Source: a virus
Taxonomy: Duplodnaviria; Caudoviricetes
Direction: 5' to 3' (one strand)
DNA length: 41,365 nucleotides
IMG/VR virus record: IMGVR_UViG_3300033434_000010
Location: 1 to 41,365 of that record
Each line of letters opens with the position of its first letter. Positions within the stretch are counted from its first letter, which is position 1. Both the position numbers and the translations under genes were made by a program. Below the pieces are notes generated by a model. The model was not told the DNA's origin. It saw only the letters and a program-made list of their open reading frames with translations, and ran no database searches. Shown piece after piece: positions 1 through 41,365 of the stretch.

Positions 1-127
1 AAATACCGGATTGCAGTAGGCAAAAGTAAAACTCCGACACCGATTGGCGAGTGGAATGTGGTATGGAAAGACTATGATTGGGGAACCGGATTTGGAACAC
101 GCTGGATGGGGCTAAATGTGCCTTGGG
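1..127 (+). pseudogene. Host L,D-transpeptidase (YkuD family), upstream part, interrupted by the prophage
   Basis: Frame 1 reads KYRIAVGKSKTPTPIGEWNVVWKDYDWGTGFGTRWMGLNVPW, typical of a YkuD N-terminal half. It continues in frame at 41248. ORF 58..261 is this frame reading through into phage DNA. Confidence 0.9.
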
Positions 128-149
128 CTAGGCCCTGTGGCAGACTACA
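100..149 (+). other. Left attachment junction (host half + phage half); core TGGG 124-127
   Basis: Host LDT coding sequence stops after TGG(W) 124-126. The phage arm contains AGACTACA (142-149), the reverse complement of TGTAGTCT at the right junction. Confidence 0.85.
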
Positions 150-227
150 GAAAGATGACCTCCTGCCGCTAATAAACTTGACAGCAGTAATAGGACATGC
201 TAAGGTAGACCTAAGTGAATTTACCTC

Positions 228-527
228 AAAAATTTCTGAGGGGTCTAGTTCAATCTTCTAAAATGAGAAGTTCCCCCCGTAGGGTTCTCCTCTATATAGT
301 TGAGAGTCCTTCTCATTCTCTGTGATTCTCACTTTCAATTAGCCTTGAAATATACCAATGATTACCAAAAGAATAGGCCGAGATAACATAAACGATATTA
401 TCGGACATAGTATGGGAATAACTGTAAGATGGACATGAGGTTATCAATAGGTAGCTTGAGGTCTGTCTTATCGCGGTACTAGGAAACTAAAGTAGTGTTA
501 GGGTTTCTATATTTGTCATCATCTGTT
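228..527 (+). repeat. Putative single copy of the phage terminal-repeat / concatemer-junction region
   Basis: AAAAATTTCTGAG (228-240) followed by AAGTTCCCCCCGTAGGG (268-284) resembles the sequence around the start of the T7 terminal repeat as I recall it. ATCTGTT (521-527) matches the T7 class II pause/terminator at the concatemer junction. The region is non-coding. Confidence 0.5.
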
Positions 528-696
528 TTGATTCATGACCAGGTACTAATATCAGATACTAAGACCAGCCCTTAAGTTCTCCTCCTCCAGGTAATACTCC
601 AAGTATATCTAATGTAGTAGCAACAGCAGCAGGGAGCGTAGAGGATTACTAGTAGAACCCTAAAGGAGAATGATTATCTATAAGGAGGCTCTAGGA

Positions 697-1182
697 GTGT
701 ATAAAAGGCTAATACTATTGATAGTACTTGCGGTGTCCTTAGGTATTTCTCCAGGGCAAGCTGAGGGTGATTCCTATAATCGCCTTGAGAAGCTTACAGA
801 GGATTCTAAGGTGATTATTTACTTAGAAAATGACACACTATCTTCTAATCTTAGTGAGAGTAGTGACCACATACCTAGTGTCTATAAGGCAGGTGCTTGG
901 TTGTGTTTTACACCTAAAGATAATTCTACAGAAGAACTCCGGGTTTACTACAGGTGGGAAATTACACCATCAACAGAACAAGCCAAGGCTAAAAGGATTG
1001 CCTCTCTCCGCTATAAAGATGGGGTGTTTATATCAGGAAGTGGGGAGCAGGACTGGCAGGAGATACTTAAAGGCACTAATGGATATGACCTTGCTAATCG
1101 AGTATTCTCTATAAGTGTCTTAGAATGGGATTTATATAACTACATGCTGACAGGTAAATCTAAACTGAACGTAGTAAAATAA
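697..1182 (+). CDS. Exported protein with signal peptide (moron; possible superinfection exclusion)
   Basis: AAGGAGG SD before GTG 697 (the track start at 670 also has an SD). N-terminus MYKRLILLIVLAVSLGISPGQA looks like a Sec signal. Followed by a terminator. Confidence 0.7.
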   Translation: MYKRLILLIVLAVSLGISPGQAEGDSYNRLEKLTEDSKVIIYLENDTLSSNLSESSDHIPSVYKAGAWLCFTPKDNSTEELRVYYRWEITPSTEQAKAKRIASLRYKDGVFISGSGEQDWQEILKGTNGYDLANRVFSISVLEWDLYNYMLTGKSKLNVVK

Positions 1183-1189
1183 TATAAAC

Positions 1190-1244
1190 AAATAAAGGCC
1201 ACCTTGAGGAACCCTATTAGAAGGTCTCAAGGTGGCCTTTATTT
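1190..1244. terminator. Bidirectional intrinsic terminator
   Basis: AAATAAAGGCCACCTTGAG...CTCAAGGTGGCCTTTATTT perfect inverted repeat between convergent genes. Confidence 0.9.
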
Positions 1245-1250
1245 ATATTT

Positions 1251-1556
1251 CTAGCGATCATCCTTGGGAGTAGACCGCTGGAGGAGACTGTCACCGTGTA
1301 GCCGTTTCTTATCAATTAGTCGCCTCATAGCTAAATATTGGGTGTCTGCTTGAATTTCCTCAATGTCACCTTGAAGCTGTCCTAAGACGCTGTGAGTAAA
1401 CTTAATGTCCGTTCTTAGCTCCGTGAAATTCTGTTGAGTACTTTGCTTAAAGTCCAGGAAATTTGCCTTGATATATTTGACTTCAGCTTTTATATCTTTA
1501 ATTTCCTTAAGGATAGTCTGGAGTAATTCTATTTCACTACTAGCCATATCCATCAC
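1251..1556 (-). CDS. Hypothetical coiled-coil protein
   Basis: 101-aa ORF with heptad pattern and a GAGGAG SD on the minus strand (1558-1563). Ends at the bidirectional terminator. Confidence 0.7.
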   Translation of the reverse strand: MMDMASSEIELLQTILKEIKDIKAEVKYIKANFLDFKQSTQQNFTELRTDIKFTHSVLGQLQGDIEEIQADTQYLAMRRLIDKKRLHGDSLLQRSTPKDDR

Positions 1557-1592
1557 ACTCCTCTATAATATTATACCTTATGTTGAGTCTTG

Positions 1593-1631
1593 AGGCCACT
1601 GATAGATTAATTTCTATTGGTGGTCTTTTTT
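1593..1631 (+). terminator. Plus-strand intrinsic terminator lying between two minus-strand genes
   Basis: AGGCCACTGATAGA/TCTATTGGTGGTCT stem whose G-U pairs only form on the + strand, followed by a T tract. Confidence 0.65.
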
Positions 1632-1649
1632 GTGTGTTTAGTTAGGCTT

Positions 1650-1853
1650 TCATTCAGATTTCTTAAGCCATTTAATTTCATAACCAATATTAGATAATAC
1701 CTTTTCTAGCTCTAAGTACCTAATAGTGCCAGTGTTTAGCTTCTTATTAAGGTTTTGCTGATTAAATCCACTTTCCTTATATACTTGAGTTTCTGATTTT
1801 CCTTCAATCAGTAATAACTTGCGCAGCTCAAGGGTTAATTGTTCAGGTGTCAC
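1650..1853 (-). CDS. Small helix-turn-helix protein, putative prophage repressor
   Basis: 67 aa with XRE/Cro-like HTH pattern (SETQVYKESGFNQQNLNKKLNTG..RYLELEKVL..IGY), AGGAGG SD, divergent from the lytic operon. Confidence 0.75.
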   Translation of the reverse strand: MTPEQLTLELRKLLLIEGKSETQVYKESGFNQQNLNKKLNTGTIRYLELEKVLSNIGYEIKWLKKSE

Positions 1854-1884
1854 CTAGATTCGCCTCCTATATCTTAATGGATTA

Positions 1885-1913
1885 ATCATATCAAATAAAA
1901 TTGCAGTTGTCTA
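1885..1913 (-). promoter_or_regulatory. Sigma-A/70 promoter for the repressor (TAGACA-17-TATGAT)
   Basis: Minus strand -35 at 1908-1913 and -10 at 1885-1890, 17-bp spacer. Confidence 0.7.
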
Positions 1914-1986
1914 CAGTTAAAAGTTGTTGACAACAGTGTTTGACAGTGATAATATGTAATTAACAGCTAATCACTGTAGGTAACAG
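1904..1986. promoter_or_regulatory. Five operator-like repeats NNGT-N5-ACAG
   Basis: ACAG at 1913, 1933, 1943, 1963, 1983. The best copy is the palindrome CTGT-AGGTA-ACAG (1974-1986). The repeats overlap both promoters. Confidence 0.6.
1927..1955 (+). promoter_or_regulatory. Sigma-A/70 early lytic promoter (TTGACA-17-TAATAT)
   Basis: Consensus -35 at 1927-1932 and TAATAT at 1950-1955, upstream of the rightward early operon. Confidence 0.75.
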
Positions 1987-2107
1987 CTAAAATCTAACCC
2001 ACTAAAGATGATTTTATTCCCTGAATTTCCAGCTCTCATGTTAACAGAGAAATTTGATGGTCAAGGTAAGTCATACTTTGGGTTTATTTAAAAGGAGGTC
2101 TTGAAGG

Positions 2108-2251
2108 ATGACCAAGAGACTACAAAAGGAAAACCTAAGCTGCTACGACAGCAAGTGTCAGGAATGCCTCAAGGACTTCGCAAGCAGGGAAGATTATAAC
2201 GAATATTGCAGGAACTGCACAGGGACAGATGAGGAGGACAAGCAAGCATGA
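2108..2251 (+). CDS. Small Cys-rich early protein (47 aa, CxxC...CxxC)
   Basis: Not in the ORF track. AAGGAGG SD, MTKRLQKENLSCYDSKCQECLKDFASREDYNEYCRNCTGTDEEDKQA, ATGA overlap with the next gene. Confidence 0.65.
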   Translation: MTKRLQKENLSCYDSKCQECLKDFASREDYNEYCRNCTGTDEEDKQA

Positions 2252-2454
2252 AAAAGTCTAATCTTTATGGTAAGAAGGTAGCTAATTTTAGAGGATGGTC
2301 TATCTACAAACAGGGCTGTGAAGAGACTGCAGTAACTTATGATCTCTATCTACCAGAACAATCACCACATTATATGGATTATCCGGAATGGTCCACAGAT
2401 AGTCTGGAAGAGGCAAAAGAGTTTATTAGAGATTATAACAAGGAGGTCAAATAA
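2248..2454 (+). CDS. Hypothetical early protein
   Basis: GAGGAGG SD, 68 aa, operonic spacing. Confidence 0.75.
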   Translation: MKKSNLYGKKVANFRGWSIYKQGCEETAVTYDLYLPEQSPHYMDYPEWSTDSLEEAKEFIRDYNKEVK

Positions 2455-2455
2455 A

Positions 2456-2974
2456 ATGACTATTAAAATTGCATTGACAAACCTAGGGAAATACAACGAG
2501 GGCAACCTCATCTACAAATGGGTAGAGCTTCCGGCTACTGAGGAGGAACTCAAGGCTGCAATGGATGCTATAGGGATTAATGAAGAGTATGAGGAGTTCT
2601 TTATCACTGATTCTGAGACTGATATAGAAGGGCTTAAGATTGGCGAATATGAGAACCTGGACAATCTTAATGAATTAGCTGAAGAGCTTGAGAACCTCAC
2701 AGATGACGAACTAGAAATAGTGTCTGCAATCCTGGAAGTACCTCTTCATATGACCTAGAGGGGGGCTCTAGAGCTCCTCAGGGAGGGTGACTACAGCTAT
2801 TATTCAGACATCACTGATGAAACTGAACTAGGTGAATATGTAGTTGAGGAAGGTCTCTTTGGTGAAGTTCCTGAGAATCTCCGTAACTATCTAGATTATG
2901 AAGCCATAGGGAGTGATTGGAGAATAAACGCTGGAGGGTCCTTCACTTCTAAAGGTTACATAGAGTTTCACTGA
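2456..2974 (+). pseudogene. ardA: Antirestriction protein ArdA with internal TAG at 2756-2758
   Basis: MTIKIALTNLGKYNEGNLIYKWVELP...EEFFITD at the N-terminus. After the TAG the same frame continues ...ELGEYVVEEGLFGEVPENLRNYLDYEAIGSDW...FTSKGYIEFH*, a typical ArdA C-terminus. Strongly acidic. Confidence 0.85.
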
Positions 2975-2976
2975 TA

Positions 2977-3054
2977 TGTCGAAACCTCTAGATTCTTTTG
3001 CAGGGTCTGGAGGTCTACCGAGGGATAGCCGCCCGGTACTGATGAGACAGGCTA
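2977..3054 (+). ncRNA. Type II hammerhead ribozyme (HH1)
   Basis: TGTC-GAAA-stem III(ACCTCTAGA/TCTGGAGGT)-C3015 cleavage site (GUC)-stem I(TACCG/CGGTA)-CTGATGA-GACA. Loop TAGCC pairs with 3' tail GGCTA (pseudoknot). Confidence 0.9.
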
Positions 3055-3076
3055 AAGATAAAGGAGAGATGATAAC

Positions 3077-3466
3077 ATGTATGATTTTGACACTAGGCAT
3101 AAGGTAGCTAGTGGTACTGCCAATCCAACCCATTTCTGGTCAGGTAACTGTCAGGAAATCCGTGAGGAACTCCTCCGACAAGCTGTAAAGTCCTGTGATA
3201 TGTATGCTACCGATATTCTTATCCTTTTAGAACGTAGTAGCGGAACTATGGAGGCTTTCCTAAAGGTTGATGGTCATGCCCATATTGAGATTTACTTTAT
3301 GAGAAGTGGTTGCGCATGGGCTTTGAAAACTCATGAAGGTCTAATAGGTAATGTTGGCAGCTTACCTTTTCAATATCGTGCAGCTATGGTGTTAACTAAA
3401 GAGCCTCATCCTGAGTTTTCTGATGAGTATAACTTTGCACTCTACAGCCTTTCAGGTACTGTGTGA
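3077..3466 (+). CDS. Hypothetical early protein flanked by two ribozymes
   Basis: AAGGAG SD, 129 aa. Confidence 0.8.
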   Translation: MYDFDTRHKVASGTANPTHFWSGNCQEIREELLRQAVKSCDMYATDILILLERSSGTMEAFLKVDGHAHIEIYFMRSGCAWALKTHEGLIGNVGSLPFQYRAAMVLTKEPHPEFSDEYNFALYSLSGTV

Positions 3467-3542
3467 GTCGAAACCTAAGGAGCCCTTCAAGGCTCCTGAT
3501 GGTCTTCCGGAGATAGCCTCCCGGAACCGATGAGACAGGCTA
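3467..3542 (+). ncRNA. Type II hammerhead ribozyme (HH2, variant core CCGAUGA)
   Basis: GTC-GAAA-stem III(ACC..GGAGCC/GGCTCC..GGT)-C3504-stem I(TTCCGG/CCGGAA)-CCGATGA-GAC. Loop TAGCCT pairs with tail AGGCTA. Stems differ from HH1 while pairing is preserved. Confidence 0.85.
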
Positions 3543-3720
3543 ACTAGTCGAGCAAGCTTAGGTCAACCTAAATTTGAGCTGACTTGAGCTAACTTGAAGG
3601 TCAACCTATGCTAAGTCAGCTTTTGGCCTCTTTGGTTTTTCCTGCTAGACTACAAACAGATGTTCCCTTACAACTAAATAGGGACAGGCCAATGTGTAGA
3701 TTAAATCAAAAGGGAGATGC

Positions 3721-3879
3721 ATGCACAATATGAAGAAACCACAGTTAGACGCTTATGAACTATCGGGGAAACTTGCTTCAGCTTTAGATAACCGAAATTG
3801 GCGAGAGGTTGAAGAGTGTTTTCGTATTCTGATAAGTCATAAGAAGCAACTACAAACGTACAATAGCAAACGCAAATAA
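3721..3879 (+). CDS. Small hypothetical protein (52 aa)
   Basis: AAGGGAG SD, MHNMKKPQLDAYELSGKLASALDNRNWREVEECFRILISHKKQLQTYNSKRK; below the track cut-off. Confidence 0.55.
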   Translation: MHNMKKPQLDAYELSGKLASALDNRNWREVEECFRILISHKKQLQTYNSKRK

Positions 3880-3917
3880 TTGGGTAATCTCCAACAATTT
3901 CAAACTGTGTTAAGAGA

Positions 3918-3958
3918 AGGGTTTAGTGGTCTGCAGCTACTGAGTCCTACTTTTTTTT
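3918..3958 (+). terminator. Terminator-like hairpin immediately upstream of the RNAP gene
   Basis: 13-bp stem AGGGTTTAGTGGT/GCTACTGAGTCCT with 5 G-U pairs, followed by AC and T8. Confidence 0.55.
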
Positions 3959-3988
3959 GTCCAATAAACGAAAAGGGAGAGGATACTA

Positions 3989-6622
3989 ATGGAAAAATAT
4001 ATCAGATTATACGGAAAAGAACTCTTTGACGAGGAACTCAAACTGGAAGACTATTATAGGGAACTAGCCCAAGACTCCTTACAGACCACTATTGATAAAG
4101 CTGTAGCAAATTCTCAAGTTGAGTCCACACAAGTAGGTAAAAAGTTAGTAAGCTATGGTCTGGAGGATGCAAGGAAGGCAGTAGAAATCTGGTATGAAGA
4201 CCTTAAGAAGCCTAAAAGAGGCGTAAAGCCAACCTATAGTATAATCATTTTGGACATGCTGAAGATATTCCAGAAGAGTTGTAAGAGTCTTGATGACCCA
4301 CAAGAGGAAGCCCTGCAGAAGGCTGAGAGAGAATCTGAATTAATTGACCTCATAACCTATATAACCTTAGCTACTATAATAAACACCATAGGGAGACCTG
4401 ATGGAATACCCTGCAATAATGTTGCTCATATAGTAGCAAAGGAGCTGCAGGAGGAATTGAAGGTAGAAGCCTTTATCAATACATTACCTAAGCATACCCT
4501 AAAGGGGCTCCTTGAAGGTATTAAGACTAGAGGAGACAAGCACTACAAGACCTATTATGCACGTCAAGCAATGGTGAAGCAAGGCTTTGAGTGGTCTAAA
4601 TGGAACAAGAAAGACATGCTGATACTGGCTAGGCAGCTAATACAACTAGTTGTTGAGGGCTCAGGGTATTTTGAAATAGTTCTCCCACATACAGAGAAGG
4701 GAGATGGACAGGACATCATACAGCCAACTGACTGGCTCCTTAAGGCATGGACCTCAAACACTGACAAGCTCCTCAATAGGGTCTTTCACAACTGCCCTAT
4801 GGTTATACCTCCACTTCCCTGGACTTCCTTAAAGAATGGAGGTTACTATGGAGCCCTCCACGGTAGACATACATTGTTGAGGTCAGAGTCCCTCCGAGGT
4901 AGTGACCAGTCAGTATTTACCAAAGAGTATCTTGAGCGTATGGAAGAGGCTGACATCTCAGAGGTAAAGGAAGCTATAAACATTATTCAACAGACTCCCT
5001 GGAGGATTAATAAGGAAGTGTTTAGGGTACTAGAAGCAATCCTTGAGGCTGGTGGGGATATCGCAGAGGTTCCAAGCCTGAGGGAGCTCCCACAGACACC
5101 AAACCTCCCAGAAGGATACACAGAGGAGGAGCTCAAGAGACATAAAAAGAGGAAATGGGAGACATACAAAAAGGAGGTCACACGCAGATCAGTGGCCTCA
5201 AGGTGCTTAAGTCATTTCAAGTTAGCTCAAAATTATCTGAAATATGAAAGAATTTATTTCCCTTACAATATGGATTTCAGAGGTAGAGTCTATCCTATAT
5301 CTAGCTTCAGCCCTCAAAGTGATGATGTAAACAAGGGGCTCCTGGAGTTTGCTGATGCTCCCCCCTGCAATACTATGGATGACATTAAAATGTTAATGAT
5401 ACATGGTGCAAATGTGGCAGGAGTGGACAAGGTTTCCTTTAAAGAGAGGCAGCAATGGGTCTTAGATCACGAAGAGCAAATCCTCAGGAGTGCTGCAGAC
5501 CCTCTAGGTTACCGTTGGTGGGCTGAGCAGGATGATTCTAGCTTCCAGCTTCTAGCCTTCTGCTTTGAGTGGTCAAGATGGAAAGACTACTATGCGACCT
5601 ATAAGACAGCTAAAGGCTTTGCCTGCAATATTCCTGTGGCGTTTGATGGAACCTGTTCGGGCCTTCAGCATTATTCAGCACTTCTCAGAGACTCCATAGG
5701 TGGTACTGCTGTTAATTTAGTACCTGGAGAGGCTCCAAATGACATCTATGGTGTAGTGGCAAAAGGTGTCATTAAGCTGCTAGAGAAAGACCTGGAGAAG
5801 GGTACAGGGGACGAACAGACACAATATGAGGATAGGAGTATAATGAAGTTTGGAACGCGCTCACTCGCTCAACAATGGTTAACCTATGGGGTAACGCGCA
5901 AGGTTACTAAAAGAAGTGTTATGACCCTCCCCTACGGCTCTAAAGAGTTTGGCTTTAAACAACAACTATTAGAAGATGTCATAAAACCAGCCCAAAAGGA
6001 AGGCAGAGGCGACATGTTTATTTCTCCTACGCAGTCTGCTCAGTATATGGCAAAGAAGATTTGGCAGGTAGTTCAGAAGGTAGTAGTTAAGGCCATGGAG
6101 GGCATGAAGTACCTGCAAGAGGTCTCCCGCAAGGTCTGCGGAGAAGGTAGAATAATTACTTGGGTCACACCTATGGGACTCCCTATACAGCAGGCATATA
6201 TGGTATATAGTGCTGAAAAAATTCAACCTCGGCTGTCTAATGGTTGCCGTAAATGGATATACACTCAGACACCTACAGGTAATATAGATAAGCATGCTCA
6301 AGTTAATGGTATTGCTCCTAACTTTATTCATAGCCTTGATGCTTCACATTTGCAGTTAACAGTACTCAATAGCCGTAAAGGAGGAATAAAGCATTTTGCA
6401 TTAATACATGATAGTTTCGGATGCCCTGCAAGTCAAGCAGCTACCCTTTTTAAGACAGTTAGAGAGTCTTTTATTCAGCTATACACGCAGTATAATCCCT
6501 TAGAGACCTTTACACAGAACTTAGCTATGTACTTAGAATACCCTGAAGACCTCCCTGATATACCCAAAAAGGGAAATTTAGACTTGAATATCCTTAGAGA
6601 ATCCCTTTATATGTTTGCTTAA
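3989..6622 (+). CDS. T7-like single-subunit DNA-directed RNA polymerase (gp1)
   Basis: 877 aa; DFRGRVY, FDGTCSGLQH (motif A), RKVTKRSVMTLPYGS (motif B), IHDSFG (motif C), C-terminal YMFA. Confidence 0.98.
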   Translation: MEKYIRLYGKELFDEELKLEDYYRELAQDSLQTTIDKAVANSQVESTQVGKKLVSYGLEDARKAVEIWYEDLKKPKRGVKPTYSIIILDMLKIFQKSCKSLDDPQEEALQKAERESELIDLITYITLATIINTIGRPDGIPCNNVAHIVAKELQEELKVEAFINTLPKHTLKGLLEGIKTRGDKHYKTYYARQAMVKQGFEWSKWNKKDMLILARQLIQLVVEGSGYFEIVLPHTEKGDGQDIIQPTDWLLKAWTSNTDKLLNRVFHNCPMVIPPLPWTSLKNGGYYGALHGRHTLLRSESLRGSDQSVFTKEYLERMEEADISEVKEAINIIQQTPWRINKEVFRVLEAILEAGGDIAEVPSLRELPQTPNLPEGYTEEELKRHKKRKWETYKKEVTRRSVASRCLSHFKLAQNYLKYERIYFPYNMDFRGRVYPISSFSPQSDDVNKGLLEFADAPPCNTMDDIKMLMIHGANVAGVDKVSFKERQQWVLDHEEQILRSAADPLGYRWWAEQDDSSFQLLAFCFEWSRWKDYYATYKTAKGFACNIPVAFDGTCSGLQHYSALLRDSIGGTAVNLVPGEAPNDIYGVVAKGVIKLLEKDLEKGTGDEQTQYEDRSIMKFGTRSLAQQWLTYGVTRKVTKRSVMTLPYGSKEFGFKQQLLEDVIKPAQKEGRGDMFISPTQSAQYMAKKIWQVVQKVVVKAMEGMKYLQEVSRKVCGEGRIITWVTPMGLPIQQAYMVYSAEKIQPRLSNGCRKWIYTQTPTGNIDKHAQVNGIAPNFIHSLDASHLQLTVLNSRKGGIKHFALIHDSFGCPASQAATLFKTVRESFIQLYTQYNPLETFTQNLAMYLEYPEDLPDIPKKGNLDLNILRESLYMFA

Positions 6623-6625
6623 ATT

Positions 6626-6644
6626 TAATTGGCACACATATTGA
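6626..6644 (+). promoter_or_regulatory. Phage RNAP promoter 1 (TAATTGGCACACATATTGA)
   Basis: Intergenic repeat directly after the RNAP gene, the position of T7 phi1.1A; same motif found 6 times, all on +. Confidence 0.85.
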
Positions 6645-6658
6645 ATAGAAATTAACAA

Positions 6659-6700
6659 GGAACACCTTAAGATATTGCTTTGATATCCTTAAGGTGTTCC
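6659..6700 (+). other. Long hairpin, putative RNase III processing site
   Basis: GGAACACCTTAAG...CTTAAGGTGTTCC inverted repeat without a U tract, between promoters 1 and 2. Confidence 0.55.
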
Positions 6701-6710
6701 TGTCTATTTC

Positions 6711-6729
6711 TAATTGGCACACATATTGA
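6711..6729 (+). promoter_or_regulatory. Phage RNAP promoter 2
   Basis: Exact copy of TAATTGGCACACATATTGA. Confidence 0.85.
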
Positions 6730-6803
6730 ACTAAAGAAGGTGATTATCAAACAACCTTAATTGATACTAAGAATCACTATCAATAACTAAAGGAGATGAA
6801 TGA

Positions 6804-7250
6804 ATGTCAACAACTAACAAAAAAGCAGACAAGAGCCTTAAAGAGGAGTTGCTTAAGGAGCCCTCTTTAATCAAAGTTGAACCCTCCGAAAAAGCTGAGG
6901 AAAACGAAAAGGCTCCAGAGGTTGCAGAGACTCCTGAAGCACCTGCAGGAAAGAAGACTCAAGTTATTCCTATTAATATGCCCTCAAATCTGCTGATGGG
7001 GTCTAGCCGATTAGCTCATAAGGCTTATAAGGTAGAGACCAAAGTGATTGTAGATATCCCTGAGGGCTCTGTGGGTCTGATACTCTTGAGTCCTAAGCTG
7101 GCAGAACTGACAAGGGTACGTTTAGTTAATCCTACAGTTCTTATCCCTGAGGACTCTGATGAGCCCCTTGTGCTAATCTTTGAGAACCTTGGGATTGACC
7201 CTTATATGCTCAAAGAGGGTACAGAGGTAGCAAGATGCGTTATCCTCTAG
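6804..7250 (+). CDS. Degenerate dUTPase-fold protein with acidic N-terminal extension
   Basis: C-terminal half (VDIPEGSVGLIL...LVLIFENLG..PYMLKEGTEVARCVIL) follows the trimeric dUTPase pattern but lacks the RSG, IDxDY and motif V signatures. Confidence 0.6.
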   Translation: MSTTNKKADKSLKEELLKEPSLIKVEPSEKAEENEKAPEVAETPEAPAGKKTQVIPINMPSNLLMGSSRLAHKAYKVETKVIVDIPEGSVGLILLSPKLAELTRVRLVNPTVLIPEDSDEPLVLIFENLGIDPYMLKEGTEVARCVIL

Positions 7251-7786
7251 TCATTAACCTATTTGGTGGTGCTGGTTGTGGTAAGAGTACTACAAGGGCT
7301 GGCTTATTCTACCTAATGAAGACTGCAGGTATTTCCTGCGAGGAAGCTCCGGAATGGATAAAAGGAGAGGTTTACTCAAAGAATCCTTATCCTACCCAAG
7401 ATCAGCTTTGGGTCTTCGCTAATCAATTCAAGACTCTCAACCAGATTGGAAAGCAGCAGAAGGTAATTGTTACTGATAGTCCTCTGCTACTATCCGTTAT
7501 TTATAATCCCCGTCCATGGTCTGATAGGGAGCTTAACCATTTAATACTGGCGCGTTTTAAAAAGTTCAGGAACCTTAACATATTTATCAAAAGGGTTAAG
7601 CCTTACAACCCTGTAGGTCGCTACCAGAATGAAGAGGAAGCTAAAGAGAAAGATGAGGATATTCTTAAGCTCTTAGACCTTTATGAAATACCTTATGATA
7701 TCGTACCAGGAGATGAAAAGGCTCCTGGTATTATTTTGTCTAAAATCAAAGCAATCTTAGAAAAGGAGACTAATAACATTGGCTAA
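7235..7786 (+). CDS. P-loop nucleotide kinase / NadR-like AAA protein
   Basis: Walker A GGAGCGKST, IVTDSPLL, GRYQ motifs. Confidence 0.8.
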   Translation: MRYPLVINLFGGAGCGKSTTRAGLFYLMKTAGISCEEAPEWIKGEVYSKNPYPTQDQLWVFANQFKTLNQIGKQQKVIVTDSPLLLSVIYNPRPWSDRELNHLILARFKKFRNLNIFIKRVKPYNPVGRYQNEEEAKEKDEDILKLLDLYEIPYDIVPGDEKAPGIILSKIKAILEKETNNIG

Positions 7787-8438
7787 ACAGAAATTCAAAC
7801 AAATCACAACTCCTGCAGGTATTATCTTATGGGCTCACACCAAGAAAGAGGAAGAGTGGAAAGGAGTGCCTACAGGGAAATTCTCATGTCAAATCAAGTT
7901 TCGGACACCTGAGGAAACTGCAGCATTCCAAAGTATGCTTGAGCAGGAATTTGAGCATTTACGAAAGGAGATGCCTGAGTACTTCAAAGACCTTAAACCT
8001 AAAAGAGGGTCTTTACCTACCTTTGGTGAGAAGGAAGACCAAAATGGAGACATTAGCTTTAAGGCTACCACTAAGTCAACCTATAAAAGTAACAAGACAG
8101 GTGAGGTCTTTAATAAAGTAGTTCCTGTGTTTGATGTTAAAGGAAAGCCTTTAGATGCTGTTATTGGTAATGGCTCTATTGGTAAATTAGCAATCTCGCT
8201 GGCTCCTAAATTTAAAGACAACTCCTGTTATGGTATCAACTTATGGCTGGATGCTATTCAAGTTATGGACCTTCAGGAATATTCTGCAGGAGGCGCTCAA
8301 GAAGCTAATGCTTTTGGCTTTGGTCAAGAGGAGGGTTCTTGTGTTGCTGAGGATATGCAGGAGGCTGAGGTTAATCCCTTTACAAATGAAGAGGAGCAGC
8401 CTGTAGAAGCTGAAGCTGCGGGTGTAAAAGATTTTTAG
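7779..8438 (+). CDS. Single-stranded DNA-binding protein (gp2.5-like)
   Basis: TTPAG, IGNGS.GK, L.AIQV..L.EY motifs; acidic tail ending in Phe; synteny. Confidence 0.9.
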   Translation: MAKQKFKQITTPAGIILWAHTKKEEEWKGVPTGKFSCQIKFRTPEETAAFQSMLEQEFEHLRKEMPEYFKDLKPKRGSLPTFGEKEDQNGDISFKATTKSTYKSNKTGEVFNKVVPVFDVKGKPLDAVIGNGSIGKLAISLAPKFKDNSCYGINLWLDAIQVMDLQEYSAGGAQEANAFGFGQEEGSCVAEDMQEAEVNPFTNEEEQPVEAEAAGVKDF

Positions 8439-8460
8439 GGTGAATTGAGCTTGATATTTA

Positions 8461-8934
8461 TTGAAGAGGGCATTTAATCGTAAGGGTGGGTGGCATACTG
8501 TTGTTGCTGATGACTTCAGGTCTGGACTTGAGGTCAAGATTGCAAAACAGTTGGAGGATGCTGGAATACCTTATAGGTATGAGAAGGACACCATAAGATA
8601 TATTATTCCAGCTACCAAGCATATCTATAACCCTGATTTTGTATTGCCTAATGGAATCATTGTAGAAGGTAAGGGTATCTTTGATGTTGATGATCGCAAG
8701 AAGCATTTATACATTAAAGAGCAGTATCCTCACCTAGATATCCGGTTTGTTTTTAGTAACCCACAGACCAAGATCAACAAGGGTTCTAAGACAACCTATG
8801 CTATGTGGTGTCAGAAGCATGACTTTAAGTTTGCTGCTAAGTTAATTCCTGTGGAGTGGCTTAAAGAGGCAGCTAAAGACACTGAAGGGCTTAAACCAAA
8901 GGAGACCAAGAAGGAAAGAAAGCGTGAAGTTTAG
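8461..8934 (+). CDS. Endonuclease I / Holliday junction resolvase (gp3)
   Basis: FRSGLE, Y.PDFVLPNGIIVEGKG, DRKKHL, LDIRFVFSN motifs. Confidence 0.95.
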   Translation: MKRAFNRKGGWHTVVADDFRSGLEVKIAKQLEDAGIPYRYEKDTIRYIIPATKHIYNPDFVLPNGIIVEGKGIFDVDDRKKHLYIKEQYPHLDIRFVFSNPQTKINKGSKTTYAMWCQKHDFKFAAKLIPVEWLKEAAKDTEGLKPKETKKERKREV

Positions 8935-9259
8935 ACTTAGAGAGGGTACAGAGACCCTCATTATCAAACGAGTAGATACAGGAGGTAAATCTGTCAGAGA
9001 ATTAGAGCGTGAAGAATACCTCAAAGGTAAATTTGGGGTGGACTTTCATTATCTAGTTTCTAGTGATGGCTATGTGGAGCCTGGAAGGGAATCTGCTGTA
9101 GTGGCGGGATATCCTCTAGACCCCACAAGGAAAGCTATTGTGGTGATTGTTGAAGCAGAATCAAAGATGAGACTAACAGATGCTCAAGAGGTTGCCTTAG
9201 AATCACTTATAGACAGTCTTCTGGCTACTTATCCAACCCTCGAAATTGAGAGGAGGTAG
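8924..9259 (+). CDS. T7 lysozyme (gp3.5) homologue, truncated and apparently amidase-inactive
   Basis: Between gp3 and gp4. KFRLREGTE, FHYLV..DG.VE.GRE and T.AQ..AL.SL..L.A.YP align with gp3.5; Zn ligands are missing. Confidence 0.8.
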   Translation: MKFRLREGTETLIIKRVDTGGKSVRELEREEYLKGKFGVDFHYLVSSDGYVEPGRESAVVAGYPLDPTRKAIVVIVEAESKMRLTDAQEVALESLIDSLLATYPTLEIERR

Positions 9260-9262
9260 CAG

Positions 9263-10954
9263 ATGGATAGTCAAGAGGAATCTGAGGTAGTTGAGTATCA
9301 TTTAGCCTGCCCTGATTGTGGGTCTAGTGATGCCCTCTGCCTCTACTCTGACTCTCACACCTACTGCTTCGCTTGTCATGTACGAACTAGAGGAGAGCAG
9401 CAAAGTGAGAGAGGACATAGCAAGATGTCTACACGTAGCAAGAAAATACCGCCTATTATTGCTAATGAAGACCTGCTGCTTCAACCGCTTCGAAAACGTG
9501 GAATAACCCAAGATACCTGTGCAAAGTACGGCTATTACCTATCTAAAGTGAATAATGAGTCTGTTCATGTGGCCTGTTACTTCCTGGACGGAACTGTCAT
9601 AGGTCAAAAGATTCGATGGGAAAACAAAGACTTCAGGATATTTGGAGATTTACCTGATATATTCTTTGGTCAATCCTTATTTGCTGGTGGTGGTAAAAAG
9701 TTAATAGTTACCGAAGGAGAGATAGACTGCTTGACAGTATCTCAAGTATTTGGTAACAAGTATCCAGTAGTTTCAATACCCAAAGGAGCAGGGTCAGCTA
9801 AGAAGACCTTCAAGGCTCAGTTAGAGTGGCTAGAGCTTTTTGAAGAAGTTGTAGTCATATTTGACATGGATGATGCGGGGCGAGATGCCCAAAAAAGCAT
9901 AAGAGGTATTGTGAGTCCAGGGAAACTAAAGTTTGTTGAGCTACCCTTAAAAGACCCTAATGAAATGCTGCTCAAGGGACGTACAGAGGAACTTATCAGA
10001 GCTATTTGGAATGCTGAGGTTTATAGACCAGAAGGAATCATCAATGGTAAAAACCTATTTGAAAAGATCGAAGGGCTCAAGGATAAGACTAAAGGACTTC
10101 CTCTCCCTTGGGATATACAACTAAATGAGATGATTGCCGGCCTAAGGACTGGAGAGATAACACTCTTCACGGCTGGCTCCGGTATTGGTAAATCAACCAC
10201 TGTTAGAGCAATCGCACATACCTTAGGTACTGTAGAGAATGCCAAAGTAGGTATGTTATTTCTTGAGGAACCCCCTGAGCAGACAGGTCAGAAGATCATG
10301 TCTATAGAGGCTGGAGTTCCTTTGCATTTAAACCCTGAGGGCATATCAAAGGAAGAACGCAAGAAGGTCTTCGAGAGAACCTTAGGGACTGGCAACTTCG
10401 TCTTTTATGACCACTTTGGGTCTGTCGAGGGAAACACTCTTATCAATCAAATGCGATACATGGCAATATCAGAAGGCTGTAAGTTTCTAGTGCTGGACCA
10501 CATCTCAATTGCTATTAGTGGCCTTGAGGGTGAGAATGAGCGCAGAATCATTGATAACCTTATGACCAAACTTGCTGTATTAACGCAGGAGACCGGGGTA
10601 GGCATACTTGTAGTAAGCCACCTGCGAAAAACTGATGGTAAAGGTAAGAGTCATGAGGAAGGTGGTAAGATCAGCCTTGATGACCTTAGAGGGTCTGGTG
10701 CTCTTAAACAATTATCTTTTACTGTTATTGCTTTAGAACGTAACCAACAAGACCCTGATGAAAGGGCGCGAAATGTAATTCATGTACGAGTGCTGAAGTG
10801 TAGACACACAGGTCAGACAGGTACTGCAGGCTACCTTTGGTATAACCGTGAAAAGGATAGGCTGGAGGCCATCCATGACCTGGAGGCATTCTTAGGCATG
10901 GAGACACAAGAAGAATCAAATGGAGAAACTGGTAGTAAAGATTATGGGTTTTAA
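9263..10954 (+). CDS. DNA primase/helicase (gp4A); probable internal in-frame start at 9425 (gp4B-like)
   Basis: CPDC...CFAC Zn finger, TOPRIM EGEID and FDMD, Walker A AGSGIGKST, LDHISI, DLRGSG. Met55 is preceded by GAGAGAGGA. Confidence 0.97.
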   Translation: MDSQEESEVVEYHLACPDCGSSDALCLYSDSHTYCFACHVRTRGEQQSERGHSKMSTRSKKIPPIIANEDLLLQPLRKRGITQDTCAKYGYYLSKVNNESVHVACYFLDGTVIGQKIRWENKDFRIFGDLPDIFFGQSLFAGGGKKLIVTEGEIDCLTVSQVFGNKYPVVSIPKGAGSAKKTFKAQLEWLELFEEVVVIFDMDDAGRDAQKSIRGIVSPGKLKFVELPLKDPNEMLLKGRTEELIRAIWNAEVYRPEGIINGKNLFEKIEGLKDKTKGLPLPWDIQLNEMIAGLRTGEITLFTAGSGIGKSTTVRAIAHTLGTVENAKVGMLFLEEPPEQTGQKIMSIEAGVPLHLNPEGISKEERKKVFERTLGTGNFVFYDHFGSVEGNTLINQMRYMAISEGCKFLVLDHISIAISGLEGENERRIIDNLMTKLAVLTQETGVGILVVSHLRKTDGKGKSHEEGGKISLDDLRGSGALKQLSFTVIALERNQQDPDERARNVIHVRVLKCRHTGQTGTAGYLWYNREKDRLEAIHDLEAFLGMETQEESNGETGSKDYGF

Positions 10955-11582
10955 AAGAATTGCAGTAGTTGGTGAGATTGCCTCAGGTAAGGATACTGTA
11001 GCTACCTACTTTAAGGAGCACCAGAGGATAACCTTTGGAGACCCCATCAAGGAGATAGTTAAGGCTGTTCGTACAGGTGGCCTATCGTATGCTACAGGGT
11101 TTGCTATGAGCATGTTCAAAATGGAAGACCTTGCGTACCACCAATTACTTGGAGACATCCTTTTTGAGGTCTGGAGTATCCCTAAGAAGGACTCTAAAGA
11201 CCGTGAGGCTGTTCAGTATCTAGGGACTACCATGAGAAAAATCTATCCGGATGTCTGGATAGACTTAGCTTTAGAAAAGGTAGTCGCTCTTGGTGCTGCT
11301 GCACTTATTATTACCGACTGTCGCAAGTTCAATGAGCTTAAGGCTCTCCGTGAAATAGGCTTCACAATGATTTATGTGGATGCCTCTACAGAATCTAGAA
11401 AACGGAGAGCACAATTAAGGGATGGATTGTCAGAAGAGGACTTCCTGGAGGCTTCTGAAAGGGAAGCTGAAAGAGGTATTCGAGAGTTAAGACCTCTATG
11501 TAAATATGTGGTCAATAACTCTGCAGATTCTTTAGATGACCTCTATCGACAACTCACCATAATAGAAGGGAGAAATCGCTAA
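10944..11582 (+). CDS. Deoxynucleoside monophosphate kinase-like protein
   Basis: GEIASGKDT P-loop, FGDPIKE, R...Q.LGT, ITDCR..NE motifs. Confidence 0.85.
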   Translation: MGFKRIAVVGEIASGKDTVATYFKEHQRITFGDPIKEIVKAVRTGGLSYATGFAMSMFKMEDLAYHQLLGDILFEVWSIPKKDSKDREAVQYLGTTMRKIYPDVWIDLALEKVVALGAAALIITDCRKFNELKALREIGFTMIYVDASTESRKRRAQLRDGLSEEDFLEASEREAERGIRELRPLCKYVVNNSADSLDDLYRQLTIIEGRNR

Positions 11583-11894
11583 ATGTTAATTATTAGTGTG
11601 AAGAACCTCAAGAGACTTGAGGATATCAAAGTGGAAATCCAGAGGGCTGCTGAAAGAGTAAGTAATAGCCTTCATACTGGATATGTTTCCCTTTTGACGG
11701 CTCAGAAGAGAGCCCGTTATAATCGCGCTCGTTTTTATATCCTTCAGCGGACCAAGATTTACAATGAGTTCGCTTATATCTCCAATAAAATAAAGGCAGA
11801 GCTTGATAAGGCTCAGGTCAAATGGCAAGCTGAAGATGACAAACTCAAGGCTAAAGCTGATAAGCTCATGGAGGAAGCTAACAAAGGTCTGTAA
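11583..11894 (+). CDS. Hypothetical helical protein
   Basis: 103 aa, abuts both neighbours, GGGAG SD. Confidence 0.7.
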   Translation: MLIISVKNLKRLEDIKVEIQRAAERVSNSLHTGYVSLLTAQKRARYNRARFYILQRTKIYNEFAYISNKIKAELDKAQVKWQAEDDKLKAKADKLMEEANKGL

Positions 11895-11896
11895 GT

Positions 11897-13840
11897 TTGA
11901 AGAACTTCGATATTGAGTCTGATGGTCTCCTTGATACAATCTCTACAATTCACTGTATGGCTGTAGGAGATGTAGATTCTGAGGAGATTGAAGGGTACAG
12001 ACCAGAGGATGTCTATAAAGGTGTTGCTGTACTCCTTGTGGCTCTTGAGAATAATGAGCCTATCTCAGGACACAACATCATCAACTATGATATACCTGCT
12101 ATCCATAAGGTCTGTCCTGAGTTTGACGTTCCAAGACCTAAAAGACACCTAATTTATGACTCACTAGTAATGTCAAGACTACTCTTTTCGAATGTAGGGG
12201 ATATGTCTTATAGCCTTGTACGCTCAGGTGTCCTTCCAGCAAAACTCCAGTTAAGTCAATCATTAAAGGCTTGGGGATATCGGCTAGGTGAACTCAAAGG
12301 GGACTTCACAACCACTGATGAGGGAGACAAGTGGGCTATCTACAATGATGAGATGCTTGAGTATTGCAAGCAGGACGTAAAGGTTGCTATTAAGCTACTC
12401 CAGATGCTCCTCAAGAAAGGTTATTCTCCCGAAGCTATCCAGCTAGAGCATGAAGTAGCTTGGTTAATGGCACAGCAGGAGCGTAATGGTTTCCCTTTCA
12501 ATCGTGAAAAGGCAGAGGAGCTAGAGGTGGTGTTAAGGGCTAGAGCAGCAGACCTCCAAGCTAAACTTATTCAGGAGGTTCCACCTATACCAGATAAGGT
12601 CTTTGTACCTAAGAGAGATAACAAAACCTTAGGATATCAGAAGGGTGTACCTATTCAACGCTACAAGGAATTTAATCCTAACTCAAGACAACAAGTAGAG
12701 TGGATAGTAACTAAGTACTTTGACTACCACCCTGATATCCTTGAGGTCTATAATGTTCCAAAAGATACCCTTCGGAATACTCCGGAGGATGAGCTCTTAG
12801 AGAAGGCTATGAAAGGTGACTATCCCTTATCGATTAGTGATGAGACCTTCACCTTCATTAAGGAGGATGCTGAGAATTGTCCTGAGGGTCTCCAAAAGCT
12901 GGCTGCTATCTTTGAGGAATACTTGATGCTGTCTAAACGTTTAGGCCAGATCGCTGATGGAAAGCAGGCGTGGCTCAAGTGCTATAACGAGAAGACAGGC
13001 TGCATTCATGGCTCAGTTAATCCGAATGGAGCGGTAACTGGGAGGGCTACTCATGCTGCTCCTAATGTTGCTCAGGTTCCTGCTGGACATGCACCGTATG
13101 GTAAGGAATGTAGAGAGCTCTTTATGGCTCCTGAAGGGTGGCTGCAGGTTGGTGTAGATGCCTGCGGGTTAGAGCTGAGGTGTCTTGCTCACTTTATGTT
13201 TCCCTTCGATAATGGAGCCTATGCTGAGGCTGTAGTCCATGGTGATGTTCATACGCTTAATCAGGAAGCTGCTGGTCTAGCCTTAAGGGATGATGCCAAG
13301 ACCTTCATTTATGCCTTTTTGTATGGTGCGGGTGATGCAAAGATTGGTAAGATTGTTAAGGGTTCTAAGGCAGATGGTACAAGACTCAAAAAGAAGTTTC
13401 TAGCTGCTACCCCTGCCATCAGTAATCTCAAGCAAGCCATTCAGGATTCTCTAGTAGCTGAGATGTTTCATGGTAGGGTCCGTAAATGGAAACGCAAGTA
13501 CCTAATAGGTCTTGATGGGAGACACCTCCATGTTAGGTCTCTTCATTCAGCTCTTAACACTTTACTTCAATCAGCGGGAGCTTTGATTTGTAAGAAGTGG
13601 ATAGTGCTAACTGAACAGACGCTAGTAGAAAAAGGCTATAAGCATGGTTGGGATGGTGACTTTGCATTTATGGCCTGGGTCCATGATGAGTTTCAGGCCG
13701 CTTGTAGGACACCTGAGATAGCTGAGGATGTCTGCAAGGTGGCTCAAGAGGCCATGCGGAAAACGCAAGAATACTTTAAGTTTAGAGTCCAGTTAGACAC
13801 TGAAGGTAAAATTGGTAAAAACTGGGCTGAATGCCATTAA
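11897..13840 (+). CDS. Family A DNA polymerase with 3'-5' exonuclease (gp5)
   Basis: FDIE, GHNIINYD, YCKQDV, TGR, DACGLELR, AKTFIYAFLYGAG, VHDE motifs. Confidence 0.98.
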   Translation: MKNFDIESDGLLDTISTIHCMAVGDVDSEEIEGYRPEDVYKGVAVLLVALENNEPISGHNIINYDIPAIHKVCPEFDVPRPKRHLIYDSLVMSRLLFSNVGDMSYSLVRSGVLPAKLQLSQSLKAWGYRLGELKGDFTTTDEGDKWAIYNDEMLEYCKQDVKVAIKLLQMLLKKGYSPEAIQLEHEVAWLMAQQERNGFPFNREKAEELEVVLRARAADLQAKLIQEVPPIPDKVFVPKRDNKTLGYQKGVPIQRYKEFNPNSRQQVEWIVTKYFDYHPDILEVYNVPKDTLRNTPEDELLEKAMKGDYPLSISDETFTFIKEDAENCPEGLQKLAAIFEEYLMLSKRLGQIADGKQAWLKCYNEKTGCIHGSVNPNGAVTGRATHAAPNVAQVPAGHAPYGKECRELFMAPEGWLQVGVDACGLELRCLAHFMFPFDNGAYAEAVVHGDVHTLNQEAAGLALRDDAKTFIYAFLYGAGDAKIGKIVKGSKADGTRLKKKFLAATPAISNLKQAIQDSLVAEMFHGRVRKWKRKYLIGLDGRHLHVRSLHSALNTLLQSAGALICKKWIVLTEQTLVEKGYKHGWDGDFAFMAWVHDEFQAACRTPEIAEDVCKVAQEAMRKTQEYFKFRVQLDTEGKIGKNWAECH

Positions 13841-13854
13841 GGATTAAATAAGGA

Positions 13855-14541
13855 GTGATAATTTTGGTTATTGGAGAAGGAGACTTCTGGATACCTAATG
13901 AGGGCTGTAGACATTCTGCAGCCTATATTTATAAGGAAATCTTTGAGGAACATCTTTATGAGAATGATATGGTAGAGGTAGAGCCTGGAGATGTGGTCTT
14001 AGATGTGGGAGCTAATGTAGGTATGTTCACTACCTTTGCTCTGAATAGAGGAGCCTCCTCAGTTATCTCTATGGAGCCTGATACTGACTGCTTTGATTGC
14101 CTTAAAATGAATACGATGCACAATAAGAGTCTTTCTGTTCTCCAGGCCGCTTGGGCCTTTTCTTGTTATAAGGACTTTGTTTCTTATGATGAGCGCAAGG
14201 GCAGTAGTCATATTAATGGAGCCTACACTACTGAAGCTGATGCACCACATAAATACATTCTTGGTATCCGCTGCATTGCTATAGATGCCCTCCTTAAAAG
14301 TGTTTCTGTAGACTTCATAAAGATGGATATTGAAGGGTCCGAGAAACAAGCTATTTTAGGTGCTGTTGAAACTATAGCTAGGTGTAAGCCTAAATTAGCT
14401 ATTGCTGCTTACCATCATGAGGATGACCTCAAGGACATCCCTAAGCTGCTTAACCTTATCACTCCTTATGAATGCTTCGTTAAGGAATCCCCAATGGGAT
14501 ACAACGAGAAAATCCTATTGTGTAGACCTATTAAGCCATGA
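13855..14541 (+). CDS. FkbM-family SAM-dependent methyltransferase
   Basis: VLDVGANVGMF, EP, VDFIKMDIEGSE, PKLAI..YH motifs. Confidence 0.9.
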   Translation: MIILVIGEGDFWIPNEGCRHSAAYIYKEIFEEHLYENDMVEVEPGDVVLDVGANVGMFTTFALNRGASSVISMEPDTDCFDCLKMNTMHNKSLSVLQAAWAFSCYKDFVSYDERKGSSHINGAYTTEADAPHKYILGIRCIAIDALLKSVSVDFIKMDIEGSEKQAILGAVETIARCKPKLAIAAYHHEDDLKDIPKLLNLITPYECFVKESPMGYNEKILLCRPIKP

Positions 14542-14675
14542 GAGAAAATCCTTGTGTAACCTGTAGGCTCCGTAAAGAGGGTTGTCCGGTGATTCACTGT
14601 AGGCTCCATAAATGTGAGTTTATTCAGGCATGCTTATTGTGTAATTGTAGGAGCCTTAAGGAGTTCTTAAGCTAA
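14538..14675 (+). CDS. Small Cys-rich protein (45 aa, 8 Cys)
   Basis: ATGA overlap with the methyltransferase stop; MRENPCVTCRLRKEGCPVIHCRLHKCEFIQACLLCNCRSLKEFLS. Confidence 0.5.
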   Translation: MRENPCVTCRLRKEGCPVIHCRLHKCEFIQACLLCNCRSLKEFLS

Positions 14676-14691
14676 TTGTGACACATATTGA
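14673..14691 (+). promoter_or_regulatory. Phage RNAP promoter 3 (TAATTGTGACACATATTGA)
   Basis: 17/19 match to the consensus, at a gene boundary. Confidence 0.75.
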
Positions 14692-14725
14692 CCAGAACTA
14701 ACAAAATTTAAGAGGAGGAAGGATT

Positions 14726-15376
14726 ATGTTTGCTACAACTTGGAAGGACCTTATGCCTAGAAAGAAAAGCTTAGAGGAAGTCTTTGATACTTTTAAGGTT
14801 GATGTTTTGAAAGTCTTAAAGGAGACTCAAGAGGCTCAAGAAGGGCAAGCAATATGCCCTACACAGTTAGCTGTTAGACCTATGGGATTTGATGAGGTTC
14901 TTGTGAAGTCTAAAGCAGCCCTTACTTTTAATGAAAGTAGGCAAATATTGAGGAACCCTCCAGTTATTCGTAAGTATACTCGTAGAGGTTGGACTGCTAA
15001 AGGAATGTGGATTAGACTCATCGAGGGCTTAAGAAATGAGAAACCACATTTCATCATGAAGACTTCCTCCGGAGATTTTGCTGTATGGTTCCCTTCAGTA
15101 TGTGACCTCTTAGCTGAGGATTGGGAAGAGGTTAAACAACCAGGAGCTCTAAAGGTAAAGAAACCCTGTACTATCTTCATTAAAGAATGTGACCTGCGAC
15201 ACCTTGGGGGCTTAGAGGATACTACTTTATATGGACAGTTGCACAAGGCTGGTTTTATATCCGTTAAAGCTGTACGTACACTAGGCACTCAATATGGTTA
15301 TGAGTATAAACTTAAGGATACTCCTGAGAACCTCATAGTACCTTTTAAGGTGGTGAATGCTGATGAGTGCTCATAG
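14726..15376 (+). CDS. DUF2829 / Tad2-like domain protein with N- and C-terminal extensions
   Basis: RRGWTAKGMWI...PHFIMKTSSG...WFPSVCDLLAEDW signature. Confidence 0.75.
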   Translation: MFATTWKDLMPRKKSLEEVFDTFKVDVLKVLKETQEAQEGQAICPTQLAVRPMGFDEVLVKSKAALTFNESRQILRNPPVIRKYTRRGWTAKGMWIRLIEGLRNEKPHFIMKTSSGDFAVWFPSVCDLLAEDWEEVKQPGALKVKKPCTIFIKECDLRHLGGLEDTTLYGQLHKAGFISVKAVRTLGTQYGYEYKLKDTPENLIVPFKVVNADECS

Positions 15377-15453
15377 TTTCCCAAGCGGTACGAGTGGCCT
15401 ATAATTGGCCTAATGCTCATATGGAGTCTAATTAGTGACTTGGTTAAGAAGGG

Positions 15454-16383
15454 ATGGGGAAGACTATGAGACATCCAGACCTTAGGGCTCTCACAGGTAG
15501 ACCCAAAAACAAATTCATTCAGTTAGCTTTAGACACCAAAAATCTCAAGGAATCCCAAAAGGAAGACATCAAGTTTCCGCTATGGGGCTCTGTAAAAGTT
15601 GATGGTGTCTTTTGTATTGCCTGGAAGCACTCTGAAGGGGTCTCTATTTACTCAAGGACAGGTGAGGTTTATACGTCTATGAGGCACCTGGAGGATATAC
15701 TCAGCATGGTTATATGCTTAGATGATTTGATTATCTTTGAAGCTTTTGCTAATGGTGTCCCTCAACCTACTATTAGTGGGTGGGCTAGGGATACCAAGCA
15801 ACAGCACACGGAGCTTAGAGCTTATTGTCATGACCTCATAAGACTGGAGGACTTCCTAGGGCAATCTATCTCACTCCCTTATCGTGTAAGGAGACAAGTA
15901 CTTGAAAATCAATTATTACTTTGGTTGGTAGACCCTAGGAAATATCCTGAGATACGCATGGCTGAACATGAGGTCATGTATAACTGGGAGAAGGTCTATA
16001 TAGGAGCTGAGAAGGTGTGGTCTTTAGGTGGTGAGGGCTTAGTCCTTAGAGACCCTTCAGCTCCCTATGAACCCGGTAAAAGAAATAAGAGTATCCTCAA
16101 GGTAAAGCGAGGGGTCTCTTATGATCTTGAAGTGGTTGGAATGAATGAGGGCAAGGGTAAGTATGAAGGGACACTTGGGACGCTGGTATGTCGATGGAAG
16201 AGTGGAAACATTATTGAAATTTCAGGGATGACCGATGCACAGCGTTTTGAGTGGTGGGACATGCCTAGGAAAATCTTAGGCAAGATCGTTCAGGTGGATG
16301 CCATGTGTGAGTCCTCAAAGGGTGTCCTGAGGGAACCGAGATTCAAGGGGATTCGTTATGATAAAACGGAAGGGGATTTTTAA
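15454..16383 (+). CDS. ATP-dependent DNA ligase
   Basis: KVDG adenylation motif, SRTG, EGLVLR, LKVK, LREPRF. Confidence 0.95.
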   Translation: MGKTMRHPDLRALTGRPKNKFIQLALDTKNLKESQKEDIKFPLWGSVKVDGVFCIAWKHSEGVSIYSRTGEVYTSMRHLEDILSMVICLDDLIIFEAFANGVPQPTISGWARDTKQQHTELRAYCHDLIRLEDFLGQSISLPYRVRRQVLENQLLLWLVDPRKYPEIRMAEHEVMYNWEKVYIGAEKVWSLGGEGLVLRDPSAPYEPGKRNKSILKVKRGVSYDLEVVGMNEGKGKYEGTLGTLVCRWKSGNIIEISGMTDAQRFEWWDMPRKILGKIVQVDAMCESSKGVLREPRFKGIRYDKTEGDF

Positions 16384-16385
16384 GG

Positions 16386-16571
16386 ATGGCTAAAGGTATA
16401 CTTAAATTTTCTGTTACTGTCACAAACAATAATCTTGAGGAGGATAAGGTTACTATACTAAAGAATTGCCCTCAGGAAGTGCTAAAACTGGCGTTGTTAA
16501 AAGAGCTGAGAGGTGTTTATCCAGCAGACGGTATTACTTTAGACTCCCTCAATATGGAGGTAATTGACTGA
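16386..16571 (+). CDS. Hypothetical protein
   Basis: 61 aa, tightly packed in the operon. Confidence 0.65.
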   Translation: MAKGILKFSVTVTNNNLEEDKVTILKNCPQEVLKLALLKELRGVYPADGITLDSLNMEVID

Positions 16572-16927
16572 TGCAAGACTGCATGGGTAATGAGTTACAG
16601 GTAGGTGATACTGTAGCCTATGTATCAAGACCTGGTGGTAAGAGACATCTTGTCAGAGGTTACATTCACACTATTAATGCAAAGACTGCTAATGTTGTGA
16701 ACAAGGAAGGTAACTATCAAGGTTATGCGCATCCTGAGCAGATAGTCAAGGTTCCTTCAGAGGCTCAAGTGATAGTCTCTCAGGAGTATCTTGGTGAACT
16801 CCTGGAAGCCTCTACAGAGCTTTCCTACTTGGAAGCTGCTGGAGTTGATAACTGGGAAGGCTATGATATTGCTCATGACATGCGGCGGGAAGCTGAGGGT
16901 AAAGAGGAGGAGCCTGAGGATGAGTAG
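16571..16927 (+). CDS. Hypothetical phage protein
   Basis: GGAGG SD, SH3-like N-terminus, LEAAGVDNWEGY motif common in small phage proteins. Confidence 0.75.
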   Translation: MQDCMGNELQVGDTVAYVSRPGGKRHLVRGYIHTINAKTANVVNKEGNYQGYAHPEQIVKVPSEAQVIVSQEYLGELLEASTELSYLEAAGVDNWEGYDIAHDMRREAEGKEEEPEDE

Positions 16928-17013
16928 GCTCCTTTTCGATTCCCAAGGGATTTATGTTAGGACAGTCTCTGAGGAAGACCAACAAATAGCTGTTGAGGAG
17001 GTGAACACAAAGA

Positions 17014-17217
17014 ATGAAGAAATTGGTAGTAAATGTAGCTCTGACACTGTCTCAGTTTGTGCGGGATGAAGATGTCAAGGAGCTTAGTGAGACATCCAAA
17101 GGTGAACTACAGCAAGCTGCTGAAGAATTCCTGAAAAACAATTGCGGCTCTGATGTAGAACTTGCTGTAAGTGAATTTGATTATAAGATAATTGATATGG
17201 TGGAGAAATTAGGTTAA
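17014..17217 (+). CDS. Hypothetical protein (position of T7 gp5.5)
   Basis: GAGGAGGTG SD; lies just upstream of the gp5.7 homologue. Confidence 0.7.
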   Translation: MKKLVVNVALTLSQFVRDEDVKELSETSKGELQQAAEEFLKNNCGSDVELAVSEFDYKIIDMVEKLG

Positions 17218-17220
17218 CAC

Positions 17221-17445
17221 TTGAACAAATACCTAGAGGTTCTTAGAGAACTTTACAAACAACCGCGAAAGCTTCAGTCTGACTTTTGCCGCTACAATGC
17301 TTTCCAAATTGCTGAGGCTGCTAGTAGAGGACATATTGCAAGTGTACATGGAGGCTTTGCTGCTAACAGATGGTCTATTACCCAAGAAGGCTTGAGGTTC
17401 CTTAATCAGGCGGTGAGTGGTCTTGTGGGAAAAGAGGTACTGTAG
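17221..17445 (+). CDS. gp5.7 homologue (host RNAP inhibitor family)
   Basis: YL.VL......P..LQSDF.R.NA..IAEAASRGHI......W.IT..G.RFL matches T7 gp5.7. Confidence 0.9.
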   Translation: MNKYLEVLRELYKQPRKLQSDFCRYNAFQIAEAASRGHIASVHGGFAANRWSITQEGLRFLNQAVSGLVGKEVL

Positions 17446-17446
17446 T

Positions 17447-17614
17447 ATGCCTAAATATTGTACATCGTGTGGCTCTCCTATTCCTGATGAACAAGGTAAT
17501 TCCTGCTCAATGTGTTATGGTGATATTGACTATGGTAGTGATGGTTACTACCAAGAATGGGCTAATCAACAGGAGCAGGAGATCCTCCAACATGAACAAG
17601 AGCAACAGTCTTAA
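17447..17614 (+). CDS. Small zinc-ribbon protein
   Basis: GAGGT SD, CTSC...CSMC, acidic Gln-rich tail. Confidence 0.65.
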   Translation: MPKYCTSCGSPIPDEQGNSCSMCYGDIDYGSDGYYQEWANQQEQEILQHEQEQQS

Positions 17615-18371
17615 GCTCCTCTTTGATGGTGATATGATTGTCTATCAAGCTTGTGCTTCTGCCGAGACTGAGGTCAACTGGGGGGAAGGTTTACACACCT
17701 TACATTCCCAAGAGGGAGAGTCTAAGGCTCTTGTGGATGACAAAATCATAACCCTTGCGAATAAGGTCTTAGGTAAACTCAAGTACGAGGGTGAGTATGA
17801 ATATGTCCTCTGCTTTTCAGATGATGTGAACTTTCGCAAGAAACTCTACCCGCTTTATAAGGCAAACCGTAAGGACAAACGCAAGCCGGTATGCTATAGG
17901 GATGTTGTAGCCTGGGCTAAGGAAGCGTATAGCTGCTACCAGAGACCAACTTTGGAGGCTGATGATTGCTTAGGTATCCTTGCTACTGCTCCTAGTGCTA
18001 ATACCGTAATCATAAGTGGAGACAAAGACTTCAAGACTATTCCTGGGGTCTTTTTTGATTATGGTCATAATGAGCTCTACAACATCTCCCCTGAGGAAGC
18101 CTTCAAGTGGCATATGTACCAGACCCTCATAGGAGATACTGCAGACAACTATCCAGGGTGTCCTGGTGTAGGGGCTGTAGGTGCTAAGAAAATCCTGGAG
18201 GGTACTGATGGGACCCTTTGGGAGCGTGTAGTAAATCAATTCAAAAAGAAGGGGCTCACTGAAGCTGATGCTATCCTCATGGCGAGGGTTGCTAAGATTC
18301 TTCAATGGAATGACTTCGATATGAAAAATAGGGAAGTGAGACTGTGGGAGCCCCCAAGTATGAATGTATAA
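17592..18371 (+). CDS. 5'-3' exonuclease (gp6)
   Basis: FDGD, YKANR, LEADD, SGDKD, GDTADNYPG.PGVG motifs; AGGAG SD favours the ATG at 17592. Confidence 0.95.
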   Translation: MNKSNSLKLLFDGDMIVYQACASAETEVNWGEGLHTLHSQEGESKALVDDKIITLANKVLGKLKYEGEYEYVLCFSDDVNFRKKLYPLYKANRKDKRKPVCYRDVVAWAKEAYSCYQRPTLEADDCLGILATAPSANTVIISGDKDFKTIPGVFFDYGHNELYNISPEEAFKWHMYQTLIGDTADNYPGCPGVGAVGAKKILEGTDGTLWERVVNQFKKKGLTEADAILMARVAKILQWNDFDMKNREVRLWEPPSMNV

Positions 18372-18850
18372 ATGGTAAGGGCTGCATTCCTTATATCCCT
18401 GAGATTGCCTTAGGCATCAGCAAGCAAATTCGTAAGATGGCTGAGAGTAATCATATCTTTCTTGCGTTAGCAGACCTTGGAGATACTGATGCTATTGTGG
18501 AGTATCTCCAAGGTCTAATGCAGAGGGGTGTCCTTGAGGCGTATGTAGACCCTCATTGTAAGCAGCTTATAGGTATTGTGGGTTATAGCTGCAGTACCCT
18601 TTGGTGGGCTAAAGATGATCGTAATAGAATCCTCATAGAGGAGATAATCTTAAGTTTCAACGGTACAGTAGGCTTTGGTAGAGTGGCTGTTCAACGCCTT
18701 GAGGAAATCGCAAGGGAGAATGGCTGCTCTATTATTATGTCTGGAAACTTTTTAGGCGTAGGACAACAACAGATAGAAAACCTCTATGTCCGTAAAAGTG
18801 GATTCACAAAATTGTATAGTAACTTTTTCAAAGTGTCAGGAAAGGAGTGA
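18344..18850 (+). CDS. GNAT-fold acetyltransferase-like protein
   Basis: G+GR.....L..IA.E.GC..I......+..LY....GF pattern; start uncertain. Confidence 0.55.
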   Translation: MGAPKYECINGKGCIPYIPEIALGISKQIRKMAESNHIFLALADLGDTDAIVEYLQGLMQRGVLEAYVDPHCKQLIGIVGYSCSTLWWAKDDRNRILIEEIILSFNGTVGFGRVAVQRLEEIARENGCSIIMSGNFLGVGQQQIENLYVRKSGFTKLYSNFFKVSGKE

Positions 18851-19074
18851 TGAACTTGACAAATGATGTTGAAGAAAAACTTCCTTATGTGTCTGATGAA
18901 ATCTTAGAGTTCCTTGAAAAACGCTTAAGTGCTGATAGACTTTTAGACTCAGTAGAGATGGGGCTTGAGATGTCTGAGGCTGCTCGTTATGGCTTCATCC
19001 TTGGAGCTAGAGCTGCTGTAGGTGCTTTAAGAGCTGCTAAGATTCTCCAGGAACCTGAGGAGGATGATGAGTAA
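18847..19074 (+). CDS. gp6.5-like protein
   Basis: P.V....EFL..R...SEA...GFI.G pattern, acidic end, synteny. Confidence 0.7.
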   Translation: MMNLTNDVEEKLPYVSDEILEFLEKRLSADRLLDSVEMGLEMSEAARYGFILGARAAVGALRAAKILQEPEEDDE

Positions 19075-19322
19075 TGGGCGGGGTGGCTAATTTTGTAGGT
19101 GGTCTCTTCGGTGCTAATACAAAGTCAAAGAATACCTCCACTGTAACAGCAAGAGATATCCTTCCTTCTACTGAGTCAAAAACACCAGACTCCGCTATTA
19201 TGGGTAGTTCTGATTCTTTTGCTACCACAATGTCCGGTAAGGAATCCTTGAAGATTCAGACAGATCAAGCAGCTACAACTCAAAAGAAATCCTATAGCGG
19301 TGTCTATAATTATGAAAGGTAA
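19074..19322 (+). CDS. gp6.7-like small virion protein
   Basis: SGKESLKI motif, low complexity, synteny. Confidence 0.6.
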   Translation: MGGVANFVGGLFGANTKSKNTSTVTARDILPSTESKTPDSAIMGSSDSFATTMSGKESLKIQTDQAATTQKKSYSGVYNYER

Positions 19323-19331
19323 GGTGATCAA

Positions 19332-19583
19332 ATGGGTGGAATCGCCACAGCAGTAGTGGGTCTATTTGCTGCGAAGAAAGTAGCTAAGGCTGCAAGTGCA
19401 AAGACAACCACTACTACAGCAGTCACAAGTTCAGCAGCAACACCAGCTCCAGAGGCAGCAGCTCCAACTTCAGACACAACTGATAATAATGTAGCAGCAG
19501 CTTTGAAGAAAAAGGCTAAAGGTAAAGCCTCCTTAACTATTAATAGTGCCTCCTCTAGTGGTGGAACAGGTCTTAATGTATGA
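19332..19583 (+). CDS. gp7.3-like virion/tail assembly protein
   Basis: Ala/Thr-rich; C-terminal KKKAKGKASLTI...GGTGLNV; directly before the portal. Confidence 0.75.
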   Translation: MGGIATAVVGLFAAKKVAKAASAKTTTTTAVTSSAATPAPEAAAPTSDTTDNNVAAALKKKAKGKASLTINSASSSGGTGLNV

Positions 19584-21196
19584 GTAGGAAGGCCACTAGG
19601 CTTCAGTTTGGTGAGAATCTTCCTTCAGAGAGTCCTAAGAATCCTGTTCCTGAAGTAATACCTGGAGAGACTGCTAAAGGAATCTATAAGCGCATGGAGG
19701 CTGCTAGACAACCTTATATTGATAGGGCTGAAGAAGCAGCTCTCTACACGATACCTTCAATATTTCCTAAAGCAGGCTCTAACTCAACAACTACTTTTGT
19801 CACTCCTTATCAGTCTTTAGGTGCTAGAGGTCTCAACAACTTAGCTAATCAGATTCTACTGGCTATCCTTCCACCTAACACGCCTTTCTTCCGTTTAGAT
19901 ATCAAGGAGGACAAGAAGAGGAAGGCTGAGGAAAATGGAGTCCCCTCTATTATCTCAGATATTCAGCTCCAGTTAAGTCAACGAGAGCAAAGTATCCTTA
20001 AGTATATGGCTAACAGACAGTATAGCCCTACTGTGGGTGAAGGGCTCAAACAGTTAATCGTAGCAGGGAACTACTGCTTCTATGCTCCTCCTAAAGAGGG
20101 AGGGCTTAAAGGTTACAGGCTCAGTAATTATGTGTTAAATCGGGATGGTCTAGGCAGTATAGTAACCTTAATAACTAAGGATATCTTCACATATGCTACA
20201 CTCCCTGAGGATGTCCAAAAACTCTTAACAGGTGAGCATAAGCCTGATGAGGAGCAGGTAGTCTATACCTATGTAACCCTTAAGGATGACCGCTATTATT
20301 CCTATCAGGAAATAGATGGTGTCAAAATTCCAGGCCATGACAACAACTACCCTAAAGATAGTCTCCCTTGGATACCTATCAGGATGACTAAGGTAGATGG
20401 AGAGGACTATGGCAGAGGTTACATTGAGGAAAACATAGGAGACCTCAGGAGCCTTGAGGGTATCTCTAAGGCCATTGTCGAATATGCTGCAGTCTGCTCC
20501 AGGATAATCTGGCTCACTAATCCTACAGGTATGACTCAACCAAGGAAGCTGGCAAAGGCTAAGACTGGTGACTTTGTACCGGGGCGTAAGAGTGATGTTG
20601 AGGCTCTTACTCTGGATAAATACAATGATTTTAGGGTTGCTAAAGAAGTACAAACAGACCTCAAGCAAGACCTCTCGTTCGCTTTCCTCATGCAGAATGC
20701 TGTTCAAAGGGATGCAGAGAGAGTCACGGCAGAGGAAATTAAGGTTGTAGCTAGGCAACTGGAGCAAGGACTTGGAGGTATCTATAGCCTCTTAAGTCAG
20801 GAGCTTCAGTTGCCTTTAGTTCGTCAAGCTATTGTCCAGATGGAGAACTTGCGTATGCTTGAGCCCTTACCTGAGGGTTATGTAGAGACCTCTATAGTCA
20901 CTGGTATTGAAGCAATTGGTAGAGGTCAGGACCTTGATAAACTTGATATGTTGCTTAAGTATATCGTGGAGTTGGAAGCTAAAGGCTATATGAAACTTGG
21001 AGGCTTCCTGAAGGTTATCATTACAGCCTTAGGTATCAATGCTGAACTTAATGCTCTTATTAAATCCGAAGAGGAATACCAGCAGGAAATAATGCAGCAA
21101 AGACAAATGGAACTTGCTACTAAGGCGGCTCCTCAGATTGCTGGAGGGGCTATGCAAATGGTTCAGAATCAACAACAACAAGGAGGAAATCAATAA
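19580..21196 (+). CDS. Head-tail connector / portal (gp8)
   Basis: PYQSLGARGLNNLA, GEDYGRGY, QRDAERVTAEEI, LSQELQLP, GRGQDL motifs. Confidence 0.97.
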   Translation: MSRKATRLQFGENLPSESPKNPVPEVIPGETAKGIYKRMEAARQPYIDRAEEAALYTIPSIFPKAGSNSTTTFVTPYQSLGARGLNNLANQILLAILPPNTPFFRLDIKEDKKRKAEENGVPSIISDIQLQLSQREQSILKYMANRQYSPTVGEGLKQLIVAGNYCFYAPPKEGGLKGYRLSNYVLNRDGLGSIVTLITKDIFTYATLPEDVQKLLTGEHKPDEEQVVYTYVTLKDDRYYSYQEIDGVKIPGHDNNYPKDSLPWIPIRMTKVDGEDYGRGYIEENIGDLRSLEGISKAIVEYAAVCSRIIWLTNPTGMTQPRKLAKAKTGDFVPGRKSDVEALTLDKYNDFRVAKEVQTDLKQDLSFAFLMQNAVQRDAERVTAEEIKVVARQLEQGLGGIYSLLSQELQLPLVRQAIVQMENLRMLEPLPEGYVETSIVTGIEAIGRGQDLDKLDMLLKYIVELEAKGYMKLGGFLKVIITALGINAELNALIKSEEEYQQEIMQQRQMELATKAAPQIAGGAMQMVQNQQQQGGNQ

Positions 21197-22011
21197 TGGC
21201 AGATCAAGCAACAGCTCAGGAGTTGTATGGCTCTAATGCCGTGCTAACTAATCCTGATGAAGGCAGACAAATTGAAATTCAGACCTCTAATACTACTCAA
21301 TTTACTGCTGATATTAAACCACAAGGAAATCCAGGGGCTCCTGCAGGAGAAACTTCAGATGTTACTAAACAGGCTGAAGGGCAGGCCACTGTTAACCAGG
21401 AGGTAACTGGAGAACCTCCGCAACAGCCTGATGTCTTAGATGAAGTAGCTCAGGCAGAAGCAACCATGAAGCAGCAGCTCCAGGCAAACCAAGAGATAGC
21501 TCAAGACCTCACCTCTAAAGGGGTGGACTTTAAGGCAATCGAAACTGAATTTGCCACTACTGGAGATGTAGGTGAAGCTAACCGAGCAGCTTTAGAGAAG
21601 GCAGGCTATCCTAAGGCTGCTGTAGATGCTTACATTAATGGTATTAAGGCAACCGCTGATCAGTTTACTAATAGTGTCTATAAGGTGACTGGTGGTCAAG
21701 AAGCTTTTGAGAGTGCTAGAGATTTTGTTATCTCTCAAGGGCAGTCTGCTATTAATGCCTTCAATGCAGCTATTGAGTCTGGCAATGTAAGTCAGATTGG
21801 AATGGTAATCCAAGGTATCAAGGCACAGATGGTAGCTAAGAATGGCACAACTAATCCTAGCCTGATGGGTACTAAAGGTATTACCCAAGCAGCTCCTCAA
21901 GGTTTCCAGACTAGAGCTGAGATGGTAACCGCCATGAGTGATAAGAAATATGGGCGGGACCCTGTTTATACTCGTAAGATCGAGCAGCAGATGCTTAACA
22001 CAACTATCTAA
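21196..22011 (+). CDS. Capsid scaffolding protein (gp9)
   Basis: L.KAGY....VD.YI.G, GG.E.F, GF.TRAEM..AMSD.KY..DP.Y motifs; synteny. Confidence 0.92.
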   Translation: MADQATAQELYGSNAVLTNPDEGRQIEIQTSNTTQFTADIKPQGNPGAPAGETSDVTKQAEGQATVNQEVTGEPPQQPDVLDEVAQAEATMKQQLQANQEIAQDLTSKGVDFKAIETEFATTGDVGEANRAALEKAGYPKAAVDAYINGIKATADQFTNSVYKVTGGQEAFESARDFVISQGQSAINAFNAAIESGNVSQIGMVIQGIKAQMVAKNGTTNPSLMGTKGITQAAPQGFQTRAEMVTAMSDKKYGRDPVYTRKIEQQMLNTTI

Positions 22012-22027
22012 TTGTTCCACATATTGA
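22009..22027 (+). promoter_or_regulatory. Phage RNAP promoter 4 (phi10-like, TAATTGTTCCACATATTGA)
   Basis: 16/19 match, upstream of the capsid gene, followed by a 5' hairpin at 22029-22060. Confidence 0.75.
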
Positions 22028-22127
22028 TGAGGACCTCCTTAGGTTACTAGGGAGGTCTTTTAGTTTGTCCTTGAGAGGATGGACATTAAAATCCTCTACA
22101 TTAAATAACAAAGTGAGGTAATTATTA

Positions 22128-23111
22128 ATGGCAGATGTAATCATTTCAGCTCCAGGTCAAGTAGCAGGTACAGGTGATAGACTTGCAAATTTCCTAAAAA
22201 TCTTCGGTGGCGAAGTTATCACAGCTTTTGAGCGTACTTCTAAAACATTTAATCGACATCAATCACGGACAATCAATGCAGGTAAATCTGCAGCCTTCCC
22301 TTGTATTGGAAGAGCTACTGCTCAATATCTAGCACCCGGTAAAAGCCTTGATGATATTCGCCAAAATATCCTGCAGGGTGAAGTTAACATCCTTATTGAT
22401 GGTCTATTAACTGCTGACTGCCTTATCTCCGATATTGATGATGCCATAGCCCATTATGATGTACGCCAGGAATACTCCAGACAGCTTGGAGAAGCTCTTG
22501 GGTATGCATGTGATGGTGCAACCTTAGCTGAGATTGCTAAGATGGTTGTGGCAGATGCTGAGAATGTGGCAGGCTTAGGTTCACCTGAGATTATTCCTTT
22601 AACAGGTTCTACGGGTACAGACCCAATAAGTGCTACCTTAGGTGCTCTCTATACTGATGCCCTTGCAAAAGCTAAGTACTATATGGACACAAACTTTGTA
22701 CCTGAAGAGGAACGTACTGCTTATGTAATGCCTGATGTAATGGCTGCTATGGTTAATGCTAAGACTGTTATCAATAATGATTATAATGGTACAGGCTCTA
22801 TCGCTACGGGTACTGTTCTCATGGTGCATGGTTTTGAGATTGTACAGGTCCCTGGGCTTACACGCGGAGGTGCTTCTGTAACGAATATCCTTCAAGGTGA
22901 TGGTCATGTGTTCCCTACAACCTATGCTTCTACTTGTAAAATCTTGACTGCCCATCGTACCTCTGTAGGTACTCTTAAGCTCAAAGACCTTGGAATGGAG
23001 CATGCCCGTAGAGCTGAATATCAGGCAGATCAAGTAATTGGTAAGATGGCTGTAGGTCATAAAGGATTGCGCCCTGAGACAGTCACTATGACCACCTTAA
23101 CTTTATCTTAA
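22128..23111 (+). CDS. Major capsid protein (gp10)
   Basis: FLKIFGGEV.TAF.R, GKSA.FP, IDGLL, YDVR.EYS.QLGEAL, GH.GLRPE motifs. Confidence 0.97.
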   Translation: MADVIISAPGQVAGTGDRLANFLKIFGGEVITAFERTSKTFNRHQSRTINAGKSAAFPCIGRATAQYLAPGKSLDDIRQNILQGEVNILIDGLLTADCLISDIDDAIAHYDVRQEYSRQLGEALGYACDGATLAEIAKMVVADAENVAGLGSPEIIPLTGSTGTDPISATLGALYTDALAKAKYYMDTNFVPEEERTAYVMPDVMAAMVNAKTVINNDYNGTGSIATGTVLMVHGFEIVQVPGLTRGGASVTNILQGDGHVFPTTYASTCKILTAHRTSVGTLKLKDLGMEHARRAEYQADQVIGKMAVGHKGLRPETVTMTTLTLS

Positions 23112-23141
23112 TGGTTAACCTAAAATAAACAGAAGGTTTAC

Positions 23142-23186
23142 AAAGGGAATCTTATAGCAAATACGCTGTAGGGTTCCCTTTTTTTT
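23142..23186 (+). terminator. T-phi-like terminator after the capsid gene
   Basis: AAGGGAATCTTATAGC/GCTGTAGGGTTCCCTT stem plus T tract. Confidence 0.9.
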
Positions 23187-23205
23187 ATGTGGAAGGAGGA
23201 ACCTA

Positions 23206-23790
23206 ATGTCCACTTGTTTAGTTTCTAATGATGTAACTATTGATGCTGTTAATCGTATCTTAGCGGCTGTAGGGGATTCGCCAGTAAGCTCTATAGAAGA
23301 ACCTACAAATGTCAATGTTATCAATGCCATAAAGGAACTTGATAGGGTCAATCGTGGTGAACAAAAAAGAGGCTGGTCTTTCAATACAATTAGTGAGTAT
23401 ACCCTAAACAAAGACACTAATACTGGACAGGTCAGTTGGTCTACTACCTTCCTGAGACTTAAGGATACCTCAGGAGGTAAGCAACTAGTCCGAAAAGGAG
23501 ACTACCTCTATAATCTTACAGACCAGACCTTCACTTTTAACTCTTCAATAACAGTAGAAGCCGTAATCTTAAGGGACTTTGAAGAGATGCCTGAGGCTAT
23601 GCAGGACTATATCATTGCTAAGGCTGCTAATAGTTTCCAAATAAAATACCTTGGAGACCCTACCCTAACTGAGAGTCTTCAGGGAGAACTTCAAGAAGCC
23701 TGGATGGGTCTACAGGAATATGAGATGGAACAGAATGATTACAATGCCTTAGATAATCCTGATGCACGTCAAGTTATAGGTAGGTGGTAA
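23206..23790 (+). CDS. Tail tubular protein A (gp11)
   Basis: AVN.IL..VG.SPV, GWSFN, F.EMP motifs. Confidence 0.93.
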   Translation: MSTCLVSNDVTIDAVNRILAAVGDSPVSSIEEPTNVNVINAIKELDRVNRGEQKRGWSFNTISEYTLNKDTNTGQVSWSTTFLRLKDTSGGKQLVRKGDYLYNLTDQTFTFNSSITVEAVILRDFEEMPEAMQDYIIAKAANSFQIKYLGDPTLTESLQGELQEAWMGLQEYEMEQNDYNALDNPDARQVIGRW

Positions 23791-23791
23791 G

Positions 23792-26170
23792 ATGCCTCTA
23801 ACTCAAGATAACATCAAGAACTTAGTAGCTGGTATTAGTCAGCAGCCTCAAATCCTTAGGTATCCTGAACAGCTCCAGGAGCAGAAGAATGGAATGTCTA
23901 GTGGGGCTGAGGGTCTGAAAAAGAGACCACCTACTCTCCATGTGGCGAACCTATTGGGAATTAATCCTAAGACCCCTAGCTATATAGGGGAGAATGTAGC
24001 CCCTCTTGTACATGTAGTTGAGAGGTCCTTAACTGAGAAGTACATTATGGTTTTTGATGGAACTGGTATAGATATATTTGATACTGCAGGTAACGCTAAG
24101 ACCGTAAACATTACTTCAGGGACATCCTCATATATTACTGTGGCTAAGCCGAGGGAACAGCTTAAGGTAACTACCATTGCTGACTACACCTTTATAGCTA
24201 ATACAGAGGTAAATGTAGCTATGTCCTCCGCAGCAGTTGCTAATGTATGGTCCACCCAAGGAGCCCTCTTCAATGTTAAGAGTGGTCAGTATGGGAGGAC
24301 ATATGTCTGTTATATTGATGATGTCCAGATATCCACCTACACGACTCCTGATGGTAGTTCCACTTCAGATACTACTAAGATTGACACTAACTATATTGCC
24401 TCTCAGTTAATCGCAAACATTACCTCAGGCTACTATGTGGAGTCTTCAGGTGAGGGTTGGTTTTACGTTAAGAAATCCTCAGGAGCCACTATCTCTACTG
24501 CAGCTACCAAGGATGGCTACAATAACTTAGCTATGTATAGTTTTCTTCACGCTACTCAAAAGTTCTCTAACCTTCCTGCTACGGCTCCTGATGGTTTTAC
24601 TGTGTTGGTTAAAGGGGACTCCTCTACAGGTACTGATGACTACTATGTGAAATATAGTAAATCTGCTAGTCTATGGAAAGAGACTGCCAAGCCTGGAATC
24701 CTAAAGTCCTTTAACCCTACTACGATGCCGCATATTCTTGTAAGGGAGTCTGATGGGACCTTTACATTTGATGTAGCTACCTGGGATGAGCGGGAGGTAG
24801 GTGATGATGATAGTAATCCTGAGGCATCCTTTGTAGGACAAGCTATAAATGACATATTCTTTATTAGGAATCGCTTAGGTCTCCTTGCAGGTGAAAACTG
24901 TATTATGAGTAAGGCTGGAGAGTTCTTCAAGTTCTGGCTAACTACTGCTACAGATGTGTTGGATTCAGACTATATTGATGTCTCTGCTCCTGATGAGTCT
25001 GTGGCAATTCTAAGGCACGCTACGGTATTTAATGAGGAGCTCCTGATGTTCTCCACACACGCTCAGTTTGTAGGGTCCTCAGACACTATCTTTAGTCCCA
25101 CCAATTTCCGGATAGACCGCAGTACCAAATTTGACTGTATTCCACACTGTAGACCTGTTCCTGCTGGTAGGAGAATCTACTTTGCTAGTGAGAGGTCTGA
25201 ATATAGTAGCCTCATGGAATATTATATAGTGGAGGACATCTCTGAGATCAAGGACGCTCATGATATCTCAAGCCATGTACCTTCACTGATGCCTAACACA
25301 ATTCACCAGATTATTGGTTCAACTACTGAGAATGTTCTCTTACTATTATCAACAGGTAACTCTAAGAGAATATATATCTATAAGTATCTGTGGCAAGAGG
25401 AGACGAGAGTCCAAGCTTCCTGGAGTTACTGGGAGTTAGCCTCAGGGGAAATCTTAGGGGCTGGCTTTATAGGGTCTATCCTTTATTTAGTAATTAAGCG
25501 AAATAACATTATCTGCTTAGAAAAGTTGGTCTTTACTTATGATACCTTAGACTACACTGTGGAACCTTATAGGGTCTATCTTGATCGTAAAAAGACCTAT
25601 ACAATTCCTTCAGGGCTCTATAATGCAGACTCAGACACTACAAGAGTCCCTATAACTAATTTTTATGGAGCTGCTATTCCTTCAGGTGTATCCTACGGAT
25701 TAGTCCTTGAGGATGGGCTCTACAAATCTTTTACTTCTGCAGATACCTATGTGGAATTTCTTGGGGATGTTACAGGAAGCAACTTGGTAGTGGGGGAGAT
25801 TATTGAGTTTATTGCTACTTTATCAGAAATCATGATTCGTGAGGATGATGGTAAAGGAGGTGTCAAGGCCAACATCAAGGGGAGGCTACAGGTCAGAAGA
25901 GCCTGGGTTAATTATCATGATTCAGGATACTTTGAGGTCTTGGTAGCTCAGGAAGGTAAAGATACCTACAAGTATGAAATGACAGCCAGAACCTTAAGTA
26001 AGACCAATAACACCTTGGGGAGTATGCCACTCTCTACAGGTGTCTTTAATTTTCCTGTTCAGTGTGATAGCAGGGAAGCAACAATAACTATTCAGAGCTC
26101 CTCCCCAACTCCTATATCATTAATAGGTTTTGGATGGGAAGCTAATCATGTAGAAAGGAGTGCTAAGTAA
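23792..26170 (+). CDS. Tail tubular protein B (gp12)
   Basis: NL..GISQQP, GL.KRP, TMPH.L.R, GDD.SNP.SF, GRLQ motifs; 792 aa. Confidence 0.95.
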   Translation: MPLTQDNIKNLVAGISQQPQILRYPEQLQEQKNGMSSGAEGLKKRPPTLHVANLLGINPKTPSYIGENVAPLVHVVERSLTEKYIMVFDGTGIDIFDTAGNAKTVNITSGTSSYITVAKPREQLKVTTIADYTFIANTEVNVAMSSAAVANVWSTQGALFNVKSGQYGRTYVCYIDDVQISTYTTPDGSSTSDTTKIDTNYIASQLIANITSGYYVESSGEGWFYVKKSSGATISTAATKDGYNNLAMYSFLHATQKFSNLPATAPDGFTVLVKGDSSTGTDDYYVKYSKSASLWKETAKPGILKSFNPTTMPHILVRESDGTFTFDVATWDEREVGDDDSNPEASFVGQAINDIFFIRNRLGLLAGENCIMSKAGEFFKFWLTTATDVLDSDYIDVSAPDESVAILRHATVFNEELLMFSTHAQFVGSSDTIFSPTNFRIDRSTKFDCIPHCRPVPAGRRIYFASERSEYSSLMEYYIVEDISEIKDAHDISSHVPSLMPNTIHQIIGSTTENVLLLLSTGNSKRIYIYKYLWQEETRVQASWSYWELASGEILGAGFIGSILYLVIKRNNIICLEKLVFTYDTLDYTVEPYRVYLDRKKTYTIPSGLYNADSDTTRVPITNFYGAAIPSGVSYGLVLEDGLYKSFTSADTYVEFLGDVTGSNLVVGEIIEFIATLSEIMIREDDGKGGVKANIKGRLQVRRAWVNYHDSGYFEVLVAQEGKDTYKYEMTARTLSKTNNTLGSMPLSTGVFNFPVQCDSREATITIQSSSPTPISLIGFGWEANHVERSAK

Positions 26171-26173
26171 TCT

Positions 26174-26761
26174 ATGGGTAATGTTGGAACTACAGCTTTA
26201 GGGATTGTAGGGTCTGTCCATGACTACAATGAGCAAGTAGCATATGCAGACTCTCAAAAGACTGCTGCAATTACTCAAATGAATTTTACCTTTAGTAACT
26301 ATGAGGCTGAACGTCAAGATGCTTTTGATCAAGCAGTAGAAGAGATAGCCTCTGCTAGACAGAAAGCAAACAATACACAGGCCACTCTTAAGACCGCTTT
26401 AGGTGAACAGTTAGGAAGTAGTAGTCATACTGCTAAGGCTCTTGAAAGGGTTGCTGAGGGTAAAGAGGGACAAGTGGTCTCTCAACTTCAAGACAACTAT
26501 CAGAGGAAATCTAATGAAATAGACCTTAATAAAGAGTCAGCCCTCATATCTACTCGCAGTTATCTTTCTAAGATTAAGAATCCTAGCATGTTAGGACTAG
26601 TTATGAATGTGGGGAGTCAGGTAGTTGCAACTACTACTGAAGGTAACAAGGAAGCTGCACAGGCTGCTAAAGATGGAGTAGACTTCAACTGGGAAGATTA
26701 CTGGCTGAAGGGTTCTGGTACTTCAGGAATCAAGAGGACCACTACAGGAGGTGCTAAATAA
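26174..26761 (+). CDS. Internal virion protein (gp14-like)
   Basis: 195 aa helical protein; synteny. Confidence 0.75.
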   Translation: MGNVGTTALGIVGSVHDYNEQVAYADSQKTAAITQMNFTFSNYEAERQDAFDQAVEEIASARQKANNTQATLKTALGEQLGSSSHTAKALERVAEGKEGQVVSQLQDNYQRKSNEIDLNKESALISTRSYLSKIKNPSMLGLVMNVGSQVVATTTEGNKEAAQAAKDGVDFNWEDYWLKGSGTSGIKRTTTGGAK

Positions 26762-29046
26762 TGGCTAACCTTATTGCCTCTGCCTTTAATGGAGTAGACA
26801 ATGCTACCAAGACCTCAGGGAGTGTCTATCAGAAGCAGCTCCAGGCTCCCTCTATAGCTACACCTAAGGCCAGTAGTGATGGCCTAGGGGCTGCTTTAGT
26901 AAACCTTGATAACTCCTTGACAGGGCAGAAGCAATCACAGAATGAGGTCAAGAAAACTGTAGGAATCACTGAGGCTGAGAAAGTAGTATCCCAACAATCA
27001 GACCAGGATATGCACAAACTCTCTGCTATAGAGATGCTTGGGAATTATAGCAAAGGGACTGAAATTCAAGACAATCCTTATGCTGTTGTAACTATTGAAA
27101 AGATGCGGGGCCAGTATATAGCTTCTCAAGCTCATGATGAGTACACAACCTGGAGGAGTCAACAGGCTCCTGTTAAGACTGCTTCTGAGGAAATACAACG
27201 CTATACTGACTTCATGGAAAAGAAGCGCAAGGAAGCAGAAAATACCTCTATTAATCTTGAGGCATACAATCGTGGTTTTACTATTGATAGGCAGAAGAAT
27301 CAAATCGTAATAGCAGGACAGCAGCGAACAGAGCAGGCTTTAGAACTTAGAGCTATTCAGAAGGGGACTACTCAAGCTGCTATAGGTAGCCTTGTACAGC
27401 AATCAGATCGGCTCAGTGATGAGGATTTTACCAAAGGACTGAATGAGGTCTTTGCAAATGCCCGTATTACCTGGATGCCTGTTAAGGACCGGGTAGAGTT
27501 CGCTAAGAATAGCCTTCAGGAACTTGCAGTAACCTCAGGTAATTATGACCGGATTGAGAAGGTAGCTAAGGATGTTGTCATTGGTACTGATGATAAAGGT
27601 GCTGATGTAAAGCTAGGGGATGTAGTAGACACTACTGAGTTTAAACAGACAGCATACCAGAGGACATCTCATATCTACGGAGAGGCTGTTCAGAAGGGTA
27701 TTAAAGACCTCCAAGGGATGACTATACCGGAGCAAAACAATTACTATAAGAACCTTCAGGAAACAGACCAAGGCATGTATAATGTTATGCTCCCCTTCAG
27801 GAAAGCTGGTATTGACTACAGGGAGCAGTTAGATCACAAGAAGGCTGTTATGGAAGCTAAACAGAGAGCTAATGATTCTTTACTCGCTATGGCTGATTCT
27901 GCCCTCCAGACACAAATAGATGCCTGGATGAGTGATAGTCTTCATGATGCCTCAGGCCGTGTTGTGGCTTCCTCTAAGGGAGCCCTTCCAGCCCTGGAGG
28001 TCCAGGATGTAGATGATAAAGGCAATCCTATTAAGAAAAAAATGGAGTGGTCTGATGAAATCCTAAGTGCTGCAGTAGATAGAGCACTCCAAAGGATTCA
28101 AGGTAGAGGAGACATATCTGATGAAGATAAATCTGCTCAGGTTATGAAGCTCCTCCAGTTTCCTCCTTTTGAAGGTTATAGAGGAACCGTTAAGAATGCC
28201 TTTGTGTCTGCCCTGGACAATGCCTCTGCAGCTAACTTGAAGACATCCCCTGAGGGATGGACTAATGCTTCTCCTCAGCTACTGTCTACCTTAGCTATGT
28301 ATAGGTCTAACCCTAGTCAGTTTAGGACTGTCTTTGGGGAAGATGCTACAAACCGTGCAGCCATCATTCAAACACTCTCAGAGGGTTCTAATGGGGACTA
28401 TGCGGCTGGCCTCGCTATGTATGCAACTGCTAAAGAGAACATGAAGAATAAAGAATTTGTCCACCTACAGGATAAAGGAATTGATGAGTCTCTAACCTAC
28501 TCCAATATGTCCGGCTTTACAGACCTTGAGGGAAATCCTATTGATGCTGATATGTCCTTAGGTACTAATGGAGGAGCTATGCGGGTTATTTCTGCTCAGT
28601 CTAAGTGGATGGCCTACGCGAACAAGTCTCCTGTAGATGCTGTTAATGCTGCTAAGGAGAATGCTGTTAAGACCTACAAGGTCTATGATACTACCTTAGT
28701 ACCTGAAGGGCTCTTTGGTGGAATTAATTCAGGATACCGTTTAGCGGTTGGCAAGCAGACTTTGGATGACCTCAAGGCTTTATTTGTCCAGAATTCTGGA
28801 TGTGATCCTCACTATATAACTACCCAGTACATGCCAGATAGTCATTCTATAGTCTTCCAGGGTGGCGGTCAGTTTAAATCCTATGATGCTAATGCTATTG
28901 CCTCTTGGGGAAATAACCTTATTAAACAGGCTCAGGAAGCTCCACCACAACCACAAAATAATGTGTCTTATCAGCAGGTCAATGATGAAAGGGAAGCTGC
29001 TGCCGATGTAAATTATCAGGATGAGAGACTTACGCCTCTACCATAA
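26761..29046 (+). CDS. Internal virion protein (gp15-like)
   Basis: 761 aa, QDNPYA motif, synteny. Confidence 0.8.
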   Translation: MANLIASAFNGVDNATKTSGSVYQKQLQAPSIATPKASSDGLGAALVNLDNSLTGQKQSQNEVKKTVGITEAEKVVSQQSDQDMHKLSAIEMLGNYSKGTEIQDNPYAVVTIEKMRGQYIASQAHDEYTTWRSQQAPVKTASEEIQRYTDFMEKKRKEAENTSINLEAYNRGFTIDRQKNQIVIAGQQRTEQALELRAIQKGTTQAAIGSLVQQSDRLSDEDFTKGLNEVFANARITWMPVKDRVEFAKNSLQELAVTSGNYDRIEKVAKDVVIGTDDKGADVKLGDVVDTTEFKQTAYQRTSHIYGEAVQKGIKDLQGMTIPEQNNYYKNLQETDQGMYNVMLPFRKAGIDYREQLDHKKAVMEAKQRANDSLLAMADSALQTQIDAWMSDSLHDASGRVVASSKGALPALEVQDVDDKGNPIKKKMEWSDEILSAAVDRALQRIQGRGDISDEDKSAQVMKLLQFPPFEGYRGTVKNAFVSALDNASAANLKTSPEGWTNASPQLLSTLAMYRSNPSQFRTVFGEDATNRAAIIQTLSEGSNGDYAAGLAMYATAKENMKNKEFVHLQDKGIDESLTYSNMSGFTDLEGNPIDADMSLGTNGGAMRVISAQSKWMAYANKSPVDAVNAAKENAVKTYKVYDTTLVPEGLFGGINSGYRLAVGKQTLDDLKALFVQNSGCDPHYITTQYMPDSHSIVFQGGGQFKSYDANAIASWGNNLIKQAQEAPPQPQNNVSYQQVNDEREAAADVNYQDERLTPLP

Positions 29047-29063
29047 GAAAAGGAGCGAATTAA

Positions 29064-32000
29064 TTGGATACTAGAGAATTAGCTCTCCAGGTTTCCCAAG
29101 AGACAGGAGTTCCTGCGGATATAATTCAGGGTCAATGGTCTCTAGAAACTGGTAATTTTAGTAACTGGGGAGCAACACAAGCTAATAACTTTGGAGGTAT
29201 GAAGAAGTTTAAAGAACAGCCTGCATGGTTCTCAGGGGATGCTCAGAGTCCTGAAGGTGATGATTACCAAGTATTTGAGAGCCCTCAAGAATATGCCTCC
29301 TATTATGCTTCATATTTGAAGAAGTATTATCCGGATGCTATAAGTGCAAGGACACCTGAGGATTTTGCAGCAGCCCTTTATCATGGAGGCTACTATGGTG
29401 GTACTGGTGAGAGTGATGATGAGAAGATTGCAAACTATGCGGCTGGTATCAGAGGAGCCTCAGGAGGTACTTGGGACTTACCTGGAGTAAACACCTCAGG
29501 GGATGCCTATGGAAACCGCCCTGGAGGTATCCCTACTATTGAGCCTGAGCCTAATACTTTTGGGTCTTACATGCAGGACAAATGGATGCAAGGCTTTGCT
29601 GATAATGCCCTTGTAGGTTTCGGAAGGAAGCTTTGGTCCGGTGTCACTACTAAGGTAGATATCAACTACAGACCCACAGAGGAAGACTACAATCATGTAG
29701 TTAAGTCTTTGCCTAATGAACCTGTAGCTCAACGGTGGGTATTACTTAATGCTCAAAGTGAAGAGCAGCTCTATAAAATGACTAGTCTGAAGCAGGAGGA
29801 TGTTAAGAGAGAACAGCGGATAGAGGCATATAAAGGTAACTGGACTACCAATGTAGCTGGTTTTGGTGCTAATCTAGTAGGTTCCGTTATGGGAGACCCT
29901 TCAGTATTACTTCCAGTTGTAGGTCAAGAAGCTGTAGGTCTTAAACTCTTAGGACGTTTAGGAACCAAAACGGCTGCTACTTTATCCTCCTCTAAGCTCC
30001 TTAGGATGACTGAAATAGGGGCTCAACAGGCAGGCATGAATGTAGCTAGTAGGTATGGTGCAGAACAGTATGCAGGCTTTGAGCAGGACTATTCTACTGC
30101 GGCTCTCCTTGGAGCTGTAGCCGGAGCTGGCTCTTCAGCCCTTGCAGGATTGTCTAAGGGTACTCCTAGATTCAAGTCCTCTCAGAAGGTCTTAGGAGCC
30201 CTTGATGATGCTGAGACTCATTCAATTACTATGGCTGCTGATATGACTCCTCCAAGTAAGATGCCCTCAATTAAGGACACTCTATCAAAAGCGCACGATG
30301 TAGAGTTTGTTAATGCTAGTGGGTCTGAGGTGTTATCTAATCTTGCAAAAGGTGGTAAGGTGCTGGCTGTGTCTACTAAAGACCTGCAGCCTCTAGCTAA
30401 GGCCTTTGGGATAGACCTCAAGACTACTAAAGCCTTCCATGTCCCTGAAGAGGGTATCACAGTGATTGCTAAGGATGCCCTTAAGCAGGGAGACAATATA
30501 GATGACCTTCTTGCTCATGAGGTAGGCGTACATGCTAACCTTAAGGAATTTGCTGGAGAGTCCTTTAGTGACATTGAGGCTACTGTAAGAGGGCGTATGG
30601 CTAACCCTGATAAGTCCTGGAATGCTGCTATGAAGGCTGTTCCTGGAGGAGGCTGGGAGGAAGTCTTAGGTCACTGGGTAGAACGCAACATAAGTAAGAA
30701 AGACCCTCTCATGGCTAAGGTGAAAGGCTTCTATAATGCTGTTGCTGCTAAGGCTGGTAGACAATCTAAGCTTTCTGATGCGGAACTTAAGGACTTCGTT
30801 AAGAGGTCCCTGAAGAATGAGGTAGAGAGAGCTAGAGGATATCGAGAGCTCCCTGATGGGTCTGTTATTCAGAATGGCCTAAAGTTCTCTGCCTCTAATA
30901 TTTTTAATCCTAGCCTCATAGATCATATGATTAAGATTGAGGAGCCTTCAGGTGTCTTAGGAAACATCAAGGATATCCCTAATAAAATTAGTAGATGGGC
31001 TGAGAATGGCTGGCTATACCGGACCCCTTATGGTGTCTTAACTAATTCTCCCGCTCCAATAGGTAAGGAGTTTGCTGCAGATGTCCTGGAGGATGCTAGG
31101 ATGAGAGGTAAGTCAGCCAGTGCCAGACCTATCACTATTGAGAAGCAAAAGGAGCATATCAAAAGACAGCTTGATGTCCACCTAAATAAGTATTATGACC
31201 TCCGAAGTCAATATCTTACTGACACTGTGAAGCTAGATGGCTTTGTGACTCCTGGTAGAATGCAGGACTTCAATAAAGCTGTTCGGGAGTATTACAACTC
31301 TACCTATGCTAATAACAGGGGTGGTCTAATTGACAAGGAGTTTCCTGAAGGAGTCGTAAAGGCTGCTAAGGTTCTCAAAGACCTCCGAGAGGAAATTATT
31401 GATACCGCAAAACGCTCAGGTGATATGTTTGGAAACCCTGGCAGTAACCTCTTAAAGGAGGGCTATAAGGTACTGGATGATGAGCTCTATCGTAGAATTG
31501 ATGACCAGAAGTGGCTCAAGTTCATGCAGAAGTTTCCTACTATAGAGAAGGCTGGAGAGTTCCTAAAATATTACGCTGAGAGAACTATTAAGCGAAGTGT
31601 GGTCAGACAACGCCTGGAGGCTGCCGCTAAGGAAGCCTATGAGAAAAGACTCGCAGAATGGGAAGAGACAGTCAATAGTATAGGTAATGATGAGAAGGCT
31701 CCAGGTAAGCCAAGGCTCCACAAGCTATCTGATGAGGCTATCGAGAAGGAAGTTCAGCAGCTATCCGATAATTGGGCTAAAGGTATCTCAGACCAGAACC
31801 TAAGTAACCTTGATAGATTCAGAGGGCTAGATCAGCACTCCTTAGGTATTGATGACTTCATGGAGTCAAGGGTTCCTATGGATACCTCAGTAGTTATGGA
31901 GACTCCTTGGGGTGAGCCCTTCAGCTTTGATGCTACTATTCGAAGTGATAACCTTGATGAGATTCTCCCAAGGGTAATCAATAGGTTCTCAGGTGAGGCT

Positions 32001-33542
32001 GCTCTTCATAATAAATATGTAGACACTCAAGCCCTTCTTGATGATCGCGCTAAGTTTGCTCAGGCATTAGAGCATGGTGTTCAATATGATGTAATTACTC
32101 CAGCAGTCCGTAAACGAAACCTTGAGGCATGGGATGAGGCTCTTGCTGGTGTTCGCGGTGTAAGGTTGGATAAGGATACTAAAGGGACTCTTAACGCTCT
32201 AGCTACTTCTCTTAGAGGGATGGCTTATGCTGAGAATGGTTCTTTCTTTGGGGCTAACCAATTAGGAGAGCTTGGAGGGGCCTTAGCAGTCTCAGGCTTT
32301 AAAGCTGCTACCCACTTTGTACCACACTTAGCAAACACGTTGAGAGACCTAAGGAGCGGTAAGGGTGCTGCTGAGTTTGCTAAAGAAACTGAGTTCAGGG
32401 TCTTTGGTGAAACTATGGAAAAGAGGATATGGGGGCAGGACTATACATCAAGAGTGTGGTCTGAAGCAAGTACTCAAGGTAGTATGCTTAGGTATATGGA
32501 CAAGATTCAGACAGGTATTAACTATGCAGGTAAAGTGACTACTACTGCTAACTTCTTACCTAAGCTCACAGATATGATGCTTAGAGGTATCCGTCAGGAT
32601 GCTCTCTTAGACACCTTAAAGTGGGCTGATGGTAACAAGGTGGGTCTTCTCCGGAATCCCTTCAGCAAGTCAAAGTTAAAAGCTGCTGGTATAGAGGGAG
32701 ACCTCATCCAGAAAGTACAGGATGATATTAATACCTATGTGGTTAAGGATGCTCAAGGAAACCTCAAAGAGTTCCTTATGGATGACTGGATAAAGCAATC
32801 TCCAGATACCTTCTGGCGGTGGAAGACCCTCATAGACAATCAGAGTCAACGAGCTATGACTCAAAGTACCTTAGGAAATAAGGCATTGGTCACAAGTCAG
32901 GGTTGGTTTGCTAAGTTATTCTTCCAGTTTAAAGACTTCAGCTTGAAGGTTATGAATTCGCAGACTGCCAGGATGATGACCCATAGGGAACTTGATGATT
33001 GTCTCTCTGCTCTACTATCCATGTCTACTAATGCTGCAGTATATGCTGGACTATCTTACGGGAAGGCTTGGGCTTACTTTAGGGATAATGAAGGTCAACG
33101 TAGAGAGTACCTTAAGAAAGCTTTAGACCCTAAAAGAATTGCTTTAGCAGGGTTCGTAAGAGGCTCTATAGGTACTAGTGGTTCCTTTGGTATGGATGCT
33201 TATGAGGCCATGACTGGTAGTCAATCTTTTAGGACAACCGTTAGCAGAAATCCTAAGCAGGAAAAGATTGCAGAACCCACTTTAAAGGATGCTATAGGAA
33301 GCACTATGGCTCAATTACCTCCGGTGAGAGCTGGGGCTGATATGGTCACAGGAGCTAAGAGTGCCTATGACTTAGCTTTCTCAAGGAATAAGTCTCAGCA
33401 GGATATCAAGAACCTCTTTAGAAATCTACCTCTACAAAATAGTTACCCTATGATTCGCCTCTCTGAGTATCTTGCAGAAACTTCAGGGCTCCCTAAGAAG
33501 GACAGGCCAGCAAGTAAAACTAATAGTAAAGGATGGTGGTAG
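29064..33542 (+). CDS. Internal virion protein (gp16-like) with N-terminal glucosaminidase/GH73-type peptidoglycan hydrolase
   Basis: 1492 aa; Q..LETG...NNFGGMK...Y..F.S...Y at the N-terminus; FQFK.F near the C-terminus. Confidence 0.85.
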   Translation: MDTRELALQVSQETGVPADIIQGQWSLETGNFSNWGATQANNFGGMKKFKEQPAWFSGDAQSPEGDDYQVFESPQEYASYYASYLKKYYPDAISARTPEDFAAALYHGGYYGGTGESDDEKIANYAAGIRGASGGTWDLPGVNTSGDAYGNRPGGIPTIEPEPNTFGSYMQDKWMQGFADNALVGFGRKLWSGVTTKVDINYRPTEEDYNHVVKSLPNEPVAQRWVLLNAQSEEQLYKMTSLKQEDVKREQRIEAYKGNWTTNVAGFGANLVGSVMGDPSVLLPVVGQEAVGLKLLGRLGTKTAATLSSSKLLRMTEIGAQQAGMNVASRYGAEQYAGFEQDYSTAALLGAVAGAGSSALAGLSKGTPRFKSSQKVLGALDDAETHSITMAADMTPPSKMPSIKDTLSKAHDVEFVNASGSEVLSNLAKGGKVLAVSTKDLQPLAKAFGIDLKTTKAFHVPEEGITVIAKDALKQGDNIDDLLAHEVGVHANLKEFAGESFSDIEATVRGRMANPDKSWNAAMKAVPGGGWEEVLGHWVERNISKKDPLMAKVKGFYNAVAAKAGRQSKLSDAELKDFVKRSLKNEVERARGYRELPDGSVIQNGLKFSASNIFNPSLIDHMIKIEEPSGVLGNIKDIPNKISRWAENGWLYRTPYGVLTNSPAPIGKEFAADVLEDARMRGKSASARPITIEKQKEHIKRQLDVHLNKYYDLRSQYLTDTVKLDGFVTPGRMQDFNKAVREYYNSTYANNRGGLIDKEFPEGVVKAAKVLKDLREEIIDTAKRSGDMFGNPGSNLLKEGYKVLDDELYRRIDDQKWLKFMQKFPTIEKAGEFLKYYAERTIKRSVVRQRLEAAAKEAYEKRLAEWEETVNSIGNDEKAPGKPRLHKLSDEAIEKEVQQLSDNWAKGISDQNLSNLDRFRGLDQHSLGIDDFMESRVPMDTSVVMETPWGEPFSFDATIRSDNLDEILPRVINRFSGEAALHNKYVDTQALLDDRAKFAQALEHGVQYDVITPAVRKRNLEAWDEALAGVRGVRLDKDTKGTLNALATSLRGMAYAENGSFFGANQLGELGGALAVSGFKAATHFVPHLANTLRDLRSGKGAAEFAKETEFRVFGETMEKRIWGQDYTSRVWSEASTQGSMLRYMDKIQTGINYAGKVTTTANFLPKLTDMMLRGIRQDALLDTLKWADGNKVGLLRNPFSKSKLKAAGIEGDLIQKVQDDINTYVVKDAQGNLKEFLMDDWIKQSPDTFWRWKTLIDNQSQRAMTQSTLGNKALVTSQGWFAKLFFQFKDFSLKVMNSQTARMMTHRELDDCLSALLSMSTNAAVYAGLSYGKAWAYFRDNEGQRREYLKKALDPKRIALAGFVRGSIGTSGSFGMDAYEAMTGSQSFRTTVSRNPKQEKIAEPTLKDAIGSTMAQLPPVRAGADMVTGAKSAYDLAFSRNKSQQDIKNLFRNLPLQNSYPMIRLSEYLAETSGLPKKDRPASKTNSKGWW

Positions 33543-33545
33543 TAA

Positions 33546-35003
33546 TTGGCAACAGCTTCATATAAGACTATCAAGACACTCACAGCCACAGCAGGCCAGA
33601 GTGTCTTTAATTTTGCCTTAGATTATTTAAGGAAGCCTTTTATACAAATGAGTATTAATGGTGTATCAAAAACCTATAGTACTGACTATTCAATCTCAGG
33701 CCAGGAGTTAACATATCCTACAGGGTGTGCTACAGGGGATATTGTTGTTATTAAACGTACTACCTCTACAGATCGTATAGTAACTTGGAATGATGCTTCA
33801 GTACTGCGCGCTTCAGACCTTACAGTATTTGAGACACAACTCCTTCACATTCAGGAGGAGCTCTCAGATGCAGTCCAAACAGATGCAGCGGATGAGGCTC
33901 TTAAGGCTGCTACTAGTGCTGCTGAGGCGGCTGCCCTTCTCGCTTCTATGCAGGCCACTTTAGACGCTGCTACTTTAGCCGCTACCCTAGAAGCCACTAA
34001 CCAAGCTGCTACTGCTACCACAAAAGCTCTTGAGGCTGCTACTAGTGCTCTTGAGGCTGCTGCTAACGCTGAGACTGCTGCCTCTGTAGTTAATACCAGT
34101 TTTCGCAATAAAATAATTAATGGTAACTTTGATATATGGCAAAGAGGCACTAGCCAAACAAATTCGGGTTATGGGAGTGCGGATAGATGGCATTGCACTA
34201 ATACAGGAACCACTAAAAATGTTTCGATACAATCATTCCAATTTGGTCAAACAGAAGTTCCCAATAATCCTAAATATTTTATGAGACATGTAGTAACGAG
34301 TGTTACAGGGACAGGTAACTTTTGTATATTACAACAAAAAATTGAAGATGTTACTTTGTTATCAGGGAAAACAGTAACAGTGTCCTTCTACGCAAGAGCA
34401 GCTAGTGCTAAGAATATAGCTGTTGATTTTTACCAGAATTTTGGTACTAGTGGGAGTACAGGAGTTACGAATATTGGTATTACATCAATAGCCTTAACTA
34501 CAACGTGGAAAAAGTATATTCTTACAATTACTTTGCCGTCTGTTTCAGGTATGACCATAGGTGCAAATAGTTATACTGACTTACGTTTCTGGTTTGACTG
34601 TGGGAGTGTATTCGATAGTAATATAAATGCTCTTATTGGGCAGCAGTCAGGAACATTTGATATCGCTCAAGTCCAACTAGAAGAGGGTAGTGTAGCAACT
34701 AATTTTGAACAGAGACCAATAGGAATTGAATGGTCTTTGTGCTATAGATATTATGAATATGGTAATGCAGTAATTGAATGTTATGGAGCAGCTTCCCAAT
34801 CTCTATCAATGACACCTTATTTCAAAGTTATAAAGCGAGCTGTTCCCACTATTGTTGTTACTGATAACAGCTCTGTATATACCACAGGAGTTTTTTCTGC
34901 TTTAGAACTTGATACTAGAAGCTTCAGACTAAAAGGAACTAAAGACACAAACGCAGGGGCTTTTATCATAAGGGCTCTATGGTATGCAGATGCAGAATTA
35001 TAA
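33546..35003 (+). CDS. Tail fibre (gp17-like)
   Basis: T7 fibre adaptor (F....DYL....V, I.R.T, S.LRA.DL...Q.LHI.EE), Ala-rich coiled coil, C-terminal carbohydrate-binding-like domain (NKIINGNFDIWQRG...VQLE.G..AT.FE.RP). Confidence 0.9.
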   Translation: MATASYKTIKTLTATAGQSVFNFALDYLRKPFIQMSINGVSKTYSTDYSISGQELTYPTGCATGDIVVIKRTTSTDRIVTWNDASVLRASDLTVFETQLLHIQEELSDAVQTDAADEALKAATSAAEAAALLASMQATLDAATLAATLEATNQAATATTKALEAATSALEAAANAETAASVVNTSFRNKIINGNFDIWQRGTSQTNSGYGSADRWHCTNTGTTKNVSIQSFQFGQTEVPNNPKYFMRHVVTSVTGTGNFCILQQKIEDVTLLSGKTVTVSFYARAASAKNIAVDFYQNFGTSGSTGVTNIGITSIALTTTWKKYILTITLPSVSGMTIGANSYTDLRFWFDCGSVFDSNINALIGQQSGTFDIAQVQLEEGSVATNFEQRPIGIEWSLCYRYYEYGNAVIECYGAASQSLSMTPYFKVIKRAVPTIVVTDNSSVYTTGVFSALELDTRSFRLKGTKDTNAGAFIIRALWYADAEL

Positions 35004-35015
35004 AGGAGGTGACAA

Positions 35016-35207
35016 ATGGAAACTAACGAAGTACGTAACGAACTCCTCAAGACCTCTCCAGTAGTTGCTACAAATACTATAACCTACTTTGGAGCCCCCT
35101 TAAGTGACTGGATGTATGGGGTCTCTATTATTTATGTAATAATGCAAATTACTTGGTTGGGTGTTAAGATGTGGAATCACTTTCAACGGAGAAAGGAGGG
35201 AGGCTAA
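35016..35207 (+). CDS. Holin (gp17.5-like)
   Basis: 63 aa, hydrophobic helix, basic tail, follows the tail fibre. Confidence 0.8.
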   Translation: METNEVRNELLKTSPVVATNTITYFGAPLSDWMYGVSIIYVIMQITWLGVKMWNHFQRRKEGG

Positions 35208-35440
35208 TGGCGTTCCTCAAGAAAGCTATAAGAGACCTAACAGCCACTCTTTATGATGACCAGGAGTATAAGGTCATATCATTACCTAGAGTGGTTTTTG
35301 CTATTTCAGTGGGTTGTGTTATTGTTGCTTGGATTACAGATCAATTCTTAGGATTTAAATATAGTAACATGAGTCAACTCACTCAATGGTCGATGGCTAA
35401 TGCTGCTGCTTATGCTGCTAAGAAATATTGTGAAAAATAA
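35207..35440 (+). CDS. Small membrane protein (second holin/antiholin candidate)
   Basis: TAATG coupling with the holin, GGAGG SD, one clear and one possible TM helix. Confidence 0.65.
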   Translation: MAFLKKAIRDLTATLYDDQEYKVISLPRVVFAISVGCVIVAWITDQFLGFKYSNMSQLTQWSMANAAAYAAKKYCEK

Positions 35441-35458
35441 GAGGAGGTCCTAAAACAT

Positions 35459-36055
35459 ATGAGTAATGAAGAACTAGCTAATAAGATAGCTCAAGGTATC
35501 GTTGAGTCTGGTGTTGAGGGAGGTACTGATAATGTTTGCTGCTCAACTGCAGGAGACTATCCGTGTATGGGTGTGAGTTCCTGGGAGGGCATTGGTGGTA
35601 GAGGAGACAACCTACTCAGCTATCTGGATGGTGGTCAGAAGTTCATAGGAAGATCATACACAGATATTGTAGAGAGTGATGAGAAGGAAGAACTCGCCAC
35701 TCTTTTAGATTCTCCTCAAGGACAGGCGGCACAGCGAATGATTCTCGCAGGGGATTGCTTAGAGAAATATGTACCAGCCCTTGAAGAGGTTCCTGAGCTA
35801 ACTAATATTCAGTGTATTGTCTATGCTGGTATGTGGTGTCCTACAAGTCACTATGTAGTCAAGCGGTTCCTAACAAGGAGATCACAGATGCAGGATGACA
35901 ATGGTAATCAGATGTATAACCTTAACAACCTAGAGACCCTCCGAGACCTCTTTAGGGAGCAGTATGCTATCGCTGCAGATATTCCTGAGAATTGTTATGA
36001 GGGCTACGCTAATCGCGCTGATGTTACCTATGAGTGGGTAGTCAATAACGTCTAA
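35459..36055 (+). CDS. Hypothetical protein, candidate endolysin
   Basis: Acidic 198-aa protein in the lysis block; N-terminal E.G...D...+G+.SW arrangement reminiscent of lysozyme-like folds. Function inferred from position. Confidence 0.5.
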   Translation: MSNEELANKIAQGIVESGVEGGTDNVCCSTAGDYPCMGVSSWEGIGGRGDNLLSYLDGGQKFIGRSYTDIVESDEKEELATLLDSPQGQAAQRMILAGDCLEKYVPALEEVPELTNIQCIVYAGMWCPTSHYVVKRFLTRRSQMQDDNGNQMYNLNNLETLRDLFREQYAIAADIPENCYEGYANRADVTYEWVVNNV

Positions 36056-36104
36056 GGTTTATTTTTTTTTGTCTAAATTTAAGTTGGAGAAGTAGGTAGA
36101 CAAC

Positions 36105-36329
36105 TTGGTAAGAATCAAACAGGAACTACTTGACAAACTTGCAGAGATGGAAGTAGACGCTCTTCTGGAGGGTCTTGAGGATGAGGAACTAAAGCGTAAC
36201 CCTGCGTTTCTTGAGAAGGTTCGCAAGTTCCTCTCTCAGAATAAACTGGATACTCAACCTGAGACTCCAGGTATTCCTAGGTTAATACGCAAGGTCGAAG
36301 AGATACCAGACTTTGACAAGATTCAGTAG
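36105..36329 (+). CDS. Terminase small subunit (gp18)
   Basis: L..L.D.E.R.P.......KFL..N pattern; synteny. Confidence 0.8.
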   Translation: MVRIKQELLDKLAEMEVDALLEGLEDEELKRNPAFLEKVRKFLSQNKLDTQPETPGIPRLIRKVEEIPDFDKIQ

Positions 36330-36343
36330 AAAGGAGACTAAAG

Positions 36344-36550
36344 ATGTCTAACCCAGTAATTGAGAATAACTTTATGTATCACACACTTAAGGAAGGACAG
36401 CTCAATAAGTATGAACAAATTAGAAGTATAGCTAAAAAGCTGACTTATGAGATTGATGATACCTGTCCTGCCTCACGAGAGAAAGCCTTAGCTATGACTA
36501 AACTTGAAGAAGCTGTAATGTGGGCGAATGCTTCAATAGCCCGAAACTAG
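36344..36550 (+). CDS. Acb2/Tad1-like helical hairpin protein (candidate signal-molecule sponge)
   Basis: SREKALAMTKLEEAVMWAN motif. Confidence 0.65.
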   Translation: MSNPVIENNFMYHTLKEGQLNKYEQIRSIAKKLTYEIDDTCPASREKALAMTKLEEAVMWANASIARN

Positions 36551-36570
36551 CGGAGAATTGAGGTACTTAA

Positions 36571-38319
36571 TTGTACCCTTGGAGTAATGAACAAATAGAA
36601 AGAGCCAAAGATGACTTCAGGGTGTTTCTGTGGGTAGTGTGGAGGGCTATAAGCCTTCCTAACCCTACAGAGATACAAATAGCAATGGCATATGATGTAG
36701 CTAACCCTCCCTCAGATCGTATGATTCTTGAAGGGTTTCGAGGAGTAGCTAAGTCCTTTATAACGTGTGCCTATTGTGTCTGGGAGCTTTGGCGTAACCC
36801 TATATTAAAAATTGAGGTAGTCTCTGCTAATAAAGAGAAGGCAGACCTCAATGCAGCCTTTATCAAAAAGATCATTAATATTATGCCTTTCCTGGAGTGC
36901 CTTAAGTTAACCGCTGACGATAGAGTAGCAGGGATGAGAGACACCAATAATCTCTTTGATGTCCATGGAGCAAAACCTGATATTAGTCCTTCAGTTAAGT
37001 CTGTAGGTATCACAGGACAGCTCACCGGGAGCCGTGCAGACATCCTAGTATCTGATGACGTGGAAGTACCGAGTAACTCTGCTACACAACTTCAGAGGGA
37101 CCGCCTTGGGGAACTCGTTAAAGAGTATGATGCTATCCTAAAGCCTGGAGGCCGTATCATCTACTTAGGGACTCCTCAATGTGAGGCCAGTTTGTATGTA
37201 GAGCTTGGCAATCGTGGTTATGAAACTATCATCTACCCTGTAGAGTATCCTAGTAGTGCTGATGAGAGGGCCTTCTACGGGAGTCGCTTAGGTAAGCTTC
37301 TAGCAGACCGCTATGATGTTGAACCTGAGAAGTGGGCAGGCAAGCCTACAGACCCTGCACGTTTCAATGAGGAAGAGATCGAAAAGAGAAAGCTCTCCTA
37401 TGGTCGGGCCGGGTTTGCTCTTCAGTTTATGCTTAACACTAACCTTAGTGATGCTGATAAATTTCCTCTTAAGGTGGCAGACCTCATTGTAGCTGCTCTT
37501 GATCGAGAAGAGACGAGTATTAAGTGGGCTTGGGCTAGTGGTCAACAGCAGAGGATTGCAGACATACCCTGTACTGCCCTTAAAGGTGACTTCTTCTACA
37601 TGCCTTTTGAGAGGTCCAAGGAGTGCCTGAAGTATAAGGGTACTATGATGTTTATAGACCCAAGCGGAAGAGGTTCTGATGAGACAGCCTATGCTATTAC
37701 ACGCTTCTTAAATGGTTATATATTTTTGGTAGAAGTTGGAGGTTATCGAGACGGTTATTCTGATGAAACCCTTAAGGCACTAGCAAACAAGGCTAAGTTC
37801 TGGGGAGTCAATAGTGTACGTATTGAGCCTAACTTTGGTGATGGTATGTTTACTAAGCTAATAACTCCTGTATTCATTGAAATCCACCCTTGTGATGTCC
37901 AAGAGTCCAAGTCAGCTAAAGGCCAGAAGGAAGCCCGTATCATCGATATCTTAGAGCCTGTCCTCAGTAGACATAAATTAATTGTAGAACCCTCAGTCCT
38001 TCAGGCTGATTTTGAGGTCTATATGAAAGACTTCAAGTATTCCCTTATCTACCAGATGACACGCTTATGCAAAGATAAAGGAGCCCTAGCTCATGATGAC
38101 CGGATAGAAGCAGTAGCTAATGCTGTATTGTTCTGGCTTGAGTCTATGGCTATGGATGCTGACATGGGTGCTGAAGAACTACTTGAGGAAGAACTGGAGA
38201 AGTGGCTAGACCCTGATAGAGGTGTCTTGTATATTGAAGAACCTATCAAGACCCTGAAGAAAGGTTCACTGGGAATGGACACTATATTAGCTAATATCCT
38301 TGATACATTCTGGAAGTAA
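36571..38319 (+). CDS. Terminase large subunit (gp19)
   Basis: FRGVAKS, SVGITGQLTGSRAD, DDVE, LGTPQ, IDPSGRG.DET, HDDR motifs. Confidence 0.98.
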   Translation: MYPWSNEQIERAKDDFRVFLWVVWRAISLPNPTEIQIAMAYDVANPPSDRMILEGFRGVAKSFITCAYCVWELWRNPILKIEVVSANKEKADLNAAFIKKIINIMPFLECLKLTADDRVAGMRDTNNLFDVHGAKPDISPSVKSVGITGQLTGSRADILVSDDVEVPSNSATQLQRDRLGELVKEYDAILKPGGRIIYLGTPQCEASLYVELGNRGYETIIYPVEYPSSADERAFYGSRLGKLLADRYDVEPEKWAGKPTDPARFNEEEIEKRKLSYGRAGFALQFMLNTNLSDADKFPLKVADLIVAALDREETSIKWAWASGQQQRIADIPCTALKGDFFYMPFERSKECLKYKGTMMFIDPSGRGSDETAYAITRFLNGYIFLVEVGGYRDGYSDETLKALANKAKFWGVNSVRIEPNFGDGMFTKLITPVFIEIHPCDVQESKSAKGQKEARIIDILEPVLSRHKLIVEPSVLQADFEVYMKDFKYSLIYQMTRLCKDKGALAHDDRIEAVANAVLFWLESMAMDADMGAEELLEEELEKWLDPDRGVLYIEEPIKTLKKGSLGMDTILANILDTFWK

Positions 38320-38321
38320 TC

Positions 38322-38367
38322 TAATTGGCACACATATATACAAAGTCCTAATTGGCACACATATTGA
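38322..38367 (+). promoter_or_regulatory. Tandem phage RNAP promoters 5 (38322-38340, degenerate at start site) and 6 (38349-38367, consensus); phiOR-like
   Basis: CTAATTGGCACACATAT repeated at 27-bp spacing right after the terminase gene. Confidence 0.8.
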
Positions 38368-38430
38368 CCTAAAGGAAAACTAAAGTACTACTCTTAAGGT
38401 ATCCTTCAAGTACTCTTCAGGTGGATTCAC

Positions 38431-38525
38431 TAGGAGGGGACTAGTGGTAGCCTTGAAGGTTTCTTGATGGGTTCTTCAGGTTCCCTTCAAGGCTCCTTAA
38501 GGCTACCACTACTGCTATCCTCCTA
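38431..38525 (+). repeat. Long imperfect palindrome downstream of the phiOR-like promoters
   Basis: TAGTGGTAGCCTT (38442-38454) / AAGGCTACCACTA (38499-38511), with outer TAGGAGG/CCTCCTA arms. Confidence 0.75.
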
Positions 38526-38569
38526 CCACTACCTTCTTAAATAATAAATAGTAAAGGAAGTTACAGATA

Positions 38570-39127
38570 ATGAATATATCTAAAAGTCTAATCATTAAGG
38601 TATCCCTAGGGCTAATCATTAGTATCCTCCTAGGCTCCTGGATATACCTTAGAGTCCTAAAGGAGAATGATTCTCCATTACCTCAGGAGACCTCAAAGAC
38701 CCTTCAGGACACCTCACTGGTCCCTCAGGTATACCCACTAACCACAACTGTTACTGCTACCACTAAGACCACTCCTACAGACCCTGATGTGGTCCTAAAG
38801 CAGACCTACACGGCTGAGGTTAATGGTAAGACAGTTACAGTTCCTATTAAGGAGGTCCCTGGAGTGTCAAGTAAGAATGGTTCTCCACAAGGAGTCATTA
38901 CACAACAAATAGATGTTACTCCAGTAATCCAGCAGGCTCTTAAGGCTTCCCAAAAGAATTGGGAGGTCTCAACTGGCTTAGGTGTCCATGAAGGTGACTT
39001 TTACATCCCTGTGGGTCTTCAAAGGAACCTTTCCCACAACCAAGCTATTGCTATTGAAATCCATTTAGACCCTCAAGATAAACTCAATGTAACTGGTGGG
39101 GAGGTTAAGAAAGTATGGAAGTTTTAG
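38570..39127 (+). CDS. Membrane-anchored protein with beta-rich C-terminus ending WKF
   Basis: N-terminal TM helix, Thr/Pro-rich linker, amphipathic beta strands. Confidence 0.75.
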   Translation: MNISKSLIIKVSLGLIISILLGSWIYLRVLKENDSPLPQETSKTLQDTSLVPQVYPLTTTVTATTKTTPTDPDVVLKQTYTAEVNGKTVTVPIKEVPGVSSKNGSPQGVITQQIDVTPVIQQALKASQKNWEVSTGLGVHEGDFYIPVGLQRNLSHNQAIAIEIHLDPQDKLNVTGGEVKKVWKF

Positions 39128-39177
39128 GCGTGATGTGTCTTACAATTATTAGTTAACGGGAGCCTGAGGTGGTCCTC

Positions 39178-39321
39178 TTGCTAATCTACCTTCTGTCTAT
39201 CATGGTACACCTGGAGGATTGCCTCACAGCTCTATTGATTTTCCGGTGTCACCTTCTACCTGGAGACCTCTTCGGGCTGAGGGTATACATCAAGACAATA
39301 AAATATTTCCTTCCTAATTAA
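39178..39321 (+). CDS. Possible small hydrophobic protein (47 aa)
   Basis: GAGGTGG SD before TTG; followed by a hairpin at 39323-39347. Confidence 0.3.
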   Translation: MLIYLLSIMVHLEDCLTALLIFRCHLLPGDLFGLRVYIKTIKYFLPN

Positions 39322-39393
39322 TGGCCTCATATAGTTGTGAGGTCTTTCAGTTTGTCCCTAAGCATATATAAATAGCAAAGAGGTGGTTCAGTT

Positions 39394-39522
39394 ATGCTGA
39401 AAGTCCCACAGGTAATAGCCCATTACAATGAAGATGGAAAGACGTACCAGGAGAGCCTTAAAGAGCTCCTTAAGCTCATCATCATCAAGGATATCAGCAA
39501 AGAAGTATCTGTAGCTGATTAA
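39394..39522 (+). CDS. Small protein (42 aa) upstream of the integrase; candidate recombination directionality factor
   Basis: GAGGTGG SD; MLKVPQVIAHYNEDGKTYQESLKELLKLIIIKDISKEVSVAD. Function inferred from position only. Confidence 0.55.
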   Translation: MLKVPQVIAHYNEDGKTYQESLKELLKLIIIKDISKEVSVAD

Positions 39523-39528
39523 CATTTG

Positions 39529-39557
39529 TTTACAACTGCCTACTACTAGACTACAAT
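39529..39557 (+). promoter_or_regulatory. Sigma-A promoter for the integrase (TTTACA-17-TACAAT)
   Basis: 5/6 and 5/6 consensus matches with 17-bp spacer, ~60 bp upstream of ATG 39618. Confidence 0.7.
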
Positions 39558-39617
39558 AAGATTAGCGGTAGGTGGTTGTCTTTCAAATTAATCAAAGAGA
39601 GCAGAAGGAGGATAAGC

Positions 39618-41213
39618 ATGTTTGCTCTATTGAAAGATAACAACCAACAAAAATCTTCCATTGTATATAATGTAGGTCTTTACTTAAGATTATCACGTGA
39701 AGATGGGGACTCATCAGAGTCTACGAGTATAACTAATCAGAGGGACTTTCTCACAAGGTATGTATTAGAGCAAGGATGGAACCTTGTAGATGTCTTTATT
39801 GATGATGGCTTTTCTGGCACTAACTTTAATCGTCCGGACTTCCAAAGACTCCTTAAGGCTGTTGAGAGTCGGCAGATTAACCTTGTAATAACTAAAGACC
39901 TCTCCAGACTTGGGCGGGATTATATTGACACAGGTTATTATGTCGAAAAGTATTTCCCTAGCCAAAATATTAGGTATATTGCCTTAAATGATGGTGTAGA
40001 CACATTTGACACTAACAACAGCAATAATGATATGAGCCCTTTTAAGTCCGTAATGAATGACTTCTACGCTAGGGATATCTCAAAGAAAGTCAGAACAACC
40101 ATGAATATCAAGCGGAAGAATGGTCAGTTTATTGGTTCCTTTGCTCCTTATGGCTACCTCAAGTCCCCACTGGATAAGAACAAGCTTATAGTAGACCCTC
40201 AAGCTGCTCCAGTAGTAAAAAGGATATTTGAGATGTACCTAGATGGTGCTGGCTACAGACACATATCTCACACTCTAAACAGTGAAAAAGTGGCATGTCC
40301 GAGTGTCCATAAGGCAGCTCAGTATGATAAGTATAGAAATGCTAAGGCTACCTCAGGATTATGGACATCAGAGGCCATTAAAGTAATTCTCCTTAATCCT
40401 ACTTATGCAGGTAACTTGGCACAACACAAATATACTATGGTTAGCTATAAGGTAAAGAAGCTTAAGGCAACTTCTAGGGACTCCTGGCTTATAGTGTATG
40501 GAACCCATGAGCCTATAGTCGACCCAAGTACCTTTGAGGTAGCTCAACAGATTATGACAGCAAAGGCTCCTATGCTTAAGGTAGGTACAAGGAAAGTCCA
40601 TCTCCTGGGTGGTCTGTTGTATTGTAAAGACTGTGGAGCACGAATGACCTTTACTAAGACACAAAAGGGGATATGGTATTGTATCTGCTCCAGTAACAAA
40701 AACTTCAAAAGGTGCTCAAGACACTCATATATTGAGGCAGAACTTGAAGACTACATTGTAGATGACCTCAGGAGAATCGCTAAGGCTGCTGTGGTAGATC
40801 GGAGTGAACTTATCCAGATAGCCCAAGAGGAAACTGGAGAAAAGGTCAAGACAACAGCGACTAGGATATCCAAGGAAATCTCCACAATAGAGAAGCGGCT
40901 GGATGAGATAAAGAGGATAATCAAGGCACTCTATGAGGATAAATTAAAAGGGATTCTCACAGAGCAGGACTTCATAGACCTCTCAAGGGAGTATAGTAGC
41001 GAAAGGGAGTCCTTGTCTTCTAGGTTGTCTAAACTCTCAGGAAGCCCCCAGATAGAACAGGATGCTTCAAATGAAGACTTCATGCACTATGTATTAGACC
41101 TCCTTGAAGTTAATAAGTTAACGCGAGTACTAATAAGTAAGTTGATAAGCCGTGTAGAAATAACCGAGGATAAAACCATAGAAATCTATTATAATTTTAA
41201 GAACCCTCTTTGA
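39618..41213 (+). CDS. Large serine recombinase (integrase)
   Basis: YLRLS catalytic Ser, [27 protein letters not shown], Zn ribbon CKDCG...C...C, coiled coil. AAGGAGG SD favours ATG 39618. Confidence 0.97.
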
Positions 41214-41220
41214 TATTCCT

Positions 41221-41270
41221 TGTAGTCTCCCATCAGGTGTAGGGTGGGGAACTTACGGTATACATGGGAC
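41221..41270 (+). other. Right attachment junction (phage half + host half); core TGGG 41245-41248
   Basis: TGTAGTCT arm starts 8 bp after the integrase stop; the host frame resumes at TGG GGA ACT TAC. Confidence 0.85.
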
Positions 41271-41365
41271 AAATAAACCATGGTCGATAGGTCAATTTGC
41301 TAGTCATGGTTGTATCAGGCTGCGTAATAAAGATGTTGAAGAATTGTTTGAATGGATTCCAATTG
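41245..41365 (+). pseudogene. Host L,D-transpeptidase, downstream catalytic part
   Basis: [40 protein letters not shown] contains the YkuD H...SHGC catalytic motif. Confidence 0.92.

Follow-up and report, generated by a model that had tools for sequence, protein, structure and literature searches.

A T7-like prophage with a large serine integrase splits a probable sporulation gene in a likely Sporomusa host

Introduction

Elements that interrupt genes of spore-forming bacteria include SPbeta in spsM, skin in sigK and gin in gerE, and small factors under mother-cell promoters have been described for them, sprB in SPbeta and CD1234 in C. difficile (PMC4191935, PMC5595907, PMC5025042 and bioRxiv 2022.02.25.481979). 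The term "L,D-transpeptidase" is absent from the main texts on gene-intervening elements that we searched. Neither sporulation-timed excision in a T7-type phage nor the link between serine integrase and sporulation gene that we report here was found described in the literature that we searched; Negativicute hosts or serine integrases may figure in the tables of Boeckman 2022.

Temperate T7-like phages are known from ProddE (MZ666938), Pasto (MT708545), LUZ100 and pelagiphages, which share with the phage described here the T7 gene order, an RNA polymerase (RNAP), a repressor, ArdA, and an integrase gene that on the circular map is flanked by terL and the RNAP gene (PMC10134795). The same source reports T7-like prophages in genomes of Gram-positive phyla, so the view in an initial annotation of this DNA, that T7-like phages are classically lytic and infect Proteobacteria and Cyanobacteria, is too narrow. 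For Negativicutes, bioRxiv 606087 concludes that prophages were not acquired from Proteobacteria; its main text contains no match for T7-like, Podoviridae or RNA polymerase.

Here we analyze a window of 41,365 nt (the whole stretch of DNA examined) in which a 41.1-kb prophage combines a T7 gene set and its own RNAP with a large serine integrase. The reading we favor, with a probability of roughly 55%, is that of a T7-like prophage in a likely Sporomusa host that behaves as SPbeta does, silent in growth and excising in sporulation. Two fields would meet in such an element, that of T7-type phages, with their model of obligate lysis, and that of sporulation-timed rearrangement, studied in Bacillus and Clostridium.

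Results and Discussion

The prophage and its integrity

Scanning 46 ORFs against family profiles identified a complete T7 gene order on a single strand (Table 1). The RNAP gene is followed by genes for SSB, endonuclease I, a gp3.5 homologue, primase/helicase, DNA polymerase, ligase, gp5.9 and exonuclease, and then by portal, scaffold, capsid, tail tube, nozzle, three ejection proteins, fibre, holin, terS and terL; kinases, an FkbM methyltransferase and a Tad2-like gene also lie in the class II block. The 761-aa gp15 had no family match in the profile scan and was assigned from its position and from 33-40% matches in relatives. The genes for tail tube and nozzle would fit a podovirus particle. 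The motif found twice just after the RNAP gene recurs at 14672, 22008, 38321 and 38348, and all six copies lie on the + strand, with none on the - strand of the phage; we regard them as candidate promoters for the RNAP. The accessory ORF 670-1182 had no family or homologue match in profile scans and fetched loci, and ORF 1251-1556 had no homologue among the fetched loci.

Table 1. Features of the prophage and its flanks (window coordinates).
Position	Strand	Feature	Basis
1-127	+	Host L,D-transpeptidase gene, 5' part, up to attL	Identity to intact genes with YkuD and PG_binding_1 domains
124-127	+	attL core TGGG	
670-1182	+	Accessory gene, secreted-looking protein	Sequence
1251-1556	-	Coiled-coil ORF downstream of repressor-like gene	Sequence
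1650-1853	-	67-aa repressor-like ORF	Predicted helix-turn-helix
1885-1995	.	Divergent sigma-70-type promoters and short repeats	Consensus matches
2456-2973	+	ardA antirestriction gene, in-frame stop at codon 101	Family match and translation
2977-3056	+	Type II hammerhead ribozyme between early genes	RF02276, 41.8 bits
3466-3544	+	Another type II hammerhead, weaker, with a variant core	29.8 bits, E 0.0018, below cut-off
3989-6622	+	Single-subunit RNA polymerase	phrog_414 E 8e-238, PF00940; catalytic motifs present
6625-6736	+	Candidate phage promoter, two copies	Motif repeats
6804-19583	+	T7 class II block	Family matches
8924-9259	+	Short T7-lysozyme (gp3.5) homologue	Alignment to 1aro_L, E 5e-5
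19580-35003	+	Virion block: portal, scaffold, capsid, tail tube, nozzle, gp14-16, fibre	Family matches
35016-36055	+	Lysis genes: holin, second small membrane protein, candidate endolysin (35459-36055)	
36105-38319	+	terS, Acb2/Tad1-like anti-defence gene, terL	Family matches
38570-39127	+	Candidate lipoprotein-free spanin	N-terminal membrane helix
39394-39522	+	42-aa ORF before integrase	Synteny
39618-41213	+	Large serine integrase, 531 aa	Resolvase, Recombinase, zinc-ribbon domains; catalytic Ser
41245-41248	+	attR core TGGG	
41245-41365	+	Host L,D-transpeptidase gene, 3' part, catalytic His and Cys motif	PF03734, E 5.5e-13

The initial annotation had described a full T7 set with its own RNAP and intact core genes; the gene order bears this out, but ardA is broken by its in-frame stop. 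That stop and the short gp3.5 could mark a decaying prophage, one that may have kept a skin-like ability to excise through its integrase module while particles are no longer made. We consider such decay improbable: the replication and virion genes are all full-length against three relatives, the RNAP and polymerase motifs are present, and gp3.5 is equally short in relatives. Judged from its alignment to T7 lysozyme, at positions that we take to be the zinc ligands, the gp3.5 product likely lacks the zinc-binding parts and serves only as an RNAP inhibitor.

A split L,D-transpeptidase gene

The prophage ends at TGGG cores, precisely where the initial annotation had placed the att junctions, and crossover most likely takes place at the TG of a Trp codon. 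The flanks join in frame into one YkuD L,D-transpeptidase broken at that codon, and the split leaves the N-terminal half without the peptidoglycan-binding domain and the catalytic His/Cys motif. Five intact genes are identical to the left flank at 109-117 of 127 nt and to the right flank at 98-109 of 121 nt, and one intact allele (P0244) has both flank peptides unchanged, with 118/120 identity in the N-terminal half. Of the 120 homologues listed, 8 end directly after an identical NVPW; one is the read-through of this phage itself, and the other seven all (7/7) have an attP-derived [ED][YH] at the same offset. On the phage side, 16 of 26 pairs in the att arms mirror each other about the TG, whereas six neighbouring offsets give 4-7 such pairs, and attP, whose perfect 8-bp run is equalled at 17 of 41,121 circle positions, is a short palindrome with a central dinucleotide, as for large serine integrases.

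With flanks of only ~120 bp per side, the window might be a misassembly that joins a lytic T7-like phage to a Bacillota island and to host DNA. This is hardly credible given that a second prophage (G056) has the same architecture at the same codon, that the RNAP, the integrase and the attL read-through protein each occur on three contigs (the longest 58-82 kb), that attP is symmetric across both ends and that GC is even.

Both flanks match Sporomusa proteins at 98-100%; for the left flank peptide, identity to L,D-transpeptidases is 93-98% in rows named as Sporomusa and 100% in unnamed rows. For RNAP and integrase, too, the nearest homologues with a named source come from Sporomusaceae. These matches narrow the diderm Negativicute host proposed at the outset to a likely Sporomusa, a diderm spore-former. 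ArdA, which had been taken as a Bacillota sign, is carried by ProddE and Pasto too, and the copy here is broken. A monoderm host was rejected: the Bacillota-labelled loci L036 and L045 fall outside the clade, beside deltaproteobacterial and Melainabacteria rows, and may be misbinned.

The target gene and sporulation

In a sample of 401 Negativicute genomes, the target gene was present in 71, the mother-cell sigma factor in 70 and both in 67, leaving four target-gene carriers without a sigma match and three sigma carriers without the target gene; this link to sigma-E is not independent of kinship, as it stems mostly from one lineage. Upstream of 27 target-gene orthologues, a spoIID-type promoter pattern was found in 15, against 0.2 expected, and a -10 box in 25. 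The strict form of the pattern was found on spoIID itself in 5/5 cases, and on other upstream regions in 1/5 for spoIVA, 0/5 for spoIIIAA and 0/4 for spoIIID. The co-occurrence and the promoter pattern suggest that the split gene probably belongs to the mother-cell sporulation programme, with a sigma-E-type promoter, a point that the initial annotation had not made. As the gene is then likely on in spore formation, the phage would have to excise to restore it.

An ordinary temperate T7-like phage might instead use a dispensable transpeptidase as a safe landing site, excising only on lytic induction and leaving the lysogen without the enzyme. Spore-formers carry several paralogues of the target gene, so that a cell may do without one of them; serine integrases commonly target conserved coding sequence, which also speaks for a safe site, as do the weak sigma-E-like sites (below) in two of four elements. 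Such a site does not readily account for a target almost confined to spore-formers and preceded by a sigma-E-type promoter, nor for the convergence of two unrelated integrase families on it. In a single case (G038), moreover, a non-sporulating-looking genome with no sigma-E match and no orthologue has the tyrosine version. We regard a safe landing site as possible but doubtful, and favor sporulation-timed excision.

The integrase and the timing of excision

The domains found (Table 1) confirm the large serine integrase of the initial annotation. A weak DUF4368 match was also seen; this domain occurs in TnpX-type enzymes, which are not known to need a directionality factor. Among the matches listed from 50,697 deposited-phage records, compared at the protein level only, identity is at most 37.5%, and those listed from integrase-profile scans of metagenome and viral contigs are mostly distant, only L266 being close.

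Four further elements bear on the choice of target. G056 is a second full T7-like prophage at the same codon, with 48% identity in RNAP, 58% in integrase and ~16% DNA similarity; L266, in which terS, terL and integrase precede an unrecombined attP, reads as a relative in its free form. In a paralogue of the target gene lies a non-phage island (G078) that carries an integrase of this phage's family, and an unrelated phage with a different serine integrase (G074) sits a few codons downstream in the target gene. Insertions by this integrase family thus recur at one and the same codon.

A small ORF precedes the integrase in 4/4 elements, and weak homologues precede more distant integrases. The 42-aa ORF of this phage has no family match, and its synteny makes it a candidate recombination directionality factor; an excisionase-like gene occupies its place in tyrosine-integrase sister phages. 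ORFs 670 and 1251 were rejected for this role, having no homologue in other elements. A sigma-E-like site at ~39307-39335, 66 nt before the small ORF, ranks 2nd of ~82,000 phage positions; its score of 12.0 is below the lowest training site (13.1), and the matrix drew most of its training sites (17/22) from promoters of the target gene itself. Corresponding sites score 10.3 in G078, 4.3 in G056 and 4.0 in L266.

In the SPbeta-like scheme that we favor, a small repressor at divergent host promoters would keep the early operon, and thus the RNAP, off, and the 42-aa ORF would encode the directionality factor. Once lytic growth is induced, the phage RNAP, starting at the two promoters that follow terL, would transcribe through to this ORF. 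In sporulation, a sigma-E-type promoter would drive it alone, allowing excision without the lytic cascade. The integrase module would be a mobile cassette taken up by several Sporomusaceae phages and islands. As in SPbeta, skin and gin (sources cited above), a serine integrase lies at the edge beside the 3' fragment and the split is precise and in frame, and the candidate small factor would likewise stand under a mother-cell promoter; this element differs in its T7-like podovirus chassis, diderm host and L,D-transpeptidase target, and in that its developmental excision is predicted.

G056 offers a test case in a cultured genome, a PCR assay is defined, and a probable member of the sigma-E regulon of diderm spore-formers is identified. 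Sporomusa is an acetogen with few genetic tools, to which this phage could add a candidate pair of RNAP and promoter and an integrase whose landing site is conserved.

Relationship to other T7-like phages

RNAP phylogeny, proposed in the initial annotation as a check, places the phage in a well-supported clade of Negativicutes prophages, sister to T7 proper (SH-aLRT 99 for the grouping with Studiervirinae; 98/96 in a second tree). It falls together with T7, phi15 and RsoP1EGY in these trees, at the level of the T7 supergroup (Autographivirales), and an AU topology test rejected trees that unite ProddE and its neighbours with the Negativicute clade (p 0.002). RNAP relatives in viral contigs were recovered by an alignment scan, a single-protein scan having found none. 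The best matches listed among deposited phages (50,697 records, protein level only) reach 36.5% for RNAP and 59% for terL, and the phage appears to lie outside every described genus of cultured phages. To the conclusion of bioRxiv 606087 that Proteobacteria were not the source of Negativicute prophages, the T7-like clade is a counterexample.

Integrases of the clade are mostly tyrosine enzymes; three members have the serine module, which has been swapped in more than once. A serine integrase is not unique to this clade, as a Gemmatimonadaceae T7-like prophage (L070) has a full one beside its RNAP. ProddE, Pasto, LUZ100 and the pelagiphages, in contrast, have tyrosine integrases and Desulfovibrio or proteobacterial hosts, and ProddE has 12 of 46 proteins and ~0.6% of DNA in common with this phage. 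Structural and replication genes are shared with T7 and Studiervirinae, whereas this phage is temperate, with an RNAP 36% identical, a gp3.5 apparently devoid of catalytic parts and hammerheads between early genes; no lipobox o-spanin was found in its late region.

Lysis genes

A PF21277 muramidase occupies the place of the candidate endolysin in G134 and G056. Further downstream, ORF 38570-39127 may encode a spanin. Its C-terminal part has a helix and four beta strands and ends in W-x-F; among full-length homologues, the N-terminal helix occurs in 63/64 and a lipobox-like motif in 6/64, and C-terminal strands with an aromatic among the last two residues occur in 62/71 family members. A PDB fold search with the predicted model gave a best Z of 5.6 without a clear match, and look-alikes among YadA anchors were weak (E 0.04 or worse) and below threshold in another search. 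Unimolecular spanins of the T1 gp11 type have an N-terminal outer-membrane lipoprotein signal and a C-terminal membrane helix, an arrangement that the candidate does not fit. Like T1 gp11 (Kongari 2018, PMC6139136), it is the product of a late gene and a single chain predicted to touch both membranes, but its topology is reversed, with no lipobox and with a beta module at the C-terminus; "barrel" is absent from the main text of that paper.

Tentatively, a T7 lineage may have passed once from Proteobacteria to diderm Firmicutes and diversified in Negativicutes, where a barrel-anchored spanin would have replaced the lipoprotein spanin and, in spore-formers, a host-timed integrase cassette would make the phage a developmental switch, which leaves a cell-wall gene in the mother cell at sporulation while riding on in the spore.

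The early region

The repressor-like gene of the initial annotation is a real ORF with homologues in three loci (L119, L122 and L344), at a matching place in L119 and L122; its role as a repressor is weakly supported, with no Pfam or NCBIfam match over threshold. The adjoining divergent promoters and repeats form a candidate lysis-lysogeny switch, in a region where seven sigma-70-type sites were observed against 9.5 expected.

Of the two hammerheads, the first exceeds the RF02276 cut-off of 37 bits. As a new element they were ruled out: clustered phage hammerheads, likewise type II, beside ardA and in a prophage with an integrase, appear in Perreault 2011 (PMC3088659), to which those here add only a new example, now counted across the phage clade (16 of 59 loci).

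A T7-like prophage with a large serine integrase in an L,D-transpeptidase gene

The window takes in the entire record. A T7-type genome spans positions 128–41244, and across the 46 ORFs scanned its RNAP and its genes for DNA metabolism, virion, lysis and packaging are arranged as in T7. A 531-aa large serine integrase stands after them, as the initial annotation had proposed in describing a full T7 set with its own RNAP. A 27-nt motif, likely the phage promoter, is present in six copies that all lie on the coding strand: it follows RNAP, recurs in the middle and late blocks, and has two copies beyond terL. The region to the left of RNAP holds small early genes, divergent host-type promoters and, on the opposite strand, a 67-aa repressor-like ORF; anti-defence genes include ArdA (with a stop at codon 101), Tad2-like, gp5.9 and Acb2/Tad1-like genes. 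An FkbM-type methyltransferase gene has no counterpart in the fetched relatives, and a conserved ORF matches dUTPase weakly (E 0.007).

The window's two ends, 127 bases on the left and 121 on the right, are halves of a YkuD L,D-transpeptidase gene that read in frame as one gene across a TGGG common to both ends, bearing out the precise att junctions called earlier. The break precedes the catalytic motif, whose Cys lies at about residue 142 of 239. The phage-side arms are palindromic around a central TG, and the same centre, judged by eye, occurs in G056, a genome with a second full T7-like prophage at the same codon, and in L266, a locus with the unrecombined attP of a relative. We place the probability that the window is a T7-like prophage in an L,D-transpeptidase gene at about 97%.

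Temperate T7-like phages are established, and T7-like prophages are found "to a lesser extent" in Gram-positive bacteria according to excerpts of PMC10134795 (citing Boeckman 2022); excerpts of bioRxiv 2026.02.16.706137 and PMC7693777 mention in passing that a prophage of Megasphaera hexanoica has tail genes of the T7 type. Our literature searches found no description of a T7-like phage that uses a serine integrase, of a Negativicutes T7-like clade or of an element inserted in this target gene.

Locations of features
Feature	Location	Context
Type II hammerheads	window 2977-3056, 3466-3544	between early genes
Type II hammerheads, related loci	L175:10418-10498, L181:10166-10245, L184:1617-1694	
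Conserved ORF, dUTPase-like	6804-7250	3' of RNAP
T7 lysozyme homologue (gp3.5)	8924-9259	
FkbM-type methyltransferase	13855-14541	directly 3' of DNA polymerase gene
Endolysin-like gene	35459-36055	after holin
ORF 38570	38570-39127	3' of terL
50-aa hydrophobic ORF	window 39169-39321, L266:3903-4061, L122:4506-4667	before recombination module
Non-phage island	L383:8392-19029 (G078:C1)	transpeptidase paralogue
Unrelated prophage	L342:3880-5400 to L344:7195 (G074:C6)	same transpeptidase gene
Target gene neighbourhood	L349:5729-8243	between two 3D-domain genes
Large serine integrase	L070:7327-11977	directly 5' of T7-like RNAP
Small serine resolvases	L054:6568-7269, L066:8521-9237	5' of T7-type RNAPs

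The prophage belongs to a Negativicutes clade

The suggestion of a diderm Negativicute host agreed with classification of the flanks. The left flank peptide matches YkuD + PG_binding_1 proteins, the best named being from Sporomusa (93–98%), and ten further rows are identical over it. An intact allele, P0244, has the same residues throughout both flank peptides and matches 118/120 residues of the N-terminal half, against at most 89/120 in named Sporomusa species and 54–58 in other genera, which argues from sequence that the host is very probably a Sporomusa-like species. Among named RNAPs, those of Anaeroselena (56%) and Anaeromusa (48%) are closest, and a Sporomusaceae bacterium has the closest named integrase (60%).

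Of the 78 loci retained when 185,579 species genomes were scanned with a profile, 11 are from Negativicutes, and 9 of these stood in the top 10. Such an RNAP was present in 14 of 401 sampled Negativicute genomes, five of which were known already from the species-genome scan. The RNAP phylogeny proposed earlier as a check placed the window in a Negativicutes clade sister to the T7 group: in an 81-row tree, the window and all nine named Negativicute rows fall in a 35-row clade (SH-aLRT 100) with no named rows from other groups, sister to T7, phi15 and gammaproteobacterial prophages (SH-aLRT 99), with Ralstonia phage RsoP1EGY outside. A careful 23-row tree was concordant (supports 100/100 and 98/96); in it, a grouping of the Negativicute clade with ProddE, Mucispirillum and Melainabacteria rows was rejected (AU p 0.002). 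Both trees omit most IMG/VR rows and two Veillonella rows with frameshifted RNAPs. The simplest reading, short of proof, would be a host jump from Proteobacteria, as read from one gene with an unsure root. Veillonella genomes G004 and G225 carry T7-like prophages (L006, L008) in which the RNAP reading frame is broken.

Serine and tyrosine integrases among relatives

Temperate T7-like phages had been expected mostly to use tyrosine integrases, and the deposited phages ProddE and Pasto do carry them. Pfam-confirmed tyrosine integrases lie upstream of RNAP in four relatives (G134, G038, G001 and G155), and a tyrosine-integrase probe matched L001–L005, L013 and L018; the serine module lies 3' of terL in the window, G056 and L266. 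The two types are interleaved in the terL tree (groups at 100/100). A single RNAP clade of the window and G056 was rejected (AU p 5e-6). Locus L122 has a tyrosine integrase, together with an excisionase-like ORF, in the slot filled in the window and L266 by a small ORF and the serine integrase, and in all three the slot comes after the same 50-aa gene. This hydrophobic ORF (51–67% identical) belongs to no known family and may assist lysis or act as a small membrane toxin.

A full large serine integrase also adjoins the RNAP in a Gemmatimonadaceae genome, so the pairing is rare rather than unique. Small serine resolvases precede RNAPs in two deltaproteobacterial genomes.

The target gene is a probable sigma-E gene and a recurrent insertion site

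Scored present at E ≤1e-60 across 401 Negativicute genomes, the target gene occurred in 71 and a sigma-E model match in 70 (both in 67, neither in 327), a co-occurrence for which kinship accounts in part. A spoIID-type promoter pattern precedes spoIID in 5/5 genomes and is also found before 15 of 27 target orthologues, where resampled sequence gave 0.2; in ten more orthologues the -10 box is accompanied by a variant -35. The pattern is absent from most of the spoIIIAA, spoIVA and spoIIID upstream regions examined and is thus specific, not sensitive. The target is probably a sigma-E gene. Split sigK genes are already known in Negativicutes.

Eight of 120 listed homologues, the window's own among them, terminate right after NVPW; the other seven carry one common attP-derived motif. 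In three of them the longest contig is equal in length to that of a close integrase homologue, and pairing of a truncated homologue with such an integrase was confirmed in G056. In G078, a non-phage island of ~10 kb (IS66, resolvase, cytosine methylase) in a paralogue carries an integrase of the same family together with the small ORF. G074 harbours an unrelated 43-kb prophage in the target gene itself, a few codons downstream of the window's insertion site, with a different, unrelated serine integrase; gene sizes and starts suggest a contractile-tail type. The flanking 3D-domain genes encode cell-wall proteins, and this order is kept in G056 and G074.

An ORF of 33–42 aa, a candidate excision factor, lies 5' of the integrase in 4/4 elements, the island included. 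Its homologues in front of more distant integrases are weak (E 0.03 to 5), and a family search with the small ORF gave no matches. The sigma-E-like site just upstream ranks second in the phage; G078 has a good corresponding site, G056 and L266 weak ones. In SPbeta, the excision factor gene sprB has a perfect -10 box, an imperfect -35 and lytic expression via read-through, a pattern compatible with the candidate small ORF and no test of the case. We lean slightly towards sporulation-timed excision of the prophage.

Lysis genes and hammerhead ribozymes

The gp3.5 homologue lacks the catalytic parts of T7 lysozyme, and the product of a separate gene has a predicted fold similar to endolysin domains (TM 0.66, below the threshold for naming). 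The 33500–39600 region yielded no lipobox ORF, and LolA and LolB are absent from Negativicutes according to excerpts of PMC5007114. ORF 38570, preceded by two copies of the phage promoter motif, is conserved behind terL in relatives (18 ORFs, some duplicates; 213 representatives). Its model (pLDDT 75, pTM 0.36) has a membrane helix at the N terminus and four strands at the C terminus. The ORF is a candidate barrel-anchored, lipoprotein-free spanin.

Hammerheads beside ardA are a published arrangement (PMC3088659, in excerpt). Type II hammerheads occur in 3/8 related loci scanned. A type II descriptor, which detects neither other hammerhead types nor the second copy in the window, matched 0/74 other loci and nothing antisense or downstream of RNAP; sense-strand matches 5' of RNAP occur in 16/59 clade loci (some redundant), with up to three per genome.

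What the first reader, a model, noticed from the sequence alone, without database searches (positions are those of the whole stretch)
2977..3542. Two self-cleaving hammerhead ribozymes punctuate the early operon
Seen: two type II hammerheads, each starting within 3 nt of a stop codon (ardA 2974; ORF 3466). They have complete cores, GUC cleavage sites (3015, 3504), stems that differ in sequence but keep pairing, and a shared loop-I/3'-tail pseudoknot (TAGCC/GGCTA). Cleavage would release ORF 3077-3466 as a ~490-nt monocistronic RNA with 5'-OH and 2',3'-cyclic phosphate ends. Known: T7 cuts its early mRNA at gene boundaries with host RNase III. Inference: this phage uses ribozymes for host-independent processing, which could set the stability of the downstream RNAP message or allow circularisation by an RtcB-type ligase.
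Basis: partly seen in the sequence, partly recalled or inferred. Interest (0 to 1): 0.88.

Follow-up and report, generated by a model that had tools for sequence, protein, structure and literature searches.

The report
Hammerhead ribozymes punctuate phage early genes
Two hammerhead-type RNA motifs sit at gene boundaries in the early region of a temperate T7-like phage and likely cut its early message into hairpin-capped pieces; related phages carry a long hairpin, likely cut by a host enzyme, at the same spot, but clustered phage hammerheads have been known since 2011.

Summary
Rfam Hammerhead_II matches 2977-3056 (41.8 bits, above cut-off) and 3466-3544 (29.8, below cut-off). The second has a U4C core change, so only the first core is canonical. 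The window is a temperate T7-like phage, probably of Negativicutes. In 158 loci found through the RNA polymerase gene, 22 hammerheads lie on the sense strand upstream of it, none antisense; stem I and the pseudoknot covary. Behind ardA, 2 phages carry a hammerhead and 4 carry a long RNase III-type hairpin, which supports the T7 analogy. Tandem prophage hammerheads beside ardA, the pseudoknot, the processing idea and the circle idea (looked for, not detected) are all in Perreault 2011. This scan has noted the same arrangement 16 times on other DNA. Verdict: real, a new member of a known kind, cleavage and purpose untested here.

The parts
1927..1955 (+). sigma-70/sigma-A-type promoter candidate (TTGACA-17-TAATAT, extended TG) at the head of the early operon
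   Evidence: 10 of 12 matches; consensus match only; the scan found 6 sites against 6.2 expected by chance. No phage-promoter copy lies in the early region.
2456..2974 (+). ardA anti-restriction gene, interrupted by an in-frame TAG at 2756-2758
   Evidence: PF07275 on both halves; 63% identical over 171 aa to the intact ArdA of L160 with one stop; the 100-aa short form is on all 3 contigs on record while 38 relatives are 165-174 aa
2977..3054 (+). HH1: type II hammerhead, canonical core CUGAUGA (3039-3045), predicted cut after C3015, pseudoknot TAGCC 3026-3030 with GGCTA 3050-3054
   Evidence: Rfam RF02276 41.8 bits, above gathering score; motif positions
3061..3066 (+). Shine-Dalgarno-like AAGGAG, start codon 62 nt after the HH1 cut
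   Evidence: sequence; distance
3077..3466 (+). 129-aa orphan early ORF, the only gene on the predicted 489-nt piece
   Evidence: one homolog at 61% besides itself; no PHROG, Pfam or usable Atlas hit
3467..3542 (+). HH2: type II hammerhead with U4C core (CCGAUGA 3527-3533), predicted cut after C3504, pseudoknot TAGCC 3514-3518 with GGCTA 3538-3542
   Evidence: Rfam RF02276 29.8 bits, E 0.035, below gathering score; U4C in 8 of 24 distinct related hammerheads
3576..3622 (+). inverted repeat with an AGGTCAACC motif inside (second copy at 3560), shared with two other T7-like phages; possible operator or RNA hairpin
3623..3666 (+). candidate SOS promoter: TTGGCC-17-TAGACT with extended TG, followed by a LexA-box-like site at 3653-3666
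   Evidence: only site scoring >=11 of 13 in the 41 kb; enriched upstream of RNAP in relatives; the hexamers (8 of 12) fall below the threshold and were read by eye
3721..3879 (+). 52-aa ORF; a 75% identical homolog is the first early gene of L203, where a hammerhead follows it
3918..3958 (+). intrinsic-terminator-like hairpin (13 pairs) with T-run, just before the RNAP gene
3989..6622 (+). T7-type single-subunit RNA polymerase
   Evidence: phrog_414 E 8e-238; 36% to T7 RNAP

Best explanation
Two type II hammerheads sit directly behind stop codons in the early region of this temperate T7-like phage and likely cut the host-polymerase early transcript at 3015/3016 and 3504/3505, doing the job that long RNase III-type hairpins likely do at the same positions in related phages. 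The type II layout is predicted to leave both new ends protected: the upstream piece ends in the strong stem III hairpin and the downstream piece begins with stem I plus the pseudoknot, and only the 3-4 bp stem II joins them, so the pieces would part and rarely reseal. HH1 would give ORF 3077-3466 a fixed, structured 5' leader of 62 nt; HH2 would give it a hairpin 3' end and separate this message from the likely SOS-controlled unit (ORF 3721, RNAP) downstream. Shown here: motifs, positions, covariation, strand and region bias, slot-sharing with hairpins. Inferred: transcription from 1927-1955, cleavage, RNase III action on the hairpins, end protection, any effect on expression. HH2 (U4C) is likely slower.
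For: Rfam matches. In 158 loci fetched through the RNAP gene only, a strict descriptor gave 20 hits in 12 loci, all sense and 0.5-2.9 kb upstream of RNAP, 0 antisense in the same 849 kb and 0 in 1.07 Mb downstream on either strand; a looser one gave 22 in 13 loci, 0 antisense, 1 downstream. Of the four closest prophages (RNAP 50-58%), 3 carry one or two (G132, G054, G013; none found in G036). Among 24 distinct hammerheads the first four stem I pairs take 3-4 pair types each and stem III folds at -9.9 to -17.8 kcal/mol. Pseudoknot on 19 aligned copies: 94.7% of cells paired, 3 of 5 pairs with changes on both sides, 0 of 500 shuffles as high, slid controls 26-31%; native loop-tail pairs reach 5 bp in 16 of 24 against 23% of cross pairs. 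16 of 24 start within 15 nt of a stop and 20 of 24 have an SD-start within 75 nt of the cut. After ardA: hammerhead in the window and L160, long interrupted hairpin without U-tail in L083, L085, L161, L229 (z -3.9 to -5.2). In 46 de-duplicated loci, early spacers of 45 nt or more held 53 long hairpins and 11 hammerheads of 195, middle-region spacers 22 and 0 of 213. Stem II duplex only -2 to -2.9 kcal/mol. [quoted passage not shown]
Against: No cleavage or RNA-end data for this phage. HH2 is below the Rfam cut-off and U4C lowers activity considerably in vitro (PMC3088659 section 11). In a folding model cleavage at HH1 does not change the accessibility of the ORF 3077 ribosome-binding site, so translational unmasking is not supported. 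Only 13 of 158 RNAP loci carry the motif, falling in about three clades with duplicates (L192 = L193), so it is dispensable for the group. The long hairpins were not tested for RNase III determinants, the spacer classes rest on crude ORF calls and 100 of 195 early spacers fit no class. ardA upstream of HH1 is broken. In Bacillus the 5'-OH product of the glmS ribozyme is degraded by RNase J1, and all 5 host genomes tested encode RNase J, so the cut could also destabilise.
Confidence: 0.6

Rival explanations
1. The cuts dampen rather than stabilise: 5'-OH pieces are handed to RNase J, as with glmS, which limits early-gene output and, for HH2, removes read-through RNA heading towards the RNAP gene in the lysogen.
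For: glmS precedent in B. subtilis; RNase J in 5 of 5 host genomes; HH2 has no ribosome-binding site behind it and lies just upstream of the LexA-box promoter candidate and terminator.
Against: The new 5' end is base-paired from its first nucleotide in the folding models, and 20 of 24 hammerheads have an SD-start 55-69 nt after the cut, a layout that looks made for expression.
Confidence: 0.15
2. The hammerhead-plus-SD unit is mainly a mobile cassette joint: near-identical copies let early genes be gained, lost and shuffled by recombination, and cleavage is a tolerated side effect.
For: Flanking genes differ from phage to phage; the ORF 3721 homolog is first in L203 but last here; copies within one phage can be nearly identical (L192).
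Against: Compensatory changes in stem I and the pseudoknot show selection on RNA structure; the two copies in this window differ in stem III.
Confidence: 0.12
3. One or both motifs are decaying relics in a partly degenerate early region.
For: U4C and sub-threshold score of HH2; broken ardA.
Against: U4C recurs in 8 of 24 related copies across clades and is a known active natural variant; all helices and the pseudoknot are intact; the same stem III internal-loop form occurs in L203, L160 and L256.
Confidence: 0.08
4. The 489-nt piece is closed into a circular mRNA, by RtcB or by the chimeric hammerhead that its own two ends (HH2 5' half, HH1 3' half) can form through the shared GUC/GAC stem II.
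For: The ends have the right chemistry and stem II is identical in both motifs.
Against: No RtcB in the phage or in G132, G013, G054; stem II duplex only about -2 kcal/mol; circles were looked for and not detected in three published arrays; several related phages have a single hammerhead.
Confidence: 0.05

Closest known systems
Clustered hammerhead ribozymes of prophages, including the triple array around ardA in Agrobacterium tumefaciens (Perreault et al. 2011, PMC3088659; sections 6, 8, 11 part 1, passages and Figure S2 text read)
   Same: Several hammerheads flanking single genes in a prophage; ardA as neighbour; type II topology with loop I/3'-tail pseudoknot; processing into gene-length mRNAs proposed; circles considered.
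   Different: Here the host is likely a Negativicute and the phage is shown to be T7-like with a serine integrase; ardA lies upstream of the first hammerhead and is broken; one copy is U4C. The published Agrobacterium context (ardA, MarR, tRNA, integrase) resembles temperate T7-like phages, but I did not test that it holds a T7-type polymerase.
Rfam RF02276 Hammerhead_II
   Same: Full-length model match for both motifs.
   Different: HH2 scores under the gathering threshold; stem III is long and strong here whereas weak stems III are described as common.
RNase III processing of the phage T7 early mRNA (PMC4858673, passages read)
   Same: Host-polymerase early polycistron upstream of and including the RNAP gene, cut between genes.
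   Different: Protein-free cut with 5'-OH and cyclic-phosphate ends instead of RNase III ends; here a terminator and a LexA-box promoter candidate separate the RNAP gene from the punctuated part; no T7-type kinase was found among the ORFs scanned.
Type II hammerheads near phage-like genes of Desulfovibrio vulgaris (PMC8782182, passages read)
   Same: Type II, phage-like context, shown to cleave in cells.
   Different: At separate genome locations; purpose not determined.
glmS ribozyme of Bacillota (passages of PMC6765202 and 10.1101/2023.03.12.532304)
   Same: Self-cleavage in an mRNA leader giving a 5'-OH downstream piece in a host with RNase J.
   Different: glmS is ligand-dependent and triggers decay; these hammerheads show no ligand domain and start their 3' piece with a helix.

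Membership tests
Hammerhead ribozyme, type II (RF02276) | Core C3-U4-G5-A6-N7-G8-A9 and G12-A13-A14-A15.1, HH1 | tested here: met
   CTGATGA at 3039, CGAAAC at 2980
Hammerhead ribozyme, type II (RF02276) | Same canonical core, HH2 | tested here: not met
   CCGATGA at 3527 (U4C). Filed as a core variant, not as a canonical member; U4C is a described active natural variant and recurs in 8 of 24 related copies
Hammerhead ribozyme, type II (RF02276) | NUH cleavage triplet with A15.1-U16.1 pair | tested here: met
   GUC at 3013-3015 and 3502-3504
Hammerhead ribozyme, type II (RF02276) | Stems I and III closed by loops, stem II open with G10.1-C11.1 | tested here: met
Hammerhead ribozyme, type II (RF02276) | Pseudoknot between loop I and the 3' tail | tested here: met
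   5 bp in both; covariation across 19 copies
Hammerhead ribozyme, type II (RF02276) | Rfam gathering score of 37 bits | tested here: inconclusive
   HH1 41.8 (met), HH2 29.8 with E 0.035 (not met)
Hammerhead ribozyme, type II (RF02276) | Site-specific self-cleavage | not testable with these tools
   needs in vitro transcription or RNA-end data
Clustered prophage hammerheads (Perreault 2011) | Two or more hammerheads flanking single genes or short gene blocks in a temperate phage | tested here: met
   ORF 3077-3466 flanked; serine integrase at 39576-41213
Clustered prophage hammerheads (Perreault 2011) | Flanked genes vary; ardA is a recurring neighbour | tested here: met
   ardA precedes a hammerhead in the window and in L160
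T7-type RNase III processing sites | Long interrupted hairpin cut by host RNase III between early genes | tested here: not met
   The two elements are hammerheads, so they can only work like such sites; long hairpins occupy the same slot in relatives, their cleavage by RNase III was not tested
Ribozyme-generated circular RNAs (viroid-like RNAs, retrozymes; definition recalled) | Unit-length RNA released from repeats and ligated to a circle | not testable with these tools
   No tandem repeat of the unit; no RtcB in the phage; no RNA data

The most novel reading that the evidence does not exclude
The 489-nt piece carries complementary halves of two hammerheads at its ends, which reassemble through the shared GUC/GAC stem II and self-ligate, giving a double-stranded-DNA phage a protein-free route to a nuclease-proof circular mRNA for one early gene, insulated from a LexA-gated polymerase unit downstream.
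Probability: 0.05. Interest if true: 0.8.

Novelty: new member of a known kind. Interest (0 to 1): 0.3.

Why it matters
What bacterial and phage self-cleaving ribozymes are for is still an open question (PMC6765202, PMC6155905; passages read). This locus does not answer it, but its family gives a clean natural experiment: in T7-like prophages of Negativicutes the slot behind ardA holds either a hammerhead or an RNase III-type hairpin, and some lysogens are named gut or fermentation bacteria (Dialister with a hammerhead, Pectinatus with a hairpin). Swapping one module for the other would test directly whether phage hammerheads are plain mRNA punctuation. The side finding, a conserved LexA box in front of the RNAP gene, suggests how these temperate T7-like phages are induced and may deserve its own follow-up.

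Tried and rejected
The search for related loci with the single RNAP protein found no relative in viral or genome contigs; the alignment A1 did. No sequencing run was listed for 2400-4200: no RNA holder listed, no evidence either way. Function of ORF 3077-3466: no PHROG or Pfam family, one homolog, no usable Atlas hit; no fold was attempted with two sequences. blastn of HH1 against cultured phages gave only short partial matches, none covering 80%; ArdA relatives among 29 cultured-phage records were not followed up. A third look-alike at 37672-37691 lies inside the terminase gene and lacks the 5' half: rejected. A third CTGATGA at 3420 lies inside the ORF and forms no hammerhead. Other ribozyme classes: none in the window, none in 12 early regions at E<=0.5 or 9 loci at gathering score. 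Ribosome-site unmasking by the HH1 cut: not seen in the folding model. Phage-promoter-driven transcription of the early region: no copy of the repeated promoter-like motif before 6626. The downstream hit in L177 lacks the GTC/GAC frame and is treated as chance. Two of four matches to the inverted-repeat pattern (L269, L271) lie in GC-rich coding DNA and are treated as chance. The pattern scan fixes the pseudoknot tail and was therefore not used for frequency counts; one of its hits (L054) is among the 19 rows of alignment A3. MAFFT misplaces stems I and III by a column between subfamilies, so only stem II and the pseudoknot were counted on A3; stem I was counted by anchors.

Full report
The observation. 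cmscan of the 41,365-base window against Rfam returned three matches at E<=1, two of them Hammerhead_II on the + strand: 2977-3056 (41.8 bits, above the gathering score of 37) and 3466-3544 (29.8 bits, E 0.035, below it). Stem II begins 3 and 0 nt after the preceding stops and the piece between the cuts is 489 nt. Two corrections: HH2 reads CCGAUGA (U4C) and has an internal loop in stem III; and ardA (2456-2974) is interrupted by an in-frame TAG at 2756-2758, the 100-aa short form standing on all 3 contigs on record while 38 relatives are 165-174 aa.

The phage. The window is a whole virus record with T7-type RNA polymerase, replication and virion genes and a large serine integrase: a temperate T7-like phage. 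Its polymerase is 36% identical to that of T7; the closest named relatives are from Anaeroselena (56%) and Anaeromusa (48%), so the host is likely a Negativicute (inference). A repeated promoter-like motif occurs six times, first at 6626, never in the early region, so the early genes are likely read by host polymerase, for instance from the consensus site at 1927-1955 (such sites were no more frequent than chance).

Relatives. To avoid selecting on the RNA, I fetched loci through the polymerase gene: 78 from GTDB genomes and 80 from IMG/VR (the best 80 of 110 and of 581 confirmed stretches, the viral scan covering 22 of 64 parts). A strict descriptor found 20 type II hammerheads in 12 of these 158 loci, all on the sense strand 0.5-2.9 kb upstream of the polymerase, none antisense in the same 849 kb and none in 1.07 Mb downstream; a looser one found 22 in 13 loci, 0 antisense, 1 downstream. 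The carriers are not independent: about three clades, with L192 and L193 duplicates. Among 401 Negativicutes genomes 14 held such a polymerase; of the four closest (50-58%), G132 has two hammerheads, G054 and G013 one each, and none was found in G036. In 24 distinct copies (22 related, 2 from the window) the first four pairs of stem I take three to four pair types each, stem III folds at -9.9 to -17.8 kcal/mol, and U4C occurs 8 times. The pseudoknot, counted on 19 aligned copies, is 94.7% paired with both-side changes in 3 of 5 pairs (0 of 500 shuffles; slid controls 26-31%; related sequences inflate such counts). 16 of 24 begin within 15 nt of a stop and 20 of 24 have an SD-start within 75 nt of the cut. 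The flanking genes change from phage to phage. HH1 fits this grammar (start 62 nt after the cut); HH2 does not (217 nt).

The T7 analogy. Six loci have a full ardA. In the window and L160 a hammerhead follows its stop; in L083, L085, L161 and L229 a long hairpin with an internal loop and no U-tail follows it (z -3.9 to -5.2). Over 46 loci (55 with polymerase identity of at least 35.5% and 2.5 kb upstream, reduced to 43 by removing near-duplicates, plus the window, L256, L257), spacers of 45 nt or more in the early region held 53 long hairpins, 11 hammerheads, 31 terminator-like and 100 unclassified of 195; in the middle region 22, 0, 26 and 165 of 213 (Fisher p 3e-8, but loci are related and ORF calls crude). 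[quoted passage not shown] Several hammerhead carriers keep such hairpins too, and 5 of 5 lysogen genomes tested encode RNase III, so the ribozyme does not stand in for a missing host enzyme; it looks like an alternative module.

How it likely works. Type II topology leaves stem III on the 3' end of the upstream piece and stem I with the pseudoknot on the 5' end of the downstream piece (folds), joined only by a stem II of -2 to -2.9 kcal/mol. The cut would therefore give two capped pieces that part. I put 0.6 on this punctuation reading. Against it: no RNA data; the model shows no unmasking of the ORF 3077 ribosome-binding site; in Bacillus the 5'-OH piece of glmS is degraded by RNase J1 (10.1101/2023.03.12.532304, passages) and RNase J is in 5 of 5 hosts.

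The polymerase message and the circle. Between HH2 and the polymerase gene lie an inverted repeat (3576-3622), a promoter candidate (3623-3651, read by eye, 8 of 12, below the scan's threshold) followed by the only LexA-box-like site of the genome at score 11 of 13 or better (3653-3666), ORF 3721 and a terminator-like hairpin (3918-3958). The GAAC-N4-GTTC core is the Bacillota LexA motif (PMC3323433, one passage; the extended consensus is recalled). Such a box lies in the 1 kb before the polymerase in 19 of 48 loci (17 of 46 without the window and L272, which was picked by a motif search), against 1 of 41 in middle genes, 2 of 47 further upstream, 0-2 of 48 for six altered motifs and a mean of 0.95 in resampled DNA; lexA is in 5 of 5 hosts. 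RtcB is absent from the phage and was found in 1 of 5 host genomes, not in the three closest (incomplete genomes do not prove absence).

What is known. Perreault et al. 2011 (PMC3088659; sections 6, 8, first part of 11, passages and the text of Figure S2 read) describe type II hammerheads, the loop I/3'-tail pseudoknot, arrays flanking single genes in prophages, the ardA link, processing into gene-length mRNAs, cleavage in vitro and in E. coli, and a fruitless search for spliced or circular products. Reviews repeat the processing idea and call the function open (PMC6765202, PMC6155905; passages). Phage-associated type II hammerheads cleave in Desulfovibrio cells (PMC8782182, passages). Temperate T7-like phages are known (PMC10134795, passages; the words ribozyme, RNase III and LexA do not occur in it). 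A search for Autographiviridae + ribozyme + hammerhead returned 0 papers, and none of the 25 listed of 94 holds the phrase self-cleaving ribozyme. The library lacks most subscription papers; Roth 2014 and Weinberg 2015 were not read (recalled), and their supplements and Dataset S1 of Perreault 2011 may list such loci. So the explicit hammerhead/hairpin slot-sharing in T7-like phages was not found in print by these searches, but the arrangement is published. Earlier notes of this scan report the same thing 16 times on other genomes, slot-sharing at least three times and an SOS box before a T7-like polymerase once; these are unchecked notes, not support.

Verdict. Real, well supported as structure, a new member of a known kind; interest 0.3. 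The value lies in the testable swap between hammerhead and hairpin in a Bacillota phage group and in the LexA side finding.

Noticed in passing
window 3623-3666; relatives L160, L203, L257, L099, L188, L189, L202, L230 and others: A Bacillota-type LexA box lies within 1 kb upstream of the RNAP gene in 19 of 48 related loci against 0-2 in all controls; suggests SOS control of the phage polymerase in these temperate T7-like phages.
   Followed up: partly
window 3553-3622; L203:7062-7116; L272:1495-1550: Inverted repeat enclosing AGGTCAACC directly upstream of the LexA-box promoter candidate in three T7-like phages; the motif is doubled in the window (3560, 3598). Possible operator of the divergent small HTH protein or an RNA hairpin.
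   Followed up: partly
window 2756-2758: In-frame TAG inside ardA; the short 100-aa form is on all 3 contigs on record. Real pseudogene or shared assembly error could not be told apart.
   Followed up: partly
window 3918-3990: Terminator-like hairpin immediately before the RNAP gene; its T-run could pair with the purine-rich ribosome-binding region. Similar terminators precede RNAP in L160 and L203, the latter with a phage-promoter-like motif in front.
   Followed up: no
window 6626, 6711, 14673, 22009, 38322, 38349: Six copies of TAATTGKNNCACATAT, likely the phage RNAP promoter (7 matches at 2 mismatches against 0.79 expected); two lie before ORF 38570 and the integrase.
   Followed up: partly
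window 3475-3502; L203:5735-5768; L160:1625-1654; L256:2555-2587: One hammerhead subfamily keeps the same internal loop in stem III (UA opposite GAN) next to the core; resembles the UAA/GAN loop motif (recalled, not tested).
   Followed up: no
window 14726-15376 and 16571-16927: Anti-defence candidates in the middle region: Tad2-like domain (PF11195) and T7 gp5.9-like RecBCD inhibitor (PF25708); also an FkbM methyltransferase at 13855-14541.
   Followed up: no
window 1650-1853 (-): Small divergent HTH-like ORF with homologs upstream of the early operon in L200 and L203; repressor candidate.
   Followed up: no
L019:3248-3322 (-); L061:4001-4074: The same hammerhead form also occurs between genes of phages that are not T7-like, one looking phi29-like by its gene set.
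   Followed up: no
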